NCBI GenBank assembly: GCA_016218765.1
Contig: JACRCZ010000048.1
Span: 40,779-104,778, forward strand
Reading direction: 5' to 3'
From: Deltaproteobacteria bacterium
GTDB lineage: Bacteria > Myxococcota_A > Polyangia > DRWM01 > JAAZOP01
Length of the DNA: 64,000 nucleotides
Part shown: positions 1 to 64,000 of the stretch, in pieces
Layout: every line of letters starts with the position of its first letter
Position numbering within the stretch: position 1 is the stretch's first letter
The notes under the pieces: model-generated
Databases searched by the model: none
Told to the model about the DNA's origin: nothing
Seen by the model: only the letters and a program-made list of their open reading frames with translations
Program-made: the position numbers and the translations under genes

Positions 1-3000
1 CGCGCGGGATGGGCATGCTGGTGAGCAGCACGGTGATCTTGGCGGGGTCGTTGATCTGCCTGATCCGGTTGATGGTCTGCCAGTATTCAGAGTCCTCCAT
101 CATCCGGCGAACGCGCTCCACGCGGGGGTCGATGTACCTCCGAAGTCGCAAGCCGACAGGTCCACCCTCGTGCCCGACCGGGTTGTCGGCCGGGTCATCG
201 AAGTCGTTGATCGCGGCGTACGGGACGACCTCCTCGGCGGTCGCCTCGTCGATTTCCTCGTCCCCTTGATGCAGCGCCTGCGCCGCAAACAGCACGTCGT
301 CCGGCTTGGCAAACGGGAACCCCAGCAGAATGATCTGCCGGTATCCCGACAGGTCGGCGCCGCGGACAGCCCCGAACCACGCGACCTCGACGTTCGCCGG
401 CAGCGGGCCCAGTCCGGGCTCTGCGGTCCGGAGCGCCGCAACGACGCTCTTGTACGTGACCAGAAGGGTCGGGCCATCGACGCGTGCGGCACGAGCAACC
501 ACGACGCGGATCATCTGCTCCAGCGCGCGGCGGCGGAGGACCGGACCACCCGAAGTGCGTTCGAAGAACGTCGCGCGCGGGTAGCGCCCATTCACGATCT
601 GCAGAACGGGCCCGGTGAAGGGCACGCGCAGATCCCTCACGTCGACCCGCCGCCCCAGTACCCGTTCGAGAAGCACGGGGTCGGCAGTCGCATCCAGCAC
701 CAGCACAGGACGATTGCCGGTCCGTAGCTGCTCCACCCACATGACACGCCATCCCGAGCCATCCCATTCCACTGCGGCAGCCCTGCCGCGCAGCACGTCG
801 CGAAGGGCCAGCAGCAGCGGCTTCGGGTTGACCGGCGGACGCCGGATCCCTGCGGGCTGAAGACCCTCAAACCCAACCCGGTCCGCGTACGCATCCAGCC
901 CGCTCCGCCGCGTTGGACCGACCGCCTTCCAGTCGATCCGATCCACGTCGTCGGCGAAGGCGGCGGCATCGACGACCCCCAGCGCCTCGCGCAACTTGAG
1001 CCGCGTCAGGCTCTCCGGCTTCAACCGCAGCTCGGCGACGACGCGAACGGCACGCCGGAGCACAGCCGTTTGCTCCTCGGACGCTCCCACCAACGTCTCC
1101 ACCGCCCGCTCAAGATCGCTGGGGCGGTACCGACGCTCGCGCAAGCAGCTCGACAGCACGTCCTCATCGATCACCACGTACGAGAACTGCATCGCCACGT
1201 CGGTCAGCGACGCCCACTCGTGCACGACTGCGTGTGGAGCAGTCCGGTCTTGGACCGCGACCTGGTATTCGCAGGGCACCGACCCAACGCCCAGCCGGCG
1301 CGGGTTCCGGGGGCAGCGCAGGCACACGCTCGCGGTCGCGGCGCCACCCCAGCCGGCCTTCGTCAACGCCTCGATCTCGACCCATCGGTCGCAGTTCTCC
1401 GGCGACCGGCGGGGGACGTGAACGAGTCCCGGCCAGTTCCCCTCGAGCGCTGCGAGTAGGTCGTGCCGATCACTCGCCCACAGCACGCGGAACCTGCCCG
1501 GCACGCGGGCGATCAGGGCGAGAACCTCGCGCAACGTGATGGTCGTCTTGCCAGTTCCGGGCGGTGCACGTACGAGAACCACAGGCCCCCCACGCTTCGG
1601 AGCGAGCACCGCCGTAGCGATCTCGTTGCGGACCTGCTGGAGCATCTCCTCCAGCGTGGAGCCGGCCGGCACCGCCGCCGGCACGAGCGGCTCGACCCCT
1701 TCAGGGAGCGGCTCCGGAAACCGAACGCCGGGGCGCCGGCGGTTCTTCCACAAGGCGCGCATCGGGCACGCCGGGGCGCACGGCAGCCCAGCGTCACGCA
1801 GCGTCTGGCAGCTGCGTGCGGCGAACACGTAGGTATCGTCCCGGCACACAGCTGCAGAGCGATCGGCCGCCACAAGACGCTGCTCGCGCTGCGACGCCGA
1901 GAGGTCCGCCGAGCCGAGGTTCGCGGCAACGTCCTTGTACAACCGGCGGCGGTCGATTTCCTTGAGCTGACGCGTGCGGGCGTACGCAACGATGGCGACG
2001 GACACGACGTTCCGCTTGCCGGAAGGCGTCCCCGTCCGGGATCGGAGCGCTGCGACGCACGCGGGTTCGTCGGCGAGCTTCGCCGCGGAACGCGCCGCGG
2101 CGCGTCGCGTCGGTGGGCTTCCGGAGACACGCGCCGGCCTGCGGCCCGACGGCTCCTTCGGTTTCCGGGGAGTGCTGCTTCGCCGCCCGGGGTCGGTCTC
2201 GGCCTTGCCTGCCTCCTCGAGCCAGATTGCTGCCAGCGATCGTACGGGCTCCGGGTCGGGCTGGTCTGCCTCGGTGAGGGCAGGAGGGAAGCGTGCACGG
2301 TCCTTCAGCTCCGCCTCCCTCACGGGCTGCAGTTCGTCGATTGAAACCGGAACGGACCACAAGCCGGTCTTGCCGTGCCGCGTGCCAAGAAGCCGCGACT
2401 TGTGGCGCCGATCGAACAATGACCGATCGAACCTCGCGAGCCTGCCGAAGAGCCGCTCGGCCACCCGCCGCATGATGAGGTTGTTGCTGGGACCCGGGTT
2501 CTGTCCGAAAGCCGCGTACCAAAGGCGGACGTGAAAGCTCTTGCCGCCGGTGAACATCACCGCGATCGCGCTCGGTGGAACTCCGAAACCGATCATCTCC
2601 TGCACTTCGAGCACCGCGTCCCGCCGCGCCAACTCGAACGCACGGGGGCCAGTGTAGTCGCTCTCGAGCAGGAGGTCGGCTACGTGCGGCGACAAAGCGT
2701 CCGGCCTTGTGTAGGTGCAGATGGTGCCGACGGCATCATCGCCGTCGGCATGCCAGCGGGGATACCGGCGCAGCCTCTCGCGGGTGGACCACCAGTACGG
2801 TGCCGGGCCTACGCGGCCCAACTCGACGAACCGAGGCGTGCCGTCGATCGGCACGATCTCCGCCCCGACCTCGTCGGCGAGACCCGCAGGCAGCGAGGGA
2901 ACGGGGCGGTCATCCTCAAGCCAGCGCGGCTCGGCTTGATAGCCCGTTAGGTCGCACGTGTCACCGTCGGCCGCGAGGATCAAGTCGCTCGGCCGCGTCT

Positions 3001-3457
3001 CGATTCGCTCGAACACGGCCGCGTTCGGCGGGAACGCGAAGACGGCCTCGGCCGCATACGGACCGGCGGTCAGCACGAACGGCCGCTCGCTGCTGGGCAT
3101 GGCGGCGTTCAGAGTGCTCATGGCCCTCACGCCCACGGCGGTCACGCTCACCACCCTAGACCCCAACCCCGGGAGCAGAACGGGGACCGCGGCCGGGTGC
3201 TCCTTGATCCAGTCGAGGACCTCGCCCCAGTCAGGCGGCGGCCCACCGTCGGCCCCGGGGGCGACCACGCGCCTGTCGGAGCGCCCGCTGGTGAGCTCGA
3301 CCTTCCAGCCTCGGCCGATGACGGCGTTCTCGACGATGCGCGTGAGGCTGTCGGCGCCCCATCCGGCGGGCGGCCACTCTACCGACGTTGAGTTCGGTGT
3401 CAGCGGCTCGGATGTGCTAGCGTTGTTCGGGGCGGATGTCATCACCATCGCCTCCAT
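1..3457 (-). CDS. Large replication protein, partial at C-terminus (>1150 aa). The N-terminal region is AEP/PrimPol-like (ILAADGDT, GGKSFHVRLWY) and the central region is a P-loop NTPase (Walker A VRAPPGTGKTT, Walker B VVIDED)
   Basis: I translated the minus strand by hand. The reading frame is open from a TAG at 3593-3595 down to position 1 with no in-frame stop. Candidate ATG starts lie at 3440-3457. Walker A is encoded at about 1541-1573 and Walker B near 1160-1180. It is absent from the ORF track because its stop codon lies outside the window. Confidence 0.6.
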   Translation of the reverse strand, partial: MEAMVMTSAPNNASTSEPLTPNSTSVEWPPAGWGADSLTRIVENAVIGRGWKVELTSGRSDRRVVAPGADGGPPPDWGEVLDWIKEHPAAVPVLLPGLGSRVVSVTAVGVRAMSTLNAAMPSSERPFVLTAGPYAAEAVFAFPPNAAVFERIETRPSDLILAADGDTCDLTGYQAEPRWLEDDRPVPSLPAGLADEVGAEIVPIDGTPRFVELGRVGPAPYWWSTRERLRRYPRWHADGDDAVGTICTYTRPDALSPHVADLLLESDYTGPRAFELARRDAVLEVQEMIGFGVPPSAIAVMFTGGKSFHVRLWYAAFGQNPGPSNNLIMRRVAERLFGRLARFDRSLFDRRHKSRLLGTRHGKTGLWSVPVSIDELQPVREAELKDRARFPPALTEADQPDPEPVRSLAAIWLEEAGKAETDPGRRSSTPRKPKEPSGRRPARVSGSPPTRRAAARSAAKLADEPACVAALRSRTGTPSGKRNVVSVAIVAYARTRQLKEIDRRRLYKDVAANLGSADLSASQREQRLVAADRSAAVCRDDTYVFAARSCQTLRDAGLPCAPACPMRALWKNRRRPGVRFPEPLPEGVEPLVPAAVPAGSTLEEMLQQVRNEIATAVLAPKRGGPVVLVRAPPGTGKTTITLREVLALIARVPGRFRVLWASDRHDLLAALEGNWPGLVHVPRRSPENCDRWVEIEALTKAGWGGAATASVCLRCPRNPRRLGVGSVPCEYQVAVQDRTAPHAVVHEWASLTDVAMQFSYVVIDEDVLSSCLRERRYRPSDLERAVETLVGASEEQTAVLRRAVRVVAELRLKPESLTRLKLREALGVVDAAAFADDVDRIDWKAVGPTRRSGLDAYADRVGFEGLQPAGIRRPPVNPKPLLLALRDVLRGRAAAVEWDGSGWRVMWVEQLRTGNRPVLVLDATADPVLLERVLGRRVDVRDLRVPFTGPVLQIVNGRYPRATFFERTSGGPVLRRRALEQMIRVVVARAARVDGPTLLVTYKSVVAALRTAEPGLGPLPANVEVAWFGAVRGADLSGYRQIILLGFPFAKPDDVLFAAQALHQGDEEIDEATAEEVVPYAAINDFDDPADNPVGHEGGPVGLRLRRYIDPRVERVRRMMEDSEYWQTINRIRQINDPAKITVLLTSMPIPR

Positions 3458-3621
3458 CGGGCACGCCTCGTGGCGGAGGCGGTGCCCTGCGAAGAGAAGC
3501 AACCGTGGGGACGCGTGCCCTTGTCCGGGCGATGATGATGGGCGCTCTGGCCCTTTGGATGAGCCCTTGCGGGGACCGAGTCCCCTCGGGGTCTAGCTCG
3601 GCGCCGACCTTGCGGCGTAGC

Positions 3622-4245
3622 TCACGGCATAGGTCCCTCGGCTCGCATCGTCAAGCGAGCAGATCGGGGAGAAAACGCCGAACGGTCAGGTTGTTTCCAC
3701 GCCGATCCGGCCGCGGCATCGGCCACGAGCAGAAGGCGGGCTGCGCCGACAGCGGCTTCAGCAAGCATGCGCCGCGCCGCCCGGTGCAGGCACCTTCGGC
3801 TGGGCGCCCCCCCGGGGCATCGGTATGCTCGCTGGCGGAGCCGAGCGGCCTGCCGCAGCGGGCGGACGAGGTCCTTGTACCAGAACTTGTGGCCGTGGCG
3901 CTCCGACCAGCGCGGCAGCCCGACGCATCGGCTGCACCGGACGCCGTCGCTCACGAACCGTAGTAGGCGTGCAGAACTGCCGCAGGTTGGACACCGCGCC
4001 ACCCATCGCCGGCCGGCGAACGCGGTCGGATGTACTCCGAGCACGACGTGTACGCCCCCAAGCCCCGCCTCGTCCCCGACGAGGACCTCGACCTCTACGA
4101 CGTCGCCCAGCTCCGGCTTGGAGATGCCGCGGCCGATCTCATCCGCGGTCAGGTACGGTACGAGGTCGAGCACCGGGGAAGCCGCCAGACCATCAAGATC
4201 GATTGCGTGGACGCGACGTGCTTCGGGATCGCCGAGGAGCGTCAT
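3622..4245 (-). CDS. Hypothetical protein with a CxxC...CxxC zinc-ribbon-like motif
   Basis: ORF 3622..4332 on the minus strand. An internal Met (MTLLGDPEA) removes the overlap with the upstream gene. It carries CPTCG...CSRC and sits upstream of, and co-oriented with, the replication gene. Confidence 0.35.
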   Translation of the reverse strand: MTLLGDPEARRVHAIDLDGLAASPVLDLVPYLTADEIGRGISKPELGDVVEVEVLVGDEAGLGGVHVVLGVHPTAFAGRRWVARCPTCGSSARLLRFVSDGVRCSRCVGLPRWSERHGHKFWYKDLVRPLRQAARLRQRAYRCPGGAPSRRCLHRAARRMLAEAAVGAARLLLVADAAAGSAWKQPDRSAFSPRSARLTMRAEGPMP

Positions 4246-4259
4246 CTGCCCGTCCTCCC

Positions 4260-4553
4260 CTACGTCTTGGAGTTCCGCTCGTCCCGCGCTGGCACGCCCC
4301 GACCGGAATCCCACCCTCTCCTCCGCAGCCATCGCAGGTCCGTGTAGGTCTTGAGCAACTGCCGCTCGAACCGCAGCTTGGTGGCCATGTGCAGGCCCAG
4401 CGCCGACTCCTCTGCCCCGTCCACGCCATGGAGCGCCCGCCGGGTTTCCTCGATCTTCTGCTTCATCTCTGCGATCGCCACGTCCACGGCGTCCGGAACG
4501 GCTTCCCCGTCTCGTTCATCTCGGTCGGCAGGCACGGGCTCCAACTTCGTCAT
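4260..4553 (-). CDS. Small hypothetical protein
   Basis: A 97-aa ORF in an operon-like run on the minus strand. It shares ATGA-type junctions with its neighbours. Confidence 0.3.
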   Translation of the reverse strand: MTKLEPVPADRDERDGEAVPDAVDVAIAEMKQKIEETRRALHGVDGAEESALGLHMATKLRFERQLLKTYTDLRWLRRRGWDSGRGVPARDERNSKT

Positions 4554-5344
4554 CGGCCATCCTCACCCTCCTCACGCGGGACGCGTCGTACGACGTACCG
4601 GGGCACGGAGGAGCGCTCCCGCGCCCGGGTCTTGGCCACTTCGATCGCCTCAAGCAGTCGCAGGAATGTCCGAGACGTGATCGCCATCGTCCGCGACGCA
4701 TCGAGCGCAGCCCGCGAGCCGGCCGCCGGGGAATCCGTCTGCTGCAAGAACCGCGTCGCCGCGGTAGCCGCCCGCGAGTAGGTGACCCATGCGGCGCCGG
4801 TCAGCTGCGCGAGGAGCGCGACCTCGATCGAGGACGGGTCGGCTCCGCCAACGAGGCCGTAGGCGATCGCTCGACCCGCGTCCACCTGCAGCTTGCCCAT
4901 CGGCGTGCCGTCCATCAGGGAGTGGAGCGGACCACCGACGCCCTCGAGCGCGGCCCCAAGCGCTCGGCGGTCCTCGACCTCGTCCTTGGGAAACGGCGTC
5001 AATGTCCAGCCCGTCGGGCTCTTGGAGTCCTTCCGGATGGAGAGCGCGATCACCTCGCCGACAAGGGAGGGCGCGGGCTGGGCGCGTCGGGGGTCGCCCG
5101 AACGGGATGCCGTGCCGCGGGCCGAACGGTCCTCGGGACGTCCAACCCCGGCCGGCCCATGGTCCCCGTCGTACTGCTCGCCGACAAGGTCCATCACCGA
5201 CGGCACGCCGGGCGGGTTGAGCGCCTCGTCCTCGTCCGCACCATCGGCGGCGTCGGGCACCCCGACGTCGGCGCGGCCGGACCGCAGGAGCCCGAGACCG
5301 TCGTCAAGATCGTCATCATCGTCGAGGTCGGTGGCGGGTTGCAT
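4550..5344 (-). CDS. Hypothetical acidic protein. A GTG start at 5485 is an alternative
   Basis: ORF 4550..5485. It contains an Asp-rich tract (DLDDDDDLDD). This is the first gene of the leftward operon, which is divergent from the rightward genes starting at 5957. Confidence 0.3.
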   Translation of the reverse strand: MQPATDLDDDDDLDDGLGLLRSGRADVGVPDAADGADEDEALNPPGVPSVMDLVGEQYDGDHGPAGVGRPEDRSARGTASRSGDPRRAQPAPSLVGEVIALSIRKDSKSPTGWTLTPFPKDEVEDRRALGAALEGVGGPLHSLMDGTPMGKLQVDAGRAIAYGLVGGADPSSIEVALLAQLTGAAWVTYSRAATAATRFLQQTDSPAAGSRAALDASRTMAITSRTFLRLLEAIEVAKTRARERSSVPRYVVRRVPREEGEDGR

Positions 5345-5956
5345 CGCCCGATGATACCGCCGCGCCACCGTCAGCCGAAGTCCACACGACGCGCCGGTGG
5401 CGTGCCGAAGAGCACGAGCGGCACGGGTCCGCAGGCAGCGGAAATGATCGCCCACGCCCGGACTTCGTGACCGACCGTCAGTCACCCGGACGACCTACGT
5501 GCGATACCCCAACAGGAGCCAATACATGCGGGCAGCAGCCAGACCGCACCTTGCTTCTCAACTACATGACTTGCGTGGCCACCGCTGGCCGCCCGGCCGG
5601 TTGGTGCCCCATCGGCGCCGGCGAAGCGAAGGCGACGCACCGGGCCTGATCGGGACGCAGAGACGGCATGCTGCACAGCGAAAGGCCAAGGAACCGCAAG
5701 ACCAACCTCCATTTCTGCTATAAGACCCATGGGTTAGAGAACACGTCTTGCCGGCCGTCCACGCGTGTTGCTGCCGCTCGACACGGTCCAATTCGCCCAG
5801 TTGACCATGGAAGCCGCCCTCGGGAGCCACGCGGCCCCGTCCCAGCCGGATCCGCCGTCGGGCGGGCCGGGCCTAGTCACCCCGGACGTCCCGCTCCGGG
5901 ACACCCGCCCGGCGACGGTTCCGGTCGAACCACACGAACAACAGGAAGGAGTCCAG

Positions 5957-6076
5957 ATGCGAGAAGCCGCAGTCCGATGGGTTTCGTTCGCGAAGGTGAT
6001 CGCCGTGGCGGTGGTCACCGCGGCGATCGACCTGATCGTCGACTACTTCGACGATGACGAGGAGGAGCAGCGCTGA
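5957..6076 (+). CDS. Small hydrophobic protein (39 aa)
   Basis: A strong SD (GGAAGGAG) lies 6 nt upstream of the ATG. The product has a hydrophobic core, AKVIAVAVVTAAIDLIV. Its stop overlaps the ATG of the nuclease gene (TGATG). Confidence 0.3.
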   Translation: MREAAVRWVSFAKVIAVAVVTAAIDLIVDYFDDDEEEQR

Positions 6077-7155
6077 TGGAAGCCGTCGAACAGGTCACGA
6101 CACCAGCGGAATCGACGCTCGGCGCCACGCAGCGGAAGCCGAAACCGGCCCGGCAGGTCCGGGTGTTGACGTTCTCCTCGATCGAGACGTTCAGCAGGTG
6201 TCAGCACGAGTACGAGCTGCGCTACGAGCGCTTGCTCGTGCCGGCCGACTACTCCCCAGCGCTGGCCATCGGCGCCGGATTCCACCGGGGCATCGAGGTG
6301 CTCCACCTTCGCGGAACGCTGGCCGGTGCGCTGGCCGCCGCCAGCGTGGAAATCGAGGAGCACGCCGCGAAGGCGCGGGCGGTTCTCGACGACCTCGAGG
6401 CCGCCGCCCTGTCCGAGTCGGTGCGCTGGGACGCGGCCAAGACCCGCGGGATGGTCCGGGCGTGGCACGACCGGTACGTCGGTCCGGCGACGGCCAACGG
6501 CGGCGGCGTCCCCTACGTGGACTGCGACCGCGAGGCCGTCGAGGTCGAGCTGGCGCTGGAGGCGCCGCTCCGGAACCCCACCACCGGCCGGCCCTCTCGG
6601 TCGTTCCTGCTCGGCGGCCGCCTCGACGCCGTCGTCCGTCGGCGCGGGGCGACCGACTCCGGCTGGTGGCTACTGGAAACGAAGACGACCAGCGAGGCGC
6701 TCGACAGCTTCGTCGAGGCGATGCGCTTCAGCTTGCAGCCCAGCATCTACCAGACCCTCGCGATGGAGCATCTGGGCGACGAGCTCGGTCCGCCTCTGGG
6801 GACGATGCTGGACATCTGCGTGAAGCCGGCGGTCAGGCCCAAGAAGACGGAGACTCCTACCGACTTCGAGCAACGGGTCGTGGAGACGTACGCTGCGGAG
6901 CCCGATCGCTACTTCGCCCGCCTCGCGCTGCCGCTGGACGAGGCGCGGCGCCGTGAGGCCATACAGGTGGCGTGGAGGACGGCGGAGGCGATCCGCTCCT
7001 CGCTCCGTCACGGGTTCCTCGCGAAGGCCGGGCCAGCGTGCCGGGGAGCGTTCGGGCCCTGCAAGTACATGCGGATGTGCCGACACGGCGACCTGTCGGG
7101 TTTCGTGCAGAAGGTAATCCCCAACGAGGAGCTCACCCCTCGGCGGGTGAGCTGA
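6076..7155 (+). CDS. Cas4/RecB-family PD-(D/E)XK exonuclease with a four-Cys Fe-S cluster signature
   Basis: One N-terminal Cys (SRCQHEYELRY) and a C-terminal CRGAFGPCKYMRMC triad give the typical Cas4/AddB-type cluster ligands around a PD-(D/E)XK core. The ORF is 359 aa. Confidence 0.65.
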   Translation: MEAVEQVTTPAESTLGATQRKPKPARQVRVLTFSSIETFSRCQHEYELRYERLLVPADYSPALAIGAGFHRGIEVLHLRGTLAGALAAASVEIEEHAAKARAVLDDLEAAALSESVRWDAAKTRGMVRAWHDRYVGPATANGGGVPYVDCDREAVEVELALEAPLRNPTTGRPSRSFLLGGRLDAVVRRRGATDSGWWLLETKTTSEALDSFVEAMRFSLQPSIYQTLAMEHLGDELGPPLGTMLDICVKPAVRPKKTETPTDFEQRVVETYAAEPDRYFARLALPLDEARRREAIQVAWRTAEAIRSSLRHGFLAKAGPACRGAFGPCKYMRMCRHGDLSGFVQKVIPNEELTPRRVS

Positions 7156-7169
7156 AGGAGGTGAAGGTC

Positions 7170-8009
7170 ATGCGGAAGAACCGAAGCAGCGCCCTGTCCC
7201 TGATCCCGACCGCCCCGGGCGAGCCGGCCGCGACGCCGGCCGCCGCAATATCGTCGGCTACGCCGGTGCCCGCACCACTGGCGGTGCAGAACGTCCCCGA
7301 GGGGTTCGACGACCTGCTGGCCGACGACCTCGTGCTGCCGAGGCTGACGATCGTGCAGCCGACCTCGCAGGAGGGAAGCCCGGGCACCTTCCGGTCGTCG
7401 CTGACCGGCGAGGAGCGACGGGAGCTGCAGCTCGTCCCGCTCGCGATCAGGCGCGGTCGGATCTGCTGGGCAGAAACGCTGGGCGAGGATCCCGTGTGCA
7501 AGAGCAACGACGGCAGGCTCCCCGCGTCCACCGTGGAGAGACCCGTCAGCGAGGAGTGCTGCGTCCTCGCCGGCGGACGCCTCAAGCCGGTCTGCGGGGC
7601 GGCCGTTTGGCGCCGCGTCAAGACGGACGACGGTCTGTCGCGACAGGAGCCGCCTCGCTGCCGGGAAACAGCGATCGTCGTCGCGGTGGATCTCGAGACG
7701 CAGGCGCCGCTCATGATCGCCTTCCACGGTACGGGCATCCGTTCCGTCCGAGTCCTTCGCACGATCGCCCTGCAGAAGCGGCTCGCCTTGTTCGACGCCG
7801 CGGCCACGCTCCGGCTCCGCAAGGTCACGAACGCCCGCGGCACGTACTTCGTGCCCGAGTTCCACGACGTGCGTCCCGTCGAGCCGGCGGGGAAGTACAG
7901 GGCGCTGTACCAGCAGTTCGCCACCTACAACCCGGAGCAGACGTTCGAGGCCGAGCGCGAGGCCGGCGGCGCCGTCACCGAGGCGGCCGCGGAGGAACCG
8001 GCCTTCTGA
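7170..8009 (+). CDS. Hypothetical protein. A single-strand annealing or recombination partner of the nuclease is possible
   Basis: An AAGGAGG RBS sits directly upstream of the ATG at 7170. The gene immediately follows the nuclease. The product contains a Cys cluster (CKSNDG...CCVLAGGRLKPVCG). No family was recognised with confidence. Confidence 0.5.
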   Translation: MRKNRSSALSLIPTAPGEPAATPAAAISSATPVPAPLAVQNVPEGFDDLLADDLVLPRLTIVQPTSQEGSPGTFRSSLTGEERRELQLVPLAIRRGRICWAETLGEDPVCKSNDGRLPASTVERPVSEECCVLAGGRLKPVCGAAVWRRVKTDDGLSRQEPPRCRETAIVVAVDLETQAPLMIAFHGTGIRSVRVLRTIALQKRLALFDAAATLRLRKVTNARGTYFVPEFHDVRPVEPAGKYRALYQQFATYNPEQTFEAEREAGGAVTEAAAEEPAF

Positions 8010-8086
8010 CCCACCCAAGGCTTCCGCCACCAACACCACCGCGGGGGCATCGGCTTCGATGACCCCCGCGGCTGGAGGAGGGCCGC

Positions 8087-8497
8087 ATGCACTTCCAAGC
8101 CTTCAACACCTACGAGGACATGATGAGCGAGGTAGAGCGTGCCCGCGATGAGGCGGACGGGCAGGTCCAGCCGTGGCAGGCGGTGCTAGCGCCGGGGGAC
8201 TTCTTCATTCGCATCTGGAGCGGCCTCGTCATCTACGGCGAGATCCTCGACCCGGCCGTCCCGCAGTTCCCGGGCGACTACTCCGACGAGGCGCTGTCCG
8301 AGATCCGCCGGGAAGCCCGGATCTACGAGCAGCCCGAGATGCGCGGCTACCGGTTCACCCGCTGCTACAGCGTCGCGTGCCCGGAGGGGGAGTTCGGCGA
8401 CACGCACGTCTCCAGCATGACCCGCAAGATCACCCGCGAGCAGTTCGAGCAGGCGCGAGCCTCGGGCTGGCCGGAGGCGCCATGGCCGCGCCGCTGA
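8087..8497 (+). CDS. Hypothetical protein
   Basis: A 136-aa ORF, co-directional within the element. Confidence 0.45.
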   Translation: MHFQAFNTYEDMMSEVERARDEADGQVQPWQAVLAPGDFFIRIWSGLVIYGEILDPAVPQFPGDYSDEALSEIRREARIYEQPEMRGYRFTRCYSVACPEGEFGDTHVSSMTRKITREQFEQARASGWPEAPWPRR

Positions 8498-8706
8498 CGG
8501 ACCGGGAGCTCGGACACGTGCTCGCCGGCCTGCGTCTGCTCCAGCGGGAGCCGTGCGTCCCGGTGCCGATCGATGACATCCGAACCAACGGGGGCCGACA
8601 CGCGCCGATGAGCCCGTCGGAGATCGACGACCTTTGCGAACGGCTGAACGTCGTCCCCCAGCCCCGGCGACGGCGACGGGCAACAAGGAGGCCACGACAT
8701 GGGTGA
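8482..8706 (+). CDS. Small hypothetical protein
   Basis: An internal ATG of ORF 8173..8706. It overlaps the previous stop by 16 nt. Confidence 0.3.
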   Translation: MAAPLTDRELGHVLAGLRLLQREPCVPVPIDDIRTNGGRHAPMSPSEIDDLCERLNVVPQPRRRRRATRRPRHG

Positions 8707-9310
8707 CCACTGCTGGGTGGGCGTGACCTGCCGGACCGTGGACCGGTCGGCGTTCGAGGAGATCGGCTTCGTCGTGGAGCGCGAGAACGACGACGGCAGC
8801 GTGTTCCTGACGCAGGACTCCGCCAACCACGCGGCCGACTCGGAGCTCCGCGAGCTGGGGCGCATGGGCATCGTCTTCCTCGCCACCCACGGTCCCGGCG
8901 AGGAGTACGGCGACGGGGCCTACGCCTCCTACGGCCGGCGCTTCCTCCACGTGGACTGCCTCGCGGGAGGCCTGCCCGCGGTCGAGGTGAACGCGGACGG
9001 CAACCCTGACCCGGACCAGCTACGCGCAGTCCGCCAGTACCTCGAGGTCGCCGCGGCGGCGAAGGAGATCATCACCGGCAGGGCATCGCAGCCGACGGCG
9101 CCGGCTCGCATCTTGGTGACGCTGCATGTGCGCGGCGCCGGCTCCGACGACTTCGGGGTCGTCACGGTCTGCATCCCGCTGACCGAGATCGACTGGTCCC
9201 TCGCCGATGCTCCCCGGAAGCGGATCGGCATGGAGGACGTGTACGAGCTCGACCTGCGCCTCGAGCTCCCCGGCGAGGAGCCCGCGACGGCGACGTGGGA
9301 CCGCTCGTGA
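8699..9310 (+). CDS. Hypothetical protein
   Basis: A 203-aa ORF. Its start overlaps the previous stop. Confidence 0.45.
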   Translation: MGDHCWVGVTCRTVDRSAFEEIGFVVERENDDGSVFLTQDSANHAADSELRELGRMGIVFLATHGPGEEYGDGAYASYGRRFLHVDCLAGGLPAVEVNADGNPDPDQLRAVRQYLEVAAAAKEIITGRASQPTAPARILVTLHVRGAGSDDFGVVTVCIPLTEIDWSLADAPRKRIGMEDVYELDLRLELPGEEPATATWDRS

Positions 9311-9401
9311 TCGACCACCGCCCACGCCGCGCCCCGTAGAACATCCCAAACCCAAGCACCCGGCGACACGACCCTCACGCGCCGGGAAGGTGCACTGCAT
9401 C

Positions 9402-9605
9402 ATGACGACGATGACGCCGGCCGACAGGCCGGAGAACCCCGAGATCGGCTCCGCAACCGTCCACGACTCCGACGACGAGTACGACTTCGGTCCCCGCATC
9501 CATGCGGGCGCGATGGACTCGACGGCCCGCTGGCGGATGGCGAACGTCGAGCGCGACCGATCGTTCCGCCTCGACGTCCTGCGGGCCGCCGGTCTGCTCG
9601 GCTGA
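9402..9605 (+). CDS. Small hypothetical protein
   Basis: An internal ATG (MTTMTPADRP) of ORF 9207..9605. Confidence 0.25.
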   Translation: MTTMTPADRPENPEIGSATVHDSDDEYDFGPRIHAGAMDSTARWRMANVERDRSFRLDVLRAAGLLG

Positions 9606-9720
9606 CCCGACCGTGCCGCTGGAGTCCCGAACGTCCGAATGAACCCGCGCCCCAAGGCGCACGTCCGCGCCGCGGGGATCCAGCCGGCTCCTCGTGTGCG
9701 CCCAGAGCAAGGAGCCGGAG

Positions 9721-10410
9721 ATGAACCTGAGCACGGAGGATGTCGCGCTCGACGCCGCCCGCCGGCGGTTCGAGGAGATCGTTCGGTCCGGGGCGATGCG
9801 GGTGTGCGAGAGGCCCGTGTACTACGCCGCCGACCGGGAGGACCGCGTCGCCGAGGGCGTCGCCCACTGCTGGGCGTGGTACCGGCACCAGTCGTTGCTG
9901 GGCAACAGCCCGGACGTCGCTCTCGTGGTCCACGTGGCCCGGCTGCGGACCACCGACCGTACGCGGCGTTTCGTCAGCGGCGACGGCACGCGCTGGGGCG
10001 AAGACGTCTACGTCCAGCAGGAGCGCGGCGTCGAGCTGCGGCGGCTCGACGGTGTGCACGACCACGACGACGGCGACGACGAGGAGCGGCACGAGGACCT
10101 GTCGCTGGGCTTGGCCCGACTCGGCGTCTCGAACCTGGAGGCGAATCTCGCCAGCTCGATCGACTTGCGCGACTGGCTCGACTCGCTCCCCTCCTCCGAC
10201 GAGGAGATGATCGAGATGCGCGGCGCTGGCCACGAACTCCACGAGATCGCCAAGGCGACCGGCCGGTCGGTGCCGACGATCTGCCGCCGCATCCGCGACC
10301 TCGGCGTCGAGCTGGCGGAGCGGGCCGGTGTGCCGGTTCCGCACGGAAGGCGCCGCGGTCGTGCCGGCGGCATCAGCGAGGTTCATGCCGACGCGGGCGG
10401 TGCGGCATGA
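9721..10410 (+). CDS. Regulator with a sigma-70 region-4-like HTH
   Basis: The C-terminal segment SDEEMIEMRGAGHELHEIAKATGRSVPTICRRIRDLG resembles sigma region 4 or a LuxR-type HTH. Confidence 0.5.
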   Translation: MNLSTEDVALDAARRRFEEIVRSGAMRVCERPVYYAADREDRVAEGVAHCWAWYRHQSLLGNSPDVALVVHVARLRTTDRTRRFVSGDGTRWGEDVYVQQERGVELRRLDGVHDHDDGDDEERHEDLSLGLARLGVSNLEANLASSIDLRDWLDSLPSSDEEMIEMRGAGHELHEIAKATGRSVPTICRRIRDLGVELAERAGVPVPHGRRRGRAGGISEVHADAGGAA

Positions 10411-10844
10411 GCGCGGCACGATGCCCCGCCTGCGGTCACGTTCTCGCCGCAGAGGCGCCGGCACCGTCGTTGCGCTGCTCCGCCGAGGCGTTCGAGGCGC
10501 TCGGCGAGCGGCTCTCTCGCTGCCGTCAGGAGCGCTTCCTCGTCGTCGCGCTCGACGCCCGGAACCGGATCATCGCCCGTCACCTCGTCGCGGTCGGGTC
10601 GCTCTCGACGTGCGTCGTGCACCCCCGCGAGGTTTTCTCGCCGCTCGTCCGTCGCCATGCTGCCGCAGCGCTGCTCGTCCACAACCACCCTTCCGGCGAC
10701 CCGCAGCCGAGCCCCGAGGACCGCGTCTTGACCGAGCGGCTGGCCGACGCTGGCCGGTTGCTCGGCATCCCCATCCTCGACCACCTGATCGTCGGGCGCG
10801 AGGGCTACCACAGCTTCCGCGACGCGGGCGGGATCTGCTCGTAG
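10407..10844 (+). CDS. radC: RadC-like JAB/JAMM domain protein
   Basis: The motif LLVHNHPSGDPQPSPEDRVLT is the RadC/UPF0758 signature (HNHPSG...PS..D). There is an ATGA overlap with the upstream regulator. Confidence 0.75.
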   Translation: MSAARCPACGHVLAAEAPAPSLRCSAEAFEALGERLSRCRQERFLVVALDARNRIIARHLVAVGSLSTCVVHPREVFSPLVRRHAAAALLVHNHPSGDPQPSPEDRVLTERLADAGRLLGIPILDHLIVGREGYHSFRDAGGICS

Positions 10845-10904
10845 CCGAGCTGGATCTTCGACCAGAAGTCGGCGAAGCTGCACGTCGCTGGAGACGTCGT
10901 CGCC

Positions 10905-11705
10905 ATGACGGGGCGCAAGACAAGTCGGAGCACGATGACCGGGATCCCTTGGCCCCCGCACGGCTCCAGCGGCGGCCCCCGGCGGCTGGGCGCATCGCAG
11001 CACACGTTCTGTCGCGGCGATGAGGCCGCTCAGGCCTTCGAGGCGATCACGACGGTGCCCGTAGGGAGAATCAAGGAAGCGGTGGCCAGTCCGCCGCCTT
11101 TTCCCGACGACAAGCGGCCGACCCGTTCGCACCGCCGGTCAAGGCACGTCTTCTTCCCCAAGTCCGGCGAGGCACAGCTGGACGTCGTCCAGCAGTTGGC
11201 CGCTGTCGTGAGGCACCACGACGAGGCACTGCACCAGCTCGAGGTCGCACGCTACGGTGAGGCCAACTGGGCTAGTCGAGTGGTGGACTACGCCGGCCAG
11301 CTGCGTCCGTCGGTCGACGCGCTGCTCCGCGCGCTCCAGCCACGGGGTGAACCGGCACCGGAGCTTCTCGCTCTGTTGGAAGAGGCCGGGTGGGGGGCGG
11401 GGGATGTCAAGACTCTGACCCGGCTCTTGGGCGAGCTGGTTGGTGCTGGGGAGCGGCTCAAGCTGCTCGCCCCAGCGGACGAGAAGCGCTCGCCCGGTCG
11501 ACCAATAGGCCCGTTCAACGAAATCGTTGCTCGCCTCGCAGCGATTCTTCGACCGATCGCCCACGGCCGGCACCGATTGGCGGTGTCGCTGTTCGTCATC
11601 GCATTCGACTGGGTGGATGACGAGATCCGCCGCAAGGTCGGCGACGTCATGTACTACGACTTCGATGCCGTCGCCGAGCGCGTGAAGTTCGCGCTCCGCA
11701 AGTAG
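10905..11705 (+). CDS. Hypothetical protein
   Basis: A 266-aa ORF. The start could instead be an internal Met. Confidence 0.45.
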   Translation: MTGRKTSRSTMTGIPWPPHGSSGGPRRLGASQHTFCRGDEAAQAFEAITTVPVGRIKEAVASPPPFPDDKRPTRSHRRSRHVFFPKSGEAQLDVVQQLAAVVRHHDEALHQLEVARYGEANWASRVVDYAGQLRPSVDALLRALQPRGEPAPELLALLEEAGWGAGDVKTLTRLLGELVGAGERLKLLAPADEKRSPGRPIGPFNEIVARLAAILRPIAHGRHRLAVSLFVIAFDWVDDEIRRKVGDVMYYDFDAVAERVKFALRK

Positions 11706-11843
11706 AGGATTCCGCTTCCGGGCGTTCCGCGTTCTCTCCCCACCCGGTTCCCCGGCCCCCCAGTTCCGCGCGTGCTCTGCTCATCGTGGGTCCCCCGGGG
11801 GTACTCGCGCGAGGTGCGGGACCCCGGGCGGCCGGAGCCGAAG

Positions 11844-12275
11844 ATGGCGCCGGACAGGGCAACCGGGTGGCTCGACGTGAAGCAGGTCGCGGAGCGCTTC
11901 GGCGTCAGCCGCACCACCGCCTACCGCTGGATCGTCGCCTTCATGCCGCACCTGCGCGTCGGTCGCGTCGTGCGCGTCACCGAGCGGACCCTCGAGGAGT
12001 TCGCCCGGAGGTTCACGGAGGTTCGTTCATGTCGAAGCTCTTCCGGCCCAAGGGCCGGCAGGTCTGGCAGACCCTCATCCGACTGCCCGACGGCCGGCGG
12101 ATGTGGCGCACCACCGGATGCACCGACCGACGCGCCGCAGAAGCTCGAGCTCGTCAGGTCGAGCGTGACGTGGCCGAAGCCGGTGATGCCAAGAACCAAA
12201 CCCACCCGCTCGGCGACGCCCTCGCCTACTTCATCGCCGACCGCGAGCGGATCGGACGTGCCGCAGGCACGGTGA
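11844..12275 (+). CDS. xis: Excisionase-family HTH DNA-binding protein. The 3' extent is uncertain
   Basis: LDVKQVAERFGVSRTTAYRWIVAFMPHLRVGRVVRV matches the excisionase/AlpA HTH. The ORF runs 246 nt into the integrase gene in another frame, so the true C-terminus may be earlier or a frameshift may be present. Confidence 0.5.
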   Translation: MAPDRATGWLDVKQVAERFGVSRTTAYRWIVAFMPHLRVGRVVRVTERTLEEFARRFTEVRSCRSSSGPRAGRSGRPSSDCPTAGGCGAPPDAPTDAPQKLELVRSSVTWPKPVMPRTKPTRSATPSPTSSPTASGSDVPQAR

Positions 12276-13117
12276 GCATGCACAAGGTCAAGGCCGGGCA
12301 CCTGATCCGGCTCCTCGGAGGGAACCACAACGTCAACTCGCTGAAGCTGGACGATGTCGCCGCGTACATCGACACGCGCAAGGTCGAGGGTGCCTGCACC
12401 AACACGATCGCCAAGGAACTGATCACGCTACGCGCAGCGCTGCGCGTAGCCCGCAAGCGGGGCGTCTACGACGGCCACCCGGAGGATCTGATCCCCACGG
12501 GGTTCAGCCCGCACTACGTGCCCCGCAAGCGCTGGCTCTCCCCGGCGGAGTTCGAGAAGCTCCTCCTCCAGTTGCCGGCCGACCGGCGGGCGCATGTCGC
12601 GATCATGGTCTTCACCGGGGTCCGGCTATCGGAGTCGGCTGCGCTGCGGCCGGAGCACGTCGACATCGAGAAGCGCCGCCTCTACATTCCGGGGACAAAG
12701 ACGGAGCAGGCCGGGACGACCGTTCCCCTCGCCGCTGCTGCGGTCCCGTGGCTGATGGCGCTGCTCGGTCACCGTCCCGCCGGGCAGGCGGAGCTCCTCA
12801 CCCCGTGGCGGAACATCCGGCGGGACCTCCGCCTCGCCTGCGACAAGGCCGAGATCGATCCCGTTTCGCCCAACGACCTCCGCCGCACCTTCTCCAGCTG
12901 GCTCGAGCAGGCCGGGGTCCCCCGCGGCACCAACGCCCGGCTGATGCGCCACACCACAACCGCGATGGTGGACAAGGTCTACGCCCAGTCCGCCTTCGAG
13001 ACGCTCTCGGCGGCTGCGGACCTCCTGCCCGCGGGTCCCACGGTCAGCGTCGGTCTGCTGCCCGCGCCGCCGGAGTCGAGACCGGACAAGGTCGCCAGCG
13101 ACGGAGCGAAGAAGTAG
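12029..13117 (+). CDS. int: Tyrosine site-specific recombinase (phage integrase family)
   Basis: The C-terminal catalytic region reads LRRTFSSWLEQAGV...LMRHTTTAMVDKVYAQ (R...HxxR...Y). A GGAGG RBS lies 9 nt upstream of the ATG. Confidence 0.85.
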   Translation: MSKLFRPKGRQVWQTLIRLPDGRRMWRTTGCTDRRAAEARARQVERDVAEAGDAKNQTHPLGDALAYFIADRERIGRAAGTVSMHKVKAGHLIRLLGGNHNVNSLKLDDVAAYIDTRKVEGACTNTIAKELITLRAALRVARKRGVYDGHPEDLIPTGFSPHYVPRKRWLSPAEFEKLLLQLPADRRAHVAIMVFTGVRLSESAALRPEHVDIEKRRLYIPGTKTEQAGTTVPLAAAAVPWLMALLGHRPAGQAELLTPWRNIRRDLRLACDKAEIDPVSPNDLRRTFSSWLEQAGVPRGTNARLMRHTTTAMVDKVYAQSAFETLSAAADLLPAGPTVSVGLLPAPPESRPDKVASDGAKK

Positions 13118-13238
13118 GAGACTGGGCGCTCGTTCCGCCACGGCGGTGACGAGCGGCAATTGACGACGCGGGGGAACGCCGCCGGCATCGCGCCGACGTG
13201 GCCCAACGTCCGACACGCGGTGGTCGAAACGGCGTACC

Positions 13239-14507
13239 ATGGCTCCGGGAGGAGAGGTGCGGGCGAGGATCCACCGCGGGGCGAGCGAGATCGGCGGCAA
13301 CTGCATCGAAGTGGAGGCTGCAGGCCACCGGCTTCTCCTCGATCTCGGCTGGCCGCTCAACCTCCCATTCGATGCCGATCTGTCCCTGCCCGAAGTCGCC
13401 GGCCTGTCGAGCGCCGATCCCTCCCTGCTCGGAGTCATCATCAGCCACCCCCACCTCGACCACTACGGTCTGGCCCGCAAGGTCCCGGCCGCCGTTCCCT
13501 TCTACGAGGGGGAAGCGGCGTACAACATCATGCGGGAGGCGGCCTTCTTCACCGGCGCCGGCATGACGGTGGAGCCGGCCGGCTTCCTGCGGCACCGCCA
13601 GCCGTTCACGCTCGGCCCGTTCACCGTCACGCCCTACCTGATCGACCACAGCGCCTTCGACTCGTACTGCCTGCTCGTCGAGGCCGACGGGCGACGCCTG
13701 TTCTACAGCGGCGACGTGCGGGCCCACGGACGCAAGCCCGGCACGTTCCTCGAGCTGCTCCGCGACCCTCCCGCCGACGTGGACGCGCTCGTCTTGGAAG
13801 GAACGAGCATCCGGCCGGACGCGGACGGCTCCGAACGGGCCATCACCGAGGCCGAAGTCGAGGACGCCTGTGTCGGGACGTTCCGGGCAACGCCCGGAAT
13901 GGTGCTCGCGCTGTTCTCCCCACAGAACATCGACCGGCTGGTCACCATGTACCGGTCGGCCATCCGCTCGGATCGCGACCTCGTGCTCGACCTCTACGCG
14001 GCAGCCGTGGCCGCCGCCACGGGACGCGAGACGATCCCGCAGGCCCACTGGGACCGGGTGCGCGTCTACCTGCCGCACGGCCAGCGGATGAAGGTGATCC
14101 AGTCGGCCGAGTTCCACCGAACGGATGCGGTTCGGCCCCGACGGATCTACCCGGAGGAGCTGCGCGAACGCTCCGGAAAGCTCGTCACGATCTTCCGCAC
14201 GAGCATGGCCCGGGAAATGGAGAAGGCCGGCTGCCTCGTGGGCGCCCATGCCGTGTGGTCGATGTGGCCGGGCTATCTGCGGGAGCCGTCCGGGGAGAAG
14301 CTGAAGGCGTTCTTGGACCGGCTCGGCATCGGGATGACCATCCACCACGCGAGCGGCCACGCCGCGGTCCCCGACCTGCAGCGGCTCGTCGAGGCCGTCG
14401 CGCCGCGCAAGGTCGTGCCGATCCACACGTCGGCCGCCGACCGCTTCCGCGAGTTCGTTCCCAGCGTCGAGCAGCATGGTGACGGCGAGTGGTGGGACGT
14501 CGCCTGA
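13239..14507 (+). CDS. MBL-fold metallo-hydrolase, possibly a beta-CASP-type nuclease
   Basis: It has the HxHxDH motif (SHPHLDH), a downstream Asp (YSGD) and conserved His residues near the C-terminus. The ORF is 422 aa. Confidence 0.7.
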   Translation: MAPGGEVRARIHRGASEIGGNCIEVEAAGHRLLLDLGWPLNLPFDADLSLPEVAGLSSADPSLLGVIISHPHLDHYGLARKVPAAVPFYEGEAAYNIMREAAFFTGAGMTVEPAGFLRHRQPFTLGPFTVTPYLIDHSAFDSYCLLVEADGRRLFYSGDVRAHGRKPGTFLELLRDPPADVDALVLEGTSIRPDADGSERAITEAEVEDACVGTFRATPGMVLALFSPQNIDRLVTMYRSAIRSDRDLVLDLYAAAVAAATGRETIPQAHWDRVRVYLPHGQRMKVIQSAEFHRTDAVRPRRIYPEELRERSGKLVTIFRTSMAREMEKAGCLVGAHAVWSMWPGYLREPSGEKLKAFLDRLGIGMTIHHASGHAAVPDLQRLVEAVAPRKVVPIHTSAADRFREFVPSVEQHGDGEWWDVA

Positions 14508-14518
14508 GTCCCGCGGGA

Positions 14519-15118
14519 ATGGAGGGCACCATGGAACATCGTCTTCATCAAGTCATCGGGGACATCGTGCAGGAAGCGGCCAAGGGGCTCAGCGGCGTCA
14601 GGCCACTTCTGGACCCAGCGTGCGGTGTCCCAAAGGCCGGGCACCACAACCTGCCGCTCTTTCTGTCGGAGGAGCCGAGCAACGCGACCGAGATCTGCAA
14701 CGTGGACGCCGTGATTCTCGTCGGCAACCGCGTCGAGGACTACCGCATCAAGGTCGTCGTCGAGATCGAGGAGGCTGACGTCGGGCCGACGAAGATCTGC
14801 GGCAAGTTCCTCACGACGACGCTGGCGAAGTACCTCATCCACGAGAAGCTCGGGGACCGCCCAGTACCGTTCGATGCCGCCGCCACGTTCGTGCAGGTGC
14901 TCGACACGTCGGGACTCAAGCTGGGCCGGAGTGCCAAGCCGCGCCAGTGGAAGAACATCGAGGACGCCATCAAGGCCGCCATCAGGGACACGCCGCTCGT
15001 CAAGGCGACAGGGGTGACGGGCTACATGCTGGTGCACGGGAACAAGGACGACTTCGGGCGGAATGGTGCGAAGCGACGCGAGCTCATGGAGTTCCTCCGC
15101 CAAGCAGTCGAGCGGTAG
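14519..15118 (+). CDS. Hypothetical protein paired with the MBL-fold gene
   Basis: About 200 aa, directly downstream with a start-stop overlap. It has a possible PD-(D/E)XK-like pattern (NVDAVILV...KVVVEIEE), which is weak. Confidence 0.5.
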   Translation: MEGTMEHRLHQVIGDIVQEAAKGLSGVRPLLDPACGVPKAGHHNLPLFLSEEPSNATEICNVDAVILVGNRVEDYRIKVVVEIEEADVGPTKICGKFLTTTLAKYLIHEKLGDRPVPFDAAATFVQVLDTSGLKLGRSAKPRQWKNIEDAIKAAIRDTPLVKATGVTGYMLVHGNKDDFGRNGAKRRELMEFLRQAVER

Positions 15119-15309
15119 GATTCGGGCGCCCAGCGCTACGAGGCCGGTGACGCGTCGCGGCGGCATCCCGTCGCGTCCATGACACCTCCGGCTGCGACCC
15201 GTCGACCGTCAACGCTGTCGTCAACACGAACCGGCACTTTGGGGCGTTTCCAGCAACAGGAGAACAGATCCCGCCCTCGCAGAAGCTCTTGATTCCTTTG
15301 TTTTTCGAG

Positions 15310-15382
15310 TGCCCAGGGACGGAGTTGAACCGCCGACACGGGGATTTTCAGTCCCCTGCTCTACCACCTGAGCTACCTGGGC
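15310..15382 (-). tRNA. tRNA-Phe (anticodon GAA)
   Basis: The minus-strand sequence GCCCAGGTAGCTCAGGTGGTAGAGCAGGGGACTGAAAATCCCCGTGTCGGCGGTTCAACTCCGTCCCTGGGCA folds as a canonical cloverleaf with anticodon loop CTGAAAA and closely matches bacterial tRNA-Phe. CCA is not encoded. Confidence 0.85.
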
Positions 15383-15422
15383 TCCGGGGGCGATGCGCTT
15401 CTATCGTCCGACGGGGGCGAAG

Positions 15423-16994
15423 TCAAGAAGGCGGGGGCTCGCGCAACGCGGCCCAGAACCCGCCGGAGTCCTCGGGACGCATCGGCTGCAGATAGCCGGC
15501 GTAGGCGGGCAACGCGGAGAGCTTCAGCGCCAGGCTGCGCAGGCCGCCCACGTCGCCCGCCCAGCCGTCGGGCTCGAAAGCCTGCACCAGCGCATCGCCG
15601 AAATCGTCCGGCGGGTAGTCCGGCCACTGCCGGTCGAACCGGTCCCGCAGGCGCAGGAGAAGATCGCGCGCGTCGGAAAGGCGGCCGAACCAGTGCTCCC
15701 ACGCGGTGCTCGCCTGCGTCTGGGAGAGCCCGCACGCGGCCACGAGCACCTGGTACGACAGGCCATCCGCCTGGCGCTCCTGCGCCAGGTGGTAGTTCGC
15801 CACGCCGGCCAGCGCCTCGTGCCCGCCCCAGCGCCAGAACATGGAGCGCTCGACGTCCGACAGCGTTCGCACGGCGTCGATCCAGTTCGCCCGCGAGTCG
15901 CGCGACGCGGGAGGCAGATGCAGGTTCACGTACGCCTTCTGCAACGCGTGCGTCAGCTCGTGGTACACGGTCTGCCGCAACGACACGTCGCGGCAGCCAC
16001 GATGCCACTCGCGCAGCGCCTCCGCTTCGTCCGGCTCCGGACCCAGGAGCTTCGCGTTGCGGCACAGCTCCGAGCCGTTCCAGACGTCCGCGCCGTGCAC
16101 GCCGAGGACGAGGCGGGAGTAGTCCTGCTCCATCGTCGATTCGTCGAGGACGAGCGGCTCGGTCGCGGTCGGATCGGCGTCCGGGTCGTTGTCCGCAAAG
16201 TACTTCATGCGTTCGGCGGTGCCGGGCAGCACGCGGTCCAACTCGGCCAGGTACTCCTCCCGGACGCCGCGGTCGCGCAGGAACGCGACGTACTCCCCGC
16301 GCGCGCGGAGGATCTCCGCCTGGACCTGGGCCGCGGCCTCCTCCGAGACGTAGACCGGCTCCCACTCCGCGGGCACGGTGAGGTCCCGACCCTTGCGCTC
16401 CTCGTCGGCGACCATGCGGTGCACCTCGCGAGCCTCGAAGTCGCCGGCGCGAAGCGGCAGGGGATCGCCCCACGCGCCGTTCCAGGCCTTCGCTTCGAGC
16501 GCGTCGAGCGCCATCGACATGAGGTGCAGCTCGTTGAGCACGACCTGGCGTGCGGTCGCCGCGGGGATGGCGTCGCGATGGAAGCGTTCGGCGCAAGAGC
16601 CGGGGCCCGAGAGGTCGGCGAGGACCGCGACGGGTGGGGGAGGCGGCGCGGCGTCCGCCGGGTCGGCGTCCGGACCGTCGCCGCTCGCCTCCGTGGCGGG
16701 GGGAGGCGTCGCGGCGTCCGGCAGCTCGGGGGCAGCGGCATCCAATGCGGCGGCGGGCGACTCCGCCGGCGATGCCGCCGGCGCGTCACGCGTCGGCGGG
16801 GACGGCGAGCCCGCCTGGCGCGGCGATCCGGACTGTCCCTTGCAGGAAAACGCGGGCAGTCCGACGGCGATGCACAGGCCGAACGCGGCGGCCGCGGCCC
16901 GTATCGTCCTTCCCCATCGGTGTCCATCGGTGGGGAGGTGGTGCGGTAGAGCGGTGGAGCGGTGGTGCGGTGAGGAGGTGGTGCGGTGGTTCAT
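15423..16994 (-). CDS. Lipoprotein zinc metallopeptidase (HExxH: HELTHA)
   Basis: The ATG at 16994 has a GGAAGGAA SD. A lipobox (LPAFSC) follows a 30-residue N-terminal region rich in His, Pro and Arg. The upstream part of ORF 15423..17675 was rejected. Confidence 0.6.
   Translation of the reverse strand: MNHRTTSSPHHRSTALPHHLPTDGHRWGRTIRAAAAAFGLCIAVGLPAFSCKGQSGSPRQAGSPSPPTRDAPAASPAESPAAALDAAAPELPDAATPPPATEASGDGPDADPADAAPPPPPVAVLADLSGPGSCAERFHRDAIPAATARQVVLNELHLMSMALDALEAKAWNGAWGDPLPLRAGDFEAREVHRMVADEERKGRDLTVPAEWEPVYVSEEAAAQVQAEILRARGEYVAFLRDRGVREEYLAELDRVLPGTAERMKYFADNDPDADPTATEPLVLDESTMEQDYSRLVLGVHGADVWNGSELCRNAKLLGPEPDEAEALREWHRGCRDVSLRQTVYHELTHALQKAYVNLHLPPASRDSRANWIDAVRTLSDVERSMFWRWGGHEALAGVANYHLAQERQADGLSYQVLVAACGLSQTQASTAWEHWFGRLSDARDLLLRLRDRFDRQWPDYPPDDFGDALVQAFEPDGWAGDVGGLRSLALKLSALPAYAGYLQPMRPEDSGGFWAALREPPPS
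16912..16990 (-). repeat. Composite short tandem repeats inside the 5' coding end of the metallopeptidase gene: 2 decamers CACCGATGG[A/G], then an 8-bp GGT[G/A]GAGC-type array
   Basis: The plus strand reads ccccatcggtgtccatcggtgggg, then ggtggtgcggtagagcggtggagcggtggtgcggtgaggaggtggtgcggtgg. Confidence 0.6.
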
Positions 16995-17087
16995 CGGTGG
17001 TTCCTTCCCCGAACCTTGACCGGTCATCGAACCGGATGCTACGCGAGACGCGGGGGACGGGCCAGCCGGCAAAGAGAGGCGGAGGCG

Positions 17088-17912
17088 ATGACGGAAGAGC
17101 TGAAGTCGATGCGCGTGGGTCGCGAGGGACCCGTGGCCGAGGTGACGTTGCTGGGCCCGGCCAAGGGAAACGCGATGGGCCCCGACCTGTTCCGCGAACT
17201 GCCGCTCGTGTTCGGGGCGCTGGACAAGGACCCGGAGGTGCGCGTCGCCATCCTGCGCGGCTCGGGCGACCATTTCTGCTACGGGCTCGACCTCCCAGGC
17301 ATGTTCCAGGTCCTGGCGCCGCTGGTGGGGGGACCGGTCGGGGCGCTGGAGCGCACGCGCCTCTTGGACATGCTGGGCGAGCTGCAGGCGTCGGTGGACG
17401 CGATCGCGCGGTGCCGCAAGCCGGTGATCGCGGCGATCCACGGCTGGTGCATCGGCGGCGGGCTGGACCTGGCGTCGGCGTGCGACATCCGGCTGTGTGC
17501 GAAGGACGCGCGGTTCTCGCTTCGCGAGGTCAAGATGGCCATCGTCGCGGACCTCGGCTCGCTCCAGCACCTGCCGCGGATCATCGGCGAGGGTCACACG
17601 CGCGAGCTGGCCTACACGGGGCGCAACATCGACGCGGCCGAGGCGCTGCGCATCGGCCTGGTCAACAGCGCGCACGACACGCCCGACGCCCTCTTCGCCG
17701 CCGCTCGCGCGCTGGCCGCCGAGATCGCCGCCAACGCGCCGCTCAGCGTCCAGGGCGTCAAGCGGATGCTCGAGTGGGGCGACGCCAAGAGCGTGCCCGA
17801 AGGGCTGCGGCAGGTCCTGCTGTGGAACACGGCGTTCCTGCCCTCGAAGGACCTCCAGGAGGCCTTCGCGGCGTTCGCGGAGAAGAGGCCACCGGCGTAC
17901 AAGGGGGAGTAG
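17088..17912 (+). CDS. Enoyl-CoA hydratase/isomerase (crotonase) family protein
   Basis: Crotonase-fold motifs are present (GDHFCYGLDL, HGWCIGGGLDLA). The ATG is an internal Met of ORF 16986..17912. Confidence 0.8.
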   Translation: MTEELKSMRVGREGPVAEVTLLGPAKGNAMGPDLFRELPLVFGALDKDPEVRVAILRGSGDHFCYGLDLPGMFQVLAPLVGGPVGALERTRLLDMLGELQASVDAIARCRKPVIAAIHGWCIGGGLDLASACDIRLCAKDARFSLREVKMAIVADLGSLQHLPRIIGEGHTRELAYTGRNIDAAEALRIGLVNSAHDTPDALFAAARALAAEIAANAPLSVQGVKRMLEWGDAKSVPEGLRQVLLWNTAFLPSKDLQEAFAAFAEKRPPAYKGE

Positions 17913-18010
17913 GTCTGGCTGGTGGCTGGTAGCTGGTAGCTGGTAGCTGGTGGGGGAAGCTGGCGGCTGGTGGCGCTACCGGCTACGAGCTACGAGCTAC
18001 GAGCTGATAC
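17913..18010. repeat. Heptamer tandem arrays, (RGCTGGT)x8 then (CTACGAG)x3, between convergent genes
   Basis: The arrays are read directly from the sequence. The crotonase TAG and the ACAD TAG are both embedded in the arrays. Confidence 0.7.
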
Positions 18011-19174
18011 CGGTGGGGGCTCGGCGTCATCGACGAGGATGCGGGCGATGATCTCGCGCATGATCTCGGAGGTGCCGGCGACGATGGTGCCGGGGCGGGC
18101 GTCGCGGTAGAAGCGCGAGATCGGGTACTCCTCCATCAGGCCGAAACCGCCGAAGAGCTGGAGACACTCGTCGGCGACGCGCTTGGCGACCTCGGTGCCC
18201 AGGAGCTTCGCCATCGAGCACTCCCGCACGCAGGCGTGGCCGTTCTGGTGCAGCCACGCGGCGTGGTGTACGAGGCACCGCGCGGATTCGACTTCGGTCG
18301 CGAGGTCGGCGAGCTTGTGGGTGAGGGCCTGGAACTTCGTCAGCGGGCGGCCGAAGGCCTTGCGCTCGCGCATGTAGGCCAGGGTCTCGTCCAGGCAGAG
18401 CCGCGCCGAGCCGACGCCGATCGCGGCGCCGCAGAGGCGCTCGAGCTGGAAGGCTTCCATGAGGTAGTAGAAGCCCATGTTCTCCTCGCCGATCAGGCGA
18501 TCGAGGGGGACCTTGACGTCCTCGAAGGCCAGCTCGGCGGTGTCGGACGAGTGCCAGCCGATCTTCTCCAGGCGGCGGGCGACGCGGACGCCGGGGAGGT
18601 CGGTGTCGACGACGAAGAGGGAGATGCCGCCGACGCCGTGTTCGGGCGCGGTCTTGGCGGCGACGGTGAGGAACTGGCCGTCGGCGCCGTTGGTGATGAA
18701 GATCTTGCTGCCATTGAGGAGGAAATGGTCGTCCTTGCGGACGGCGCGGGTGCGCAGCGCGGAGACGTCGGAGCCCGCGTCCGGCTCGGTCACGGCCAGC
18801 GCGCCGACGGCCTTGCCGGCGACGGACGGCGCGACGTAGCGCTGCTTGAGCGCCTCGGTCCCCCAGCGGAAGATGTGCTGGGTGGCCATGAACTGCTGGA
18901 CGGAGACGGCGGCGCAGAAGCCGCCCATGCGGGAGCGCGGCAGCTCCTCGAGGAAGGCGACGGCGTGGAAGACGTCGCCGCCCGCGCCGCCCAGCTCGGG
19001 CGGGAAGAGGAGCCCGAGGAACCCCAGCTCGCCCATGCGGGCGAAGATCGAGCGCGGGATGCGACGTTCCTTCTCCCAGGCGTCGGCGTTCGGCGCGACC
19101 TCCTTCTCCAGGAAGCGGCGCACGGAAGCGCGGAACGTGTCGTGTTCGGGGGTGAAGTACGGGGAGGGCATCAC
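17990..19174 (-). CDS. Acyl-CoA dehydrogenase
   Basis: ACAD family features include AVTEPDAGSDV and FITNG. The ORF is 394 aa. Confidence 0.85.
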   Translation of the reverse strand: MMPSPYFTPEHDTFRASVRRFLEKEVAPNADAWEKERRIPRSIFARMGELGFLGLLFPPELGGAGGDVFHAVAFLEELPRSRMGGFCAAVSVQQFMATQHIFRWGTEALKQRYVAPSVAGKAVGALAVTEPDAGSDVSALRTRAVRKDDHFLLNGSKIFITNGADGQFLTVAAKTAPEHGVGGISLFVVDTDLPGVRVARRLEKIGWHSSDTAELAFEDVKVPLDRLIGEENMGFYYLMEAFQLERLCGAAIGVGSARLCLDETLAYMRERKAFGRPLTKFQALTHKLADLATEVESARCLVHHAAWLHQNGHACVRECSMAKLLGTEVAKRVADECLQLFGGFGLMEEYPISRFYRDARPGTIVAGTSEIMREIIARILVDDAEPPPVSARSS

Positions 19175-19257
19175 CGGTCTCCTTTCGACTCGCCGGGCGC
19201 ACTCGCCCCGCCGCTCGCGGCGCTCGGGCGGGGCTGCGTGGCGCCCCTACTCACGAC

Positions 19258-21378
19258 TCACGCTCCCCCGTGGAACTTGCCCCCCCGGCGAGCGAGGTCG
19301 ACCAGCATCGGCGGGGGCGCGAAGCGGGGCCCGTGGCGGGCGGCGAGGTCCTCCATGCGGCGGACGACGGCGGGGGCGCCGACGGCGTCGACGTGGCGGA
19401 ACGGGCCGCCGCGGAAGGGCGGGAAGCCGAGGCCCAGGATGCCGGCGGTGTCGCCGTCGCCGGGCGAAGCAATGACGCCTTCCTCCAGGCACCGGATCGC
19501 CTCGGCGACCATGAGCAGGGCGAGGCGGTCGGCGAGGTCGGCCGCCGGGATGTCGCGCGCGCTGCGGCCGTCGAAGAACGCGTAGACCTCGCCGTTGGGG
19601 CGTTTGCGGGCCTTCTTGCCCGGCGGCGGGTAGAGATAGAAGCCGCGGCCGCTCTTGCGGCCCAGGAAGCCGGCCTCCTTCAGCTTCGGGAGCGCGGCGT
19701 TGACCACGCCCCCGCGCTCGACGAAGAGCGCGCCGAGGTCGCGGGCGACGTGGGCGCCGACGTCGATGCCGACCTCGTCGACGAGGGCCACGGGGCCGAC
19801 GGGGAAGCCGAAGTCGAGCAGCGCGCCGTCGACGGCCTCGATGGTCGCGCCCTCGCCGATGACGATCATCGCCTCGTTGAGGTACGGCGCGAGGATGCGG
19901 GTCGTGTAGAATCCCGGGCCGTCCTTGACGACGACGACCGACTTGCCCTGCGCGGCGGCGAAGGCGCGGGCCGTGTCGACGGCCCACGGCGCGGTCTGCG
20001 GGGCGACGATCAGCTCCAGGAGGGGCATCTTGGGCACCGGCGAGAAATAGTGCATCCCCAGCACGCGCTCGGGATGCTTCGCGCCTTCCGCGACGCGTGC
20101 GATGGCCAGGGCGGAAGTGTTGGAGGCGTACACCGCCTCGGGGGAGATGGCGTCCTCGGCTTCGGCGAGCACGCGGCGCTTGAGGGCCAGATCCTCGAAT
20201 ACGGCTTCGACGACGATGTCGGCGCCGCGCAGGTCGGCGGCGGACTTCGTCAGGAGCAGGCGCGAGCGGCGCCGGTCGGCCTCGTCGCGGTGGAGGGCGC
20301 CGGACTTGACCTGCTTGCGCAGACCCTCGTCGATCGACTTCGCGGCGCTCGTGAGGACGTCGTCGTTGATGTCGCGCAGGACGACGGGGGCAAGGCCGAG
20401 AGAGACGGAGGCGATGCCGGCGCCCATGAAGCCGGCGCCGAGGATCGCGGCGCGGTGGATGGGTCGCGGCTGCGCGCCGGCGGGGGACTTCTTGGCCTCG
20501 GTCATGGCGAGGAAGAGGCGGACGAGCGAGCGGGACTCCGGGCCGGCGCCGAGCTTCGCGAAGTGCCGGCTCTCGCACTCCTGGCCGGCGGCGGCGCCCT
20601 TGAGCAGTCCGGTCTGGACGCAGTCGAGGATGGCGAGCGGCGCGGGGTACAGGCCGCGAGTGCGGCGCAGGACCTGCTTGCGCGCGGTGCGGAGCACGAG
20701 GAGGCACAGCGGGGGCAGGAGCAGGGCGCGCTGGGCCAGGGGCAGGTCGCGACGTGCGAGCCTGCCTTCGGCGAGGGCCAAGGCGGCGCGGGCCGCCGTG
20801 TCGGCGATCCCGCCGGGGGTGGTGAGGGCATCGACCAGGCCGAGCTTGTGGGCCTTGCGGGCGCGGATGCGGCCGCCGGCCAGGAGCAGCGGCAGCGCGG
20901 CGGGCAGGCCGATCCGCCGGGGCAGGCGTTGCGTTCCGCCACCGGCCGGGAGCAGGCCGAGCATGACCTCGGCGGCGGAGAAGACGGTCTCCGGATCGTC
21001 CGAGGCGACGACGTAGTGGCACGCGAGGGCGATCTCGAGACCGCCGCCGAGCGCGGCGCCGTGGACGGCGGCGACGACGGGTTTGGGCGAGGCGGCGACG
21101 CGGTCGAGGAGCCTCTGGCCGCGGCGCGACAGGCCTTCGATGTCCGCGGGCGACAGGCCTTCGAGCACTTTCAGGTCGGCGCCGGCGACGAAGTTCTGCG
21201 GCTTGCCGCTGGCGACGACGAGGGCGCGGACGGAGGGATCGTCGAGCAAGGGGGCGGTCTCGCGCTCCAGCTCATCGACGAGCGCGGGGGAGAGGGTGTT
21301 GACCGCTCGGCCGGCGACGTCGAGGAAGAGGATGACGACGCCGTCGTCCCGGCGTTCGAGGCGCAGGTTGGTGCTCAT
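19258..21378 (-). CDS. fadB: Fused enoyl-CoA hydratase / 3-hydroxyacyl-CoA dehydrogenase (FadB/FadJ-like)
   Basis: The 706-aa product has an N-terminal crotonase domain and a C-terminal NAD-binding 3-HCDH domain (ILGAGFMGAGIA). A perfect SD (GAGGAGGA) precedes the ATG. Confidence 0.85.
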   Translation of the reverse strand: MSTNLRLERRDDGVVILFLDVAGRAVNTLSPALVDELERETAPLLDDPSVRALVVASGKPQNFVAGADLKVLEGLSPADIEGLSRRGQRLLDRVAASPKPVVAAVHGAALGGGLEIALACHYVVASDDPETVFSAAEVMLGLLPAGGGTQRLPRRIGLPAALPLLLAGGRIRARKAHKLGLVDALTTPGGIADTAARAALALAEGRLARRDLPLAQRALLLPPLCLLVLRTARKQVLRRTRGLYPAPLAILDCVQTGLLKGAAAGQECESRHFAKLGAGPESRSLVRLFLAMTEAKKSPAGAQPRPIHRAAILGAGFMGAGIASVSLGLAPVVLRDINDDVLTSAAKSIDEGLRKQVKSGALHRDEADRRRSRLLLTKSAADLRGADIVVEAVFEDLALKRRVLAEAEDAISPEAVYASNTSALAIARVAEGAKHPERVLGMHYFSPVPKMPLLELIVAPQTAPWAVDTARAFAAAQGKSVVVVKDGPGFYTTRILAPYLNEAMIVIGEGATIEAVDGALLDFGFPVGPVALVDEVGIDVGAHVARDLGALFVERGGVVNAALPKLKEAGFLGRKSGRGFYLYPPPGKKARKRPNGEVYAFFDGRSARDIPAADLADRLALLMVAEAIRCLEEGVIASPGDGDTAGILGLGFPPFRGGPFRHVDAVGAPAVVRRMEDLAARHGPRFAPPPMLVDLARRGGKFHGGA

Positions 21379-21388
21379 CGCGTCCTCC

Positions 21389-22672
21389 TCACGGCCGCTC
21401 CAGGACCATGGCGATGCCGATCGCGCCGGCGGCGCAGGCGGCGACGATGCCCCGGCGGGCCTTCTCGTGGCGCATGCGGTGCGCGGCGTTGAGGATCAGG
21501 CGCGCTCCGGTGGCGCCGAAGGGGTGGCCGAGGGAGAGCGAGCCGCCCCAGAGGTTGAGGCGGGCGGTGTCGATGAGCCCCACCGGACGGTCCCGGCCCA
21601 GCCGGTTGCGGCAGAACGGGCCGTCGGCGAGCATCTTCCGCACGGCGAGCACCTGCGCCGCGAAAGCCTCGTGCAGCTCGACGACCTCGACGTCGTCGAG
21701 CGTCGTGCCTGCGGCGTCGAGGGCGCGGGGCATGGCGAGGGCGGGACCGAGCAGCAACTCCTCGCGCGGGTCCATGCCGACGACGGAGGAGGAGCGGATG
21801 ACGGCGAGGGGCTCGAGGTGGAGGGCGCGGGCCTTGCGTTCGCTCATGAGGAGGACGGCGGCGGCGCCGTCGGTGAGGAAGGAGCTGTTGGCGGCGGTGA
21901 CGCTGCCGAGCTTGCGGTCGAAGGCGGGGGAGAGCCGGGCGATCTTCTCGAGGGTGGTGTCGCCGCGGAAGCCGTTGTCGGCCGTGATCGGTTTCTTGCG
22001 CGCCGGGAGGAAGGCGGGCTCGATCTGGGTGAGCAGTCCCGCCTCGGTCGCCTTCGCGGCGCGCGTGTGCGAGAGCACGGCGTATTCGTCCTGCTCCCGG
22101 CGGCCGATGGCGAGGCGGCGGGCGAGGCGCTCGCAGTTCTGGCCCATGGTCTCGCCGGTGGTGAACTCGGCGATCGCCGGGGCCTCGGGGAGGAGGTCGG
22201 CCGCCCTGAGCCCGCCGAGGAGCTTGAGCCAGTCGCGGGGGCCCTTGGCCTTCTGGGAGGCGATGAGGCGTTTGCGGACGGGTTTGCGGAAACGGATGGG
22301 GGCGTCGGAGAGGGTCTCGGCGCCGGCGGCGACGACGACGTCGGCGGCGCCGGTCTGGATGGCGCGCACGCCGTCGATGGCGGCCTGGAGGGAGGAGACG
22401 CAGGCGACGGTGACGGTGTAGGCGGGGCAGGAGACGGGGATGCCGGCGCCGACGACGACCTCGCGGCCGAGGTTGGTGGTGGCGGGGTCGGCGACGACGG
22501 AGCCCATGACGAGGAGGTCGATGGCGTTGGGATCGATGCGGGTGCGGTGCAGGAGGGCGGCGACGGCCATGCGACCCAGGTCGTAGGCGGTGAGCTCGGC
22601 GAAGTCGGTGCCCGAGCGGAGGAACGGCGTGCGGGCGCCCTCGATGACGACGACGGGTTCGAGCTGGGCCAT
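21389..22672 (-). CDS. fadA: Acetyl-CoA acetyltransferase / 3-ketoacyl-CoA thiolase
   Basis: The N-terminus reads VVIEGARTPF, which is thiolase-like. The 427-aa ORF sits immediately upstream of fadB in an operon. Confidence 0.85.
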   Translation of the reverse strand: MAQLEPVVVIEGARTPFLRSGTDFAELTAYDLGRMAVAALLHRTRIDPNAIDLLVMGSVVADPATTNLGREVVVGAGIPVSCPAYTVTVACVSSLQAAIDGVRAIQTGAADVVVAAGAETLSDAPIRFRKPVRKRLIASQKAKGPRDWLKLLGGLRAADLLPEAPAIAEFTTGETMGQNCERLARRLAIGRREQDEYAVLSHTRAAKATEAGLLTQIEPAFLPARKKPITADNGFRGDTTLEKIARLSPAFDRKLGSVTAANSSFLTDGAAAVLLMSERKARALHLEPLAVIRSSSVVGMDPREELLLGPALAMPRALDAAGTTLDDVEVVELHEAFAAQVLAVRKMLADGPFCRNRLGRDRPVGLIDTARLNLWGGSLSLGHPFGATGARLILNAAHRMRHEKARRGIVAACAAGAIGIAMVLERP

Positions 22673-22899
22673 GGGTGGATCCCCTTTCCCTTCTCTTGCG
22701 CGGTCTCCCCGCTAGATACCCCGTAAGGCGGTTGGATGTCTCGTGCAAACGGGGGGGGGAGGAGGGTCGTTGGTTCTTGGTGGGTCGGCCGGGTCGAGTC
22801 GTTGGTCCGGAGGTGCGGGGGAGTTGGACGATGGGCGGGATGTCCCGTATAATTCGCGCGTTGTCCCGGCGGGCGTCGGGAGGATGGAGGGCAGGGGCC

Positions 22900-25800
22900 A
22901 TGCGTGCACGCGTTTCGCGGTCGACTGCGCTTGGTGTGTTCTGGGTTTGCGCGGCGGTGACGGCGGTCGGGTGCGCGACGGGAACGGGGTCGCCGGCGGA
23001 CGCGGAGGCGGGGGAAGCGGTGGAGGGCGGCGACGGGGGGGAGGAGATCGAGGGAGGGGAGGAGGAGGGGGACGGCGACGGGGGCGGGGGCGAGATCGAA
23101 GGGGAGACGGACGCCGGGGACGAGGGGGAGGCGGGGGACGACGCGGACGTGGGCGGGGAGACCGGGTGCTCGAGCGTGGAGGAGTGCGACGACGGGATCG
23201 AGTGCACGGTGGACTCGTGCGACCCGCGGGACGGGATGTGCAAGCACGAGGCGTTGCACATGGCGTGCGACGACGGCAATCCGTGTTCGGGTGCGGAGAC
23301 GTGCGACGTGGTGCTGGGCTGCATGCCCGGGACGCCGGTGGACTGTTCGGACGAGTTCGACTGCACGGTGGACGCGTGCGACGCGTTGACGGCGGAGTGT
23401 CGTCACACGCCGAGCCACGCGTTGTGCACGGAGCCGCAGATCTGCGATCCGGCGCGGGGCGGGTGTGCGGATCCGCCGACGTGCGCGAGCGACGTCGACT
23501 GCGACGACGACGACGACTGCAACGGTGTGGAGACGTGCGGGCCGGGGTTGTTCTGCGTTCCGGGTGCGGCGGTGGTGTGCGACGACGGGGTGAGCTGCAC
23601 GGTGGACTCGTGCGACCCTGCGGGCGGAGCCTGCTCGTTCACGCCCAACGACGCGGCGTGCGCGGACGCGGACCTGTGCAACGGGGACGAGGCGTGCGAC
23701 CCGGCGGCGGGGTGCGGGCCCGGGGTGCCGGTGGACTGCGACGACGGGGTCGGCTGCACGGAGGATTCGTGCACGCCGGCGACGGGGCGGTGCCGCAACG
23801 CGGCGGACGACGCGCGTTGCGACGACGGGGTGCTGTGCAACGGCCAGGAGATCTGCGACGTGCGGTCGGGCTGTGCGGCGGGGACGCCGCCGGCGTGCAG
23901 CGACGGCATCGCGTGCACGGACGACCGGTGCAATCCCGGGACGGACCGGTGCGTGAACACGCCGAACGACGCGCCGTGTTCGGACGGGTCGTTCTGCAAC
24001 GGGGCCGAGGTCTGTTCGGCGGTGACGGGCTGCGGGGCGGGGACGGCGCCGGTGTGCAGCGACGGCATCGCGTGCACGACGGACGCGTGCGACCCGGCGG
24101 CCGGGGGCGGGGCGGGGGCGTGCGTCTCGACGGCGCCGGATCGCGACCGTGACACGTATGCGGACGCGGCGTGCACGGGGACGGACTGCGACGACCTGGA
24201 CGCGGCGGTGCATCCCGGTGCGGCGGAGAGCTGCAACGCGATCGACGACGACTGCGAGGGCGGGACGGACGAGACGTTCGCGTGCGTGCGCGGGACGACG
24301 ATGTCGTGCAGCACGAGCTGCGGCTCGGCCGGCACGCAGCTCTGCTCGAACACGTGCGCCTGGGGCGCGTGCACGCCGCCGGCGGAGACGTGCAACGGGT
24401 TCGACGACGACTGCCTGGCGGGCTGCGACAACGGCTGGGAGTGCTGCCGGGGCGAGAGGCGCTCGCAGAGCTGCGGGTTCTGCGGGACGCAGGAGCGTTC
24501 GTGCGGCGCGACGTGCGCGTGGGGCTCGTGGGGGGCGTGCACGGGGGCGGGCGAGTGCGCGGCGGGGGGTACGGAGACGCGGGCGTGCACCTGCGGCGGC
24601 ACGGAGTCGCGGACGTGCGGCTCGGGCTGCGCCTGGGGCGCGTGGAGCGGGTGTGCGGCGGGGGCGTGCACGCCGGGGGCGACGCAGTCCTGCACGACTT
24701 CGTGCGGCACGACGGGCCTGCAGACGTGCTCGGCCACCTGCTCGTGGGGTGCCTGCACGCCGCCCGCGGAGGTCTGCAACGGCACGGACGACGACTGCGA
24801 CCTGACGTGCGACGACGGGGTGGGGACGTGCTGCCGGGGTGCGACGGAGACGGCGAGCTGCGGGGCGTGCGCCACGCAGACGCGCACGTGCAACGCGAGC
24901 TGCGGCTGGGGCGCGTGGGGCTCGTGCACGGGCGGCGGGGTCTGCACGCCGGCGGCGACGGAGACGCGGGCGTGCACCTGCGGCGGGACGGAGTCGCGCA
25001 CGTGCCTGGGCACGTGCCTGTGGGGTGCGTGGAGCGGCTGTGCCGCGGGGGCGTGCACGCCGGGGTCGAGCCGCTCGTGTGCGACGGGGTGCGGGTCGAG
25101 CGGCACGGAGCTGTGCACGGCGAGCTGCACGTGGAGCGGGACGTGCGTTCCGCCGGCGGAGACGTGCAACGGGGCGGACGACGACTGCGTGGCGGGTTGC
25201 GACAACGGGGTGGGCGAGTGCTGTCGGGGCGGAACGCAGAGCCAGAGCTGCGGCTTCTGCGGGACGCAGACGCGCTCGTGCGGGGCGACGTGCGCCTGGG
25301 CCGCGTGGGGCTCGTGCACGGGCGGCGGCGTGTGCGCGGCGGGCTCGACGGAGACGCGCGCGTGCGCGTGCGGCGGGACGGAGTCGCGCACGTGCAGTCC
25401 GTCGTGCGCGTGGGGGGCGTGGAGCGGGTGCGGAGCGGGCTCGTGCACGCCGGGCACGACGGGCTCCTGCACGACGTCGTGCCTGTCGACGGGCACGCGG
25501 CTGTGCCAGGCCGACTGCACGTGGGGCCCGTGCAATCCGCCGTCGGAGTCGTGCAACGGGGCCGACGACGACTGCGACCTGCTGTGCGACGACGGGATGG
25601 GCACGTGCTGCCGCGGCGCGACGGAGTCGCAGGCCTGCGGGTACTGCAGCACCGGGACGCAGTCGCGGAGCTGCGGAGCGACCTGCACGTGGGGCGGGTG
25701 GAGCGCGTGCGTGGGCGGCGGCGCGTGCTCCCCGGCCTCGTCGCAGGCGTGCAGCAACTCGTGCGGCGCGGCCGGCACCCAGACGTGCTCGGCCGGCTGT

Positions 25801-26643
25801 GCGTGGGGCACCTGCTGCGCGGCGGCGGAGGTGTGCGGCAACGCGTGCGACGACGACTGCGACGGCTCGACGAACGAAGGGTGCTCGTGCACGGGCGACA
25901 CGTGCGCCTGCCCGCTGACGGTGGCAGGCGCGGGCGGGACGTACACGGGGACGACGTCCGGGATGGCGAACAACACGTCGGGCACGTGCGCTTCGTCGGC
26001 GTGTCCCGACGTGGTGTACTCGTTCACGCCGTCCACGACGGGCACGTGGGCGATCGACACGAACGGCTCGGCCTTCGACACGGTGCTGTACGTGCACTCG
26101 GGCGGCTGCCCGGGCACGCAGCTCGCGTGCGACGACGACAGCGGGAGCGGGAGCCAGTCGCGGGTGCTGGTGAGCCTGACGGCGGGAACGACGTACTACG
26201 TCTTTGTCGACGGCTACAACGGCCTCTTCGGCTGCTCGTCGGGGGCCTACACGCTGCACGTCTACCTGAGCGTGAGCGGCGGAGACACGTGCGCGGCGGC
26301 GCCGGCGATCTCGGGGGCGGGGAGCTGGGCCGGCGACACCTGCGCGCTGGCTTCCGACTACGCCGGCTCCTGTGCCGGCAGCGGCGGCAACGACGCGGTC
26401 TTCGCCTGGACGGCGCCGTCGGCGGGGACGTGGAACTTCGACCTCCAGTACTCGGCCTTCGACACCTCGCTCTACGTGCGCTCGGCCACATGCACGGGCA
26501 CGGAGATCGACTGCGACGACGACTACTGGGGCGTGGCCGGCGCTTCGTACTTCAGCGCGAGCCTCTCGGCCGGCCTGTACTACGTCTTCGTCGACGGGTA
26601 CGGCAGTGGGGACTGCGGGGCGTACCAGCTGGATATTTATTAG
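22900..26643 (+). CDS. Very large exported lipoprotein made of Myxococcus-type cysteine-rich repeats and MopE-like metal-binding motifs, with two C-terminal PPC-like (pre-peptidase C-terminal) domains
   Basis: The signal peptide/lipobox is MRARVSRSTALGVFWVCAAVTAVGC. An acidic linker follows. There are many C..D..C..C repeats and CxxDDDC motifs, and the C-terminus carries SAFDT.LYV...C.......D modules. Start chosen at an internal ATG with an upstream GGAGG-like RBS. Confidence 0.7.
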   Translation: MRARVSRSTALGVFWVCAAVTAVGCATGTGSPADAEAGEAVEGGDGGEEIEGGEEEGDGDGGGGEIEGETDAGDEGEAGDDADVGGETGCSSVEECDDGIECTVDSCDPRDGMCKHEALHMACDDGNPCSGAETCDVVLGCMPGTPVDCSDEFDCTVDACDALTAECRHTPSHALCTEPQICDPARGGCADPPTCASDVDCDDDDDCNGVETCGPGLFCVPGAAVVCDDGVSCTVDSCDPAGGACSFTPNDAACADADLCNGDEACDPAAGCGPGVPVDCDDGVGCTEDSCTPATGRCRNAADDARCDDGVLCNGQEICDVRSGCAAGTPPACSDGIACTDDRCNPGTDRCVNTPNDAPCSDGSFCNGAEVCSAVTGCGAGTAPVCSDGIACTTDACDPAAGGGAGACVSTAPDRDRDTYADAACTGTDCDDLDAAVHPGAAESCNAIDDDCEGGTDETFACVRGTTMSCSTSCGSAGTQLCSNTCAWGACTPPAETCNGFDDDCLAGCDNGWECCRGERRSQSCGFCGTQERSCGATCAWGSWGACTGAGECAAGGTETRACTCGGTESRTCGSGCAWGAWSGCAAGACTPGATQSCTTSCGTTGLQTCSATCSWGACTPPAEVCNGTDDDCDLTCDDGVGTCCRGATETASCGACATQTRTCNASCGWGAWGSCTGGGVCTPAATETRACTCGGTESRTCLGTCLWGAWSGCAAGACTPGSSRSCATGCGSSGTELCTASCTWSGTCVPPAETCNGADDDCVAGCDNGVGECCRGGTQSQSCGFCGTQTRSCGATCAWAAWGSCTGGGVCAAGSTETRACACGGTESRTCSPSCAWGAWSGCGAGSCTPGTTGSCTTSCLSTGTRLCQADCTWGPCNPPSESCNGADDDCDLLCDDGMGTCCRGATESQACGYCSTGTQSRSCGATCTWGGWSACVGGGACSPASSQACSNSCGAAGTQTCSAGCAWGTCCAAAEVCGNACDDDCDGSTNEGCSCTGDTCACPLTVAGAGGTYTGTTSGMANNTSGTCASSACPDVVYSFTPSTTGTWAIDTNGSAFDTVLYVHSGGCPGTQLACDDDSGSGSQSRVLVSLTAGTTYYVFVDGYNGLFGCSSGAYTLHVYLSVSGGDTCAAAPAISGAGSWAGDTCALASDYAGSCAGSGGNDAVFAWTAPSAGTWNFDLQYSAFDTSLYVRSATCTGTEIDCDDDYWGVAGASYFSASLSAGLYYVFVDGYGSGDCGAYQLDIY

Positions 26644-26690
26644 AGCGGTGGAGCGGGGGAGCGGCAGGGGGGAAGAGCGGGGGGGATTGG
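26643..26690. repeat. GGT[G/A]GAGC-family repeat copy plus G-tracts
   Basis: The sequence is GAGCGGTGGAGCGGGGGAGCGGCAGGGGGGAAGAGCGGGGGGG, directly after the stop of the Cys-rich repeat gene. Confidence 0.5.
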
Positions 26691-26691
26691 G

Positions 26692-28899
26692 TCAGGGGTC
26701 GAGGGTGGCGGCGAGGCCGGAGGCGCCGGCGAGGATGCCGCGGCCGTTGGGGGTGAAGACGAGGCGGGTGCCGGAGGCGCCGGGGAGGGGCGGCGTGCGG
26801 ACGGGGGGATCGGACCACTCGGCGGAGGCGCCGATGGCGAGGCCGGCGCCGGAGCCGTCGAAGAGCTCGAGAGTGCCGTCGGGGAGGGTGCGGGCACCGA
26901 TGACGGTGAGGTCGTCGCCGGTGAAGCCGTATTGGGTCCAGCTGGCGCCGGCGTCGGTCGAGCGGTAGACGACGTTGGCGTTGACGAGCCAGGCGGTGTC
27001 GGCGCCGGACGAACCCAGCCAGTTGATCGTGAAGTAGGAGCGCGGGCCGGGGAGGCCGCCGCCATCGAGTTCGGCGAAGGTGCGGCCGTCGTCGGTGCTG
27101 CGCCAGAGGGCGCGACCGTCGGAGAGGAGGATCGTGGGCGAGGGGGCAGAGGGCAGGACGGCGAGCAGGCGCGGGGAGCGGCCCGCCGCGCCGGGCAGGG
27201 GGACGACGGTCCAGGAACGGCAGCCGTCGGCGGTGGCGAAGAGGCGGAGGCGAGAGGCGGCGAGGCCGTGGTCGTTGTCGAGGAAGTGCAGCATGGCGAT
27301 GCCGGGGTACGAGTAGTCGGTGGATTCGCCGGGCAGGTCGAGCGGCAGGCCGGTGGAGCGTTCCTCCCAGGTGGCGCCGCCGTCGTCGCTGGCGACGACG
27401 TGTCCCCACCTCGTGCCGAGGCGAATGTGGGTCGCGTCGGGAACGGCCACGGCGGACCACCCAAGGAACGCCTCCTCGTAGCCGTCCGTGACGGGAGGGA
27501 GGTTGACCTCGACGTCGGACCAGGTCTCGCCGAGGTTGCGCGAGAGGAGGACGGAGGTTTGGCCGGCGGCCACGGCGAGTGAGCCGGCGACGGCCAGGTC
27601 GGAGAGGTGGGGTGTGGGCCCGTCGTTCGCGGAGACCCAGCGATCACCCTCGGCGCGGTAGATGCGACCGCCGTAGCCGACGCCGAGAGCGTGGTCGAGG
27701 TCCCGGACGGCGAGGTCGCGGCCGTCGGGGTTGGATTCGCTGCCGGGGACCGGTCCGGGGAAGGGGCCGCCGAACCAGGTCTTGCCGTCGTCCCAGGTGC
27801 AGCGCACGCGGCGCAGGCGCTCGTCGGGCACGCAGAGGTCGGCGGGGCCGGCGGGAGGAGCACCGGGCGTTTCGGTCCAGGCGCCGGCCGTCTGCCAGGT
27901 TTCGCCGCCGTTGGTGGTGGTTTCGAGGGGCGCGTTGGTCTCGGGGACGAAGGCGTCGCCGCCGAGCGCGACGCCCGACGCGTCGTCGGCGAAGACGGCG
28001 AAGCGGACGTAGCGTTCGAAGAACGTGCGCGGATCGAGCCACGAGGCGCCGCCGTCGTCGCTGCGGCGAATGAACCCCGTGTGGTCGACGGCCATTCCCT
28101 CCGCGCCGGGAGTCGTCACGGGCATGTGGCGAAGGTCGAACCAGCCGCCGCCGACGAAGGCGCGCGTTTCGGTGGCGAAAGCGAAGGCGTCGGCGCGGCC
28201 GGGGAGGGGACCGACCATCGTCAACGTCGCGCCCTCGATGCGCTCGAGGAAGTTGGTGACCACCCAGGAGCGTTTCCAGCGGTCGACGAGGATGCGGCCG
28301 GAGGGGCCGCGCTGGAAGGTCGAGCCGTCGCCGCCCCAGGCGCGTTCAGGCGACGGCGTCGCGATCGTCTCCCACGCACTGCCGTCGGCGCTACGCAAGC
28401 GGGTGCCGTCCTTGCTGGCAAGCCAGATGACGCCGTCCGAGGCGCGGCCGACGGCGATCCAGTCGGCCGTGGAAGGAACGTCGACGAGGTCCCAACTCGC
28501 GCCGGAGTCGGTGCTGCGGACGACGGCGCCGCCGTAGCCTGCGGCCCAGGCCTCGGAGTCGGAGAACCATTCGACGGCGACGAGGGTCTGCAGGGTGGGG
28601 CCGGGATTGCGCACCAGCCAGCCCGGGGATGGAGCCGCACCTCTTCCCGGGCCTGAAGGCCCGGGCTGCACCCCCAAGCCCGCGTCGCGGGCTGAGGAGG
28701 AATCCGCTTCCGGGGGCGAGACCCCGGGCGGGACCACGAAGCCCGCTTCGCGGGCTGACGAGGAAGGGAGACTCTCTCCGGAGTGGTCGGTGACGGACGC
28801 GGGGGCGCGGGCGCGGCAGCCGGGGAAGGTCGCGGCGAGGAGCGCAAGCAAGGCAGTGATGCGCGCGAGGGACCGATCGCGGGCTGGTTGGGTTCTCAA
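26692..28899 (-). CDS. Exported BNR/Asp-box repeat (sialidase/sortilin-like beta-propeller) lipoprotein
   Basis: There are more than 8 Asp-box motifs of the form S-x-D-x-G-x-x-W (STDSGASW, SDDGGASW, TTNGGETW, SDDGGATW, STDAGASW...). A TTG start at 28899 gives the signal peptide MRTQPARDRSLARITALLALLAATFPGC. The ORF-track start at 29019 is an alternative. Confidence 0.6.
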   Translation of the reverse strand: MRTQPARDRSLARITALLALLAATFPGCRARAPASVTDHSGESLPSSSAREAGFVVPPGVSPPEADSSSARDAGLGVQPGPSGPGRGAAPSPGWLVRNPGPTLQTLVAVEWFSDSEAWAAGYGGAVVRSTDSGASWDLVDVPSTADWIAVGRASDGVIWLASKDGTRLRSADGSAWETIATPSPERAWGGDGSTFQRGPSGRILVDRWKRSWVVTNFLERIEGATLTMVGPLPGRADAFAFATETRAFVGGGWFDLRHMPVTTPGAEGMAVDHTGFIRRSDDGGASWLDPRTFFERYVRFAVFADDASGVALGGDAFVPETNAPLETTTNGGETWQTAGAWTETPGAPPAGPADLCVPDERLRRVRCTWDDGKTWFGGPFPGPVPGSESNPDGRDLAVRDLDHALGVGYGGRIYRAEGDRWVSANDGPTPHLSDLAVAGSLAVAAGQTSVLLSRNLGETWSDVEVNLPPVTDGYEEAFLGWSAVAVPDATHIRLGTRWGHVVASDDGGATWEERSTGLPLDLPGESTDYSYPGIAMLHFLDNDHGLAASRLRLFATADGCRSWTVVPLPGAAGRSPRLLAVLPSAPSPTILLSDGRALWRSTDDGRTFAELDGGGLPGPRSYFTINWLGSSGADTAWLVNANVVYRSTDAGASWTQYGFTGDDLTVIGARTLPDGTLELFDGSGAGLAIGASAEWSDPPVRTPPLPGASGTRLVFTPNGRGILAGASGLAATLDP

Positions 28900-29090
28900 C
28901 TTACACCTCGTCGGCGATGGACACCGCCCGCGGGCGGTGCTTGGTCGAATGGTATCCCACCCTTTGCGTCCTTTGCGGTTCTTTGCGCCCTTTGCGCGAG
29001 CTTCGGGACCATGGATCATGTTCTCCCCGCAGCCTTCAAATTGGGATTGACACGTCCGTCCGTATCGTTTATATACGTAGTTGTGGATGG

Positions 29091-29753
29091 ATGGTGGTCA
29101 TGACGACGGAGTTTCGGAGGCAGGCAGACCGGCAGCGCAAGGAGCGGCGCCGCGAGGTGTTGCTCGACGCGGCGGCGGTGGTCATCGGGCGCCAGGGTTA
29201 TCACCGCACGCTGGTTTCGGAGATTGTGGCGGAGGCCGGGTCGGGTCAGGGGACGTTCTACCGTTACTTCCGGGACAAGCGGGAGGTGTTCGACGCGTTG
29301 TTGGATCGGTTCGTGGAGACGGTGTTGGGGCAGTTTTCGGAGATGAGCGTGAACCTGCCGCGGAACGCGCGGGAGTACCGGGACGCGTCGGTGGCGGCGA
29401 TCCAGCGGATTGCGGCGGCGGCGGAGCGGGACCGGGCGTTGGTGCGTCGGCTCGTGCAGGAGGGTCCGGCGGTCGATGCCGCGTTCGAGCGCAAGCTGGC
29501 GGGGGTGCAGGATCGGCTGGCTGGGCTGGCGCAGTTCTACCTGGACCACGCGGTGCGGAGCGGGTTTGCGCGGCCGTGCAACACGGCGGTGGTGTCGCGG
29601 GCGGTGATCGGGATGGCGTTCGCCGGGGTGCAGCAGTGGATGGACGGGCGGTACGAGGAGCTGCCGCTCGAGCGATTGATCGAGGAGATGGTGGATTTCG
29701 CGTTTCACGGGTTCGGGGCCCCGGTGGGCGACGGGGGAGGAGGAGCGTCATGA
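29091..29753 (+). CDS. TetR/AcrR-family transcriptional regulator
   Basis: The N-terminal HTH is GYHRTLVSEIVAEAGSGQGTFYRYFRDKREVF. Confidence 0.8.
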   Translation: MVVMTTEFRRQADRQRKERRREVLLDAAAVVIGRQGYHRTLVSEIVAEAGSGQGTFYRYFRDKREVFDALLDRFVETVLGQFSEMSVNLPRNAREYRDASVAAIQRIAAAAERDRALVRRLVQEGPAVDAAFERKLAGVQDRLAGLAQFYLDHAVRSGFARPCNTAVVSRAVIGMAFAGVQQWMDGRYEELPLERLIEEMVDFAFHGFGAPVGDGGGGAS

Positions 29754-30583
29754 AGGATCTGCATGGGAAGACGGTGTTGGTGACCGGGGCGGCGAGCGGC
29801 ATCGGGCTCTGCACGGCAGAGGAGTTCGCGAAGGCGGGGACGACGCTGGTGCTGACGGACATCCAGCCGGAGGCGTTGGAGCGGGCGGCGGAGCGTTTGC
29901 GGGGGTGCGGGGCGACGGTGCACACGCGGGTGGTGGACGTCACGGATCGCGCGCAGGTCGACCTGCTGGCGAAGTGGGTGGTGGACGAGCTGGGCGGGCT
30001 GGACATCCTGGTGAACAACGCGGGCATCGGGCATCACGGCGAGCTGGCGGACACGACGCTCGACACCTGGAAGAAGCTGATGGACGTGAACTTCTGGGGG
30101 CCGCTGTACCACATCTACGCGTTCCTGCCCTCGATGACGGCGCGCGGGTCCGGGCACATCGTGAACGTCTCCTCGGGCCAGGCGTTCTTCCGGATGCCGA
30201 CCTGGGGGGCGTACGCGGCGATCAAGGTGGCGGAGGGGGCGTTCTCCGAGGTCCTGCACTTCGAGCTGCGGGGGAAGGGCATCCGGGTGACGACGGTCTA
30301 TCCGTTCCTGGTCAACACGCCGTTCTATCGCGGGGTGGAGGGGGGGACGTGGGCGGACCGGCTGTCGATGAAGCTGTTGCCGCTGTACTCGATGACGCCG
30401 GAGAAGGTGGGGACGATCATCTTCAAGGCGGTGGTCGACGATCGGCGGGTGGAGATGGTGAGTGCGATCAACCTGCTGGGTTTCTACGCGCACCTGTTGC
30501 CGCCGCTGGCGGCGGCGATGAGCGAGGTGGCGACGTATTTCCTGGCGCGCAAGCCGGCGCGGACGGCGCGGGGAAAGGAGTAG
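29750..30583 (+). CDS. Short-chain dehydrogenase/reductase (SDR)
   Basis: It has TGAASGIG (TGxxxGxG), NNAG and an YxxxK catalytic region. There is an ATGA overlap with the TetR gene. Confidence 0.8.
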   Translation: MKDLHGKTVLVTGAASGIGLCTAEEFAKAGTTLVLTDIQPEALERAAERLRGCGATVHTRVVDVTDRAQVDLLAKWVVDELGGLDILVNNAGIGHHGELADTTLDTWKKLMDVNFWGPLYHIYAFLPSMTARGSGHIVNVSSGQAFFRMPTWGAYAAIKVAEGAFSEVLHFELRGKGIRVTTVYPFLVNTPFYRGVEGGTWADRLSMKLLPLYSMTPEKVGTIIFKAVVDDRRVEMVSAINLLGFYAHLLPPLAAAMSEVATYFLARKPARTARGKE

Positions 30584-30587
30584 GGCG

Positions 30588-31091
30588 ATGGAGCGGCTGA
30601 TGGAGCTGGTGCGCGGCGTGACGGAGAAGAAGTTCGGGTTCCGGATGGACGAGGTGATGAGCGGGACGCACGTGTTCGAGCCCGGGGCGGGTCCGGAGGG
30701 GCGGCACGAGTTCTCGTTCACGGTGACGTGGGGTCCCGACGACCTGGTGCGGTGGCTCGACCCCCGGAGCGGCTCGTTCCTGACGCAGGACCTCGACGGC
30801 ACGGTGACGATCGGCGGCCTGTGCGAGGCGGCGCCGTGCCAGGGGCGGCTGGAGCTGCGGTATTTCGACGAGCACGTGTTGCGCTACCGGTTCGAGTTCG
30901 AGGTCGCGGGCGTGCGCTATCGCTACGTGGGCGAGAAGGTGAACATCCAGCCGTGGAACCTGCCGGTCTCGCACACGACGTGCTTCGGCGTCGTGACGGA
31001 GGTCGAGAGCGGGCGGCTGATCTCGCGTTCGGTGACGCACTTCCGGCTGCGCACGGTGCCGGCATTCCTCAAGAGCCTGCGGGCGGCGTGA
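30588..31091 (+). CDS. Hypothetical protein, third gene of the TetR-SDR operon
   Basis: A 167-aa ORF starting 5 nt after the SDR stop. Confidence 0.55.
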   Translation: MERLMELVRGVTEKKFGFRMDEVMSGTHVFEPGAGPEGRHEFSFTVTWGPDDLVRWLDPRSGSFLTQDLDGTVTIGGLCEAAPCQGRLELRYFDEHVLRYRFEFEVAGVRYRYVGEKVNIQPWNLPVSHTTCFGVVTEVESGRLISRSVTHFRLRTVPAFLKSLRAA

Positions 31092-31143
31092 TTTCGCGCA
31101 AGGGACGCGAAGAGGCAAGGCACGCCAAGAGGGGGGCGGCGGT

Positions 31144-32385
31144 TCAGAGGTCCTCGAGGCGTCCCGAGCCGTCGTCAAACGTGGCTTTCTTGCGCCGGAT
31201 GCGCCATTCCGAGTCCCGGCGCGCGAGCTCGTACCGGAACTCGACCGTCTTGGGCCGCCAGCTCCCGTCGGTCCTCACGACGGCGGAGCGCTCGGCCTGT
31301 TCGACGCCGAGTACCTTCTCCTTTCGCGGGTCGTACGTGGGAGGATACCCGTAGATGGAGAACGTGAGTCGGTGGTGATCGCCCGGCAGGCAGCACGCGT
31401 CGAAGATTCCTGCCAGCGCTGCCGCGTCCGCCCTGCCCGACCTCCAGCAGCGCCTCTCCCATCGGTTCATCTCGCGGATGAAGGACTCGACGACGCCGGC
31501 GGGGCCGGCGGTCGAAGGGGCTCGAGGAGTCGGGGTCGTTCGTTTCATGTGTTGTTCCTGCAGCGCCTGGCGCCGCCCGGCGCGAAGGTCATCGACTTCG
31601 ACCAGCCGCATCTTCAGGTCGCCCGTCGGGCGACGCGTGGCTTCGAGCCCGATCACGAAGGGCGTGGGTTGGCTATCGGGGGCGGGGTTGGCGTCCCACA
31701 ACCGGAATTGGATTCGCCACGTCGGTGCCCTGCGGTCCGGCAGGCGGGAACCCGCGAGGCTGCTGCCGGGTCCGTCCAGGCCGTAGGCGCGTTGCGGGGG
31801 GAGGACGAGGGGAAAGCCGCGTCTCGCGCACCGGGCCAGTTCTCGCTGCAGCGTCGCCGGCAGCACCCCGGCGCGGGCCAACGCCGCCGTCCGGCCTGCG
31901 ACGATTTTCGCCACCAGGTCCTGGAGGAGGGGACGCAACTCGTCGATGACGGGCGGGCTGCCGACCAGGAAGCTGTCATGCGCAGGATCCCGGAGCCCAT
32001 CCTGGATGGCGTAGTGCGGATCCCAGCTCTCGAAGCGCACAATCTCGGGATGCCCCTCTAGCACCGGCGCATGGCGGGCGTAGTCGAGCGGTTTCTCGAG
32101 GGTGACGGTGAAGTGGCTGTGGGCGGTCCAGCATGCTGCCGAGACGACCGCGTTGCCGCGCCGAAGCTCGGCGTCGAGGATGGCGGCCAGGGTCGGCCCC
32201 AGGCGATTCCGCTGTGCCGGCGGCAGGTGACGCGCCGTCGCACGGGGATGCGTGTGTCCGGCGCCGGATCCGGGCGCCGCTGTCCGCGCGGTGCGTTTGC
32301 GCCTTGTCTCGCTGTTCGCCACGAGCCGCACCTCCCGTCCCAGGGCGACGCGGAGACGATCGTCGAGACTGCCGTCTGCGGTCAA
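31144..32385 (-). CDS. Hypothetical protein
   Basis: A 413-aa ORF with no confident family assignment. Confidence 0.45.
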   Translation of the reverse strand: MTADGSLDDRLRVALGREVRLVANSETRRKRTARTAAPGSGAGHTHPRATARHLPPAQRNRLGPTLAAILDAELRRGNAVVSAACWTAHSHFTVTLEKPLDYARHAPVLEGHPEIVRFESWDPHYAIQDGLRDPAHDSFLVGSPPVIDELRPLLQDLVAKIVAGRTAALARAGVLPATLQRELARCARRGFPLVLPPQRAYGLDGPGSSLAGSRLPDRRAPTWRIQFRLWDANPAPDSQPTPFVIGLEATRRPTGDLKMRLVEVDDLRAGRRQALQEQHMKRTTPTPRAPSTAGPAGVVESFIREMNRWERRCWRSGRADAAALAGIFDACCLPGDHHRLTFSIYGYPPTYDPRKEKVLGVEQAERSAVVRTDGSWRPKTVEFRYELARRDSEWRIRRKKATFDDGSGRLEDL

Positions 32386-32492
32386 GCCTGCGCGCAGTGG
32401 GGGTTGAGAGGTTGACGGCCCGGCCGCGCGTGTTCAGGGTGGCGGCGGGGTGGGCGACGCTTCGCCGGGCTGCTCTCGGCGGGAGAGGTGCG

Positions 32493-32795
32493 ATGCCCAA
32501 CTGGACCTTCTACTGCTGGTCGTGCGGGCGCACGACCGAGATGATCGACAAGGTGGCCCGGTTCGACGTGTGCCCGCACTGCGGCGCGGACATGCACTCC
32601 TGCCGGAACTGCGAGCACTGGGACCCGGATCGGCCGGAGCGCTGCTGCGACGAGTCGTACCCGCTCGCGGAGGACCCGAAGCGCTCCAACGTCTCGAGCC
32701 GCTTCGAGGCCCGGCGCTCGCCGCACCCGTCCCGCGCCGGAGCCGAAGCCGCGCGCGCCAGGCTCGACGAGGTTTTTGACAAGAAGCCGAAATAG
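32493..32795 (+). CDS. Small zinc-ribbon protein
   Basis: MPNWTFYCWSCG...CPHCG...CRNCEH has three CxxC pairs. The ATG is internal to ORF 32133..32795. Confidence 0.45.
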   Translation: MPNWTFYCWSCGRTTEMIDKVARFDVCPHCGADMHSCRNCEHWDPDRPERCCDESYPLAEDPKRSNVSSRFEARRSPHPSRAGAEAARARLDEVFDKKPK

Positions 32796-32809
32796 CACGG
32801 CGCGGAGTG

Positions 32810-34300
32810 CTACGGCGCGGGGGGCCAGGAGACGCCGACGTAGATGGGGTTGGAGTAGACCCAGGCGTGGTCGACGACGTAGGTGTCGGCGCGGAGGCCG
32901 AGCCAGGGGCGGAGGTGTTCGGGGACGATGCGCACGTCGGCGCGGTACACGCCGACGGGCGCCGCCGGCAGCTCGACGGTGCCCTGCCCTGTCGCGACTT
33001 CCATCCAGGTCCCGTCGTCGGAGCGGAGGATCCGTGCGGTGATCACCGGCTGCGGGCCGTCCGGGTCGAGCTTGCTGACGGTGGGGGCGACGACGCGCAG
33101 GACGACGGTCTCGCCGGCCGGGACTTCGTCCCCCATTTCGTAGAACGTTCCGGCGGCTTCGGCGTGGAAGTCGAACCCGACGGGGTATCCGAGGTAGTCG
33201 AAGCCGCCGTAGAGGCGGCCGCGGCGGATGGCGTCCTTGAGCGCAACGTCGTCGACCGCGCCCGCGGGGAGCAGCACGTAATTGGAGAACCAATGCGTGA
33301 GGCGGCGGAAGGAGTCGATCCGCTCGCCATCGGGGCTGGTCCCGTTGAAGGTGTTGCGGTGGACGTCGGTGGCCAGGACGCCGGCGGAGCGGCGGATCGC
33401 GAGGGCCCTGGACCAGCGGAGCAGGTCGGCGTCGTTCTCGCGCCAGATGGGCACGAGGCCGAGCTCGGGCACGGGGACGCGGCACGGCGCCCGGCGCAGC
33501 TCGGTCAGGAGGCTCAGCGCTTCCGCGATGCCGTCCTCCAGGTTGAAGTGCAGGTTGTAGATCTCGAAGCCGTCGAGCGGCATGGCGAGCAGCTCCTCGA
33601 CGGGCCAGCCTTCGGTGTGCTGGACGAGGGCCACGGCGCCGGCGGCCTTGAGCGCCTCGATGCCGGCGGGCGTGGTGTCATTGTAGTTGTCGTGGCGTTC
33701 GGCCGGCGTGTCGCCGACGTGGTGTTCGAGGCCGATGGGCATCGAGCCCTGCTCGGTGCCCGCGGCGATGATGATCTCGCGGCCGTCGGGGCAGGCCATG
33801 CGGTTGGCGACGGGGTTGCCGTCGCGCTCGATGAGGGTGTCGCCGGGGGCGTAGAGCAGGATGTCGGGAAACTCGTGGTCGGCGAAGAGGGTGGCGTGGT
33901 CGGTGAGGAAGGCGAAGTCCTGGCCGGTGTCGCAGAGGGCCTGGCGCAGCTGCTGGAAGCACTCTTCGTTGCGCACGCCGTCGGTGAACGGCTCGTTGTC
34001 GCAGCCGTCGTGGGAGTAGGGCGAGTGGATGTGGATGATGCCGCGGCGGAGCTGCCAGTCCCGCGGGGCCGGGACCTCGGACGAAGGCAGGACGGCCCAC
34101 GGGTGGTAGAAGCGATCGTCGGCGAACTCCTCGCCGGGGGGCGAGTTGCAGACGAACGCCTCCGCCTCCTCGGTCACGTCGAGGGCGTCGACCGCGTCGG
34201 CGGCGACGTCGCCCGCGTCGCCGGAGCTTCCGGCCGGGCCGCAGGCGAGGAGGGAGAGGCAGGTGAGTCCGAAAACGGCACGATGTCCACGGTGCATCAT
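32810..34300 (-). CDS. Exported PHP-domain (polymerase/histidinol-phosphatase-like) phosphoesterase lipoprotein
   Basis: It starts at MMHRGHRAVFGLTCLSLLACG (signal/lipobox). RGIIHIHSPYSHDG matches the PHP motif-I pattern. The N-terminal extension in the ORF track encodes an intergenic repeat and was rejected. Confidence 0.6.
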   Translation of the reverse strand: MMHRGHRAVFGLTCLSLLACGPAGSSGDAGDVAADAVDALDVTEEAEAFVCNSPPGEEFADDRFYHPWAVLPSSEVPAPRDWQLRRGIIHIHSPYSHDGCDNEPFTDGVRNEECFQQLRQALCDTGQDFAFLTDHATLFADHEFPDILLYAPGDTLIERDGNPVANRMACPDGREIIIAAGTEQGSMPIGLEHHVGDTPAERHDNYNDTTPAGIEALKAAGAVALVQHTEGWPVEELLAMPLDGFEIYNLHFNLEDGIAEALSLLTELRRAPCRVPVPELGLVPIWRENDADLLRWSRALAIRRSAGVLATDVHRNTFNGTSPDGERIDSFRRLTHWFSNYVLLPAGAVDDVALKDAIRRGRLYGGFDYLGYPVGFDFHAEAAGTFYEMGDEVPAGETVVLRVVAPTVSKLDPDGPQPVITARILRSDDGTWMEVATGQGTVELPAAPVGVYRADVRIVPEHLRPWLGLRADTYVVDHAWVYSNPIYVGVSWPPAP

Positions 34301-34360
34301 GACGGGATAGTACGTCGTGACGGGCGACGATGCCACGGAGAGGCGGCGCGACTCACGCGA

Positions 34361-34395
34361 GCGCTCCACCGCTCCACCGCTCCACCGCTCCACCC
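34361..34395. repeat. (GCTCCACC)x4 tandem octamer array upstream of the PHP lipoprotein gene
   Basis: The sequence is gcgctccaccgctccaccgctccaccgctccaccc. It lies about 60 nt upstream of the ATG at 34300 on the minus strand. Confidence 0.65.
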
Positions 34396-35570
34396 TACGT
34401 GCAGTCGTCGAACTCGAGGATGTCGATGGGGGAGCGCCAGCGGACGACGGGAGGAGCGGTGGGGGCGGGGGCGGGGTGGGCGGCGAAGCTGACGGCGGAG
34501 AGGACGGCGAGGCAGGCGGCGAGGCTCCAGAAGAAGCCGCGGGGGCCGAGGAGCATGATGGCGAGGCCGCCGGCGGCCGGGCCGAGGACGGAGCCGACGC
34601 CGTAGGAGGCGGTGAAGCGGGCGTTGGCGGCGGCGAGGGTGTGGATGTCGACGCGGCGGCCGACCTCGGCGAGACCCAGGGTGTACATGGAACCGACGCC
34701 GATGCCGGCGAGGACGCAGCACAGGATGATGGTCGTCAGCTCGAGGTGGAGCAGCGGCAGGCAGACGCCGACGAGGGCGATGGAGGCGGCAGCGCGGGTG
34801 AGCGGAATCGGTCCGACGCGATCGGCGGCGACGCCGACGGGGATGTGGGTCACGAGGCCCGAGCCGACGACGAGGACGAAGAACCAGCCGACCTGGTCGT
34901 TGGAGAAACCGAGGCGCACGGTGCAGACGGGGAGCAGCGCGGTGACGATGGCCTCGCAGAAGCCGTAGCTGAAGCCGATGACCATCGGGGCGCGCAGCGG
35001 CAGGCGCGGCTGCTTGCGGCGTTCGGGGCGGTCGCGCACGGGAGGACGGGCGTCGGGAAAGAGGAACGGAGCCAGGCCGGCGGCCAGGATGGAGACGCCG
35101 GCGACGACGAGGAACGGCGGCCAGTTGCCGAGCGGATCGAGGAACGGCCACGAGGCGGCGCCGGTGCTGAAGCCGACGGAGAAGGCGACGCCGTAGAGGG
35201 CGAGGTTGCGGGCGCGGCGTGCGGGGTCGCCGATCAGGCTGACCGCGACCTCGGTGGAGACGAAGAACAGCGCCGCGAAGCCGCCGGAGAGGGCGCGGAA
35301 GGCGAACCAGGCGGCGAGAGTCGGGAGCGCGGGGTAGAGGAGGGCGGTGAGGCCGAGTCCGATGCTCCCGGCGAGGAAGGTGCGACGGACGCCCTGGCTC
35401 TTGATCACGCGGCCGGCGAGCAGTGCGCCGAGGCCGATGGCAAGGTACATGACGGTGCTGGTCAAGCCGTTGACGAGCGGCGCGACGCCGTCGCGATCGA
35501 GCCGGGCAGCGATGAGGGGGGTGAAGACGCCGATGGAGAGGCCGAGGGCGACGGTGGTGCCCAGGAGCAT
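34395..35570 (-). CDS. MFS transporter
   Basis: About 12 predicted TM helices. The start taken is the internal Met MLLGTTVALG, because the upstream part of ORF 34395..37037 overlaps the next gene in another frame. Confidence 0.7.
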   Translation of the reverse strand: MLLGTTVALGLSIGVFTPLIAARLDRDGVAPLVNGLTSTVMYLAIGLGALLAGRVIKSQGVRRTFLAGSIGLGLTALLYPALPTLAAWFAFRALSGGFAALFFVSTEVAVSLIGDPARRARNLALYGVAFSVGFSTGAASWPFLDPLGNWPPFLVVAGVSILAAGLAPFLFPDARPPVRDRPERRKQPRLPLRAPMVIGFSYGFCEAIVTALLPVCTVRLGFSNDQVGWFFVLVVGSGLVTHIPVGVAADRVGPIPLTRAAASIALVGVCLPLLHLELTTIILCCVLAGIGVGSMYTLGLAEVGRRVDIHTLAAANARFTASYGVGSVLGPAAGGLAIMLLGPRGFFWSLAACLAVLSAVSFAAHPAPAPTAPPVVRWRSPIDILEFDDCT

Positions 35571-35638
35571 GACGAGGGCGGCGAGCGGATGGCGTTCCGC
35601 GCGCTCGCCCCCCTCCCCTGCCGGGCCGCAGTCGGCGG

Positions 35639-37351
35639 TCAACGCGAGATCACGAGCCAGGACGTGAGATCGATGTTGGCGCCGCTGCCGGTGTACGGTG
35701 CGCCGCCGTAGTCGGCGCGGTATTCGAAGGTGTTGTCGGCGCCGAGGACGACCTGGTCGGTGACGTCGAGAGAGACGATGGGGACTTCGCGTCCCGGGCA
35801 CCAGCCCGAGCGGCCGTACCACCAGGTGCCGTACTGGTTGGGGACGGTGCCCTGGCCGGTCTGTTGCATGCAGTCGTCGTCGGTGCCGGCCTGGGGGAAG
35901 CTGCGGACGTTGTCGGTGCCGTTGACGAGGTAGTGGTGGTTCACGTTGCAGAACTCGGCGCAGTTGCCGAGGTCGGCCATGCCGTGGCCGGAGAGGACGG
36001 TGGCGATCTCGACTTTCGCGGCGTCGGCGGGCACGGGGAGGGTGATGGCGGGGTGGGCGGTGTCGTAGTCGGCGGTGAGGGCGCCGCCGGAGAAGAGGTA
36101 CACGGCCTGCTCTGGGCGCACGGGCTTGCCGGCATCGGAGAAGCGCAGGTCGAGCGTGGTCTCGTAGGGTTGCTGCGAGTAGAAGGCGAAGCGGCGGCTG
36201 CCGCCGTCGCCGAGGAGCGGGAGGAGGGCGCTGGCGTCGTGGACCCAGCGGCCTTCGCGGTGGTAGGTGGTGATCCAGCGGCCGAGCTCGACGTCGCAGA
36301 TGTCGGGATCGGATTCGTCGCAGAGGTAGAGCGAGTTGATGTAGTCCCAGGCCGGGCAGTCGCCGTACTCGCCGTCGCCGACGCAGCCGAGGTAGAGATC
36401 GAGCTCGAGGGTGTCGAAGCCGGCCATGGCGGCGGCGTCCGGGAGGTCGACATCGATCGTGGTGCGGGCGCCGGCCCAGCCCGGATCGGAGACGACCTCG
36501 CCGGCGAGGAGGTGGACGACGGTGGCGTCTTCGGCCTGCAGGGCCGCATCGCGCTCGGCCTCGAAGTTGTAGTAGACGGCCTCGTTGGCGGCCATGGAGA
36601 GGTTGGGTGCGAACCAGCCGCGGCCGGCGTCGTAGCGGGCGAAGTCGGCGTAGGAGCCGATGAAGCGGAGGCGCTGGAAGCGGTCGATGGCGACGCCCCA
36701 GCCGGGGGAGATCATCTGGGCGCCCAGCCAGCCCGGCAAGCCGCTGGCACGGCCGGGCAGGTAGTGGATGCGGCCCGTCCACCACGCGCGATCGTCCTCG
36801 CTCATTGCGCCCAGGGCGGTGTCGACGCGGCCTTGCAGGGCGGTGAGCGACTCGTTCCGGACGACGGGGGCGCCGTGGGTGGAGACGAAGAAGTAGTGGA
36901 CGTTGCGCGGCGAGCGGGCGAGGAGGGTATTGACGTCCCGTTCCCAGATGCCTCGCGTCCAGCCGGACTCCTGCTGCGGGGTATCCTGGATGAAGAGGTA
37001 GACGTCGCATCCGCTCCAGGCTGCGGAGAGGGTCCACGTGCCGTCCCAGGTCTCGAAGGAGACGTCGGCGGCGACGGCGTAGAGGGCGGGGTCGTCCGGG
37101 GCATCGATGAACTCGCGCACGGGCAGGCCGAGGGTGGTGCAGGGATCCGGGGGGGATGTCTCAGCCTCGGCGTCACCCTCATCGGCAATCTCGGGTTCCG
37201 CGTCGGCTTCCGCTTCCGCCTCGGCGTCCGGCTCCGCGTCGGTGGCGTCATCGACATCGGCGGCATCGGCGTCGGGCTGGGAGGAGTCGCCGCCGTTGCA
37301 GGCGGCCGCGGCAAGGAAGGCCAGAGCGGAGATCCATGGGATGGCTCGCAT
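35639..37351 (-). CDS. Exported hypothetical lipoprotein with an acidic D/E/A-rich linker
   Basis: The signal is MRAIPWISALAFLAAAACNGG. It is followed by DADAADVDDATDAEPDAEAEAEADAEPE. The ORF is 570 aa and no confident family was found. Confidence 0.55.
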   Translation of the reverse strand: MRAIPWISALAFLAAAACNGGDSSQPDADAADVDDATDAEPDAEAEAEADAEPEIADEGDAEAETSPPDPCTTLGLPVREFIDAPDDPALYAVAADVSFETWDGTWTLSAAWSGCDVYLFIQDTPQQESGWTRGIWERDVNTLLARSPRNVHYFFVSTHGAPVVRNESLTALQGRVDTALGAMSEDDRAWWTGRIHYLPGRASGLPGWLGAQMISPGWGVAIDRFQRLRFIGSYADFARYDAGRGWFAPNLSMAANEAVYYNFEAERDAALQAEDATVVHLLAGEVVSDPGWAGARTTIDVDLPDAAAMAGFDTLELDLYLGCVGDGEYGDCPAWDYINSLYLCDESDPDICDVELGRWITTYHREGRWVHDASALLPLLGDGGSRRFAFYSQQPYETTLDLRFSDAGKPVRPEQAVYLFSGGALTADYDTAHPAITLPVPADAAKVEIATVLSGHGMADLGNCAEFCNVNHHYLVNGTDNVRSFPQAGTDDDCMQQTGQGTVPNQYGTWWYGRSGWCPGREVPIVSLDVTDQVVLGADNTFEYRADYGGAPYTGSGANIDLTSWLVISR

Positions 37352-37459
37352 GAGGGCGCGTATAGCACGGAACGAGGCGTGCGGACGAGCGGACGGGGGG
37401 GAAGCGAGCGGACGAGACGACCGCTCGGCCGCTCGGCCGCTCGACCGCTCGCCCGTTGG

Positions 37460-38530
37460 TCAATAGAGCGTGTCGTCGGGGTGGGTGGCGAGGAGCTCAT
37501 CGATGCGTGCGAGGGCCTGCTCGCGGCGGTCGAGGACGGCGCCGACGATGTCCTCGTCCAACGTGGCGCCCTGGAATTCCCGGGTGAGCAGGGCACGGAG
37601 GGTGTCGGGGTCGAGATTGCGGAGGCTGTCGACGAGGGTTTGGGGGAAGACCTTGATGCGCCAGAGCCAGCGGCGGCACTGGACGTCGCGGCCGGAGGGG
37701 TTGTAGAGCGAGTCGCCGAAATCGATGGCGACGAGGAGCTGGGAGTCGGAATCGGGGAAGCGGACCGAGCCGACGTTGTGCGGGCGATCCTCGTTGAAGA
37801 CGAGGAAGTCGAGGAGGAAGACGGCGGTGAGATCCTGGAGCGGCTGCGAGGCGGCCACCCAGTCGCGGTTGTTCGGTCCCATCCAGCCGGTGAGCTTGTC
37901 GAAGGTCTCGGGCAGCGAGGCGAGCGGTCCGATCTTGAACTGGAACTCGGGGACCCAGTAGGTGAAGGAGCCGCAGGCGCGGGTCTCGTCGCCCTCCCCT
38001 TCCCAGGTCACCAGCTCGGCGACCTCGGCCGGCTGATCGGCGAGGCCGACGTCGAGGATGGAACGGGGGAAACAGCGGTCGACGGTCGGGGTGAGACGGA
38101 TGCCGAGGGCGCGGCCGAGGCGGTAGGAGAAGATCTCGCCGACCCAGTCGCGGTAGTTCTGCTGCTTGACCTTGAGGAGGCCCTCGATGGTGCCGCCGTC
38201 CGGGGTGGAGAGGGTGACGCGGAAGCGCACCTTGGGTCGGACGCCGCGCTCGTAGGTGGCCTTGACGAGGAGGCGGCCGTCGTCGCCGGCGGCCACGGTG
38301 TCGCCGCGGAGGAGCTGCTCGGTGGCGTCGAGGTTCCGGAGGCGTTCGATGGTGGACGCGTCGGCGGTCGTTTGGTCGTCGGGGGGGGAGAGATCCGGGG
38401 GGTCGGCGAGGGCGGAGTGAGGATGGGCGAGGCAGGCAAACACGGCGGCAAGGGCCGCTACGGCGCGAGTGTTCGGGAGGGCTGCGAGGCGCGGAAGGTG
38501 GGAACGGGAGTGGGCGGTTGGGGACGGCAT
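37460..38530 (-). CDS. Secreted atypical protein-kinase-like protein (Fam20/four-jointed-like catalytic segment)
   Basis: A signal peptide is present. The segment LLDFLVFNEDRPHNVG...LVAIDFGDS resembles the DFLxGNxDRHH catalytic loop plus DFG of Fam20-type kinases. This assignment is from memory and is hedged. Confidence 0.5.
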   Translation of the reverse strand: MPSPTAHSRSHLPRLAALPNTRAVAALAAVFACLAHPHSALADPPDLSPPDDQTTADASTIERLRNLDATEQLLRGDTVAAGDDGRLLVKATYERGVRPKVRFRVTLSTPDGGTIEGLLKVKQQNYRDWVGEIFSYRLGRALGIRLTPTVDRCFPRSILDVGLADQPAEVAELVTWEGEGDETRACGSFTYWVPEFQFKIGPLASLPETFDKLTGWMGPNNRDWVAASQPLQDLTAVFLLDFLVFNEDRPHNVGSVRFPDSDSQLLVAIDFGDSLYNPSGRDVQCRRWLWRIKVFPQTLVDSLRNLDPDTLRALLTREFQGATLDEDIVGAVLDRREQALARIDELLATHPDDTLY

Positions 38531-38674
38531 CGGCGACCTTTCTTGGCGCGGAGGCTACAACGGGGCGATCCGGGCGGCAACGAGCGCGCGCCGTGGGTCA
38601 CGGACGGATGGGGGAATGGAAAATGCAAAAATGCAATGAAAAATGAAAAACGACTCGGCGGGGGAGGCGCGGCG

Positions 38675-40129
38675 TCAGCGTTGTCGGCGGCGGGAGAGAA
38701 GGAGGGCGGCGGCGGCGAGGAGAAGGGACACGGCGGGGCCGAAGCTGGTGCCGGCGACGCGGCAGCCGCAGCCGGTTTCGGCGAAGCCGGGGCCGACGTC
38801 CACGACGTCGCGGGGGGTGTCGCCGGTGCCGTCGGTGGCGATGTCGGCGGGGGTATCGGGTGAGGCGTCGGCCTCCGCCGCTGTTTCCGCGTCGCCGGTG
38901 ACGTCCGAATCGGCGTCCGCGTCCGCACCCGAATCCACGTCGGCCTCCGCGGAGGAATCCGCTTCGGCGGACGAGTCGGCGTCCGCGTCCGCGTCGGCGG
39001 CGCAGGCGCCTTCGTCGGTCGCGCCATCGCAGTCGTCGTCGGAGCCGTTGCACAGCTCGACGGCGGCTGCGTGAATGAAGGGATCGGAGTCGTTGCAGTC
39101 ACCTTCGCACGAGGCAAAGCCGTCGCCGTCGCCGTCCAGCTCGTCGGCGGGCGTGGTCCCGTCGCAGTCGTCGTCCAGGCCGTCGCAGGATTCGGCTGCG
39201 CCGGGATGGCGCAGCGGATTGCCGTCGTCGCAGTCGCCGGCGGCGGTGGTGTAGCCGTCGCCGTCCCCATCGATCGGGACGGCGCCGGCGACGGCGTCGA
39301 AGCGGGCGATGGCGGTGGCGATGTCCTCGGCCCAGACGTAGTACCAGACGAAGGTGGTGGTTTCGCCGGGGTCGAGCGCGGGCTCGTGGAAGACGATGGC
39401 GGACCAGTAGTCGCCGGAAGCTCCGTTGTCGTCGACGGGCGTCATCCAGGTGGCGGAAGGGCTGTCGGGAAACGTGTCGACGGTCGAGGAGACGCGGGCG
39501 CGGGCGTCGGCGGAGCCGGCGGCGAGCACGACGGTCCTGGGGGAGGTGGTGCCGTTGGTGCGCAGGGCGGTGGAATCCGTGGGGGGTTGGCGCACGACAT
39601 CGTTGTCGGTCGCGTAGCCGCCTCCGATGTCGACTCCGAAGTCGCACTCGTCCTGGAAGAGGAGGTAGGCGTCGGCCAGCGACGCCGCGCCGTTGTTGGT
39701 CAGCGTGGCGGTGATGCGCACCGCGCGGTCGTCGGTGCCGAGGTAGTAGTCCAGGGCCAGGGTGACGTCGCGTAGACCGTCGGAGTAGCGGCCCGACCAG
39801 AGGATGGAGCGTCCCGAGATGGTGGTGCTGCCGGTCGTGGCGAAGCCGGCGCTGCCGCCGTTGAGGTTCTGGACGAGGAAACTCGAGGAGTCGGTGGCCT
39901 CGAAGACGATCGCGTAGTAGGGCGAGCCGGGGTAGAAGGCGTCGCCGCAGACGGGACCGCCGACGGTCTCACGGTAGCGCATGCTGTGGCCGGCCTCGTT
40001 GAGCAGCACGCCGTTGGCGGCGACGCCGACGTAGTCGACGTACGTGCCGATCAGCTCGACCTGGGCCCCGGCCGGTGCGGCGGCGATGAGGATGGCGATG
40101 GCGACCATTCCGATGGCTGCGCTGCGCAT
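38675..40129 (-). CDS. Exported protein with MopE-like metal-binding motifs and a C-terminal MYXO-CTERM sorting signal
   Basis: The signal peptide is MRSAAIGMVAIAILIAAAPAGA. CDDGNPLRHPGAAESCDGLDDDCDG-type motifs occur twice. The C-terminus is GCGC-RVAGTSFGPAVSLLLAAAALLLSRRRQR. Confidence 0.65.
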   Translation of the reverse strand: MRSAAIGMVAIAILIAAAPAGAQVELIGTYVDYVGVAANGVLLNEAGHSMRYRETVGGPVCGDAFYPGSPYYAIVFEATDSSSFLVQNLNGGSAGFATTGSTTISGRSILWSGRYSDGLRDVTLALDYYLGTDDRAVRITATLTNNGAASLADAYLLFQDECDFGVDIGGGYATDNDVVRQPPTDSTALRTNGTTSPRTVVLAAGSADARARVSSTVDTFPDSPSATWMTPVDDNGASGDYWSAIVFHEPALDPGETTTFVWYYVWAEDIATAIARFDAVAGAVPIDGDGDGYTTAAGDCDDGNPLRHPGAAESCDGLDDDCDGTTPADELDGDGDGFASCEGDCNDSDPFIHAAAVELCNGSDDDCDGATDEGACAADADADADSSAEADSSAEADVDSGADADADSDVTGDAETAAEADASPDTPADIATDGTGDTPRDVVDVGPGFAETGCGCRVAGTSFGPAVSLLLAAAALLLSRRRQR

Positions 40130-40350
40130 GGTCGGACCCCTTCCCTCCCCGGCGGCGGGGACGGGAGGGATCATAGCGCCAATTGCGAGGGAGATCGTGC
40201 AGAATGCGGTGGTGGGGGGCGCGTCCAAGGCCGGCACGAAGGCCGCGGGGAGGAGCGCGAAAGCGGATTTCCCTTCGACTTCGCTCAGGGCAGGCGCGCA
40301 GCGGCCGCAAAGGACCGCAAAGGACGCAACGGGGGGGAGGAGCGGGGACG

Positions 40351-41559
40351 ATGAGACGAGCTTGCTGGATGGCGTGGGGGATCGTGGCGGCGTTGGGGAT
40401 GGGAGGGTGTTTCGTGGCGCGGGCACCGGCGGCGCAGGTGGTGCAGCCGCCGCCGCCGTCGTTGATCGCGTCGACGCCGGCGCCGGCGTACGTGCCGCCG
40501 AGCACGGTAACGGTCGGGACGGGGAATCCGCCGGCGGCCGTCGTCGTGCAGGCACCCCATCCGCCGCCCCCGGCGACCGTCGTCGTGCGCGTGCCGGAGC
40601 CTCCGCCCCCTCCCCCGCCGCCGACGGTGATCGTGCAGGCGCCCAATCCACCTGCGGCGACCGTGACCGTGACGGCGACGACGACGCAGGGCGCGACGGT
40701 GGTGGGCACGGTGAGCGCACCGCCGCCCCCGACGATCGTGGGGTCCGTGGCGGTTCCGGCGGTCGTCGGGCCGCCGCCGCCGACGATCGTGGGGGCGGTC
40801 GGGCCGTCGGCCATCGTGCTGGCGAACGGGACGGCGTACACGATCTGCCGGCTGTACCTGACGCCCGCGGGGCAATCGACGTGGGGCAACGACCTCCTGG
40901 GCGGGCAGATCATGGCGCCCGGAAGCCAGATGTCCGTGTCGCTCGACGGGTCGTGGGGCGCCTGGGACCTGCTGGCGGCGGACTGCAACGGCGCGACGAT
41001 CGTCGAGGAGCGCGGGCGGGCGCTGCCGTCCGACGGCGTGTGGTCGGTGCGCGCGGCGGCGACCGCGGTGGTGACCCGGCCCGTGCCGGCGGGCGTTGCG
41101 ACGGTGGTCGGTACGCCGGTGGTCGTGGGAACGGTGGCGGTGCCGGTCGTGGCGGGTCCCCCGCCGCCGGTGATCGTCGGGGCGGCGCCGCTCGCGACGG
41201 CGGATTTCGGCGGGCGCGCGGGGCTCACGGCGCTGGCGGTGGCCTACTGGCTGGGCGCGGACGCGGACGACCTGGACGAGCTGCGGCGGGCGGCGCTCGA
41301 CGAGGGCGCGTGCGGGTTCATTGACGCCGACGATTTGGACCAGATGTGCTCGATCGCGATCGACGACATGGGCGCGTGCAGCTTCCTGGACAACGACGAC
41401 CTGGAGACGCTGTGCGAGGTGGGGTTCGAGGGGGAGAGCTCGTGCGGGTTCATCCGCGACGCGAACCTCCAGGCGTTTTGCCGCAGCGCGTTCGAGGGCG
41501 AGCGGCTGTGCGGGTCGATCACGGACCCGCGCATCCAGCAGATCTGCTGGCAGATGTAG
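40351..41559 (+). CDS. Pro-rich lipoprotein with C-terminal Cys-containing DDLD repeats
   Basis: It starts MRRACWMAWGIVAALGMGGC. There is a poly-Pro tract (PEPPPPPPPPT) and four repeats of the form CGFIDADDLDQMC, CSFLDNDDLETLC, CGFIRDANLQAFC and CGSITDPRIQQIC. Confidence 0.55.
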   Translation: MRRACWMAWGIVAALGMGGCFVARAPAAQVVQPPPPSLIASTPAPAYVPPSTVTVGTGNPPAAVVVQAPHPPPPATVVVRVPEPPPPPPPPTVIVQAPNPPAATVTVTATTTQGATVVGTVSAPPPPTIVGSVAVPAVVGPPPPTIVGAVGPSAIVLANGTAYTICRLYLTPAGQSTWGNDLLGGQIMAPGSQMSVSLDGSWGAWDLLAADCNGATIVEERGRALPSDGVWSVRAAATAVVTRPVPAGVATVVGTPVVVGTVAVPVVAGPPPPVIVGAAPLATADFGGRAGLTALAVAYWLGADADDLDELRRAALDEGACGFIDADDLDQMCSIAIDDMGACSFLDNDDLETLCEVGFEGESSCGFIRDANLQAFCRSAFEGERLCGSITDPRIQQICWQM

Positions 41560-41590
41560 AGGGTTGACCGGGCGGTCGCGTCCGCGGAAC

Positions 41591-42691
41591 ATGGGTGCGA
41601 TGGAGCCGGACGGCACCACGCCCGATGAAGCCGCGGCCACACCGGTGGGCGGCGCGACCGCGGCGCCGGGGCCGGTCCGCGAGTCGCTGGATGCGACTCC
41701 GGAGCGGACGCTGGCGCGCGTGCGGTACGTGGTGCGCTGGACGGTCATCGCGGCGACGCTGGCCGCGGGTCTTGCGTTCGCCGCGGGCGTCGCATCGGAC
41801 GTGGTGCGGCCGTGGCTCTACGGCTTCCGGCCGTGGTGGGTGTCGCCGGCGGGGTACCGGTTCCTCGGACCGCAGCCGCCGCTGGTGTGGCTGGTCGCCG
41901 GGCTGCTGGTCGGGGCGGGGGTCGGCGTGGCGGCGGCGATGGGCGTCGGGCGCCGGCGGTGGTTTCGCGTCGCGGGGGGAGCGGCGGGAGCGGTCGGCCT
42001 GGCGCTGCTCGTGCTGACGGCGGTCGATGTGGCGCGGTTCGGCGTCGGCGGACCGGGTGGACTCGCGGCGGTGCCGTGGGACGTCTTCACGGGTTCGATC
42101 GCGATGACGATCGCGGGCTCGCTGGCGGCGTTGGGACGCCTGGGGGAGCCGCCTCGCGCGCGGCTGTGGCGCTGGATGCCGGTTCCGGCCGCGGTCGTGC
42201 TGGCGTTGGGCGTGGGGTATCCGACGATCTCGGACGTGTGGACGTGGTACCGGCCGCAGGACCTGCGGTCGTTCCATGCCGAGCTGGTGCGGGCACGAAG
42301 GACGTACTCCGCCGAGGTCGTGGGGGAGTCGCGGGACGTCGTCGAGGCCAACGGCGTGCTCTACCGTCTGGATCGCAGCGATACGATGCGACTGACGCCG
42401 GACGACGTGTCGCGGGTGATCTGGTTCCCGCCCGAGGACGGCGACGACCGCCCGTCGGTGGGCATCCGGCTGCGGTCCGGGCTGCACGGGGATCTGGCGC
42501 GGCGGAGCGAGCGTGGGATGCGGCAGTACGGGGCGTGGGACAGCGACGCGCTGTTCATCGACGGGCGCCTGTACCTGGTGGCGTCGTACCAGGGTCTGCT
42601 CCTGGACGGCCGGATGTCCGTGCGGGCGGGCGAGACGGACGGGGAGCTGCGCGAGCTGTACGCGGCGTTGACGGGGGAGGAGGCGCCGTGA
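41591..42691 (+). CDS. Integral membrane protein (about 5 TM) with a C-terminal soluble domain
   Basis: Hydrophobic segments are present. The ATG is an internal Met of ORF 41321..42691. Confidence 0.5.
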   Translation: MGAMEPDGTTPDEAAATPVGGATAAPGPVRESLDATPERTLARVRYVVRWTVIAATLAAGLAFAAGVASDVVRPWLYGFRPWWVSPAGYRFLGPQPPLVWLVAGLLVGAGVGVAAAMGVGRRRWFRVAGGAAGAVGLALLVLTAVDVARFGVGGPGGLAAVPWDVFTGSIAMTIAGSLAALGRLGEPPRARLWRWMPVPAAVVLALGVGYPTISDVWTWYRPQDLRSFHAELVRARRTYSAEVVGESRDVVEANGVLYRLDRSDTMRLTPDDVSRVIWFPPEDGDDRPSVGIRLRSGLHGDLARRSERGMRQYGAWDSDALFIDGRLYLVASYQGLLLDGRMSVRAGETDGELRELYAALTGEEAP

Positions 42692-42693
42692 AG

Positions 42694-42723
42694 GGAGCGG
42701 TGGAGCGGTAGAGCGGTAGAGCG
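42694..42723. repeat. GGT[G/A]GAGC-family tandem repeat upstream of an exported-protein gene
   Basis: The sequence is GGAGCGGTGGAGCGGTAGAGCGGTAGAGCG. It starts 3 nt after the stop at 42691 and lies about 55 nt upstream of the ATG at 42779. Confidence 0.65.
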
Positions 42724-42778
42724 TCAGGGCGGGCGGTCGGCTTGATCGGCCTCGCTCCGGTTGGTAGCGTCACGAACC

Positions 42779-43417
42779 ATGAGAACTGCAATCGTGGTCG
42801 TGGTCGTTCTGCTGGCGTCGGGATCTTGCTGTTCGCATCCGGGTCCGGGGTCGTGTCCGTCGTGTCCGGCCTGTCCACAGGCGGGGACGGAGGCCGGGGC
42901 GGCGGCGACGCCGGCGACGTTCACGGACAACCAGGGGACGGCGGTGACGTTCGAGCTGGGCGCCCGCGCCTTCGCGGACCGCATCGTTTCGGCCGAGCCG
43001 GGCGATCCGGCGCGCACGGCCGCGGGCTGGACCGATCCGGCCGCGGCGCTCGCGGTGCCGGACTACCACGGCGAGCATGACGAGCCGCCCACGGCCGTGA
43101 CGCTCGGCTGCGGCGGCGTCCTGGTCGTCGAGTTCACCGACAACGGGCTCGTCGACGGGCCGGGCGCCGACCTGCACGTGTTCGAGTGCGGGCCGGACGT
43201 CGAGGCGATGCACATCGCGATCAGCGTCGACGGCACGAGTTGGACGGAGGTGGGCGACGTGCGCGGCCAGCCGGCGCAGGTCGACCTCGCGGCCGTGGCC
43301 GCACCGGATGTCTCGTACCGTTTCGTCCGCATCACGGACCTCCGCGATTCCTGCAGCTCGACGTTTCCCGGTGCGGACATCGATGCCGTCGGAGCGATCC
43401 ACGCCGTGGCGCTCTGA
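42779..43417 (+). CDS. Small exported protein
   Basis: MRTAIVVVVVLLASGSCC is a signal peptide. The ORF is 213 aa. Confidence 0.5.
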   Translation: MRTAIVVVVVLLASGSCCSHPGPGSCPSCPACPQAGTEAGAAATPATFTDNQGTAVTFELGARAFADRIVSAEPGDPARTAAGWTDPAAALAVPDYHGEHDEPPTAVTLGCGGVLVVEFTDNGLVDGPGADLHVFECGPDVEAMHIAISVDGTSWTEVGDVRGQPAQVDLAAVAAPDVSYRFVRITDLRDSCSSTFPGADIDAVGAIHAVAL

Positions 43418-43464
43418 CCCGGCGGGCGCCGACGTCGAGGATCCCAAGGAGGTAGACGGGTCGC

Positions 43465-44715
43465 GTGGAACCGCTCGTTCCGGCTGCCGAAACCCCCCTG
43501 CTGCTCGCCATCCTTGCCGCGTGCGCGGCGGGAGCGCTGTGGGCGGAGGAGCGGTTCGCCTTCGCGCGCAAGGTGACGGCGTTCATGGTGGCGCTCCTGG
43601 CGGGGATGGCGCTGTCGAACGCGCGCGTCATCCCGGCGGACGCCCCGGCTCTGGACCTCGTGTGGGCTTGGGTGGTGCCGCTGGCGCTGCCGCTGCTGCT
43701 GGTGCGCGCGAATCTGGTGCGCATCTTCCGCGAGACCGGCCCGACACTGGGCGCCTTCCTGGTCGGCGCGCTCGGGACGGTGCTCGGTGGGTTCGTGGCG
43801 GCGTGGCTGGTGCCGGTGGGACCGGAGTCGTGGAAGGCGACGGGGGTATTCGTCGGCACGTACATCGGCGGATCGATCAACTTCCTGGCGATCTCGCGGG
43901 CGACCGAGCTTTCGCCGGGCATCTCGTCCGCGGCCATCGCGGCGGACAACCTGGTGATGACGTTGTACTTCTTCGTGCTGATTGCGGCGGCGCGGTCGGC
44001 GCGGTTGCACCGGTGGTTCTCGCGGGACCGCACAGGCGGGGTCCAGCGTCCGGGCAAGCCCGAGCAGCCGCGGGCTGAAGCCCGCGGTTCGGAAACCAAG
44101 GAGCCGCAGGCGACGGTGGGCGGTCCGGTGCCGGCACGGTCCGGCGGGTCGGAGCCGCCGCAGGCCGAGCCGCGCGGTACGGAGACGCAGCGCCCGCCGG
44201 CGACGGTGGTAGGCCTGGCGACGTCGCTGGCCTTTGCGTTCGGAACGGTCGCGACGGGCACGCTGCTGGCGCGGGTGGCGGGCACGCCGCACCTCGTGGC
44301 GCTGTTCATCACGGGGCTGGCCGTGGCGGTGGCGACGATCTTCCCGCGGCATCTGGGGGAGCTGCCCGGCGCGGAGGAGCTGGGGGTGTTCCTGATGCAC
44401 GTGTTCGCGGTGGCGCTGGGCGCCGCGGCGGAGGTGCGGACGATCGTGGAGCGCGGTCCGCTGTTGTTCGCGATGGCGGCGACGATCATCGCGGTGCACA
44501 TGGTGTTCCTGTTCGGGGTCTGCCGGGCGCTGCGGCTGCCGCTGCCGGAGACGATCGTGGCGTCCAACGCGAACATCGGCGGCCCGACGACGGCCTCGGC
44601 CTTCGCCGTCGCCGTGCACTGGGAGCGGCTGGTGCTGCCTGCCGTGCTGGCCGGCGTCCTTGGCTACGTCATCGCGAACTACATCGGGCTGGGCGTGGCC
44701 TACGCGGTGCGGTGA
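43465..44715 (+). CDS. Polytopic membrane protein (DUF819-like)
   Basis: A GTG start has AGGAGG 12 nt upstream. There are about 10 TM helices and a central charged loop. Confidence 0.6.
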   Translation: MEPLVPAAETPLLLAILAACAAGALWAEERFAFARKVTAFMVALLAGMALSNARVIPADAPALDLVWAWVVPLALPLLLVRANLVRIFRETGPTLGAFLVGALGTVLGGFVAAWLVPVGPESWKATGVFVGTYIGGSINFLAISRATELSPGISSAAIAADNLVMTLYFFVLIAAARSARLHRWFSRDRTGGVQRPGKPEQPRAEARGSETKEPQATVGGPVPARSGGSEPPQAEPRGTETQRPPATVVGLATSLAFAFGTVATGTLLARVAGTPHLVALFITGLAVAVATIFPRHLGELPGAEELGVFLMHVFAVALGAAAEVRTIVERGPLLFAMAATIIAVHMVFLFGVCRALRLPLPETIVASNANIGGPTTASAFAVAVHWERLVLPAVLAGVLGYVIANYIGLGVAYAVR

Positions 44716-44723
44716 CCGCTCTC

Positions 44724-47630
44724 CTACAGTCCGACGATCCCGGCGGTGCGATCGACGCCCGCGCCGTACTCGAACTCCTCGATCGGGTCGGTGTCGTGGA
44801 CGCGCTGGGTCCAGAGGGAGTCGTCGGCTGGGACGGCGGTATCGGGGCGCGTGTAGGTGTCGTCGCCGTCGGCGTCGAAGAAGAGGCCCATGGTGGGGAA
44901 GAGGGTGCGGGCGCCGGAGGCGGGATCGACCTGCGCGTTGCCGAAGGAGAAGTCGCTGGAGCATTCGTAGGAGTCGACGCCGGCGCGGTCGGCGAGCCAG
45001 CCGAAGCCGTCCTCGTTGCCCGCGCCGAGGGAGAGGTTCGGGGCGCCGTAGGAGTCGTCGCCGGCGTCGTCCATGAGGAAGGCGGTGGAAAAGTCGTGGC
45101 CGCCGCCGAGGGTGACGTTGAGGCGTCGCGCGGTGGCGTTGTAGACGTCGTTGCCTGCGGCGTCCCAGAGGGCGGCCATGGCATAGTGTGCGGCGCCGCC
45201 TTCGACGTACCAGCGTGCGTCGTAGTGGTCGGCGCCGCTGCCGTCGGCGAGGATGCCGGTGCCGAACCAGTAGCCCGAGCCTTCGCAGAAGACGGCGCAT
45301 TCGTAGTCGTCGTTGCCGGCGAGGTCGCGCAGGACGCCGAGGCCGCCGGACATGTAGACGCCGTCGCCGCCGCCGCCGAGGTCGGAGCGGCGGCCGAAGC
45401 CCATGCCTTGCGACATGCTGGAGTTGGAGCGGCCGGGGTCCTGCGGGTTGTAGTAGAGGACGTCGTCGGGCTGCGCGAGGTAGGTGTCGTCGCCGCCGTC
45501 GTCGTACAGGATGCCGGCGCCGAGCACGTAGGCGAAGCCCTGGACGCCGTAGTAGCCCTCGTAGTGGTCGATGCCTTCGCCTGCGTCGAGGAGGATGCCG
45601 ACGCCGAAGGTGGAGGCGCCCTGGCAGCCGGCTTCGCAGAGGTAGCGGTCGTCGCCGCCGGCATCGTAGAGGATGCCGACACCGAGGGAGCCCCAGCCCT
45701 GGCTCATGCGGAGGGAGCGGTATTCGTCGCCGGAGTCGCCGTGGTCGAGGAGGATGCCGATGCCCAGGGAGCCGCTGCCCTGCCGGCCGATGGTGGAGAG
45801 GGAGAAGGGGCCGTAGTAGGCGTCGCCGGGGTAGCGGCCCTGCGCGTCGGAGGGGAGGCGGGGCGGGGTGTCGGCGGGCCGCGGACGTTCGTCGTAGCCG
45901 TAGATGTCGGCGCCTCCGAGATCGATGGCGAGGGACACGGGGTTGTTGCGCGAGCGGGTGGCGCCGGCCTGGACGCGGTAGGTGTCGTTCCCGCCGGTGT
46001 CGACGAGCAGCAGGATGTCGCCGGAGAGGTCGGCGGTTTCGTGGGCGTCGTCGGCGCCGTCGCGGACGGCGATGATGCCGAGCGGTGTATCCCAGGTGGC
46101 GGAGAAGCCGGTGTCGTCGAGAAATCGGTCGAGGTCGGCGGCTTCGACGGTTGCCAGCAGGTCGGCGCCGGCCTGGAAGAGCGTGGCGTAGCCGAAATCA
46201 TCGATCAGGAAGTCCTGGATGTCGCGGCGGGTGACGGTGAGCGAGCTGGTCGAAGGCAACACGAGGCCCGGGGTATCGGAGCGGATGCGGGCGACGAGGG
46301 AGTCGTTCGCCGCGATCGGGGCGATGGCGACGTCCCGTGCGGTCGCGGCCTCGTCGAGGGCGACGATCACGGGTGCGAGGGCGGAGCGGAGGGGGGCGGG
46401 GAGCGTCGCTGCTTCGGCGGCGATGGCGTCGCGGTCGGCGGGACCGCCGTGGTGGTCGATGAGGGACGCAATCGCCTCGGTGAGGGGGTCGGTGGGATCG
46501 ACGGCCGGGTCGTGCGGGCGGTCCAGGATCGGGTGGCCTTGGCGCTCGGCGGCGCGGAGGAGGAGTCCGCGCGGGGTGGTGGCGGCATCGAGCGCCCCGA
46601 CCAGGTCGCGGACGAAGGGCTCGCCCCGGAGCCATTCGCCGTGGATGTCGTCGTACCACGGCAGGCGGAACCGATCGTTCGCCAGCTCGGGGCCGAAGCG
46701 GTCCATCGAGTCCTTGCTGAAGAACAGATCGCAGCGGTCGAGGCCCAGGGCGTCGAGCGCGTCGTCGAGCATGGAGCCCGGGACGCGCTGGAGACAGATG
46801 CAGTCGTCGGGGAGGCAGTAGCGATCGAGGTCGGCGGGCGAGGTGCCGGCGACGGGGAGGCAGCGGGAAGAGGCCGGACAGTCGGCGGCGGCGGTACACG
46901 GCTTCGAGCACAGCTCCGGGAGGCGGGCGTCGACGGTGCGGAGGCAGGTGTCGGAGCCGCCGGTGCAGGACGCACCGCCGACGCAGGACGCGCCGACGCC
47001 GGTGGCGGGCGGGTTCGCGCCGCAGCGCTCGGGCGGCGGCGGGAGGGGCTCGAGGCAGGCCCGGACGCCGTCGCCGCGGTCGGCGCAGCGGTTGAAGCCC
47101 GGGTCGCAATCGATGTCGCGGGAGCAGGCCCGGGTGCAGAAGCCAGAGGTGGAGCCGGCGGGGTCGGAGCAGGTGTCGAAGCGGCCGTCACAGCCCCAGG
47201 CGCGGCAGGGTTCGCCCAGGCCGGAGACGATGCAGGTCTCGGCGACGGGGGCGCAGTATTCGCCCCCGTCGCGGGTGGTGCACTCGGAGCCGTCGGGGCA
47301 CGGGAGGCCGCCGGCGCAGCTCGGCAGGCAGGACATCTCGAGACCGTCGAAGAGCGCGCAGGTTCCGGTGGGGCCGCAATCGGCGTCCCAGCGGCAGGGG
47401 AGGCAGTAGACGTCGGTGGGTGGGGCGTCGTCGGGCGCGTCCTCGCCGTCCAGGGCGTCGTCGCCGGCCGCGTCGTCGGGCGCGACGTCCTCGTCCAGCG
47501 CGTCGTCAACGGCTGCGTCGTCGCCGGTTGCGTCGTCCGGGGCGGCGTCGGTGGGGGAACTGTCGTCGCCGCAGGCGGGAAGAACGCAACAGGCGAGCAG
47601 GAAGCAGCACGTCCATGGTGTTGGGCTCAT
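44724..47630 (-). CDS. Large exported lipoprotein with a Cys-rich N-terminal region and about 12 tandem GxGxLxDxGxDDxY repeats (propeller-like)
   Basis: A GGAGGAA SD lies 5 nt upstream of the ATG at 47630. The lipobox is VLPAC. An acidic linker follows. Repeats include SLGIGILLDHGDSGDEY, SLGVGILYDAGGDDRY, TFGVGILLDAGEGIDHY and AYVLGAGILYDDGGDDTY. Confidence 0.6.
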   Translation of the reverse strand: MSPTPWTCCFLLACCVLPACGDDSSPTDAAPDDATGDDAAVDDALDEDVAPDDAAGDDALDGEDAPDDAPPTDVYCLPCRWDADCGPTGTCALFDGLEMSCLPSCAGGLPCPDGSECTTRDGGEYCAPVAETCIVSGLGEPCRAWGCDGRFDTCSDPAGSTSGFCTRACSRDIDCDPGFNRCADRGDGVRACLEPLPPPPERCGANPPATGVGASCVGGASCTGGSDTCLRTVDARLPELCSKPCTAAADCPASSRCLPVAGTSPADLDRYCLPDDCICLQRVPGSMLDDALDALGLDRCDLFFSKDSMDRFGPELANDRFRLPWYDDIHGEWLRGEPFVRDLVGALDAATTPRGLLLRAAERQGHPILDRPHDPAVDPTDPLTEAIASLIDHHGGPADRDAIAAEAATLPAPLRSALAPVIVALDEAATARDVAIAPIAANDSLVARIRSDTPGLVLPSTSSLTVTRRDIQDFLIDDFGYATLFQAGADLLATVEAADLDRFLDDTGFSATWDTPLGIIAVRDGADDAHETADLSGDILLLVDTGGNDTYRVQAGATRSRNNPVSLAIDLGGADIYGYDERPRPADTPPRLPSDAQGRYPGDAYYGPFSLSTIGRQGSGSLGIGILLDHGDSGDEYRSLRMSQGWGSLGVGILYDAGGDDRYLCEAGCQGASTFGVGILLDAGEGIDHYEGYYGVQGFAYVLGAGILYDDGGDDTYLAQPDDVLYYNPQDPGRSNSSMSQGMGFGRRSDLGGGGDGVYMSGGLGVLRDLAGNDDYECAVFCEGSGYWFGTGILADGSGADHYDARWYVEGGAAHYAMAALWDAAGNDVYNATARRLNVTLGGGHDFSTAFLMDDAGDDSYGAPNLSLGAGNEDGFGWLADRAGVDSYECSSDFSFGNAQVDPASGARTLFPTMGLFFDADGDDTYTRPDTAVPADDSLWTQRVHDTDPIEEFEYGAGVDRTAGIVGL

Positions 47631-47763
47631 CGGGGTTCCTCCGTCCGGCAAGCGTACCGGGCGGGGGGATTCCGCGCAATGAAGGCCGCGGGGTAAGGGC
47701 GAGCCGGAGTTCGCGCAAAGGGCGCAAAGGGACGCAAAGGGCGCAAAGAGGGGGGGCGGGGCT

Positions 47764-47792
47764 TGACATCTGCAATCGTGGTGCTATCAATA
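47764..47792 (+). promoter_or_regulatory. Sigma-70-like promoter, TTGACA-16 nt-TATCAA, in an unusually AT-rich patch
   Basis: The -35 TTGACA is at 47764-47769 and the -10 TATCAA at 47786-47791. A duplicated GCTATCA sits 22 nt upstream of the SPFH-gene ATG. Confidence 0.4.
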
Positions 47793-47813
47793 TGCTATCA
47801 GGAGGTGGGAGCG

Positions 47814-48683
47814 ATGAAGGAGAAGGAACGGAGCGGGGCGCCGGGGATTCCGTTGCTGGTGCTGTTCGTGGTGGTGGCGATCGGGGTGGGGGTCTGGCTG
47901 GCGCTGGCGGGGCGGCATCCGGGGCCGGCGGTGGTGGCGGCGGCGGTGACGGTGATTGTCGTGGACGTGTTCTGCCTGGCGGGCTTCTTCCTGGTCAATC
48001 CGAACGAGGGGCGGGTGTTGCAGCTCTTTGGGGACTACCGGGGGACGGCGCGGGCGCCGGGCTTGCGGTGGGCGAACCCGTTCCTGTCGAAGCGGGCGAT
48101 CTCGCTGCGGGTGCGCAACTTCGAGACGGCGAAGCTGAAGGTCAACGACAAGCGCGGCAACCCGATCGAGATCGCGGCGGTCGTGGTGTGGCGCGTGGTG
48201 GACACGGCGCAGGCGGCGTTCCACGTCGACAATTACGAGAACTACGTGCGGGTGCAGAGCGAGGCCGCGTTGCGCAACCTGGCGACGGGTTACGTGTACG
48301 ACGCGCACGACGCGGGCGAGGTGGACCTAAGCGGCCACACGGCGGAGGTCTCGGGCAAGCTGCGGGTGGAGCTGCACGAGCGGCTGGCGCAGGCGGGGGT
48401 CGAGGTGACGGAGGCGCGGATCAGCCATCTGGCGTATGCGCCGGAGATCGCGGCGGTGATGCTGCGGCGGCAGCAGGCGACGGCGGTGGTGGCGGCGCGG
48501 CAGAAGATCGTGGAGGGCGCGGTGGGGATGGTGGAGCACGCGCTGGATCTTCTGGCGCAGAAGCAGGTGATCCGGCTCGACGAGGAGCGCAAGGCCTCGA
48601 TGGTGAGCAACCTGCTGGTGGTGCTGTGCAGCGAGCACTCGACGCAGCCGGTGGTGAACACGGGGACATTGTACCAGGGGTAG
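47814..48683 (+). CDS. SPFH/band-7 (stomatin/prohibitin-like) membrane protein
   Basis: An N-terminal TM is followed by the SPFH core ([16 protein letters not shown]...ISLRVRNFE...AVVVWRVVD). A GGAGG RBS is present. Confidence 0.75.
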
Positions 48684-48704
48684 GTTGGTCGTGCTGGGTC
48701 GAAT

Positions 48705-48896
48705 TTGATGGCAGACCGCAAGCCGTTCCTGGTTCGGCTCTCGCCGGAGCTGCTCGACGCGCTCCAGCGGTGGGCGGCGGACGAGTTCCGCAGCTTGAAC
48801 GGCCAGATCGAGTTCCTGCTGCACGACGCCGCGCGTCGGGCCGGGCGGCTGCCGCCCCGGGATCCTCCCGGGGGTGCGAAGACCCGCGGAAAGTAG
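48705..48896 (+). CDS. Small ribbon-helix-helix (Arc/CopG-like) protein
   Basis: [34 protein letters not shown] fits a beta-strand followed by two helices. The ORF is 63 aa. Confidence 0.4.
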
Positions 48897-49029
48897 CCGG
48901 GGTCTCGGTCGACCCGGACGGCGCATGGTCCGGGCCGTGCTGATCGCCGCGCGGGCTGCCGGACGTGGCCGCGCCGCGCAGGTCCTGCGACAGGTGATCG
49001 ACCCTGCGACAGGCCTGTCCGCACGAATG

Positions 49030-50619
49030 TCAGGCGCGCAGTCGGAAGCGCTGGATCTTGCCGGTGGCGCTCTTGGGCAGGGCGGGGACGAACTCGATCC
49101 AGCGGGGGTACTTGTAGGCCGCCAGGTCGGACTTGACCAGGGCCTTGATCTCTTCCGCCAGGGCCTCGGACGGCTGCCGGGCCTGGCGCAAGACGACGAA
49201 GGCCTTGGGCTTGACGAGGTGGTGTTCGTCCTGCTGTCCGACGACGGCGCACTCCAGAACGGCGGGATGCCGGCACACGGCGCTTTCCACCTCGACCGGG
49301 GAGACCCAGATGCCGCCGACCTTGAGCATGTCGTCGCCGCGGCCGCTGCACCACCAGAAGCCGTCCGCGTCGACGTGGTACTTGTCGCCGGTCGCCGTCC
49401 ACTCGCCGACCATGGTGCTGCGGGTCTTCTCGGGCCGGTGCCAGTAGAGGCGGGCGGCGGAGCCGCCCTTGACCAGGAGGCTGCCCACGTCGCCCTGTGC
49501 GACGGGCCGTCCGGCCTCGTCGACGAGCTGCAGCTCGTATCCCGGGACGGGCTTGCCGGTGCTGCCGGGGCGGGCGTCGCCGGGGCGGTTGGAGAGGAAG
49601 ATGTGCAGCAGCTCGGTGGAGCCGATGCCGTCGAGGATTTCCAGACCGAAGCGGGTCTTCCAGCGGTGGAAGAGGTCGGCCGGGAGCGCCTCGCCGGCGG
49701 AGACGCACCGTCGGACCGAGGAGAGATCCGCGGCGGCGTCGGGGTGGCGTGCGCCGCCGGACTCGGCTTCGCGGCGCTCGATCCAGTCGAGCAGCGCGGC
49801 ATAGAGGGTGGGGACGGCGAAGAAGACGGTGGGCCGGAAGTCGCGCAGGTACGAGAGGACGGTTTCGGGCGTGGGGCGTTCGGGGCAGAGGACGGCGGAG
49901 GCGCCGACGGCGAGGGGGAAGGAGAGGCTGTTGCCCAGGCCGTAGGCGAAGAAGAGCTTGGAGGCGGAGAACACGACGTCGTCTTCGGTGAGGCCGAGCA
50001 CGCCCTGTCCGTAGTTGCGGGCGGTGACGGTCATGTCGAACATGGCGTGGACGACGCCCTTGGGCGCACCGGTAGAGCCGGAGGAGTAGAGCCAGAAGCC
50101 CGGGTCGTCCTTGGTGGTCGCCGCGGTCTTGACGATGGAAGGGGCGCGCCGGTAGGCCTGCTGGAAGGGGATGCGGGCGCCGTCCTTCTGGGAGATCACG
50201 ATCAAGTCGCGCAGGTGAGGCAGGTCGCCCCGGATCTGGTGGATCACGGGATCCAGTTCCTCGCTGACGGCGAAGACCCGGGCGCGCGAGTCGTTGAGCT
50301 GGAGCTCGAAGTCCCTGGCGGTCATCATGGTGCTGAGCGGGATGGGGACGGCGCCGATGCGGATGGCGCCGAGGAACACGGCGTAGAACTGGGGGATATC
50401 GAGGAGGGCCATGGCGACGCGATCCTCGATGCGGACGCCGAGGTCGCGCAGGGCGTTCGCGGTCTTGTTGACCATCTTCAGCAGGTCGTCGTACGTGTAG
50501 TCGCGCAGGCGGGTGCGGAGCACGACCTTGCGGCCGCGGCCCTCGCGGACGTTCCGGTCGACGAACCAGTCGGCGGCGTTGAACGGCTCGGTGTCCGGCG
50601 CGTCGTTCGTGTCGGTCAT
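49030..50619 (-). CDS. AMP-dependent synthetase / benzoate-CoA ligase family
   Basis: AMP-binding motif [12 protein letters not shown]. The ORF is 529 aa. Confidence 0.8.
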
Positions 50620-50786
50620 GGCGGCCCCCTTCGCCCGGCTTGGCGGGCGCGACTGTGTAGCACGTGGAGGCGGGCGGCCGGAAGCGTTGCGTCCGCTTCC
50701 GTCCACTCCGCGGTGCCCTTCCCTCTGGATCGTCCCGTCTCGACGACCGTAGGATGAGCCTCGCGGAGGGAAGGAAGGTGCGGGCA

Positions 50787-51509
50787 ATGCGGGACGTGCG
50801 GGCGCTAATCGTCGTCTGTGGATTCCTGGCGGCCGGTTGTGGCGCGCGCGGCGGCGGTTCGACCGCCTCGGACCGCGGCGCGGAAGCGGCCGTGCCTGCC
50901 GCGGATGCGGCGCCGTCCCTCCCGGCCGCCGGGTGGATGACCGTCCGCGCCGGACGGCTCGGGACGCTGGAGGTCGAGCGGCGTCTGTACGAGCGTGCCG
51001 GGAGCGAGCTGTTCTTCGTGCGCTTCCGGATCGTGAACTCGACGGGCGGTCCGATCGGGGTCGACCTGCGCGACTACGACACGGTCGCCTACCCCAACCA
51101 GTGGGGGGGCCTGAACGAGGACCACCGCACGGTGATCGACGAGGGGCGTGCCGTCGCCCGCCCGCTGGACGAGGCGCGCCGGGCGGATCTGGTCGAGGCA
51201 TTCGCGCGCGGGGAGTTGGCGGTCGCGGCGCCCGGCGCGGCTGTCGAGTATTTCCGCGAGTTCAACGCCTCGGGTCGAGCCGACGTCGACGCCGCCGGCG
51301 CTCCGTGGCTCTTCGTCAGTCTCTCGGGGCAGATCTTCCTTTCGGACGGCCGGGATGCCGAGAGCCTGGCGCTGGACTGGGACTCGGCCGACGTCGCGAA
51401 CACCGACCTCGTCCTGGCGACGCCGCTCGATTGGGCCGTGGTCCCCGGCGGCGCCCGCGTCGTGGAGCCCGACGCGCGACACGAGCCATCGACCCCGGCC
51501 GGCCCGTGA
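50787..51509 (+). CDS. Hypothetical lipoprotein
   Basis: [18 protein letters not shown] gives the lipobox. A GGAGGGAAGGAAGG RBS is present. Confidence 0.5.
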
Positions 51510-51557
51510 GGGCAGCGTCCGGCGGGAAGCGGGCGACCGGTTCCGGACCGGTTCGCG

Positions 51558-52640
51558 TCAGGGGGCGTCGGCGAGCGCATCGAAGACGGGGTGGAAGGCG
51601 CGACTGATCCGCTTGGCGAAGCGGTTCGAGGCGAAGACGATGCCGAGTTTCCTGCCGGGGTAGATGCGGACCTCCGTGGTGTATCCGGGCGCCCCTCCCT
51701 CGTGGTTGAGGAACACCCCGTGCCGGCCTTCGCCGAGCTTCCAGCCGAGTCCGACCCCGAGGCGGGAGCACATCCCGGCGGCACCACGGACGCTCAGGGT
51801 CTGCATGGCCTTGCGCGACGCGTCGCCCAGGAGCAGGCTCTTTTCCGCGAGCTGGTCCCGGAGGAACGCGGCGAAGTCGAGCACCGAGCCCACGAGGCCG
51901 CCGATCGGGGTGGCATCCAGGTCGTAGTGGCGGAGCTCCGTGTAGGGTCCCACGGTGGTCGCGCACAACCGTCTCATGAGCTCGGGCATTCCGAGCCGGA
52001 AGAGGAACTTCATCAGGTCCCAGCGGGCGAAGTACCCCGTCGCGGCCCGCGCCATGACGGCGGGATCGAGCATGCGGAAGCCGGCCTTCATGTCGATCGG
52101 GCGCAGCAGCTCGCCGGTCATCCATTCGGTGACGGGCTTCCCGCCGAGCCGTTCGAGGAGGGCGCCGAGCAGGAGGAAGCCGGTGTTGCAGTAGGACACG
52201 CGGGACCCGGGAGCTCCCGTCGCGCGGAACTGGTAGCCCCTGAGTGTCCGCTCGAGCCCCGGCGGCGCTTCGCCCTCGAAGTGGGCCTTTAGGAAGACCC
52301 GGTAGTCGTCCTTCAGCGTCGAGGTGTGGTTGAGGAGCTGGCGCACGGTGATGCCGGGTGGAAGGCCGAGTTCCGGAAGCAGCCGGGCGACTTCATCCTC
52401 GAGTCCGAGCCGCCCCTGTTCGGCGAGGCGCATGATCCCGGTGGCGGTGAGGAGTTTGGTCACGGAGCAGAAGTGGTAGTCGGTCGTTTCGGTCGCGGGC
52501 CGATTCTCCCGCAGATCGGCGACGCCGTACCCGCGGGCTTCGCGAACGCCGTCGGCCCCGACGACGGCCAGCGAGCATCCCGGCACGGAGAGGGACCTCA
52601 ACGCCGCTTCGATGCGCGGGGCGAAGTCATCGAGGATCAT
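51558..52640 (-). CDS. Serine hydrolase of the class-C beta-lactamase/esterase family
   Basis: SxxK motif (FCSVTKLL). The ORF is 360 aa. Confidence 0.75.
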   Translation of the reverse strand: MILDDFAPRIEAALRSLSVPGCSLAVVGADGVREARGYGVADLRENRPATETTDYHFCSVTKLLTATGIMRLAEQGRLGLEDEVARLLPELGLPPGITVRQLLNHTSTLKDDYRVFLKAHFEGEAPPGLERTLRGYQFRATGAPGSRVSYCNTGFLLLGALLERLGGKPVTEWMTGELLRPIDMKAGFRMLDPAVMARAATGYFARWDLMKFLFRLGMPELMRRLCATTVGPYTELRHYDLDATPIGGLVGSVLDFAAFLRDQLAEKSLLLGDASRKAMQTLSVRGAAGMCSRLGVGLGWKLGEGRHGVFLNHEGGAPGYTTEVRIYPGRKLGIVFASNRFAKRISRAFHPVFDALADAP

Positions 52641-52738
52641 GGCCGCCGGTCCTCATGGTCGTCCTCCGCCACGCAACACGAACCGAACCCTGGCTCGGCC
52701 GTGCTGCGGCGTCAAGTCGCGCGCCGGTCGCGGCGCGA

Positions 52739-53656
52739 TCAGGGACCGGGGACCGCGAGAGGCGGCCGGCCGACCTGCGGCTGCGGGCGGGAGCGTCCGA
52801 CGCCGGAGCCCGGGATGACGAAGGCGACGTCTTCGACGAGCGAGACGGCGCCGTCGTTCTCGATGCGCAGGCGCAGTCGTTGGAGGGCGTCGGAGGAGGA
52901 GAAGCCGCTGCTCGAGCCGCGCAGGCGAGCGGCGTCGTCGTCCGGGGCGAAGTCGCTGAGCCAGATCACGGCGTCGAAGCCGCCGTCGCGCGGGTCGGCC
53001 CGGGACTCGACGATGTCCGCGCCGTCCCGGCGCAGGTTCTCGCGGGCGGCGGCCGCCGCCTCGACGGAGTCGGTTTTCGCGGCGAGGATCGCCTGGAGGT
53101 CGTCCTCGCCGGGAACGAGTCCGAGGCCGGGGCGGAGGTCGCCGGCGATCAGCCGAGCGAGCGCCTGCGCCTCCTCCGTCGTCTCCGGGCCGGCCGACGC
53201 GGCCGCGAGAAACCGACTCCACCCGTCGAGACGAAGCGGCTCGTCCCAGGGCTCGACCGGGGCCAGCTCGATCGCGGGCAGCTCCTGCGGCGTCAGGAGG
53301 AAGCGGGCATCGCCGGCCGCGCCGACCAGGGCGTCGTCGGCCTCGGAGCTGCCGCCGCAGGTCTCGCCGGTGGAGCAGCACGAGCCCATGTCCACGGCGT
53401 ACCAGACCTCGCCGTCGCCCAGCGTGCGGACGCGCTCGACGCGCGGGCGGCGGTTTTCCCAGTCCAGCTTTCGCGACACGAAGCGACCGATGCGGCGGCC
53501 CGCCGCGGTGCAGGCGTCGGGGCCGTCGTCGGCGGCGTCCTGCGCGAAGGCCGCGCCTCCGAACCCGGCCCGGCCAAGGGCGACGAAGGCGACGGCCGCC
53601 GTTCCGTGCGGGCGCGCGCGGGTGGCCGCTTGCCGGACCTCGCGGTTCGGCCTCAT
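52739..53656 (-). CDS. Hypothetical exported protein
   Basis: An internal Met of ORF 52739..55507 gives a 305-aa protein. Its start overlaps the stop of the upstream FG-GAP gene (ATGA). Confidence 0.45.
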   Translation of the reverse strand: MRPNREVRQAATRARPHGTAAVAFVALGRAGFGGAAFAQDAADDGPDACTAAGRRIGRFVSRKLDWENRRPRVERVRTLGDGEVWYAVDMGSCCSTGETCGGSSEADDALVGAAGDARFLLTPQELPAIELAPVEPWDEPLRLDGWSRFLAAASAGPETTEEAQALARLIAGDLRPGLGLVPGEDDLQAILAAKTDSVEAAAAARENLRRDGADIVESRADPRDGGFDAVIWLSDFAPDDDAARLRGSSSGFSSSDALQRLRLRIENDGAVSLVEDVAFVIPGSGVGRSRPQPQVGRPPLAVPGP

Positions 53657-56082
53657 CCGATGATCTCGCACTGGACGCCGGAGAGGAGGCCGACGTTGTT
53701 GGCTTCGAGGCACTCGTCCTCGCCGGCGTCGGGGTCGGCGACGACGTAGACGTCGATCGGGGCGGAGCCCAGCGTGGCGTCGCAGGAGACGAGGGCGCAG
53801 GCTCCGACCTCGATCGTGGTGGCGACCGTCGCCCGGCACAGCTCGGTACCGTCGACGCTCCCGGTGCGAAAGCTGACGACGGTGCCGGCGCCGACGGGGA
53901 GGAGGCCGCGGTTGCAGACGCGGGCCTGGAGGGTGCCGACGCCGCTGGTGCAGGGGAGGCGGACGGGTCCGGCATCTCCCGAGGACGTGAGGTCCGGGAC
54001 GCCGAGTGCATCCAGCTCGCCCTGGACGTTCTGGCGGAAGTTGTTCAGCTCGGGGTCGCGCCAGTTCAGCGCGACGGCGGAGCTGCGGGGGAGCTCGCCG
54101 CGGTTGCCGACATGGGTGACGGCGTAGGCGTGCTGGCTCCAGACGGGACGGGAGGCGGCCCAGCGGTCCAGGACGTCGCGCAGGACGACGATGCCGTGGT
54201 TGACGGCGAAGGAGGCGGCGGGGAAGAGCGGATCGGCCGCGGGGCAGCCGAGGGATCCGGCGTAGTCGTTGACGGCGGAGACGATCTCGGCGTGGAAGTC
54301 GCCGTCCACGTCCACGATCACGGGGTTCTCGTAGGTGGTGCCGGAGGAGCGAGCGGCGCTGAAGACGACGGTCCCGGTCGAGCCGTCGTAGATGCGCAGG
54401 AAACACTCGTCGGCGTAGACGGCCTCGGCGCTGCCGTTGGCGTCGAAGTCGAAGACGGACGAGCCGGTGACGTTGGAGGAGAGGTCCTGGGACGGCTGGG
54501 TCCAGAGGATGCCGTCGGTGCGGCCGGAGGCGCAGGTGCCGATGGCGCCCGAGGGGGTGCAGTCGAGGTCGAAGACGACGTAGTTGGCGCCGCCGGCCGA
54601 GGCGAACTCGCGGCGGCCGTCGCCGTCGAAGTCGGCGATGGTGGGCAGGCCGCCGCTGCCGCCGCCCGGGAGCGCGACCGGTCCGAAGACGACGGCTCCC
54701 TCGATCGTCTGGACCCGGGCCTGCCCGGAGGAGACGACGGCGACCTCGGCGCGGTCCGCATCGCCGAACGAGGCGAGGGGGAAGACGCCGAAGTCGGCGA
54801 CGGCGACCTGTCCCGCGGCGAGGCTGCCGGGAACGAAGTAGGGCTCCGCGACGAGGTCGCCGGCGGTGGAGTCCCACGCGTACAGCGCGTTGCCGTAGAC
54901 CAGCTCCATCGTGCCGTCGTCGTCGACGTCGGCGACGACGGGGACGACGCCGCGGTGGTAGGCGGGGTAGCCGAAGGTGCTCGATCGGATGCAGCCGTCG
55001 GCGGAGTAGACGGTGGCACCGTAGATGATCTCGGGAGCGCCGTCGTCGTCGAGGTCGTGGAGCGACGGGCCGTTCCACTGGTCGGAGCCGCCGGTGGTGT
55101 CGGGGGTGCGCCCGCCGGAGGCGTCGCAGGTTGCGGAGCGCCACCAGCGGGCGAACGTCGCGGTGGTCTCGTCGTAGCGGAAGGCGACGAGGCCGCCGCC
55201 GTGGGCGGCGGCGACGATCTCGGCGCGGCCGTCGGCGTCGATGTCGCCGAGGGCGACGGAGGCGGGGGCCATGGTGGCGTCCTCGGCGGCGGGGAAGCTC
55301 CACTGCTGGCTGCAATCGCTGCCGTCGATGACGCGCAGGACGCCGGGGTTGCGGTAGGAGCCGGAGGTGGGGAACGGGGTGAAGACGATGGACGGGGCGA
55401 GGGTGGCGGGGTCGTCGTCGAAGTCGAAGTCGACGACGACGGGGGTGCTCATGACGTGGACCCAGTCCGGCGAGGCGTCGCCGGCCGGCGGGCCGGTCCA
55501 GCGGCACTGCACGTCGGGGACGATGGTCTCGATGTCGATGGGCCGGGAGCAGTCATCGTCGAACTGGTGGTCCGGGGGGACGCCGTAGGGCACGCAGAAA
55601 CCCGCTTCGCACCAGGAATCGGACCAGCAATCGTCGCCGGTGGTGCACTCGCCCAGGTCGGCGATGCAGGCATTCTCGCGGCAGCGCTCGAGCCCGTCGG
55701 TGCAGCAGGCGGATGCGCAGGCGGTGGTCCCGGTGGGGCAGGAGGAGTCGGGCGCGTCGGCGTCCGCGTCCGCGTCGGAGATGATGTCCGATTCGGCGAC
55801 GTCGACGTCCGTCGCGGTGTCACCGCCGTCCTCCGCGATCGAGTCGGCGGCGGCATCGAGGGCACGGCAGGCGCCGTCGATGCAGAGGAGTCCCGGGGGG
55901 CAATCGTCCTGGTTCTCGCAGGACTGGAGGGAGGGGGAGGAGGAGCTGCAGGAGAGGGAGAGGAGGAGGAGGGCGCAGAGAAAAAGGGAAACCACAGATG
56001 GACACAGATGAACACAGATGGGGGGGAGGGAGGGGGAAGAAGCCACCGCTGGACACCGATGGGCACCGATGGGGGGGCGCAT
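53653..56082 (-). CDS. Exported FG-GAP/VCBS-repeat (integrin-alpha-like beta-propeller) protein
   Basis: DxDxDG-type repeats ADVDDDGTMELVYG, ADFDGDGRREFASA, FDFDANGSAEAVYA and VDVDGDFHAEIVSA are present. The ATG at 56082 lies within the decamer repeats. An alternative GTG at 55995 gives the signal peptide MVSLFLCALLLLSLSC. Confidence 0.6.
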   Translation of the reverse strand: MRPPIGAHRCPAVASSPSLPPICVHLCPSVVSLFLCALLLLSLSCSSSSPSLQSCENQDDCPPGLLCIDGACRALDAAADSIAEDGGDTATDVDVAESDIISDADADADAPDSSCPTGTTACASACCTDGLERCRENACIADLGECTTGDDCWSDSWCEAGFCVPYGVPPDHQFDDDCSRPIDIETIVPDVQCRWTGPPAGDASPDWVHVMSTPVVVDFDFDDDPATLAPSIVFTPFPTSGSYRNPGVLRVIDGSDCSQQWSFPAAEDATMAPASVALGDIDADGRAEIVAAAHGGGLVAFRYDETTATFARWWRSATCDASGGRTPDTTGGSDQWNGPSLHDLDDDGAPEIIYGATVYSADGCIRSSTFGYPAYHRGVVPVVADVDDDGTMELVYGNALYAWDSTAGDLVAEPYFVPGSLAAGQVAVADFGVFPLASFGDADRAEVAVVSSGQARVQTIEGAVVFGPVALPGGGSGGLPTIADFDGDGRREFASAGGANYVVFDLDCTPSGAIGTCASGRTDGILWTQPSQDLSSNVTGSSVFDFDANGSAEAVYADECFLRIYDGSTGTVVFSAARSSGTTYENPVIVDVDGDFHAEIVSAVNDYAGSLGCPAADPLFPAASFAVNHGIVVLRDVLDRWAASRPVWSQHAYAVTHVGNRGELPRSSAVALNWRDPELNNFRQNVQGELDALGVPDLTSSGDAGPVRLPCTSGVGTLQARVCNRGLLPVGAGTVVSFRTGSVDGTELCRATVATTIEVGACALVSCDATLGSAPIDVYVVADPDAGEDECLEANNVGLLSGVQCEIIG
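55993..56077 (+). repeat. Decamer tandem repeats in a divergent intergenic region (three CACAGATG[GR]N units, a G-tract, then two CACCGATGGG units)
   Basis: The sequence is CACAGATGGA CACAGATGAA CACAGATGGG GGGGAGGGAGGGGGAAGAAGCCACCGCTGGA CACCGATGGG CACCGATGGG. Confidence 0.7.
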
Positions 56083-56168
56083 GGGGACCTCCTTCTCGGG
56101 CCGAGCCCGTGGGGAGAGTATAGCGGGGGAGGCGCGGGCGCGGTACCATGACGGGCGGAGGATGGGTG

Positions 56169-57677
56169 ATGGAATCGCACGCTCGCGCGTTCGTGTGGTG
56201 TTCCGATCGCAGATCAGGGGTCTGGGGGCGGGTGCTCGCGGCCCTCGCGGTGCTCGGCCTGCTCGGCGGGGGGCTGGCGGGCGGCGGCTGCGACGATGGT
56301 CCGGCGGGCGCCGGGGCGAGCCGGTATCTGCGGCTGGCGCCGGACGTGACGGTGGCCGGGGTCTCGGTGTTCCAGTCCGTCGAGGTGCCGTTGTGGGCCG
56401 ACGGGGAGGAGCGGACGGAGCTGGCCGCGGTCGTGGCGGACGGGAAGGCGGCGACGATCGTGGTGCGGCTGGAGCCGGGCCCGGAGTTCGACGGCCGGCT
56501 GGTCACGGTGGCGCTGGCGGTCGACCTCGGGGCGGGAATGCGCTGGCAGGAGACGTCGCTGGTGCCGGACGGGGCGTCGTCCTACGATCGTCCGGAGTCG
56601 CTGGCGGAGTTCGAGCTGACGGCGGAGCAGGTGACGGGAGCGTTGTCGATCGCGGTGGCAGTGCTGGATCCGGTCGCGCCGTCGGTGCCGGTGGGGACGC
56701 CGCACGCGGCGCGGTATCCCGCGGACGGCTCGACGCGCGCGGTGGAGCTGCGGAGCGCGCGCGACCCGGCGCGTCTGGTGCTGATCCCGATCCGCTACGC
56801 GCGGGACGGGAACGAGTACTTCCCCGACATGAGCGCCGAGCAGATCGAGCTGTACCGGGAGACGCTGCTGGCGGCGTATCCGGCGGTGGCGTGGGACATC
56901 GCGATCCACGAGGAGGTGTACTGGGACCGGCCGCCGAGCTGGAGCGGGTTCAACTTCGGGGCGCTCAACGCGTACATCTCGGACTTGAAGGCGGCGGAGG
57001 ACGACATTCCGCAGAGCCACTACTACTCGCTGGTATCGCCGGACGACTCGTTCGCGGCCTACTGCACGCCGATGTGCGTGGCGGGGGAGAGCTACCTGGT
57101 GACGGAGCCGTCGGCGTCGAACGTGCGGGTGGGCGCGGGGCTGGGATTCACGGGCGCGGAGTCGGCGTGGACGATGGTGCACGAGCTGGGCCACGTCTTC
57201 GGGCGCGGGCATTCGGGCTGCAGCGTGCCGCGGGACGACCGTGCGTTCCCGCATGCCGGAGGCGTGATCGGGGTGTGGGGCCGGGATCCGCGGGACGGCC
57301 GGTACTGGCCGCCCGGGACGGCGGACTTCATGGGCTACTGCACGCCGCCGTGGGTCTCGGACTACACATGGAACCGGCTCTTCGACCGGCTGGTGGATCT
57401 GGCGGCGCTGGGGGCGAAGGCGGCGGGGGACCGCTATCACACGCTGCACGTCGACTTCGAGGAGGGCGTGGCCGCGTGGGGGGCGGAGACGCGCGCCGAG
57501 CGACTGGATCGCGCCGAGCGCATCGCGGCGCGCTTCGCGGGGGCGGAGCCCGGACTGCCGGCCGAGCTGCCGATCCTCTGGCAGAGCGACTTCCGGCACG
57601 CATCGATCCTGGTGCCGGCCGAGCGCGCGGCGGAGCTGCGGAGCGTGGCGGGGATCGCGGCGGTGCCGGTGCCGTAG
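56169..57677 (+). CDS. Exported metzincin-like zinc metallopeptidase lipoprotein
   Basis: HELGHVFGRGH fits HExxHxxGxxH. The signal/lipobox is VLAALAVLGLLGGGLAGGGC. GGAGGA lies 9 nt upstream of the ATG. Confidence 0.65.
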   Translation: MESHARAFVWCSDRRSGVWGRVLAALAVLGLLGGGLAGGGCDDGPAGAGASRYLRLAPDVTVAGVSVFQSVEVPLWADGEERTELAAVVADGKAATIVVRLEPGPEFDGRLVTVALAVDLGAGMRWQETSLVPDGASSYDRPESLAEFELTAEQVTGALSIAVAVLDPVAPSVPVGTPHAARYPADGSTRAVELRSARDPARLVLIPIRYARDGNEYFPDMSAEQIELYRETLLAAYPAVAWDIAIHEEVYWDRPPSWSGFNFGALNAYISDLKAAEDDIPQSHYYSLVSPDDSFAAYCTPMCVAGESYLVTEPSASNVRVGAGLGFTGAESAWTMVHELGHVFGRGHSGCSVPRDDRAFPHAGGVIGVWGRDPRDGRYWPPGTADFMGYCTPPWVSDYTWNRLFDRLVDLAALGAKAAGDRYHTLHVDFEEGVAAWGAETRAERLDRAERIAARFAGAEPGLPAELPILWQSDFRHASILVPAERAAELRSVAGIAAVPVP

Positions 57678-57796
57678 GGGGCAGACGGGGCGGGAGTTTC
57701 GCGCAGAGGCGCAGGGAAGCAGAGGCGCAGAGCAGCACAGGGGCGGGACAGGGACGAACTTGCGCGGCGAGCGGGCCGCGGTACCATGGCGGGGCG

Positions 57797-59257
57797 ATGT
57801 CGAGGGTGACGATGCGTACTGCGTGGGTCGTGTTTGCGCTCCTTCTCCACCTGGCCGGGTGTTCGGGCGGGGGGAGCGGAGGGGGGAGCGACGACGGGGG
57901 CGACATCGAGTTGGAGGCGGGGCCGGACGAGGGAGCCGTCGACGTCGGAGACGGGGACGGGAGGGAGGACGAGGGCGGGGAGGCGCGGGACGAGGGCGGG
58001 GAGGACGCCGCGGCGGAGGACGGGGAGGAGTGCACGCGGACGACGGATCCGCTGAGCCTGTGGCGGGAGCGTCCGGAGCTGAACCTGGTCGGCTCGGGGC
58101 CGCTGACGCGGCTGGGGACGCTGGACGGGCCGTGCGTGGTCGACGGGTACCGGGTGGTGGCGGCGACGGGGATGGTGTTGCGGTTCGAGGCCACGACGGA
58201 GGCGGCGGGGATGGTGACGGCGCGGCTGGCGCTGTACGACGCACGGGCCTTCGGGGGCGGGGCGGTGGCGCCGCTGGCCGACGCGGTGGGCGCGCCGGGT
58301 TTCACGGCGACGCTGGACGCGACGATCCCGGCGGGCGGGGAGTACCTGCTCCTGGTGCACGACCTGGATTTGCACGACGCGGGGTCGTACGCGCTTTCGG
58401 CGAGCTGCCGGGCCGGCTGCGGCCGGAAGGCGACGCGGTTCCCGCTGGTGCTGCTGCATGGTTTCGGCGGCTGGGACACGATCCTCGGGTCGCTGGAGTA
58501 CTTCTACGGCATCGAGGACGAGCTGGAGGGCCAGGGGTACGACGTGTACGTGCCCACGAGCGACGCGGTGAACGACACGCCGACGCGGGCGCGGCAGTAC
58601 GCGGCGCAGCTCGACGAGATCCTGGCATCGACGCACGCGCGCAAGGTCGATTTCATCACGCACAGCCAGGGGGGGCTGGACGCGCGGTACATCGTCTCGA
58701 CGCTGGGCTACGGGGATCGGGTGGGCGCGATCGTGATGATCTCGACGCCGAACGACGGGACGCTGGTGGCGGACGCCTTGTTGGGGGACCTGCCGGTCAG
58801 CACGGCGGTGCTTTCGGCGTTGTTCGACGCGTGGGGTGCGATCCTGGGCGGTTCGGAGGCGGACACGCGGGCGGCGTTCGGGCAGCTCCGGACGAGCGTG
58901 ATCCGGGAGGAGTTCAACCCGTCGAACCCGGACGACCCGCGGGTCGTGTACTGGTCGTGGGCCGGGCAGAGCTGCGGCGTGCTGGACTTCTCCTGCCAGG
59001 CGGCGAGCTCGGGGGAGGTCGTCGACCCGCTGCTGATCCCGAGCTACGAGTTCCTGGTGGGGGACGAGCCCGGGCACGGGCCGAACGACGGGCTGGTGCC
59101 GGTGGCGTCGGCGCGTTGGGGGACGTTCCAGGATACGATTCCGGGCGACCATTGGGACGAGATCGGGCAGCTCGCGGATTCGGGGCCGGGCGGCCCGTTC
59201 GACCACCTGGCGTTCTACGCGGACATCGCGGCGCGGCTGTGTGCGGCGGGGCTGTGA
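57797..59257 (+). CDS. Secreted alpha/beta-hydrolase lipase/esterase lipoprotein
   Basis: The lipobox is LLLHLAGC. An acidic linker follows. The nucleophile elbow is ITHSQGG (GxSxG). The start could alternatively be the ATG at 57812. Confidence 0.7.
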   Translation: MSRVTMRTAWVVFALLLHLAGCSGGGSGGGSDDGGDIELEAGPDEGAVDVGDGDGREDEGGEARDEGGEDAAAEDGEECTRTTDPLSLWRERPELNLVGSGPLTRLGTLDGPCVVDGYRVVAATGMVLRFEATTEAAGMVTARLALYDARAFGGGAVAPLADAVGAPGFTATLDATIPAGGEYLLLVHDLDLHDAGSYALSASCRAGCGRKATRFPLVLLHGFGGWDTILGSLEYFYGIEDELEGQGYDVYVPTSDAVNDTPTRARQYAAQLDEILASTHARKVDFITHSQGGLDARYIVSTLGYGDRVGAIVMISTPNDGTLVADALLGDLPVSTAVLSALFDAWGAILGGSEADTRAAFGQLRTSVIREEFNPSNPDDPRVVYWSWAGQSCGVLDFSCQAASSGEVVDPLLIPSYEFLVGDEPGHGPNDGLVPVASARWGTFQDTIPGDHWDEIGQLADSGPGGPFDHLAFYADIAARLCAAGL

Positions 59258-59274
59258 GGGGGGAAGAAGAAAAC

Positions 59275-59304
59275 CACAGATGGACACCGATGGACACAGA
59301 TAGG
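59275..59304 (+). repeat. Decamer tandem repeats, three units, overlapping the FGE-family gene start
   Basis: The sequence is CACAGATGGA CACCGATGGA CACAGATAGG. It is preceded by an A-rich tract (GGGGGAAGAAGAAAAC) and followed by GGGGGAAGGGAAGAGGGGGGAGGG. Confidence 0.7.
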
Positions 59305-60255
59305 GGGAAGGGAAGAGGGGGGAGGGACCGGGCAGTGGCGCGCGTGGCGGTGGTGTCGGTGGGGATCGGACTGGGGTTTGCCGCGTGCAGCGTGTTGACG
59401 GATTTCTCGCCGATCGATGGGGGGGAGGAGGGAGGGACGGACGAGGGGGGGGTGGAGGACGTCGGGGGCGAGGGGGGGATGTGGTGCCACGAGGGGCCGG
59501 ATCCATGTCCGGCGGGGACGAGCTACGTGCCGTGCGGGCCGGTGTTGCTGGGCAGCGACACGGGGGAAGGGGACGGCGACGAGGAGCCGGAGCACGTGGT
59601 CGACGTGTCGGCGTACTGCATGGACACGGACGAGGTGACGAACGGGGGTTTTGCGGAGTGTGTCGCGGCCGGGGGTTGCACGGCGCCGCACGCGGACGGC
59701 TCGGCGACGCGGGCGTCGTACTATTCGCATCCGAGCTACGCGGCGTATCCGGTGATCGCGGTCGACCGCGACCAGGCGGAGGCGTACTGCCGTTGGGTGG
59801 GGAAGCGGCTGCCGACGGAGGCGGAGTGGGAGAAGGCGGCGCGCGGGGGATGCGAGATTGCGGCGCCGTCGGGCTGCGGGTCGGAGGACGAGAGGACGTA
59901 CCCGTGGGGCGAGGACGAGCCGACGTGCACGTTGGCGAACTTCGCGGGGTGCGCGGGGGACACGGACCGGGGCGGGGCGCGTCCCGCGGGTGCCAGTCCG
60001 TACGGGGTGCGGGACCTGGCGGGCAACGTGCAGGAGTGGGTGGCGGACTGGTACGCGGCGACGATCTACACGGCGTGCGGCGCGGGCGGCTGCGTCGACC
60101 CCGGGGGGCCGCCGACGGGCACGGAGCGGGTCTTTCGCGGGGGCGCGTGGGAGTCCGCGGTCGCGTACCTGCGCAACGCCAACCGTTTCCGGCAGGTTCC
60201 CGGGTATTCGGACGAACATCTGGGCTTCCGCTGCGTGGCGCCGGTGCGCCCCTAG
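59290..60255 (+). CDS. Formylglycine-generating-enzyme (FGE-sulfatase) family lipoprotein
   Basis: The C-terminal motifs RLPTEAEWEKAARGG, RVFRGGAWES and GFRCV are FGE-sulfatase hallmarks. The ATG lies inside the decamer repeat. Confidence 0.7.
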   Translation: MDTDRGKGRGGRDRAVARVAVVSVGIGLGFAACSVLTDFSPIDGGEEGGTDEGGVEDVGGEGGMWCHEGPDPCPAGTSYVPCGPVLLGSDTGEGDGDEEPEHVVDVSAYCMDTDEVTNGGFAECVAAGGCTAPHADGSATRASYYSHPSYAAYPVIAVDRDQAEAYCRWVGKRLPTEAEWEKAARGGCEIAAPSGCGSEDERTYPWGEDEPTCTLANFAGCAGDTDRGGARPAGASPYGVRDLAGNVQEWVADWYAATIYTACGAGGCVDPGGPPTGTERVFRGGAWESAVAYLRNANRFRQVPGYSDEHLGFRCVAPVRP

Positions 60256-61304
60256 CGGAATTCGATTTCCGCCAGCACGGGGAGGTGGTCGGAGAGGGGG
60301 CCGGCTTCGCGCACGACTCGGGCGGAGATGCGGCGCGTATCCGGGGAGAACCAGACATAGTCGAGGCGCCGATTGGGGACGTCGGCGGGGAAGGTGAAGG
60401 AGTCGACGTCCGGGGTCTCGGGCGGGAGGGCTTCCTGCAGGCCGAGGGTGCGGACGGTGGCGATGGTGCGATCGGTGGTCATGTCGGTTTCGAGCTCGTC
60501 GGGGAAGCGGGCGCGGAGGACGGCTTCGGGCGGGATGGCGTTGAAGTCGCCGAGCACGAGGCGTGGGCGGTCGGGGAGGGAGCGGACGCGGCTGACGAGG
60601 AGGTCGGCGTGGCGCTCGCGGTTGCGCTGGTGGAAGGCCTCGAGGTGGACGTTGAGGACGTCGAGAGTGATGCCTCCGCCGACGGACAGCTCGACGTGCT
60701 GCAGGGCGCGGTGGAGATAGAAGGCGTTGTACCAGAAGGGGTTCTCGTCGGGTTGCGGGAGGAGGTGCCGGACGTTGGAGGCGATGGGGAAGCGGGAGAG
60801 GACGGCCTGGCCGGAGCGCATGCGGCCGTAGTGCTGGGACGGGGGCCAGTAGGGGAAGGGGATGTAGCGGCAGTTCCAGGTTTCGACGCGTGCGGCCCAG
60901 GGGTAGCCGGCTTCGCGGGCCAGCCAAGCGACTTCATCGATGCCGTGGGTGCGTGCGGCGCCGAAATCGACTTCCTGGAGGGCGACGACGTCGGCGTCGA
61001 GGGTACGGAGGAGGTGGGCGATGCCGACGAGGTTGCGGCGGATGGTGGCTTCGTCGCGCAGGTCGCCGGCGTCGTCCTTGCGGCCGCGGGCGTAGGCGAT
61101 GTTCCAGGAGACGACGCGGATGCGGGAGGCGCGGGCGACGGGCGGGGTGAAGGAGCGGTGGCCGCCGTAGCGTTCCGGGGGGACGGGGAGGGGATCGGTG
61201 TCGTCGAAGCCGGAGGAGCCCCAGAGGTAGAAGACGGCGAAGGCCACGATCAGGCCTCCGAGGCCGAGGCCCGCGACGCGCAGGGTGCGCAGGGCGAGCC
61301 GCAC
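60252..61304 (-). CDS. Endonuclease/exonuclease/phosphatase (EEP) family protein
   Basis: EEP motifs VVSWNI, LQEVD, GDFN and SDHLPV are present. There is an N-terminal TM/signal. Confidence 0.75.
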   Translation of the reverse strand: MRLALRTLRVAGLGLGGLIVAFAVFYLWGSSGFDDTDPLPVPPERYGGHRSFTPPVARASRIRVVSWNIAYARGRKDDAGDLRDEATIRRNLVGIAHLLRTLDADVVALQEVDFGAARTHGIDEVAWLAREAGYPWAARVETWNCRYIPFPYWPPSQHYGRMRSGQAVLSRFPIASNVRHLLPQPDENPFWYNAFYLHRALQHVELSVGGGITLDVLNVHLEAFHQRNRERHADLLVSRVRSLPDRPRLVLGDFNAIPPEAVLRARFPDELETDMTTDRTIATVRTLGLQEALPPETPDVDSFTFPADVPNRRLDYVWFSPDTRRISARVVREAGPLSDHLPVLAEIEFR

Positions 61305-61320
61305 GGAGCTGCTCCCGGCC

Positions 61321-62079
61321 TCACTGTTCGAAGAACATGGGGACGCGGCGTTTGAGGAAGGTCTCGATGGCGCGGCGGTCGTCGTCGCGGAGGTTGATGA
61401 ACTTGAGGCCCATGCCCGGCGTGATGTCGGGGGTCTTGGGGTCGTAGTCGCGGACCCAGGAGACGCGGCCCTTGGCGGTGATCTGCCGGCCGCCGGGCAG
61501 CTCGAAGGTGAACAGGACCTTGGCGCCGATGGGCTTGACGTCGAAGGTGGCGACGAAGAGGCCGCCTTCGTCGAGGTTCTGGGTGAAGCCGCAGTAGAAC
61601 TGGGTTTCGCTGTCGAGGGTGAGCTGCTGGAGGACGTTCCAGTTGATGGTGCGGGCGGGGACGTGGGTACCGGCGAAGGCGCCCGGGGTGGCGTTGGCGA
61701 GGGAGGCGCGCTGTTCGGCCGGGAGCTGGGAGACGCGCTGCTTCTCCTCCTGGAAGCGTTTCTTGGCGTCCTGGACGATGGGGTAGAGCATGGCGAGGCA
61801 CTTGGCCACGGCGCTGGCGGCGACCTGGGTGGCGGCGCCGCCGCCCTGGACGTCCTGGAAGATCTGGAGCGCCTGGGCCAGGTGTTCCATGGCGCCCTTC
61901 AGGATGCCGCCGCATTCGAAGCTGTCGGGCGGTTCCTTGGTGGCCTGGAAGAGGAGTCCTTGCGCCTTGGCCAGGACCTGGGTGAGCCGGCCGAGCTGGG
62001 ACTCGAGCGCGGGGTCTCCCTGGGTCGCTTCGAGCGCCTGCATCAGGTACTCTCGTGCCGTCTGAGCAGGATGGGTCAT
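61321..62079 (-). CDS. PilZ-domain protein (putative c-di-GMP effector)
   Basis: The C-terminal region carries a PilZ-like core (ITAKGRVSWV...GMGLKFINL). The start is an internal Met of ORF 61321..63966. Confidence 0.5.
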   Translation of the reverse strand: MTHPAQTAREYLMQALEATQGDPALESQLGRLTQVLAKAQGLLFQATKEPPDSFECGGILKGAMEHLAQALQIFQDVQGGGAATQVAASAVAKCLAMLYPIVQDAKKRFQEEKQRVSQLPAEQRASLANATPGAFAGTHVPARTINWNVLQQLTLDSETQFYCGFTQNLDEGGLFVATFDVKPIGAKVLFTFELPGGRQITAKGRVSWVRDYDPKTPDITPGMGLKFINLRDDDRRAIETFLKRRVPMFFEQ

Positions 62080-62217
62080 GGCGGGAAGGCTACAACAGGG
62101 AGGAGGCGGCAGACAAGGGTGGATGCGTCCGAAATGGGAATGCAGCCTTGACCACGGGTCCCGGGAGCGGGTAGCGGTGCGGCGGGAGGGGGGAGGGGCG
62201 GGAAGGCGGTTTGGGCG

Positions 62218-63669
62218 ATGTTGTGCGTGACGGGTACGGAGCGGACGTTCGCGGCGCTGGCGGCGCGGATCGAGCGGCTGCCGGACGCGGCGCTGCACGA
62301 GGTGCGGCTCGACCTGCTGGACGACGAGGTGTCGGCGAAGCTGCTGGGGCGGCTGCCGTCGCCGCGGCGGCTTCTGGTGACGGTGCGTGCGGCGCGCGAG
62401 GGTGGAGGGTGGAAGGGCGGGGAGGAGCAGCGGGTGGCGTTGTTGCGGGAGGCGATGGCGCTGGAGGTGGCGTACGTGGACGTGGAGGCGTCGACGCCGG
62501 CGGAGCTCTTGGGGCCGCTCTTCGACGCGCCGGGCAGCACGCGGCGGATCGTGTCGGCGCACCTGGCGTCCGGGGCGGAGGAGACGCCGCTGGCCGCGCT
62601 GGCGCGGTTGGGGGGTTTCCGGGCGCAGGTGCTGAAGCTGGCGGTGCCGATCGAGGATGCGGCGGAGCTGTGCGCGTTGCGGGACGCGGCGTCCGGGTGC
62701 CGGCGCGACGTGATCGCGATCGGGACGGGGGAGGCGGGGGTGTTGTCGCGCGTGGCGTACCGCGCGTTCGGGTCGGCCTGGACGTACGTCGCGGCAGACG
62801 AGGCGGGGCGGACGGCGCCGGGGCAGTGGACGGCGGCGCAAGCGGAGCGGGTGGCGATGGGGCGGCAGCCGCCGCTGGTGTACGGGCTTCTGGGGGGCAA
62901 GGGGGCGCTGCGTTCGCCCGGTCCGCGCGTCTACAACGCGCTCCTGCCGCGTTCGGGCCGGCCGTTGTGCTACGTGCCGTTGCCGACGGCGCGACCGGCC
63001 GCCGTGTTGCAGCTCCTGCGGGACGAGGTGGTGGCGGGGCTGTCGGTGACGATGCCGCACAAGGAGGCGGTGCGGGACCTGATCGACGAGGAGGCGCCGT
63101 CGGCGCGGCGCTCCGGCTCGGTCAACACGATCGTGCTGGAGGCCGGGCGGTTGATCGGGCATTCGACGGACGGCGACGGCGCGGTGGCGGCGCTGGGGGG
63201 AGCCGAGGCGCTGTCCGGGCGGCGGGTGCTGATCCTGGGCGCGGGCGGGGCGGCGCGGGCGGTGGCCCGCGCGGTGACGGACGCCGGGGCGGCGGTGGTG
63301 GTGGCGTCGCGCCGGTTCGGGCGTGCGGCGGCGTTGGCCGAGGCGGTCGGGGGGAGCTGTGCCGAGTGGCGCGAGGCGGGGGACGTGCCGTTCGACGTGC
63401 TCATCAACGCGACGCCCGTCGGCGCGGACGGCGTGGAGCTGCCGCTGGCGGATCCGTCGGTGCTGGCGGGGCGCACGGTGCTGGACCTGGTGCTGGACCC
63501 GGCGCGCACGCCGCTCCTGGCGGCGGCCGCGCGTGCCGGTGCGGCGGCTGCGATCCCCGGTGACGTGATGTGGGCGCACCAGGGCGCGGCGCAGATGCGG
63601 TTGTTGGCGGGCATGACGCTGGATCCGGACGAGCTGCTGCGCGCGGTGCGTGCCGGGAGGGGAGAGTAG
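62218..63669 (+). CDS. aroDE: Bifunctional 3-dehydroquinate dehydratase (type I) / shikimate dehydrogenase
   Basis: The N-terminal half is DHQase-I-like. The C-terminal half has the shikimate DH motifs SVTMPHK and GAGGAARA. The ORF is 483 aa. Confidence 0.7.
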   Translation: MLCVTGTERTFAALAARIERLPDAALHEVRLDLLDDEVSAKLLGRLPSPRRLLVTVRAAREGGGWKGGEEQRVALLREAMALEVAYVDVEASTPAELLGPLFDAPGSTRRIVSAHLASGAEETPLAALARLGGFRAQVLKLAVPIEDAAELCALRDAASGCRRDVIAIGTGEAGVLSRVAYRAFGSAWTYVAADEAGRTAPGQWTAAQAERVAMGRQPPLVYGLLGGKGALRSPGPRVYNALLPRSGRPLCYVPLPTARPAAVLQLLRDEVVAGLSVTMPHKEAVRDLIDEEAPSARRSGSVNTIVLEAGRLIGHSTDGDGAVAALGGAEALSGRRVLILGAGGAARAVARAVTDAGAAVVVASRRFGRAAALAEAVGGSCAEWREAGDVPFDVLINATPVGADGVELPLADPSVLAGRTVLDLVLDPARTPLLAAAARAGAAAAIPGDVMWAHQGAAQMRLLAGMTLDPDELLRAVRAGRGE

Positions 63670-63671
63670 TC

Positions 63672-64000
63672 GATGCCGGCGCGCAAGCTGTCCGCCCTGC
63701 CCTGCTTCGCGACGACGGGCATCGGGAGCCTGCCGGTGGCGGACCCGGCGGAGGGTCTGGCGATGCTGCGCGAGGCGGCGCTGGACGTGCCGTTCTGGCC
63801 GCAGCTCCCGCGGCGGTCGTTCCTGGAGGCGATGGTCCCGCAGGCGGCGGTCCCGATCCCGTTCCTGCGGATCGACGAGGCGGCGCGCAAGGTGATGGCG
63901 GTGCGGCAGGACGAACGGCCCGCGCGGCTGGCGGAGACGTACGAGGCGTTGCTGGCGGGGGAGCACGAGCGGTTCGGTCTTTCGTCGCGCGAGGCGGCGG
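63672..64000 (+). CDS. Hypothetical protein, truncated by the window end
   Basis: The N-terminus reads MPARKLSALPCFATTGIGSLP. It starts 3 nt after the aroDE stop. Confidence 0.4.

Follow-up and report, generated by a model that had tools for sequence, protein, structure and literature searches.

Which kind of element lies against the tRNA-Phe gene in this DNA, and by what means could it move? The window, that is, the whole 64,000-nucleotide stretch analysed, derives from a groundwater Myxococcota-like MAG, and an actinomycete host is rejected. An initial annotation had read positions 1 to 15,382 as a satellite-like or ICE-like integrative element. A near-identical Logan contig (L001/L168) added 9.3 kb of sequence left of the window, to coordinate -9302, with negative coordinates denoting positions left of window position 1. 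Genes in the window were called by GC3 and cross-checked against Logan gene calls, and the reading frames of all of them are intact, with high GC3. The best explanation of the locus as a whole, and one we consider probable, is a horizontally acquired integrative element of at least 24.6 kb at the 3' end of tRNA-Phe, with integration and replication modules and cargo. The replication, excision and defence functions named below are predicted from homology.

An integrated element at the 3' end of tRNA-Phe

The integration target is an intact tRNA-Phe(GAA) gene at 15309-15382 on the minus strand (ARAGORN; Rfam RF00005, 66.7 bits). Its 3' end (15309) points toward the element, in which a gene for a tyrosine recombinase lies nearby at 12029-13117. 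The element's genes had been placed beside the tRNA. The tRNA itself is confirmed, but the integrase is not adjacent to it, as genes for a beta-CASP nuclease and a 199-aa protein stand between them. The GC skew, which ranges from -0.01 to -0.07 between -9302 and about 14.7 kb and from +0.1 to +0.28 right of the tRNA, switches sign at tRNA-Phe.

The nearest relative, L003, has an identical tRNA and matches the locus at about 88% identity from the enoyl-CoA hydratase gene onward to the right. The suggestion that a related strain might lack this region holds for L003, the one close relative on which the presence/absence comparison rests: the present element is missing, save for a related Xis-Int pair (74% identical in nucleotides, 67% in amino acids) that belongs to a different element at the same place. 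The same tRNA-Phe, with a related integrase and other cargo, implies that the site turns over. By pairwise alignment and BLAST, both loci have in common some 30 nt immediately 3' of the tRNA (15278-15308). Since similarity to L003 ends left of about 15278, these nucleotides probably form the junction, or att-proximal sequence. That an integrated, horizontally acquired element occupies the 3' end of tRNA-Phe is supported.

The left boundary and its att repeat had been expected outside the window, and the tRNA 3' half indeed has no second copy anywhere within it. The further expectation, of a repeat upstream of position 1, was not borne out in the 9.3 kb of extension. Between -9302 and 15250 there is no repeat of the tRNA 3' region of 12 nt or longer, nor any 25-40-mer match to it with six or fewer mismatches. 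Since the search down to -9302 yields no second tRNA 3' end, 24.6 kb is a lower bound on the size of the element.

A primase joined to a DinG/XPD-like helicase

The leftward operon, divergent from that of the integrase, ends in a gene for a 1303-aa replication protein. The PrimPol-helicase-like gene of the initial annotation corresponds to its N-terminal 1147 residues (2-3442, minus strand), and that reading is upheld by profile, motifs and folds. Another 469 nt or so of the gene lie beyond the left window edge, and the full-length protein was taken from Logan contig L001/L168. It has three parts: first an AEP primase-polymerase domain of PriS-like type, then a Cys-rich middle region resembling PriCT, and last an SF2 helicase of DinG/XPD-like type that contains a four-Cys insertion. 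The family profile of the first domain matches archaeal PriS (1zt2_A, E=1.6e-10), and the motifs ExD (LESD), TGGKSFH and FDRSLFD...R..H are present and align with the family. The AF2 model of the domain (pLDDT 82.8) has as its top PDB folds Prim-PolC, LigD-pol, CAPP and PriS, all of them AEPs. By profile, motifs and model fold, the N-terminal domain belongs to the AEP superfamily. In tblastn searches the replicase also matches genes of phages with the annotation 'DNA primase small subunit'.

The helicase half is modelled with a pLDDT of 89.4 and a pTM of 0.90. Its best structural matches by Foldseek are DinG (6fwr_A, E=3e-11), CasDinG and XPD, with E-values from 3e-11 to 1e-8 and a probability of 1.0, although sequence identity is 12-15% and the sequence profile matches XPD in the PDB weakly (E ~1e-4). 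Walker A (GTGKT) and Walker B (DE(D)) are conserved, and all 25 homologues spanning the region keep the four Cys between them without exception. The protein thus carries the marks of the XPD/Rad3/DinG family, namely an SF2 motor with a four-Cys (FeS) domain between Walker A and B, here in motor domain 1; cluster binding and 5'-3' polarity are putative. What sets this helicase apart from DinG, CasDinG and XPD is its fusion to a primase and a setting outside any repair or CRISPR type IV context.

In having an N-terminal AEP domain, a PriCT-like region and a C-terminal helicase, and in being coded on an integrated mobile element beside an integrase, the protein resembles known AEP primase-helicase fusions such as the PrimPol-PV1 supergroup, pRN1 ORF904 and the All3500 family. 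It differs from these in its helicase, which by fold is of the DinG/XPD-type SF2 class and has the four invariant Cys between the Walker motifs noted above. The recorded fusion partners of AEPs are SF3/D5, DnaB, RepA, MCM, VirE, DUF927, DUF3987 and UL9-like remote SF2 domains, with remote SF2-like C-terminal domains in the All3500 family; DinG and XPD are not mentioned there (Kazlauskas et al. 2018, PMC5862659). We came across no account of an AEP primase joined to a DinG/XPD-like helicase. Neither the replicase nor four full-length homologues have a Pfam match above threshold, and searches of 50,697 phage and 72,556 plasmid records yielded no full-length homologue.

The gene immediately upstream of that for the replicase (3622-4245, minus strand) codes for a 207-aa protein without Pfam or PHROG match, which is 30-33% identical to the products of genes in the related elements L163 and L164. 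Its homologue sits directly upstream of the replicase homologue in L163 and about 3 kb upstream in L164, and a related gene is downstream of the replicase in L166. By this recurrence the 207-aa protein is a conserved, predicted partner of the replicase. Two more genes of the operon, coding for 97 aa (4260-4553, minus) and 272 aa (4550-5368, minus), are agreed upon by GC3 and the Logan calls and have no family match.

The rightward operon and the integration module

A long rightward operon is aimed at the tRNA, and the divergent promoter region is placed at about 5368-5526, between it and the leftward operon. After two small genes for 65 and 103 aa (5526-6076, plus strand, as are all genes from here to the tRNA; no family matches in Pfam or PHROGs) comes a Cas4-like PD-(D/E)XK exonuclease (6076-7155; PF12705 E=6e-16; phrog_1218 exonuclease E=2e-16). 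Its residues D184, E201 and K203 (D...ExK) and Cys42, Cys322, Cys329 and Cys335, one Cys N-terminal and three C-terminal, are invariant in four homologues, and it is 45-51% identical to the products of genes in L163, L164 and L166. The Cas4-like nuclease of the initial annotation is therefore genuine, the name being kept short of Cas4 proper because a CRISPR context is absent. The next product, a Pam3_Gp34-like protein (7170-8009; PF23977 E=1.2e-7), is 47% identical to that of the gene adjoining the nuclease in L163 and has remote homologues in Gordonia phages, where they lie in the replication region (Katyusha gp59 is one). By these relatives it is a predicted phage early or DNA-metabolism protein.

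Four small genes follow (8087-8497, 8482-8706, 8699-9310 and 9402-9605; GC3 0.81-0.95, with Logan calls), none with a family match in Pfam or PHROGs. The proposed sigma-like regulator is present at 9721-10410 and has a C-terminal HTH. Its sigma-70/ECF-like assignment is a weak one, from TIGR02937 (E=6e-6, with 26 bits against a curated cut-off of 42.9) and the sigma factor family phrog_351 (E=6e-4). Overlapping its stop (ATGA) is the start of the gene for a RadC-like JAB-domain protein (10407-10844), as had been proposed; it matches PF04002 at E=1.6e-40 and phrog_10276 at E=3e-32, and the motif HNHPSGDPQPSPED can be read directly in its sequence. A 266-aa protein called by GC3 (10905-11705) has no Pfam, NCBIfam or PHROG match.

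The operon ends, in accord with the annotated excisionase/integrase pair, in genes for an excisionase-like HTH_17 protein (11844-12275; PF12728 E=2.5e-9; phrog_66 excisionase E=6e-8) and a tyrosine integrase (12029-13117; PF00589 E=2e-17; PF02899; phrog_1 E=3e-47), the latter being the protein that is 67% identical to its counterpart beside tRNA-Phe in L003. Beyond it are the beta-CASP nuclease gene (13239-14507), whose product has a metallo-beta-lactamase fold and is RNase J-like (PF12706, PF00753 and PF07521; PDB matches EF2904, E=4.5e-12, and RNase J) without a match in PADLOC, and, as the last gene before the tRNA, that for the 199-aa protein (14519-15118; GC3 0.85-0.89), which has no match in Pfam, NCBIfam, PHROGs or PADLOC. 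Both genes are absent from L003, and the nuclease is cargo between int and att.

This arrangement raises the question of whether the locus is a decayed or composite island, an immobile remnant of one or more integrations at a tRNA-Phe hotspot that is kept for its defence genes. The reading frame of the excisionase-like gene enters int by about 247 nt, cargo has been inserted between int and the tRNA, and no att repeat lies within 24.6 kb. In the far-left part GC drops to 58-65%, below that near the integrase, which would fit two layers of acquisition. Against such decay, the xis/int overlap has the same layout in L003, where the excisionase-like proteins are 60% identical in amino acids, and is thus a feature of the family rather than damage. 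The frames and GC3 noted above, and a replicase that keeps its catalytic motifs and every Cys ligand, also speak for an intact element, and the different content at the same site in L003 implies recent turnover. We regard a decayed island as decidedly unlikely.

Defence genes as predicted cargo

The 9.3-kb extension to the left codes for a repressor-like HTH protein and a cluster of defence genes, and the 7.6 kb past the replicase consist mostly of genes of nuclease and defence type. The cluster comprises the Uzume protein UzuA, an FRG protein (PDC-S15, E=1.6e-41), an NsnA-like DUF262 protein (E=4.6e-23) and a GHKL ATPase with a HATPase_c_3 match in Pfam. UzuA, of a single-gene system (about -1671 to -2495), matches PDLC03973 at E=3.6e-67 across residues 4-274 of 274, along with a weak GIY-YIG match in Pfam, and so counts as a full-length Uzume match with a predicted defence role. 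The cargo, as judged from these matches, consists of nucleases and of anti-phage genes, known or candidate, although the cluster could be a separate neighbouring island instead. The initial annotation made no mention of defence cargo, most of which lies outside the window.

Virion and conjugation genes

Of the 32 proteins encoded over 24.6 kb, 31 were scanned with Pfam and/or PHROGs, most of them with both. In agreement with the annotated lack of structural genes, none of the 31 has a capsid, portal, terminase or tail match, bearing in mind that divergent structural proteins can evade HMMs. Five related elements (L163, L164/165, L166/167, L173 and L176), of each of which 7.5-23.5 kb was viewed, likewise show no structural, packaging or conjugation gene. 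The element is likely virion-less.

A complete temperate prophage would nevertheless account for much of what is seen, the visible part being its lysogeny, early and replication half with moron and defence genes, and the late genes lying beyond -9302 and before the far att site. The locus resembles the early region of lambdoid phages. The rightward operon has the gene order of their early-left operon, with recombination genes followed by xis and then int toward the att site, and both have a divergent replication operon, a cI-type HTH repressor (here HTH_31), accessory or defence 'moron' genes and integration at a tRNA 3' end. Phage-family matches include the integrase, excisionase, exonuclease, RadC, a ParB-like protein and phrog_26160 (E=3e-56), and a lipoprotein has a weak Sie-like match. 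The ParB-like protein is of the ParB_N type, and in phages such proteins often come before packaging genes. The phage-like operon order and the many phage-family matches mean that late genes could lie further left, since the left end of the element is beyond -9302. Unlike lambdoid phages, the element has no late genes in 24.6 kb, carries cargo between int and att, encodes an AEP-DinG-like fusion in place of O/P- or DnaB-type replication, and has a Cas4-like nuclease with no recognisable annealing protein. Moreover, the stretch past the replicase is of nuclease and defence type, the partial views of the five related elements are equally free of structural and packaging genes, and neither the replicase nor the Cas4-like nuclease has a relative in IMG/VR. 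A prophage is thus unlikely, in our estimate.

The ICE-like character once suggested for the element is unsupported: the 31 scanned proteins of the visible 24.6 kb include no match to a relaxase, coupling protein, FtsK-like translocase or type IV secretion component, nor do the Pfam matches on record for the related loci. An ICE or IME moving by conjugation would share with this locus an integrase and excisionase at a tRNA, a left end beyond view, and RadC and ParB_N proteins, both of which are common on conjugative islands. Given the lack of conjugation genes in the visible part, we hold this to be highly improbable.

As a candidate satellite, the integrative element shares features with the P4-like ones and PICIs. 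An integrase, an AlpA/Xis-type HTH_17 protein and a large AEP primase-helicase occur by a tRNA without structural matches in view, which is the gene set of a satellite, and P4-like satellites are reported to carry defence genes as cargo. Unlike a typical satellite of about 7-18 kb, the element spans at least 24.6 kb and has no known helper phage, and its xis and int close a long co-directional operon. No psu/sid/delta, terS or capsid-redirecting gene was matched (PHROGs, Pfam) in the visible 24.6 kb, so that helper-exploitation genes together with satellite size are not found there. P4 alpha is a primase fused to an SF3 helicase, whereas here the AEP is joined to an SF2 helicase.

A possible family of integrative elements

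The gene content suggests how the integrative element may behave. The integrase would recombine its attP with an attB overlapping the tRNA 3' end, with Xis steering excision, and the excised circle would be copied by the primase-helicase, aided by the nuclease and partner proteins. The defence cargo may repay the host for keeping the element. Since neither this locus nor the partial views of the five relatives show a gene for virions or conjugation, transfer probably depends on an outside agent, be it a helper phage or some other element.

We tentatively put forward, as a possibility still open to considerable doubt, that these loci belong to a family of integrative elements, virion-less and so far undescribed, in which a conserved AEP-DinG/XPD-like replicase, a Cas4-like nuclease and one or two small partners go with recombinases that can be exchanged (tyrosine or large serine) and with anti-phage cargo that varies. 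If this is true, such elements would act in Myxococcota and further uncultured bacteria either as mobile islands of defence genes or as satellites that depend on a helper. In L173, the replicase is paired with a recombinase and with GmrSD, patatin and dynamin-like genes.

Gene content of the tRNA-Phe element

The tRNA-Phe (GAA) gene at 15309-15382 (minus strand; Rfam, 66.7 bits) is the sole tRNA gene in the 64 kb, and an Rfam scan found nothing beyond it. Its 3' end, whose sequence includes GGAGTTGAACCGCCGACACGG, faces left. Since the window is approximately 70% G+C, raw ORF lists are mostly noise, and genes were therefore called by third-position GC and cross-checked against the gene calls on a public Logan contig. 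All of the genes named by the initial annotation are found to the left of the tRNA: a large replication gene open at the window edge (2-3442, minus strand), a Cas4-like nuclease of the PD-(D/E)XK type (6076-7155; PF12705, E = 6e-16), a weakly sigma-70-like protein (9721-10410; TIGR02937, E = 6e-6, below cut-off), RadC (10407-10844; PF04002, E = 1.6e-40), an HTH_17 excisionase-like gene (11844-12275; E = 2.5e-9) and a tyrosine integrase (12029-13117; phrog_1, E = 3e-47). A Pam3_Gp34-like gene occupies 7170-8009. At 3622-4245, a minus-strand gene encoding 207 amino acids was preferred over a GC3-based call of 105 amino acids at 4030-4347 (plus strand), which was dropped, because the minus-strand reading is backed by homologues in related elements, of which the one in L163 lies directly upstream of the replicase gene. 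No iteron-like repeats occur in the divergent promoter or the replicase-upstream region.

Two further genes, absent from the initial annotation, lie between the integrase and the tRNA, namely a beta-CASP metallo-beta-lactamase nuclease (13239-14507) and a 199-aa gene of unassigned function (14519-15118). Together they form a two-gene insert (13239-15118) between int and att that is missing from L003, the closest relative genome contig (JACRCX010000025.1). Neither product is matched by PADLOC, and the pair might represent an undescribed defence or accessory system.

Read in a different frame from the integrase gene, the excisionase-like frame extends some 247 nt into it, as it also does in L003 (~4344-4700). 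The extension could be a by-product of high G+C, which makes stop codons scarce in other frames, or the two genes could truly overlap or involve a frameshift. By eye, box II of the integrase reads NDLRR, as opposed to HxLR in many tyrosine recombinases, and the Asn is common to the L003 integrase.

A primase-helicase fusion

A near-identical Logan contig completes the replication protein, which is 1303 amino acids in length. Its archaeo-eukaryotic-type primase (AEP) domain spans residues ~220-450 and aligns with numerous short proteins, PriCT_1 being present in one of them. Motifs I to III are recognizable in the alignment as ExD, TGGKSFH and FDR...R..H, with ExD in place of DxD characterizing motif I of the replicase clade. 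The family profile matches archaeal PriS (1zt2_A, E = 1.6e-10), and tblastn finds phage genes annotated as "DNA primase small subunit". For an AlphaFold model of the domain (pLDDT 82.8), the best PDB folds are AEPs without exception: Prim-PolC, LigD-pol, CAPP and PriS. The middle region contains a PriCT-like GxRN motif along with Cys residues at 462, 545, 555 and 559 (window ~1766-2059, minus strand), all four of them invariant. Placed between the primase and helicase domains, this second Cys set recalls the metal or FeS site found in domains of the primase large-subunit type.

The C-terminal half was modeled with pLDDT 89.4 and pTM 0.90, and its best folds are DinG, CasDinG and XPD (E = 3e-11 to 1e-8). 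Every one of the 25 homologues covering this part of the protein keeps four Cys residues between Walker A and Walker B, which is where XPD and DinG have their FeS domain. From sequence and structural models, the replicase is predicted to join an archaeo-eukaryotic-type primase to a DinG/XPD-type FeS helicase. In a survey of mobile-element AEPs, the listed fusion partners are SF3/D5, DnaB, RepA, MCM, VirE, DUF927, DUF3987 and a remote SF2 domain resembling UL9, with no mention of DinG or XPD (PMC5862659). The literature searched contains no description of an AEP fused to a DinG/XPD-type helicase, although such an absence is not proof of novelty. With this fusion, the mobile-element primase-helicases known so far would gain a further helicase class, and the protein is a clean target for biochemistry.

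The family is small. A k-mer-indexed search of 5.8 billion proteins found the replicase itself alone, and exhaustive HMMER against 1.84 billion cluster representatives returned 473 relatives at E < 1e-3, 12 of them at E < 1e-30, both figures counting 50%-identity clusters. Scans of genome contigs and of viral contigs (IMG/VR) with the replicase gave no match, nor did a viral-contig scan with the nuclease alignment. Of 50,697 phage records and 72,556 plasmid records, none contains a full-length homologue.

Leftward extension and extent of the element

The Logan contig (SRR12113407_122599) corresponds to window positions 1-10574 with one mismatch and runs 9,302 nt further left, to -9302 (negative coordinates lie left of the window start). 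The sole base difference in the 10,574 aligned bases is at 8901, which indicates that the two assemblies are of essentially the same population. The Logan contig carrying int is 2.9 kb. One gene just left of the window encodes a product 100% identical to NCBI protein MBI5499771.1 (HY907_05980), which belongs to a MAG contig of 129,966 bp. Reading leftwards from the replicase, the extension contains a divergent cI-type HTH_31 regulator, an OB-fold lipoprotein, a GIY-YIG protein matching UzuA of Uzume over its full length (E = 3.6e-67), two genes without assignment, a ParB_N protein, a 143-aa gene, a 233-aa gene, an FRG protein of the candidate system PDC-S15 (E = 1.6e-41), an NsnA-like DUF262/GmrSD_N protein (E = 4.6e-23) and, leftmost in view, the start of a GHKL ATPase gene, for whose truncated product a protein search found no identical protein.

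The 233-aa protein (10001-10702 of the Logan contig, ~-5625 to -6326) has a borderline PHROG match to an HNH endonuclease (phrog_14314, E = 0.00097) and no Pfam or PADLOC match. It has 1679 homologues at E <= 1e-20, the best-scoring of which are 47-60% identical and come from MAGs labelled as several phyla and from many metagenomes. Its position beside ParB_N was considered as a lead to phage packaging and dropped, as elsewhere the gene is common on chromosomes and stands alone there. Its family looks widespread, well conserved and unannotated.

The initial proposal that the att repeat and left boundary are outside the window or undetected in it agrees with exact and mismatch searches, which find no copy of the tRNA 3' half there. 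The extension to -9302 was searched with k-mers of at least 10 nt and fuzzy 25-40-mers with up to 6 mismatches, likewise without a match: from -9302 to 15250 there is no exact or mismatched copy of the tRNA 3' region, and the element is therefore at least 24.6 kb. The same k-mer search reveals no att repeat inside L003.

Nature of the element

Taken together, the genes probably make up an integrative element at tRNA-Phe that has its own AEP-DinG-like replicase and putative defence cargo, with no virion or conjugation machinery in view. Its roles in integration, excision, replication and defence are all assigned by homology. The layout is lambda-like, with recombination genes, xis and int forming one operon aimed at att and the replication gene in a divergent operon, and the putative defence cargo sits at both ends of the visible region. 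As such the element is ordinary, integrative elements at tRNA genes being common.

Across the 24.6 kb, 31 of 32 proteins were scanned with Pfam and/or PHROGs, most with both, and none matches a capsid, portal, terminase, tail, lysis, relaxase or secretion protein; the largest product besides the replicase is at most 422 amino acids. The original claim that structural genes are lacking thus stands for the visible region, the left end of the element being beyond -9302. A complete prophage with its late genes further left would suit both the lambda-like layout and that distant left end, and in view of the scan we consider it unlikely. An ICE or IME, for which integrase and excisionase-like genes would also be expected, is highly improbable given the lack of relaxase and secretion matches among the 31 proteins scanned. 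The description "satellite-like" fits in part, as the integrase, AlpA-like HTH and primase-helicase occur without virion genes, but it fails on size and on helper-exploitation genes, and for this reason the element is not filed as a satellite.

Base composition speaks for foreign DNA. GC is 58-65% at the far left versus 70-76% in the core, and GC skew is slightly negative all the way from -9302 to ~14.7 kb before jumping to +0.1 to +0.28 exactly at the tRNA. The lower GC at the far left would also fit a decayed or composite island acquired in two layers. We regard such an island as rather improbable and retain the reading of an integrative element with its own replicase.

Related elements

Homologues of the replicase mark five further loci: L163, L164/165, L166/167, L173 and L176. 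The three closest relatives have the replicase and the Cas4-like nuclease in common with the element (45-51% amino acid identity for the nuclease), and all three also have a homologue of the 207-aa gene. L163 also contains the gp34-like gene. In other respects the contents diverge. In L163 the replicase is followed by an HTH_17 gene and a 381-aa gene without annotation; a CHAT protease is present in L164. In L173 (10264-19142), the neighbours of a distant replicase homologue (P0009) are a large serine recombinase, two GmrSD genes, a patatin and a dynamin-like GTPase, so that the replication core stays the same while the recombinase and the defence cargo change. Two diverged paralogous elements occur on different contigs of MAG GCA_964568275.1 (L165 and L167), with replicase homologues of 1459 (P0003) and 1317 (P0004) amino acids. 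One of them is located where its contig ends, as would be expected if the assembly had broken at a mobile element. No virion genes appear in the 7.5-23.5 kb views of the five loci, as judged from recorded Pfam matches and from PHROGs for ten larger unknown ORFs. The recurrence of the core with different recombinases and, in at least two elements seen, defence-type cargo points to a modular carrier of defence genes among little-studied bacteria of soil and groundwater.

Host and comparison with a close relative

Rightwards of the tRNA, variable DNA of 1.6 kb with a secreted-protein gene precedes core metabolism, represented from 17088 rightwards by fatty-acid oxidation genes. The enoyl-CoA hydratase has its best match (95% amino acid identity) in L003, a groundwater MAG labelled "Deltaproteobacteria", followed by more distant matches in Myxococcales and Polyangiales MAGs, from which the host is Myxococcota-like. 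An actinomycete host, which the 70% G+C might have suggested, is rejected on these matches. L003 aligns to the window at 88% identity from 17014 rightwards, and its tRNA-Phe is identical with the flanks kept (window 15278-15433). To the left of the L003 tRNA, only a related Xis-Int pair is found (74% nucleotide identity; Int, 67% amino acid identity), followed by different genes that include a 577-aa P-loop protein and a ParB-like protein, among others. Apart from that pair, this single close relative does not carry the element, in keeping with its initial designation as mobile. In the two close genomes the tRNA-Phe site is thus filled by distinct elements whose integrases are related and, by this comparison with one close relative, looks like a hotspot of mobile-element turnover.

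The 5' side of the tRNA differs as well (window 15434-17013 versus L003 5908-9926), so that variable DNA lies on both sides of it. The window encodes a secreted protein of ~524 amino acids with an HExxH motif in this stretch, and the counterpart region of L003 a secreted protein of 1291 amino acids. Further into the core, a large gene contains Cys-rich tandem repeats at 23742-25728, one set with a period of 159 bp (2.2 copies) and another of 387 bp (3.5 copies). A protein in L167 has Cys-rich repeats of the MopE or DUF4215 type that look much like these, and a similar repeat region is present in L003.

Follow-up and report, generated by a model that had tools for sequence, protein, structure and literature searches.

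Dispersed tandem arrays of the octamer GGTRGAGC in a G+C-rich Myxococcota-type genome may be long simple-sequence repeats of unconstrained intergenic DNA

Octamer arrays and the genes around them

The DNA analyzed here, referred to as the window, is a 64-kb stretch with a G+C content of 71%, in which four tandem arrays of the octamer GGTRGAGC are found, by direct reading and by TRF, where a sequence-only reading of the same DNA had put them. Array A (16928 to 16990, plus strand) consists of about eight degenerate GGTRGWGC units (GGTGGTGC, GGTAGAGC, GGTGGAGC and similar), array B (26643 to 26664, plus strand, with a G-rich degenerate tail reaching 26690) of the units GAGCGGTG and GAGCGGGG, array C (34362 to 34394, minus strand) of four perfect copies of GGTGGAGC, and array D (42695 to 42723, plus strand) of 3.6 copies of GAGCGGTR. 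TRF assigns them a period of 8, 2.8 to 7.9 copies and 76 to 100% matches. The units follow one another head to tail, with point variants and degenerate edges, as uninterrupted copies well within the 11-nt unit limit of simple and long simple-sequence repeats (SSRs and LSSRs), and array length and unit variants differ from locus to locus. The two-unit pattern, with at most one mismatch, occurs 9 times in the window where shuffled sequence predicts 0.02, and the looser core GAGCGGNNGAGCGG occurs 20 times against 5.0 expected, a number that none of 100 shuffles reached. Length and frequency thus exceed what composition predicts, and the family is, as had been proposed, a non-random, dispersed and intergenic set of tandem repeats. 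Abundant single-copy seeds were rejected as the cause of the shared unit; the single-copy octamer ranks only about 2000 among 30,000 octamers in the window.

Genes were called by codon-position G+C likelihood and corrected by homology and by eye. The arrays take up the entire gap available to them, with B, C and D beginning 0 to 3 nt past the stop codon of the upstream gene. Array B lies between convergent genes, as originally described, filling the gap between a gene for a Cys-rich secreted protein (22900 to 26643, plus strand) and a BNR-repeat gene (26692 to 28899, minus strand); the TAG of the former (26641 to 26643) abuts the array, inside a degenerate unit-like octamer, ATTAGAGC, just ahead of the first full unit; the BNR-repeat gene has its stop codon at 26692 to 26694. 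The gene for the Cys-rich protein, at which the G+C-based caller had wrongly chosen the antisense frame, contains internal coding repeats of 387 bp (x3.5) and 159 bp (x2.2), and its product matches the MopE metal-binding motif and Dicty_CTDC repeats in Pfam. Array C abuts the TAG (34397 to 34395) of a gene for an MFS transporter; 61 nt separate the end of the array from the ATG (34300, minus strand) of a conserved hypothetical lipoprotein that is 100% identical to HY907_06160 and has homologues from Myxococcota/Polyangia MAGs. Array D starts 1 to 3 nt past the TGA (42689 to 42691) of a hypothetical gene and ends 55 nt before the ATG (42779) of a 212-aa lipoprotein with no Pfam match. Arrays C and D both have the G-rich strand in the sense direction, and each is followed by a gene whose product carries a lipoprotein signal peptide, in agreement with the claim that two arrays sit in the sense orientation about 55 to 60 nt upstream of exported-protein starts. 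The adjoining genes are functionally unrelated, encoding the conserved hypothetical lipoprotein, the 212-aa lipoprotein and, at array A, an enoyl-CoA hydratase, and array B has no downstream gene.

Arrays C and D, together with several arrays of other units, end 55 to 69 nt before the next start codon. Downstream of array D (42742 to 42781, plus strand) we read a putative promoter composed of TTGATC (42742 to 42747), a 17-nt spacer and TAGCGT (42765 to 42770), followed after 8 nt by the ATG. Given that this segment is near-identical in a close relative, it probably is the promoter of the lipoprotein gene, with the ATG 8 nt past the -10 element, and would give rise to a leaderless mRNA. Downstream of array C (34298 to 34312, minus strand), TACTAT (34312 to 34307) stands 6 nt ahead of ATGATG (34300 to 34295) with no Shine-Dalgarno sequence, and we infer a leaderless start there as well. 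The promoters were read by eye, with comparative support for that after array D only, and a strict sigma-70 consensus scan of 28.5 to 48 kb found no promoter. Measured against the predicted -35 hexamers, arrays C and D end some 20 to 26 nt further upstream. Several lipoprotein genes lack a Shine-Dalgarno sequence and have, 6 to 9 nt ahead of the start codon, a -10-like hexamer (TAGCGT, TACTAT, TATACG, TACCAT or TAGACT), an arrangement that implies leaderless mRNAs; the sites are 42742 to 42781, 34298 to 34312, 37351 to 37370 and 57760 to 57800 in the window, and 9968 to 10003 in the related locus L107.

Array A differs in that it lies in a divergent intergenic region, ending 97 nt before the ATG of the enoyl-CoA hydratase gene (17088). 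The sequence-only reading had placed one array inside a 5' coding region, and this is true of the deposited annotation, in which the minus-strand lipoprotein HY907_06100 (P0121, 523 aa) starts at ATG 16994 and reads through array A, the array and its flanks being in frame over 63 nt (21 codons). The roughly 24 residues that the array thereby adds to the N terminus are missing from all five homologues, each of which begins 5 to 10 residues ahead of the hydrophobic core, so the coding use of array A looks accidental. Between 16905 and 16994 (minus strand) no canonical in-frame start adjoins the signal peptide; the sole canonical in-frame start is the one upstream of the array, 26 codons up. An ATG in the last copy of an adjacent 10-mer repeat is one base out of frame at a GGGG run, and were this run three G long, it would provide a textbook start, MGRTIRAAAAAFGLC... 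Most likely, therefore, the apparent 5' coding status of array A is the accident of a one-base frame problem, which itself may reflect a mistake in assembly, a frameshift of the kind seen in pseudogenes, or a phase-off state. A plus-strand open reading frame that ends in array A (15393 to 16949) was dismissed as an arginine-rich antisense artefact without homology to the proteins of the neighbours. If they are ordinary repeats, arrays of this kind can mislead annotation pipelines, one of them having been translated here as a 24-residue extension of a lipoprotein.

A search with the repeat core and TRF revealed two further arrays that had not been listed before. The first (37381 to 37455) is an inverted pair built on the GAGCGG core (GAGCGGAC / GAGCGGYC), with four copies of GCGGACGA on the plus strand and 4.4 copies of GAGCGGYC on the minus strand. 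On the minus strand it forms a stable predicted hairpin directly past the stop codon of the gene at 37460 to 38443 and upstream of an N-glycanase-like lipoprotein gene, with a folding energy of -62 kcal/mol and z = -3.5. The second (17916 to 17974, plus strand) is a 7-mer variant, GGTRGCT, that keeps the GGTRG core and lies where the genes for enoyl-CoA hydratase and acyl-CoA dehydrogenase converge. Between 16 and 64 kb of the window, few intergenic regions of appreciable size lack some tandem array with a 7- to 10-nt unit. By identical TRF criteria the 64-kb window holds 7 arrays, compared with roughly 17 in about 0.65 Mb from 80 more distant relatives; the lineage is unusually rich in arrays, with a density several-fold above that of these relatives.

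The other families comprise the 9-mer RCGCAAAGG (28961 to 28996, 40305 to 40329 and 47713 to 47748), the 10-mer CACMGATGGR (16914 to 16932, 55993 to 56021, 56044 to 56073 and 59275 to 59301), each copy of which contains an ATG and is often followed by a G7 run, the 8-mer GCGCAGAG (57701 to 57741), which is common to the close relative, and an A-rich 7- to 8-mer (38615 to 38650). All are intergenic, most of them 22 to 90 nt upstream of gene starts or just past stop codons. From about 16 kb onward the window shows a GC skew of +0.09 to +0.26 per 4 kb whatever the gene strand, and plus-strand runs of at least six G far exceed the corresponding C runs. In the first 16 kb (1 to 16000) the skew is about -0.03, the strong skew being absent; this part ends at a tRNA gene (15310 to 15382, minus strand) and looks like an integrated island.

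The sequence-only reading had proposed REP-like elements and had called for secondary-structure prediction. The RNA folds of arrays A to D with their flanks, on both strands where relevant, are no better than those of shuffled sequences (z from -1.3 to +1.2). None of the four contains a palindrome, which leaves them without the stem-loop of REP or BIME elements, and the flanks share only isolated 8-mers that match by chance, in place of a fixed consensus. The flanks likewise show no terminal inverted repeats or target-site duplications, the marks of a MITE, and in Rfam the sole match at the gathering threshold is a tRNA, the arrays having none even at E values up to 1. On these counts the REP-like proposal fails. 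Terminator-like sites, that is, a G+C-rich hairpin followed by a U-tract, are also absent from the arrays. Canonical intrinsic terminators as a whole stand at chance level between 28.5 and 48 kb (5 found against 4.7 expected from shuffles). For array C a long-range stem is predicted with the end of the MFS coding sequence, which is rich in C (z = -2.4, no U-tract). ViennaRNA predicts G-quadruplexes in arrays A, B and C, and none in array D with its GGTAG units; quadruplex formation, predicted for GGTGG and not for GGTAG units, was accordingly rejected as a unifying property. A tRNA origin of the unit was considered and dropped as well: GGTAGAGC matches the tRNA D-arm and GCTCCACC the 3' end of tRNA-Ala, and with no tRNA-like flanks a chance match is likely.

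Turnover among relatives and recurrence in other phyla

The most informative relative, GCA_016218815.1 (contig JACRCX010000025.1, locus L195), aligns with positions 42268 to 47664 of the window at 81 to 88% DNA identity, and its DUF819 protein is 89% identical. The gene upstream of array D is conserved there to its stop codon. Past the array, the promoter segment CGGCTTGATCGGCC...GGTTGGTAGCGTC...CCATGAGAACTGCA is near-identical in the two genomes, with -35, -10 and start codon all kept. Array D itself cannot be aligned; its position is taken by 3.1 copies of GCGCAGAG. Between the stop codon and the promoter of this junction the relative carries a 7.2-kb gene block that is absent from the window, with 3.8 copies of ACGCAGAG in the same orientation at the block's other junction. 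The block encodes DUF4215, beta-helix and FecR/PEGA proteins, an ECF sigma factor and a 403-aa protein, and is flanked by direct-orientation NCGCAGAG arrays (in the stretches 425 to 514 and 7576 to 7746 of L195). This arrangement suggests either that the block may have been inserted into an array or that arrays may form at rearrangement junctions. In L195 the orthologous upstream gene is also trailed by an array, of another unit, which lies 35 nt past the stop codon in a convergent setting with no promoter.

Other loci point the same way. The close relative shares unit families with the window at non-orthologous loci, GCGCAGAG occurring twice in L195 and GGTGGAGC as an array of four copies, together with a G10 run, in locus L052. 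The latter array is upstream of a lipoprotein gene in the orientation opposite to its flanking genes, and its C-rich strand follows the stop codon. The gene that follows array C has an orthologue in a more distant relative (L107, 68% protein identity), where 4.7 copies of AGTCGTG stand upstream of it, just past the upstream stop codon and 33 nt before a leaderless-looking start; in two others (L110 and L112) there is no array. The AGTCGTG array is identical across L107 to L109, our sole population sample, with no variation in copy number. Junctions that bear arrays in the window are only 17 to 31 nt long in L107, that corresponding to 17916 to 17974 measuring 17 nt. Taken together, these alignments show the arrays to turn over much faster than the neighbouring coding sequence and putative promoter, which argues against a regulatory site and in favor of unconstrained repeat DNA.

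With the GGTRGAGC unit alone as query, three exact tandem units were found at a minimum of 106 loci in a collection of species-representative genomes, in at least eight phyla, and once in a viral collection; given this query, the recurrence across phyla may carry ascertainment bias. The hosts among the matches listed are Streptomyces and other Actinobacteria, Gemmatimonadaceae, Chloroflexaceae and their relatives, Verrucomicrobia, Planctomycetes, Proteobacteria, Bacteroidota and Myxococcota. Several loci per genome occur in some MAGs, with up to six among the matches listed in one Gemmatimonadaceae MAG. At these loci (at least 106 listed) the arrays have 3 to 35 units, are almost all intergenic and share no flanks. 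Seen locus by locus, the arrays of the window do behave as slippage products restricted to this strain, the outcome that the sequence-only reading had set against its own proposal; the unit does not, recurring in the relative and in many phyla.

The position of the foreign arrays relative to genes is not random. Using gene calls that are a crude heuristic, we find that 29 of 109 gene 3' flanks have the array within 10 nt of the stop codon, as against 3 of 70 5' flanks at that distance (Fisher p = 9e-5; 106 matches listed), and convergent contexts outnumber divergent ones by 26 to 9 in the same set. Polarity is specific to the phylum. Among the matches listed, 16 of 19 co-directional contexts in Actinobacteria have the C-rich strand as sense strand, whereas it is the G-rich strand that follows the stop codon in Gemmatimonadota (13 vs 2) and in Chloroflexota (8 vs 0). 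A complementary, inverted array lies downstream of 7 of the 17 Gemmatimonadota arrays among the matches listed, and the four Gemmatimonadaceae pairs that were folded yield very stable hairpins (z from -3.2 to -6.5). In these four MAG loci (L012, L016, L047 and L098) an octamer array, a short spacer and a complementary array come directly past stop codons, often between convergent genes, with hairpins of 20 to 35 bp, and the pairs may be regarded as candidate bidirectional terminators built from simple repeats. The unit resembles Chi motifs, and a Chi- or KOPS-like polar sequence was tried and rejected: relative to local GC skew, orientation splits 57 to 48 over 105 loci (p = 0.44, among the matches listed), and array C opposes the strong skew of the window.

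Origin and possible function of the arrays

What, then, are these arrays? Arrays A to D are tandem, intergenic and unstructured and have no flanks in common. The reading that we prefer, and to which we assign a probability of roughly one half, is that they are octamer LSSRs, made by slippage and kept only in unconstrained gaps as non-coding spacer DNA. Arrays would be born and resized by slipped-strand mispairing, in a lineage carrying an unusually high load of them, and would survive only where no other constraint applies, that is, from a stop codon (or a divergent promoter) to the upstream edge of the next promoter, as spacer and not as a sequence-specific signal. In this reading we infer three things, namely that slippage generates the arrays, that they have no dedicated function, and that the promoters lie where we place them. 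The proximity to gene 3' ends and the excess of convergent contexts at the foreign loci fit the avoidance of promoters and ribosome-binding sites. If the arrays are ordinary LSSRs, they mark unconstrained intergenic DNA and by this delimit conserved leaderless promoters.

The same proximity to stop codons would be predicted by a rival reading, in which the arrays would serve the 3' end of the upstream gene, as elements that pause or terminate transcription or protect the 3' end of the mRNA. They could possibly act alone, as G-rich RNA with two-tetrad G-quadruplexes, or as one arm of a hairpin whose other arm is an inverted array or a C-rich coding sequence. The start of arrays B, C and D directly past stop codons speaks for this view, as do the array that trails the orthologous gene in L195, the stop proximity, convergent excess and polarity seen across phyla (106 matches listed), the inverted arrays of Gemmatimonadota, the stable hairpins of the four folded Gemmatimonadaceae pairs and of the pair at 37381 to 37455, the pairing of array C with the MFS coding end, the chance-level count of canonical terminators in 28.5 to 48 kb, by which something else must end transcripts, and the quadruplexes predicted in A, B and C. 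Its weight is reduced by the fact that A, B and D alone have no significant structure and D no predicted quadruplex, by array A, which lies in a divergent region away from any gene 3' end, and by the missing U-tracts after the arrays. Moreover, the unit at L052 follows a stop codon in the opposite, C-rich orientation, so that the orientation is not fixed even within the lineage, and proximity to stop codons is equally expected from the avoidance of constrained DNA. We regard a role at gene 3' ends as a tentative possibility that stays well short of likely.

Slippage in unconstrained DNA, our preferred reading, has to accommodate three observations that do not fit slippage from random seeds alone. 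One unit is common to between four and six arrays within 26 kb; unit families of the window recur in the close relative at non-orthologous loci (GGTGGAGC at L052, and GCGCAGAG at L195 as at window position 57701); and the same octamer is dispersed as arrays in at least eight phyla. In addition, the non-random orientation relative to transcription within phyla indicates that the arrays are seen by selection or by a process linked to transcription. It is conceivable, if rather doubtful, that GGTRGAGC and a few other unit families are maintained by a sequence-specific process and not by random slippage. Such a process could be recognition by a conserved component acting at gene 3' ends, in pausing, termination or protection of the mRNA end, or a templated or recombinational mode of copying. 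The shared unit repertoire, the cross-phylum octamer, the phylum-specific polarity and the Gemmatimonadaceae hairpins past stop codons are the parts of the data that point to it. If real, it would be relevant to the way in which G+C-rich bacteria that have few canonical terminators end or insulate their transcripts, and the arrays would represent a widespread, undescribed class of stop-codon-proximal elements, present in eight or more phyla with phylum-specific polarity and able to pair into hairpin terminators.

The sequence-only reading had also offered a shared regulatory motif, and the position of arrays C and D invites such a view. Here the arrays would be tandem sites for a regulator, located upstream of promoters and co-controlling genes for exported proteins, with each repeat family defining a regulon. 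In its favor, C and D are in sense orientation 61 and 55 nt before lipoprotein starts and a short distance upstream of the predicted -35 hexamers, arrays of other units occupy the same relative position, the close relative has the same unit families, and the order of array, G or C run and -10 element recurs. Conservation tells otherwise. The unit of array D is replaced by GCGCAGAG in L195 while the promoter is kept, AGTCGTG occupies the orthologous site in L107, and no array precedes the orthologues in L110 and L112, which makes sequence-specific regulation unlikely. Nor are the genes downstream functionally coherent. Array B, the array at 17916 and that at 460 to 489 of L195 lie between convergent genes with no promoter, the orientation is flipped in L052, the periods of 7, 8, 9 and 10 bp have no helical phase, and in other phyla the arrays avoid gene 5' ends (matches listed). 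We consider a regulon of this kind unlikely.

Less likely again are contingency loci, in which gain or loss of an 8-nt unit would switch genes for surface lipoproteins by frameshift or by a change of promoter geometry. Array A is in frame in HY907_06100, and a change of one unit would abolish translation from the sole canonical in-frame start, which is upstream of it; many neighbouring genes encode lipoproteins, and G and C runs adjoin the arrays. Yet C and D are upstream of the predicted -35, where a change in length should not alter the spacing of the core promoter, B lies between gene ends, and the homologues of HY907_06100 do without the N-terminal extension. No length polymorphism was seen in the L107 to L109 sample, which concerns another array, and the organism is a free-living groundwater bacterium and not a host-adapted pathogen. 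Phase variation is conceivable only for array A. An origin as mobile elements of the REP, BIME or MITE type, copied by a transposase, is highly improbable, since the occurrence of one unit at several loci per genome (on several contigs in other genomes) and the existence of inverted array pairs have to be set against the lack of conserved flanks, terminal inverted repeats and target-site duplications, the lack of a palindrome or stable fold in A to D, and array lengths and unit variants that differ at every locus. On balance the earlier interpretation is partly supported: the gene contexts had been described correctly, except for array A, for which the description holds in the annotation only.

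Comparison with known repeat systems

Comparison with repeats described in other bacteria places the arrays closest to the LSSRs. REP elements are imperfect palindromes of 20 to 40 nt with a conserved consensus. The arrays resemble enterobacterial REP and BIME elements in being dispersed, intergenic and often located just past stop codons, but A to D, as direct repeats, lack self-complementarity and a significant fold, and only the pair at 37381 to 37455 and the Gemmatimonadaceae array pairs form REP-like hairpins. The STRR heptamers of cyanobacteria, reportedly described by Mazel and colleagues in 1990, are a few families of short tandem repeats dispersed in the intergenic DNA of heterocystous cyanobacteria and common to related genomes. 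They differ in their 7-nt unit, their hosts and their unrelated unit sequences; with an 8-nt unit in a Myxococcota-type MAG, only the organization of the present arrays is analogous.

Phase-variable SSRs of host-adapted pathogens, such as those of Moraxella uspA1/uspA2 (PMC4679880), offer another comparison. As far as that paper's account of them goes, the arrays are similar in that a repeat stands between the upstream region and the start of a surface-protein gene, and in that an annotated lipoprotein start reads into array A in frame. They differ in that neither the core promoter nor the 5' UTR contains C or D, and in that the organism is an environmental bacterium.

The class to which the arrays conform in most respects is that of the prokaryotic LSSRs, with units of 5 to 11 nt (Mrazek, Guo and Shah 2007, as cited in PMC4679880 and PMC4060949). 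In the terms in which those two papers present the class, LSSRs share with our arrays uninterrupted copies of a unit (7 to 10 nt here), a length greater than expected by chance, a mostly intergenic location when the unit is not a multiple of 3, and a phylogenetically patchy distribution, and they are credited to polymerase slippage. What these accounts describe is a class, and within them there is no octamer dispersed both genome-wide and across phyla, and no adjacency to stop codons. A search of the searchable literature found no GGTRGAGC repeat.

The closest published parallel for the dispersal of one unit is the TAACTGA heptamer of marine Beggiatoaceae, Cyanobacteria and Bacteroidetes (MacGregor 2015, PMC4679880). 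There, too, a short unit forms many small tandem sets (2 to 6 copies) in the intergenic DNA of one genome, the downstream genes are unrelated, and the same unit occurs in distant phyla with no evident mechanism of transfer (PMC4679880). The TAACTGA sets, in contrast, lie a few nucleotides from start codons, in forward orientation and over the ribosome-binding site, whereas the GGTRGAGC arrays are G+C-rich octamers that end 55 to 97 nt upstream of start codons and abut stop codons. The simplest account is that the arrays belong to the LSSR class, with a unit that is itself without a match in the searchable literature and with the TAACTGA repeats as their nearest counterpart.

Follow-up and report, generated by a model that had tools for sequence, protein, structure and literature searches.

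Does a bacterial gene encode an exported kinase of the Fam20 type, a family usually called animal-specific? Fam20 kinases are the source of most of the animal secreted phosphoproteome and are needed for proteoglycan synthesis. A kinome survey published in 2022 puts them among the clusters specific to eukaryotes or to Metazoa (PMC9758233). The question is raised by an open reading frame at 37460..38530, on the minus strand of a stretch of 64,000 nucleotides (hereafter the window), whose source organism is an uncultured groundwater myxobacterium. Its product is probably (roughly 0.65) a Sec-exported, catalytically competent and minimal Fam20-type atypical kinase, an activity that is predicted from the sequence and from a structural model.

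The gene and its predicted export signal

The frame at 37460..38530 is a genuine gene, encoding a 356-aa precursor that ends at a stop codon at 37460-37462. Its GC content by codon position (0.71/0.47/0.90) follows the pattern typical of coding sequence in a window of 70% GC. The family HMM scores the gene at 280 bits and finds it as the sole copy in the window, with no paralogue there or in the loci retrieved for its relatives. The corresponding NCBI protein from the metagenome-assembled genome (MAG), P0001, is 100% identical but annotated 29 aa shorter. The long start, which includes the whole signal peptide, is supported by a Shine-Dalgarno-like box, AAGAAAGG, read from the sequence at 38537..38544 (minus strand) and separated by 6 nt from the ATG at 38530; this box is kept as GAGAGAGG in the locus of an 85%-identical relative (L001).

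Upstream of the gene, the intergenic region at 38590..38660 (minus strand) carries an AT-rich TTTTCAT/TTTTGCAT repeat, with tandem repeats detected by TRF at 38615-38650, and is a probable candidate promoter or operator region. The proximal ~100 bp upstream, including TTGCATTTT, are ~90% conserved in L001. Between 34 and 41 kb, no sigma-70 consensus was found, the promoter and terminator scan gave nothing usable, and an Rfam search returned no match.

The preliminary description of this DNA had assigned a signal peptide to the protein, and the N-terminus bears this out. Residues 1-42 (38405..38530, minus strand) form a predicted Sec signal peptide with a basic n-region, the hydrophobic core AVAALAAVFACLA and a cleavage motif placed between A-L-A and D, so that the mature protein would start with DPPDLS. 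An equivalent hydrophobic N-terminus is present in all 13 subfamily relatives aligned with the kinase, and a hydropathy scan detects a signal-like segment in 75 of 83 family members (~90%). In the AF2 model, this part of the protein is a lone low-confidence helix (21-34) followed by a disordered linker. Lipobox-like motifs occur in 25 of the 75 signal-bearing relatives; the kinase's own signal (VFAC) was not taken for that of a lipoprotein, since P0003-P0005 lack the Cys. We infer from sequence rules that the kinase is exported via Sec, its localisation being a prediction. The predicted mature enzyme has 314 aa (35 kDa) and is acidic, with a pI of 4.6.

Homology to the Fam20 family

Searches with the kinase sequence alone found no hit in NCBIfam and, with phmmer, none in the PDB. 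Its sole Pfam match is Fam20C (PF06702), over residues 228-318, with E=0.11 and a score of 12.6 bits where the cut-off is 26.8; several of its relatives reach 16-26 bits. With the kinase below the gathering threshold, its membership of Fam20 therefore rests on profile and structure evidence. A word-indexed search for homologues returned 6 relatives, or 7 with an alignment as query, and an exhaustive HMMER search returned 118. Three sets were used for comparison: a profile of 83 relatives, a close subfamily of 14 members, and 28 bacterial proteins that carry PF06702.

Against the PDB, the 83-relative profile finds human Fam20C at E=4.7e-24 (profile 58-340, chain 80-429), followed by zebrafish Fam20C (1.1e-20), Fam20A (4e-18), the hydra xylosylkinase (2.6e-17) and C. 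elegans Fam20 (2.3e-16). The next family, PI4K2A, appears only at 3.4e-4. The profile of the 14-member subfamily still places Fam20A and Fam20C first, at E=0.008-0.025 and over the C-lobe only. This subfamily aligns with the 28 bacterial PF06702 proteins over 273 columns (hhalign 99.8%, E=1.2e-28), and these in turn match Fam20C at 3e-28. None of the relatives appears to be a disguised eukaryotic Fam20: against Fam20C, even the highest-scoring sequence in the profile reaches just 48 bits, and the contigs of those members that were inspected are of bacterial type. Taken at the level of sequence, the chain of homology from the kinase to Fam20 is solid despite the sub-threshold match of the single sequence.

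The bacterial PF06702 proteins, such as P0117, resemble the kinase in size (mostly ~330-440 aa) and in core motifs, and match its subfamily over nearly the full length at ~25% identity. The contigs that carry their genes reach 3.2 Mb in length. They pass the Pfam threshold, and one has been automatically named 'Golgi casein kinase Fam20', whereas the kinase is annotated as 'hypothetical'.

The AlphaFold model of the kinase (pLDDT 92.1, pTM 0.87) leads to the same family. All Foldseek matches at ranks 1-26 are Fam20A/B/C-type structures (E 8.5e-10 to 1.3e-7, probability 1.00), with Fam20A, Fam20C, the Fam20B-type hydra Fam20 and C. elegans Fam20 at the top. The preliminary description had proposed a Fam20 or Four-jointed-like kinase, and the best structural match to the model is indeed this atypical kinase fold and not a non-kinase fold. 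Judged by its model, the kinase has a Fam20-type atypical kinase fold, with Foldseek TM-scores to Fam20 of only 0.50-0.55. Helicobacter pylori CtkA, PI3K and HipA follow Fam20 with E-values at least 50-fold weaker and with lower TM-scores. CtkA (PDB 3akj/3akk), a secreted pro-inflammatory bacterial atypical kinase, is the first after Fam20 (E=7e-6); its likeness to the kinase is restricted to the catalytic core, with a TM-score of 0.33-0.37 against the model and a weak match of the 14-member subfamily profile to its catalytic loop (E=0.039).

Two other bacterial kinase types could account for the fold in place of a Fam20 relative, namely the HipA toxin kinases or the CotH spore-coat kinases, a reading that is disfavoured and very improbable. 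Weak Pfam HipA_2 matches do occur in 18 of the 83 relatives (best 6.1e-8), yet they span the catalytic-loop segment only, and fall below threshold in both relatives checked individually. Foldseek also lists HipA at E=2e-4, but with a TM-score of 0.33 as opposed to 0.50-0.55 for Fam20. The kinase itself has no Pfam HipA match, the 83-relative profile finds no HipA chain in the PDB at E<=10, and the predicted signal peptide and the lack of a HipB-like neighbour among the Pfam-scanned flanking genes likewise argue against a HipA-type toxin. CotH works within the mother cell, without export. The Bacillus protein is the published bacterial relative of Fam20C, and the only bacterial Fam20C-like kinase discussed so far (PMC12189002). 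However, no member of the set of 83 has a Pfam match to CotH and no CotH structure is found among the top 50 Foldseek matches; of the two, Fam20 is by far the nearer to the kinase family.

Catalytic residues and departures from animal Fam20

The animal enzymes that give the top profile and structural matches comprise the Golgi casein kinase Fam20C, the xylosylkinase Fam20B and the pseudokinase Fam20A, and the structures compared were PDB 5yh3, 5yh0, 5xom, 4kqa and 5wrr. Common to these and to the kinase are a signal peptide and an atypical kinase fold that acts outside the cytoplasm (a prediction in the bacterial case). At ~14% identity, the alignment covers a lead-in helix, the beta3 Lys, the alphaC Glu, an F/L-D-F-L-x-x-N-x-D-R loop, a D-x-G site and a C-terminal bundle.

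The N-lobe contains a predicted ATP-binding pair at 38135..38173 (minus strand), formed by K120 (beta3 Lys, 38171-38173) and E132 (alphaC Glu, 38135-38137). Both residues are at least 90% conserved in the 83 relatives and invariant in the 14-member subfamily, and two independent family HMM alignments equate them with human Fam20C K285 and E311. They are separated by a short loop with Q123, Y126, D128 and W129, which is 12-14 residues shorter than in Fam20. An acidic residue of the beta3-alphaC loop pairs with the Lys in Fam20 enzymes (Glu213 in ceFam20, Asp152 in hydra), its place being taken by Gln in the pseudokinase Fam20A. D128, at least 90% conserved in the subfamily, stands 4 residues before E132, against 5 in Fam20, and is placed differently by the two HMM alignments.

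The preliminary description had likened two motifs, LLDFLVFNEDRPHNVG (residues 239-254) and AIDFGDS (residues 268-274), to the catalytic loop and DFG of secretory-pathway kinases. Both motifs are present in the translation, and the first comparison holds. The catalytic loop D241-F-L-V-F-N246-E-D248-R249-P-H-N252 (37775..37810, minus strand) aligns with Fam20C so that D241 matches D451, N246 matches N456, D248 matches D458 and R249 matches R459; among the 83 relatives, D241, D248 and R249 never vary and N246 is kept in at least 90%. The catalytic base of hydra Fam20, Asp299, is the counterpart of the catalytic-loop Asp of the kinase (PMC5865150). The predicted metal-binding site D270-F-G272 (37715..37723, minus strand) corresponds to Fam20C D478-N-G480, with D270 at least 90% conserved, and the spacing between the loop and this site superimposes on the Fam20 catalytic residues in both HMM alignments, N246-x-D248-R249 on N456-x-D458-R459 and D270-x-G272 on D478-N-G480. 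The part of the comparison that fails is DFG as a hallmark of Fam20: Fam20 and most of its bacterial relatives have D-N-G/x, and DFG is peculiar to the small subfamily of the kinase. The bacterial PF06702 proteins carry DNG and 'DRWGG', while the kinase subfamily carries DFG and 'DRPHN'. That these motifs go beyond chance follows from the homology statistics and not from the motifs themselves.

The region behind the catalytic site, residues 283-349 (37484..37684, minus strand), is modelled as helices 283-291, 297-305, 308-316 and 326-349. It is characteristic of Fam20 and can be aligned over its whole length with the C-terminal helices of Fam20A/C, with R335 in the place of R549.

The kinase is more compact than animal Fam20. 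The mature protein has 314 aa, compared with roughly 350-430 in the Fam20 chains that have been crystallised, and three loops of human Fam20C are missing (12 aa between K-beta3 and K-alpha3, a Cys-rich stretch of 14 aa, and 16 aa). There is no conserved disulfide pattern, and the three Cys of the mature kinase are not shared by P0005, a relative of 53% identity. Being bacterial, the kinase has no Golgi to work in, unlike animal Fam20. The residue next to DFG, Asp273, aligns with Fam20C R481 and stands where Fam20B has an essential Lys; together with Pro250 it occupies the positions of the sugar-contacting Lys321 and His301 of Fam20B. The kinase thereby departs from Fam20 at residues that determine the substrate, which in the Mn2+- and ATP-dependent animal enzymes is an S-x-E protein (Fam20C) or the xylose in Gal-Xyl (Fam20B). 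The roles of these two residues, as well as the Fam20C motifs D/N-F-F-Y-F-S-D and C-x-Y-Y-C, both absent from the kinase, were defined in the hydra Fam20 work (PMC5865150).

Such a fold might also serve something other than phosphotransfer to macromolecules, be it as a pseudokinase or scaffold, in AMPylation, in glutamylation or in the phosphorylation of lipids or small molecules. Several atypical kinase-fold proteins have proved to catalyse other reactions (references in PMC7948968), as is the case for SelO (AMPylation) and SidJ (glutamylation), and the scarcity of ATP outside the cytoplasm calls for caution. The relatives are, in addition, weakly and locally similar to the catalytic loops of PI3/PI4-kinases and PI4K2A. 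However, all canonical phosphotransfer residues are present and strongly conserved in the kinase family, unlike in Fam20A-type pseudokinases, and the likeness to PI-kinases is limited to ~40 catalytic-loop residues, with a PI3K TM-score of ~0.33, which makes this alternative distinctly improbable. Membership of the PI3/PI4-kinase family itself was rejected, since the PI4K2A match is confined to those residues and weak Pfam matches are found in 3 of the 83 relatives only (best 1.3e-3).

Under the preferred reading of an exported Fam20-type kinase, cleavage between ALA and DPP would allow the mature enzyme to reach the periplasm, the cell surface or the medium. There it would bind ATP together with a divalent metal, which the analogy with Fam20C suggests is Mn2+, and, with D248 as the base, would pass the gamma-phosphate on to a hydroxyl group of a macromolecule outside the cytoplasm. 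ATP is not known to be generally available either in the periplasm of Gram-negative bacteria or in the extracellular space. The phosphoryl donor outside the cytoplasm is thus a problem for the kinase reading, with the cytosol of prey or host, or vesicles, as alternative sites of action.

Gene neighbours, candidate substrates and significance

Downstream of the kinase gene lies a gene for a lipoprotein homologous to acid PNGase (35639..37351, minus strand; signal ...LAAAAC). Its product has the PNGase F C-domain (Pfam N-glycanase_C, E=2.5e-23) and resembles zebrafish Ngly2, an acid PNGase whose structure, 9lwg_A, it matches at E=7.4e-51 (PMC12753239). The next gene downstream encodes an MFS transporter (34395..35600, minus strand, start approximate; Pfam MFS_1 E=1.2e-38). 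Upstream of the kinase, 38675..40129 (minus strand; start at 40129, preceded by the box GGGAGGGAAGGGG) encodes a secreted MopE-motif protein with a MYXO-CTERM sorting tag (Pfam Cu-binding_MopE 4.9e-19, TIGR03901 MYXO-CTERM 2.7e-07). Further exported-protein genes are found at 40351-41559 (signal ...LGMGGC) and 32810-34300 (...SLLAC), and those at 42761-43417 and 44724-47651 also start with lipoprotein or signal sequences. The gene had been described as part of a run of exported-protein genes, in agreement with these flanking reading frames. Many of the surrounding genes encode acidic, low-complexity exported proteins.

The comparison of neighbourhoods covered ~13 loci and gives adjacency as plain counts. 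The PNGase homologue and the MFS transporter follow the kinase gene in the same order in L001, where a MopE protein is also encoded upstream; this PNGase synteny is seen only in that one near-identical genome. Family members adjoin a gene for a NAGPA-type phosphodiester glycosidase in three loci (L004, L012 and L014), and in L004 the two genes overlap at their stop and start codons. Other gene contexts are found in L002, L005, L007, L008, L010, L011, L013 and L017; a Metallophos neighbour, not present in the window, occurs in L002 and L010, and a 5'-nucleotidase in L008 only, numbers too small to draw on.

Among the animal Fam20 enzymes studied, those that branch earliest are sugar kinases. 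The best guess for the substrate, a tentative one, is the sugar of a glycan or glycoprotein, because of the acid-PNGase homologue, the MFS transporter and the NAGPA genes in the neighbourhood; the PNGase and NAGPA neighbours hint at phosphorylation of a glycoconjugate. Protein Ser/Thr is possible as a substrate but somewhat less probable, and a lipid or small molecule is unlikely. Speaking against the glycan are the replacement of Fam20B His301 and Lys321 by Pro250 and Asp273, the restriction of PNGase synteny to a near-identical genome, and the other gene contexts of the eight loci from L002 to L017 named above.

The main competitor to the glycan reading, rather unlikely as a whole, is that of an exported protein Ser/Thr kinase acting, as do Fam20C, Four-jointed, CotH or CtkA, on proteins, here the bacterium's own secreted or surface proteins, or on those of prey, with the glycan-enzyme neighbours being coincidental. 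Fam20C itself is among the best profile and structural matches, the secreted protein kinase CtkA comes next after Fam20 in the structural search and is also touched by the subfamily profile, and most family loci are without a glycan-related neighbour; the acidic, low-complexity exported proteins encoded nearby could be its substrates. Nevertheless, no substrate gene is recognisable near the kinase gene, the adjacency of NAGPA and PNGase recurs, and the elements used by Fam20C for substrate binding and dimerisation (D/N-F-F-Y-F-S-D, C-x-Y-Y-C and Arg481) are either missing or substituted in the kinase, where Asp273 takes the Arg site.

The kinase family comprises at least 118 clusters at 50% identity in the exhaustive HMMER search, and at least 230 further bacterial clusters at 90% identity carry the Pfam Fam20C domain. 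All relatives with a named source come from MAGs of Myxococcota or "Deltaproteobacteria", and some of the PF06702-carrying proteins come from Sandaracinaceae and other Myxococcota MAGs. Literature searches found no characterisation of bacterial Fam20 proteins. A compact, signal-peptide-bearing version of Fam20 with intact catalytic residues does occur in bacteria. Its 35-kDa core lacks a conserved disulfide pattern and could serve in experiments as a tractable model of Fam20 catalysis, and the recurring PNGase and NAGPA-type adjacency provides a testable lead to its substrates. If the kinase is active, it would be one of the few kinases to work outside the cytoplasm of a bacterium, and its supply of ATP would need an explanation.

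These proteins are relevant, too, to a preprint of 2026 that tentatively lists FAM20B among the contributions of Myxococcota to the eukaryotic endomembrane system. It is conceivable, although speculative and of low probability, that an old and diversified family of exported Fam20-type kinases in Myxococcota and their relatives phosphorylates glycans or glycoproteins together with the adjoining eukaryote-like glycan enzymes, NAGPA and acid PNGase, and is the prokaryotic stock from which eukaryotic Fam20B/C and Four-jointed arose. If true, ATP-dependent phosphorylation outside the cytoplasm would be established as something that bacteria do, and the family would offer a concrete and testable case of gene transfer from Myxococcota to the eukaryotic endomembrane system.

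Gene, start and export signal of the Fam20-like protein

The gene for the Fam20-like protein (37460..38530, minus strand; 356 aa by ORF listing and translation) is a real gene, whose product has an export-type N-terminus, a Fam20-type fold, and intact, conserved phosphotransfer residues. The catalytic segment quoted in the preliminary description is found exactly in its translation, as LLDFLVFNEDRPHNVG (residues 239-254) and AIDFGDS (residues 268-274). The GC content of its codon positions (0.71/0.47/0.90, in a window of 70% GC) is a true-coding signature, and a Shine-Dalgarno-like box, AAGAAAGG, lies 6 nt upstream of the ATG. The protein is 100% identical to the NCBI MAG entry 'hypothetical protein HY907_06175 [Deltaproteobacteria bacterium]'. 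In this public record (P0001; 327 aa) an internal GTG, 29 residues late, is taken as the start, and most of the signal peptide is therefore missing. The upstream ATG, which has a ribosome-binding site, agrees with the N-termini of homologs.

From this longer start a textbook Sec signal is predicted (38405-38530, minus strand), with a basic n-region, the hydrophobic core AVAALAAVFACLA and an A-L-A/DPP cleavage motif. All 14 sequences of the subfamily alignment have an equivalent hydrophobic N-terminus, in agreement with the signal peptide claimed earlier. Of the 83 aligned members of the wider family, 75 have a signal-like N-terminus by a crude hydropathy scan, and 25 a motif resembling a lipobox. 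The predicted mature protein has 314 aa, 35.3 kDa and a pI of 4.6.

Relationship to the animal Fam20 kinases

The sole Pfam match of the protein is Fam20C (E=0.11, 12.6 bits; threshold 26.8 bits), and single-sequence searches gave no NCBIfam or PDB match. A word-indexed search found six relatives (53-100% identity), and with HMMER, run exhaustively over 1.84 billion cluster representatives, the count rose to 118, nearly all of 320-450 aa and 25 of them below 1e-10. In the alignment of 83 relatives, D241, D248 and R249 are invariant, while K120, E132, N246 and D270 are conserved in at least 90%. Their consensus (AAFKP...ExAAYRLARxLG..VPP, FDxLIxNxDRxSGGN, DNxxAF) is nearer to Fam20 than is the protein of the window. 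Scanned singly, 27 of the 83 match Pfam Fam20C (best 1.7e-10), 18 weakly match HipA_2, and FAM198 and PI3_PI4 are each matched by 3.

Searched against PDB chains, the profile of the 83 sequences matches human Fam20C at E=4.7e-24 over nearly all of the kinase domain (profile 58-340, chain 80-429), followed by zebrafish Fam20C (1.1e-20), Fam20A (4e-18), hydra xylosylkinase (2.6e-17) and C. elegans Fam20 (2.3e-16); the next family, PI4K2A, reaches 3.4e-4. Circularity through a eukaryotic Fam20 hidden among the 83 was ruled out, since none of them is a true Fam20 of eukaryotic origin (the highest score against the Fam20C fragment is 48 bits) and the most Fam20-like ones lie on gene-dense, bacterial-type contigs, adjoining OmpA, NAD kinase and response-regulator genes. 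With the 14-member subfamily profile, Fam20A/C still come first, at only E=0.008-0.025 and over the C-lobe only. This subfamily aligns with 28 bacterial PF06702-carrying proteins (hhalign 99.8%, E=1.2e-28, 273 columns), which in turn match Fam20C at 3e-28.

The AlphaFold2 model built with the 83-sequence alignment has a pLDDT of 92.1 and a pTM of 0.87, with a lone low-confidence helix (21-34) and then a disordered linker at the N-terminus. For residue mapping, the human Fam20C segment was rebuilt from the PDB alignment of the 83-sequence profile (numbering, chain + 140; anchored on Asp298, Phe300 and Tyr305 as named in PMC5865150), and pairs were taken from hmmalign via two independent family HMMs, which agree. 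K120 corresponds to K285 of human Fam20C, E132 to E311, D241 to D451, N246 to N456, D248 to D458, R249 to R459, D270 to D478, G272 to G480, D273 to R481 and R335 to R549. Two outcomes had been named as arguing against a Fam20-like kinase, a non-kinase best fold and a DRxxN/DFG spacing off that of Fam20; neither was found, as the catalytic residues map onto Fam20C and the counterpart of D248 is the catalytic base of hydra Fam20 (PMC5865150). What had been proposed from raw sequence is borne out.

Contrary to human Fam20C, the window protein lacks a 12-aa beta3-alphaC loop segment carrying DFFYFSD, a 14-aa Cys-rich loop and a 16-aa segment before the C-lobe, and the three Cys of its mature form are not kept even in a 53%-identical relative. 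The metal site reads DFG instead of the DNG of Fam20, the position +3 after the metal Asp holds Asp instead of the Lys required in Fam20B or the Arg of Fam20C, and the sugar-binding His of Fam20B is replaced by Pro. The protein thus amounts to a Fam20 core reduced to the minimum, with a substrate pocket of its own.

Genetic neighborhood in the window and in relatives

The kinase gene had been placed in a run of exported-protein genes, and lipoprotein or signal sequences indeed occur on both flanks. The next gene downstream (35639-37351, minus strand) starts with a lipoprotein signal and encodes an acid-PNGase homolog, residues 244-567 of which match zebrafish Ngly2 (PDB 9lwg; E=7.4e-51), whereas the match to bacterial PNGase F is far weaker (1e-6). 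Two adjacent genes thus both have relatives of animal secretory or lysosomal type. An MFS transporter gene follows at 34395-35600. Upstream of the kinase, the gene at 38675-40129 (minus strand) encodes a secreted protein that has a signal peptide, two Cys-rich metal-binding motifs of MopE type, a long acidic linker rich in Asp/Ala and a MYXO-CTERM sorting tag. Similar D/A-rich low-complexity linkers are found behind the signal peptides of several neighboring lipoproteins. The MYXO-CTERM tag, taken with the names of the sources, assigns the window to an uncultured member of the Myxococcota. Lipobox-type signals start the products of 32810-34300, 40351-41559, 42761-43417 and 44724-47651. The ORF at 31144-32385 (minus strand) carries a C-terminal Imm-NTF2 domain (polymorphic-toxin immunity protein; E=4.4e-07), a hint of an inter-bacterial conflict locus within a few kb of the kinase gene. 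The GC skew, near zero or negative up to about 16 kb, stays positive (0.08-0.27) through the rest of the window; a bias in gene strand (many genes lie on the minus strand) or a switch linked to replication may be the cause.

An AT-rich patch upstream of the kinase (38590-38660) holds TTTTCAT/TTTTGCAT repeats amid 70% GC, with no sigma-70 consensus and no Rfam match. In L001, the locus of an 85%-identical relative, conservation is about 90% over the proximal 100 bp or so of the leader, which takes in TTGCATTTT. Between the kinase and PNGase genes, a spacer of 108 bp contains (37381-37455) 4.4 copies of the 8-bp tandem repeat CCGCTCGG, adjoined by an inverted complement (GCGGACGA-type); the repeat has no T-run, could form a hairpin, and is kept in L001, two units longer.

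The order MopE protein, kinase, acid-PNGase homolog and MFS transporter is the same in L001, and is absent from the loci of more distant relatives. Family members with a named source come from 'Deltaproteobacteria', Myxococcota, Kofleriaceae and Sandaracinaceae MAGs. Each locus holds one family copy, and one locus has Planctomycete-type PSD/PSCyt neighbors. A NAGPA phosphodiester glycosidase gene (PF09992, 'uncovering enzyme'-type) adjoins members of two subfamilies, at three loci in all. In L004 (1416-3634) its stop overlaps the start codon of a kinase of the window's own subfamily (29% identical), and unrelated housekeeping genes flank the pair; in L012 (4522-7317) and L014 (4737-7293), whose kinases are 58% identical, it is divergent from the kinase. 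Behind these two kinases lies an IgGFc_binding-domain gene. Divergent from the Fam20-like gene are also signal-peptide-bearing Metallophos genes in L002 (144-2129) and L010 (4801-5904), with products 27% identical, and a 5'-nucleotidase-family gene in L008 (4988-6415); these phosphoesterases may reflect kinase/phosphatase pairing or chance. PAD_porph (agmatine deiminase) and CN_hydrolase (N-carbamoylputrescine amidase-like) genes occur behind PF06702-type kinases in L013 and L017 and about 2.8 kb downstream of the kinase in L012, an arrangement that probably stems from conserved lineage synteny and not from a functional link. Drawn from only about 13 loci, the gene-context pattern is a lead, not a statistic.

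Bacterial Fam20 proteins and the proposed mechanism

At least 230 bacterial clusters are already tagged PF06702 in databases, one auto-named 'Golgi casein kinase Fam20', and the literature searched contains no characterization of such proteins, which are thus implicit in databases and unstudied. A Fam20 review text does not discuss bacterial homologs (PMC7948968), a 2022 kinome survey places FAM20 among eukaryote- or Metazoa-specific clusters (PMC9758233), and among bacterial kinases only CotH is treated as 'Fam20C-like' in the literature found (PMC12189002). In a 2026 preprint, FAM20B figures as one of the possible, 'not always unequivocal', contributions of Myxococcota to the endomembrane functions of eukaryotes. 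The protein of the window falls in a branch that is more divergent than the PF06702-tagged proteins and is still annotated 'hypothetical'.

The protein would be exported by Sec and its signal cleaved, ATP and metal would be bound through K120-E132 and D270, and D248 would catalyze the transfer of a phosphoryl group onto a hydroxyl of some macromolecule outside the cytoplasm. A glycan or glycoprotein is the favored substrate, at about 45%, because of the PNGase and NAGPA neighbors and because sugar is the substrate of the early-branching animal Fam20 studied so far (PMC5865150). Since the sugar-contact residues of Fam20B are not kept, a sugar substrate would have to differ from that of Fam20B. 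Protein Ser/Thr is a somewhat less probable target, and a lipid or small molecule an unlikely one. The strongest argument against any kinase working outside the cytoplasm is the question of where its ATP would come from. The enzyme's site of action may be prey lysate, vesicles or the interior of target cells.
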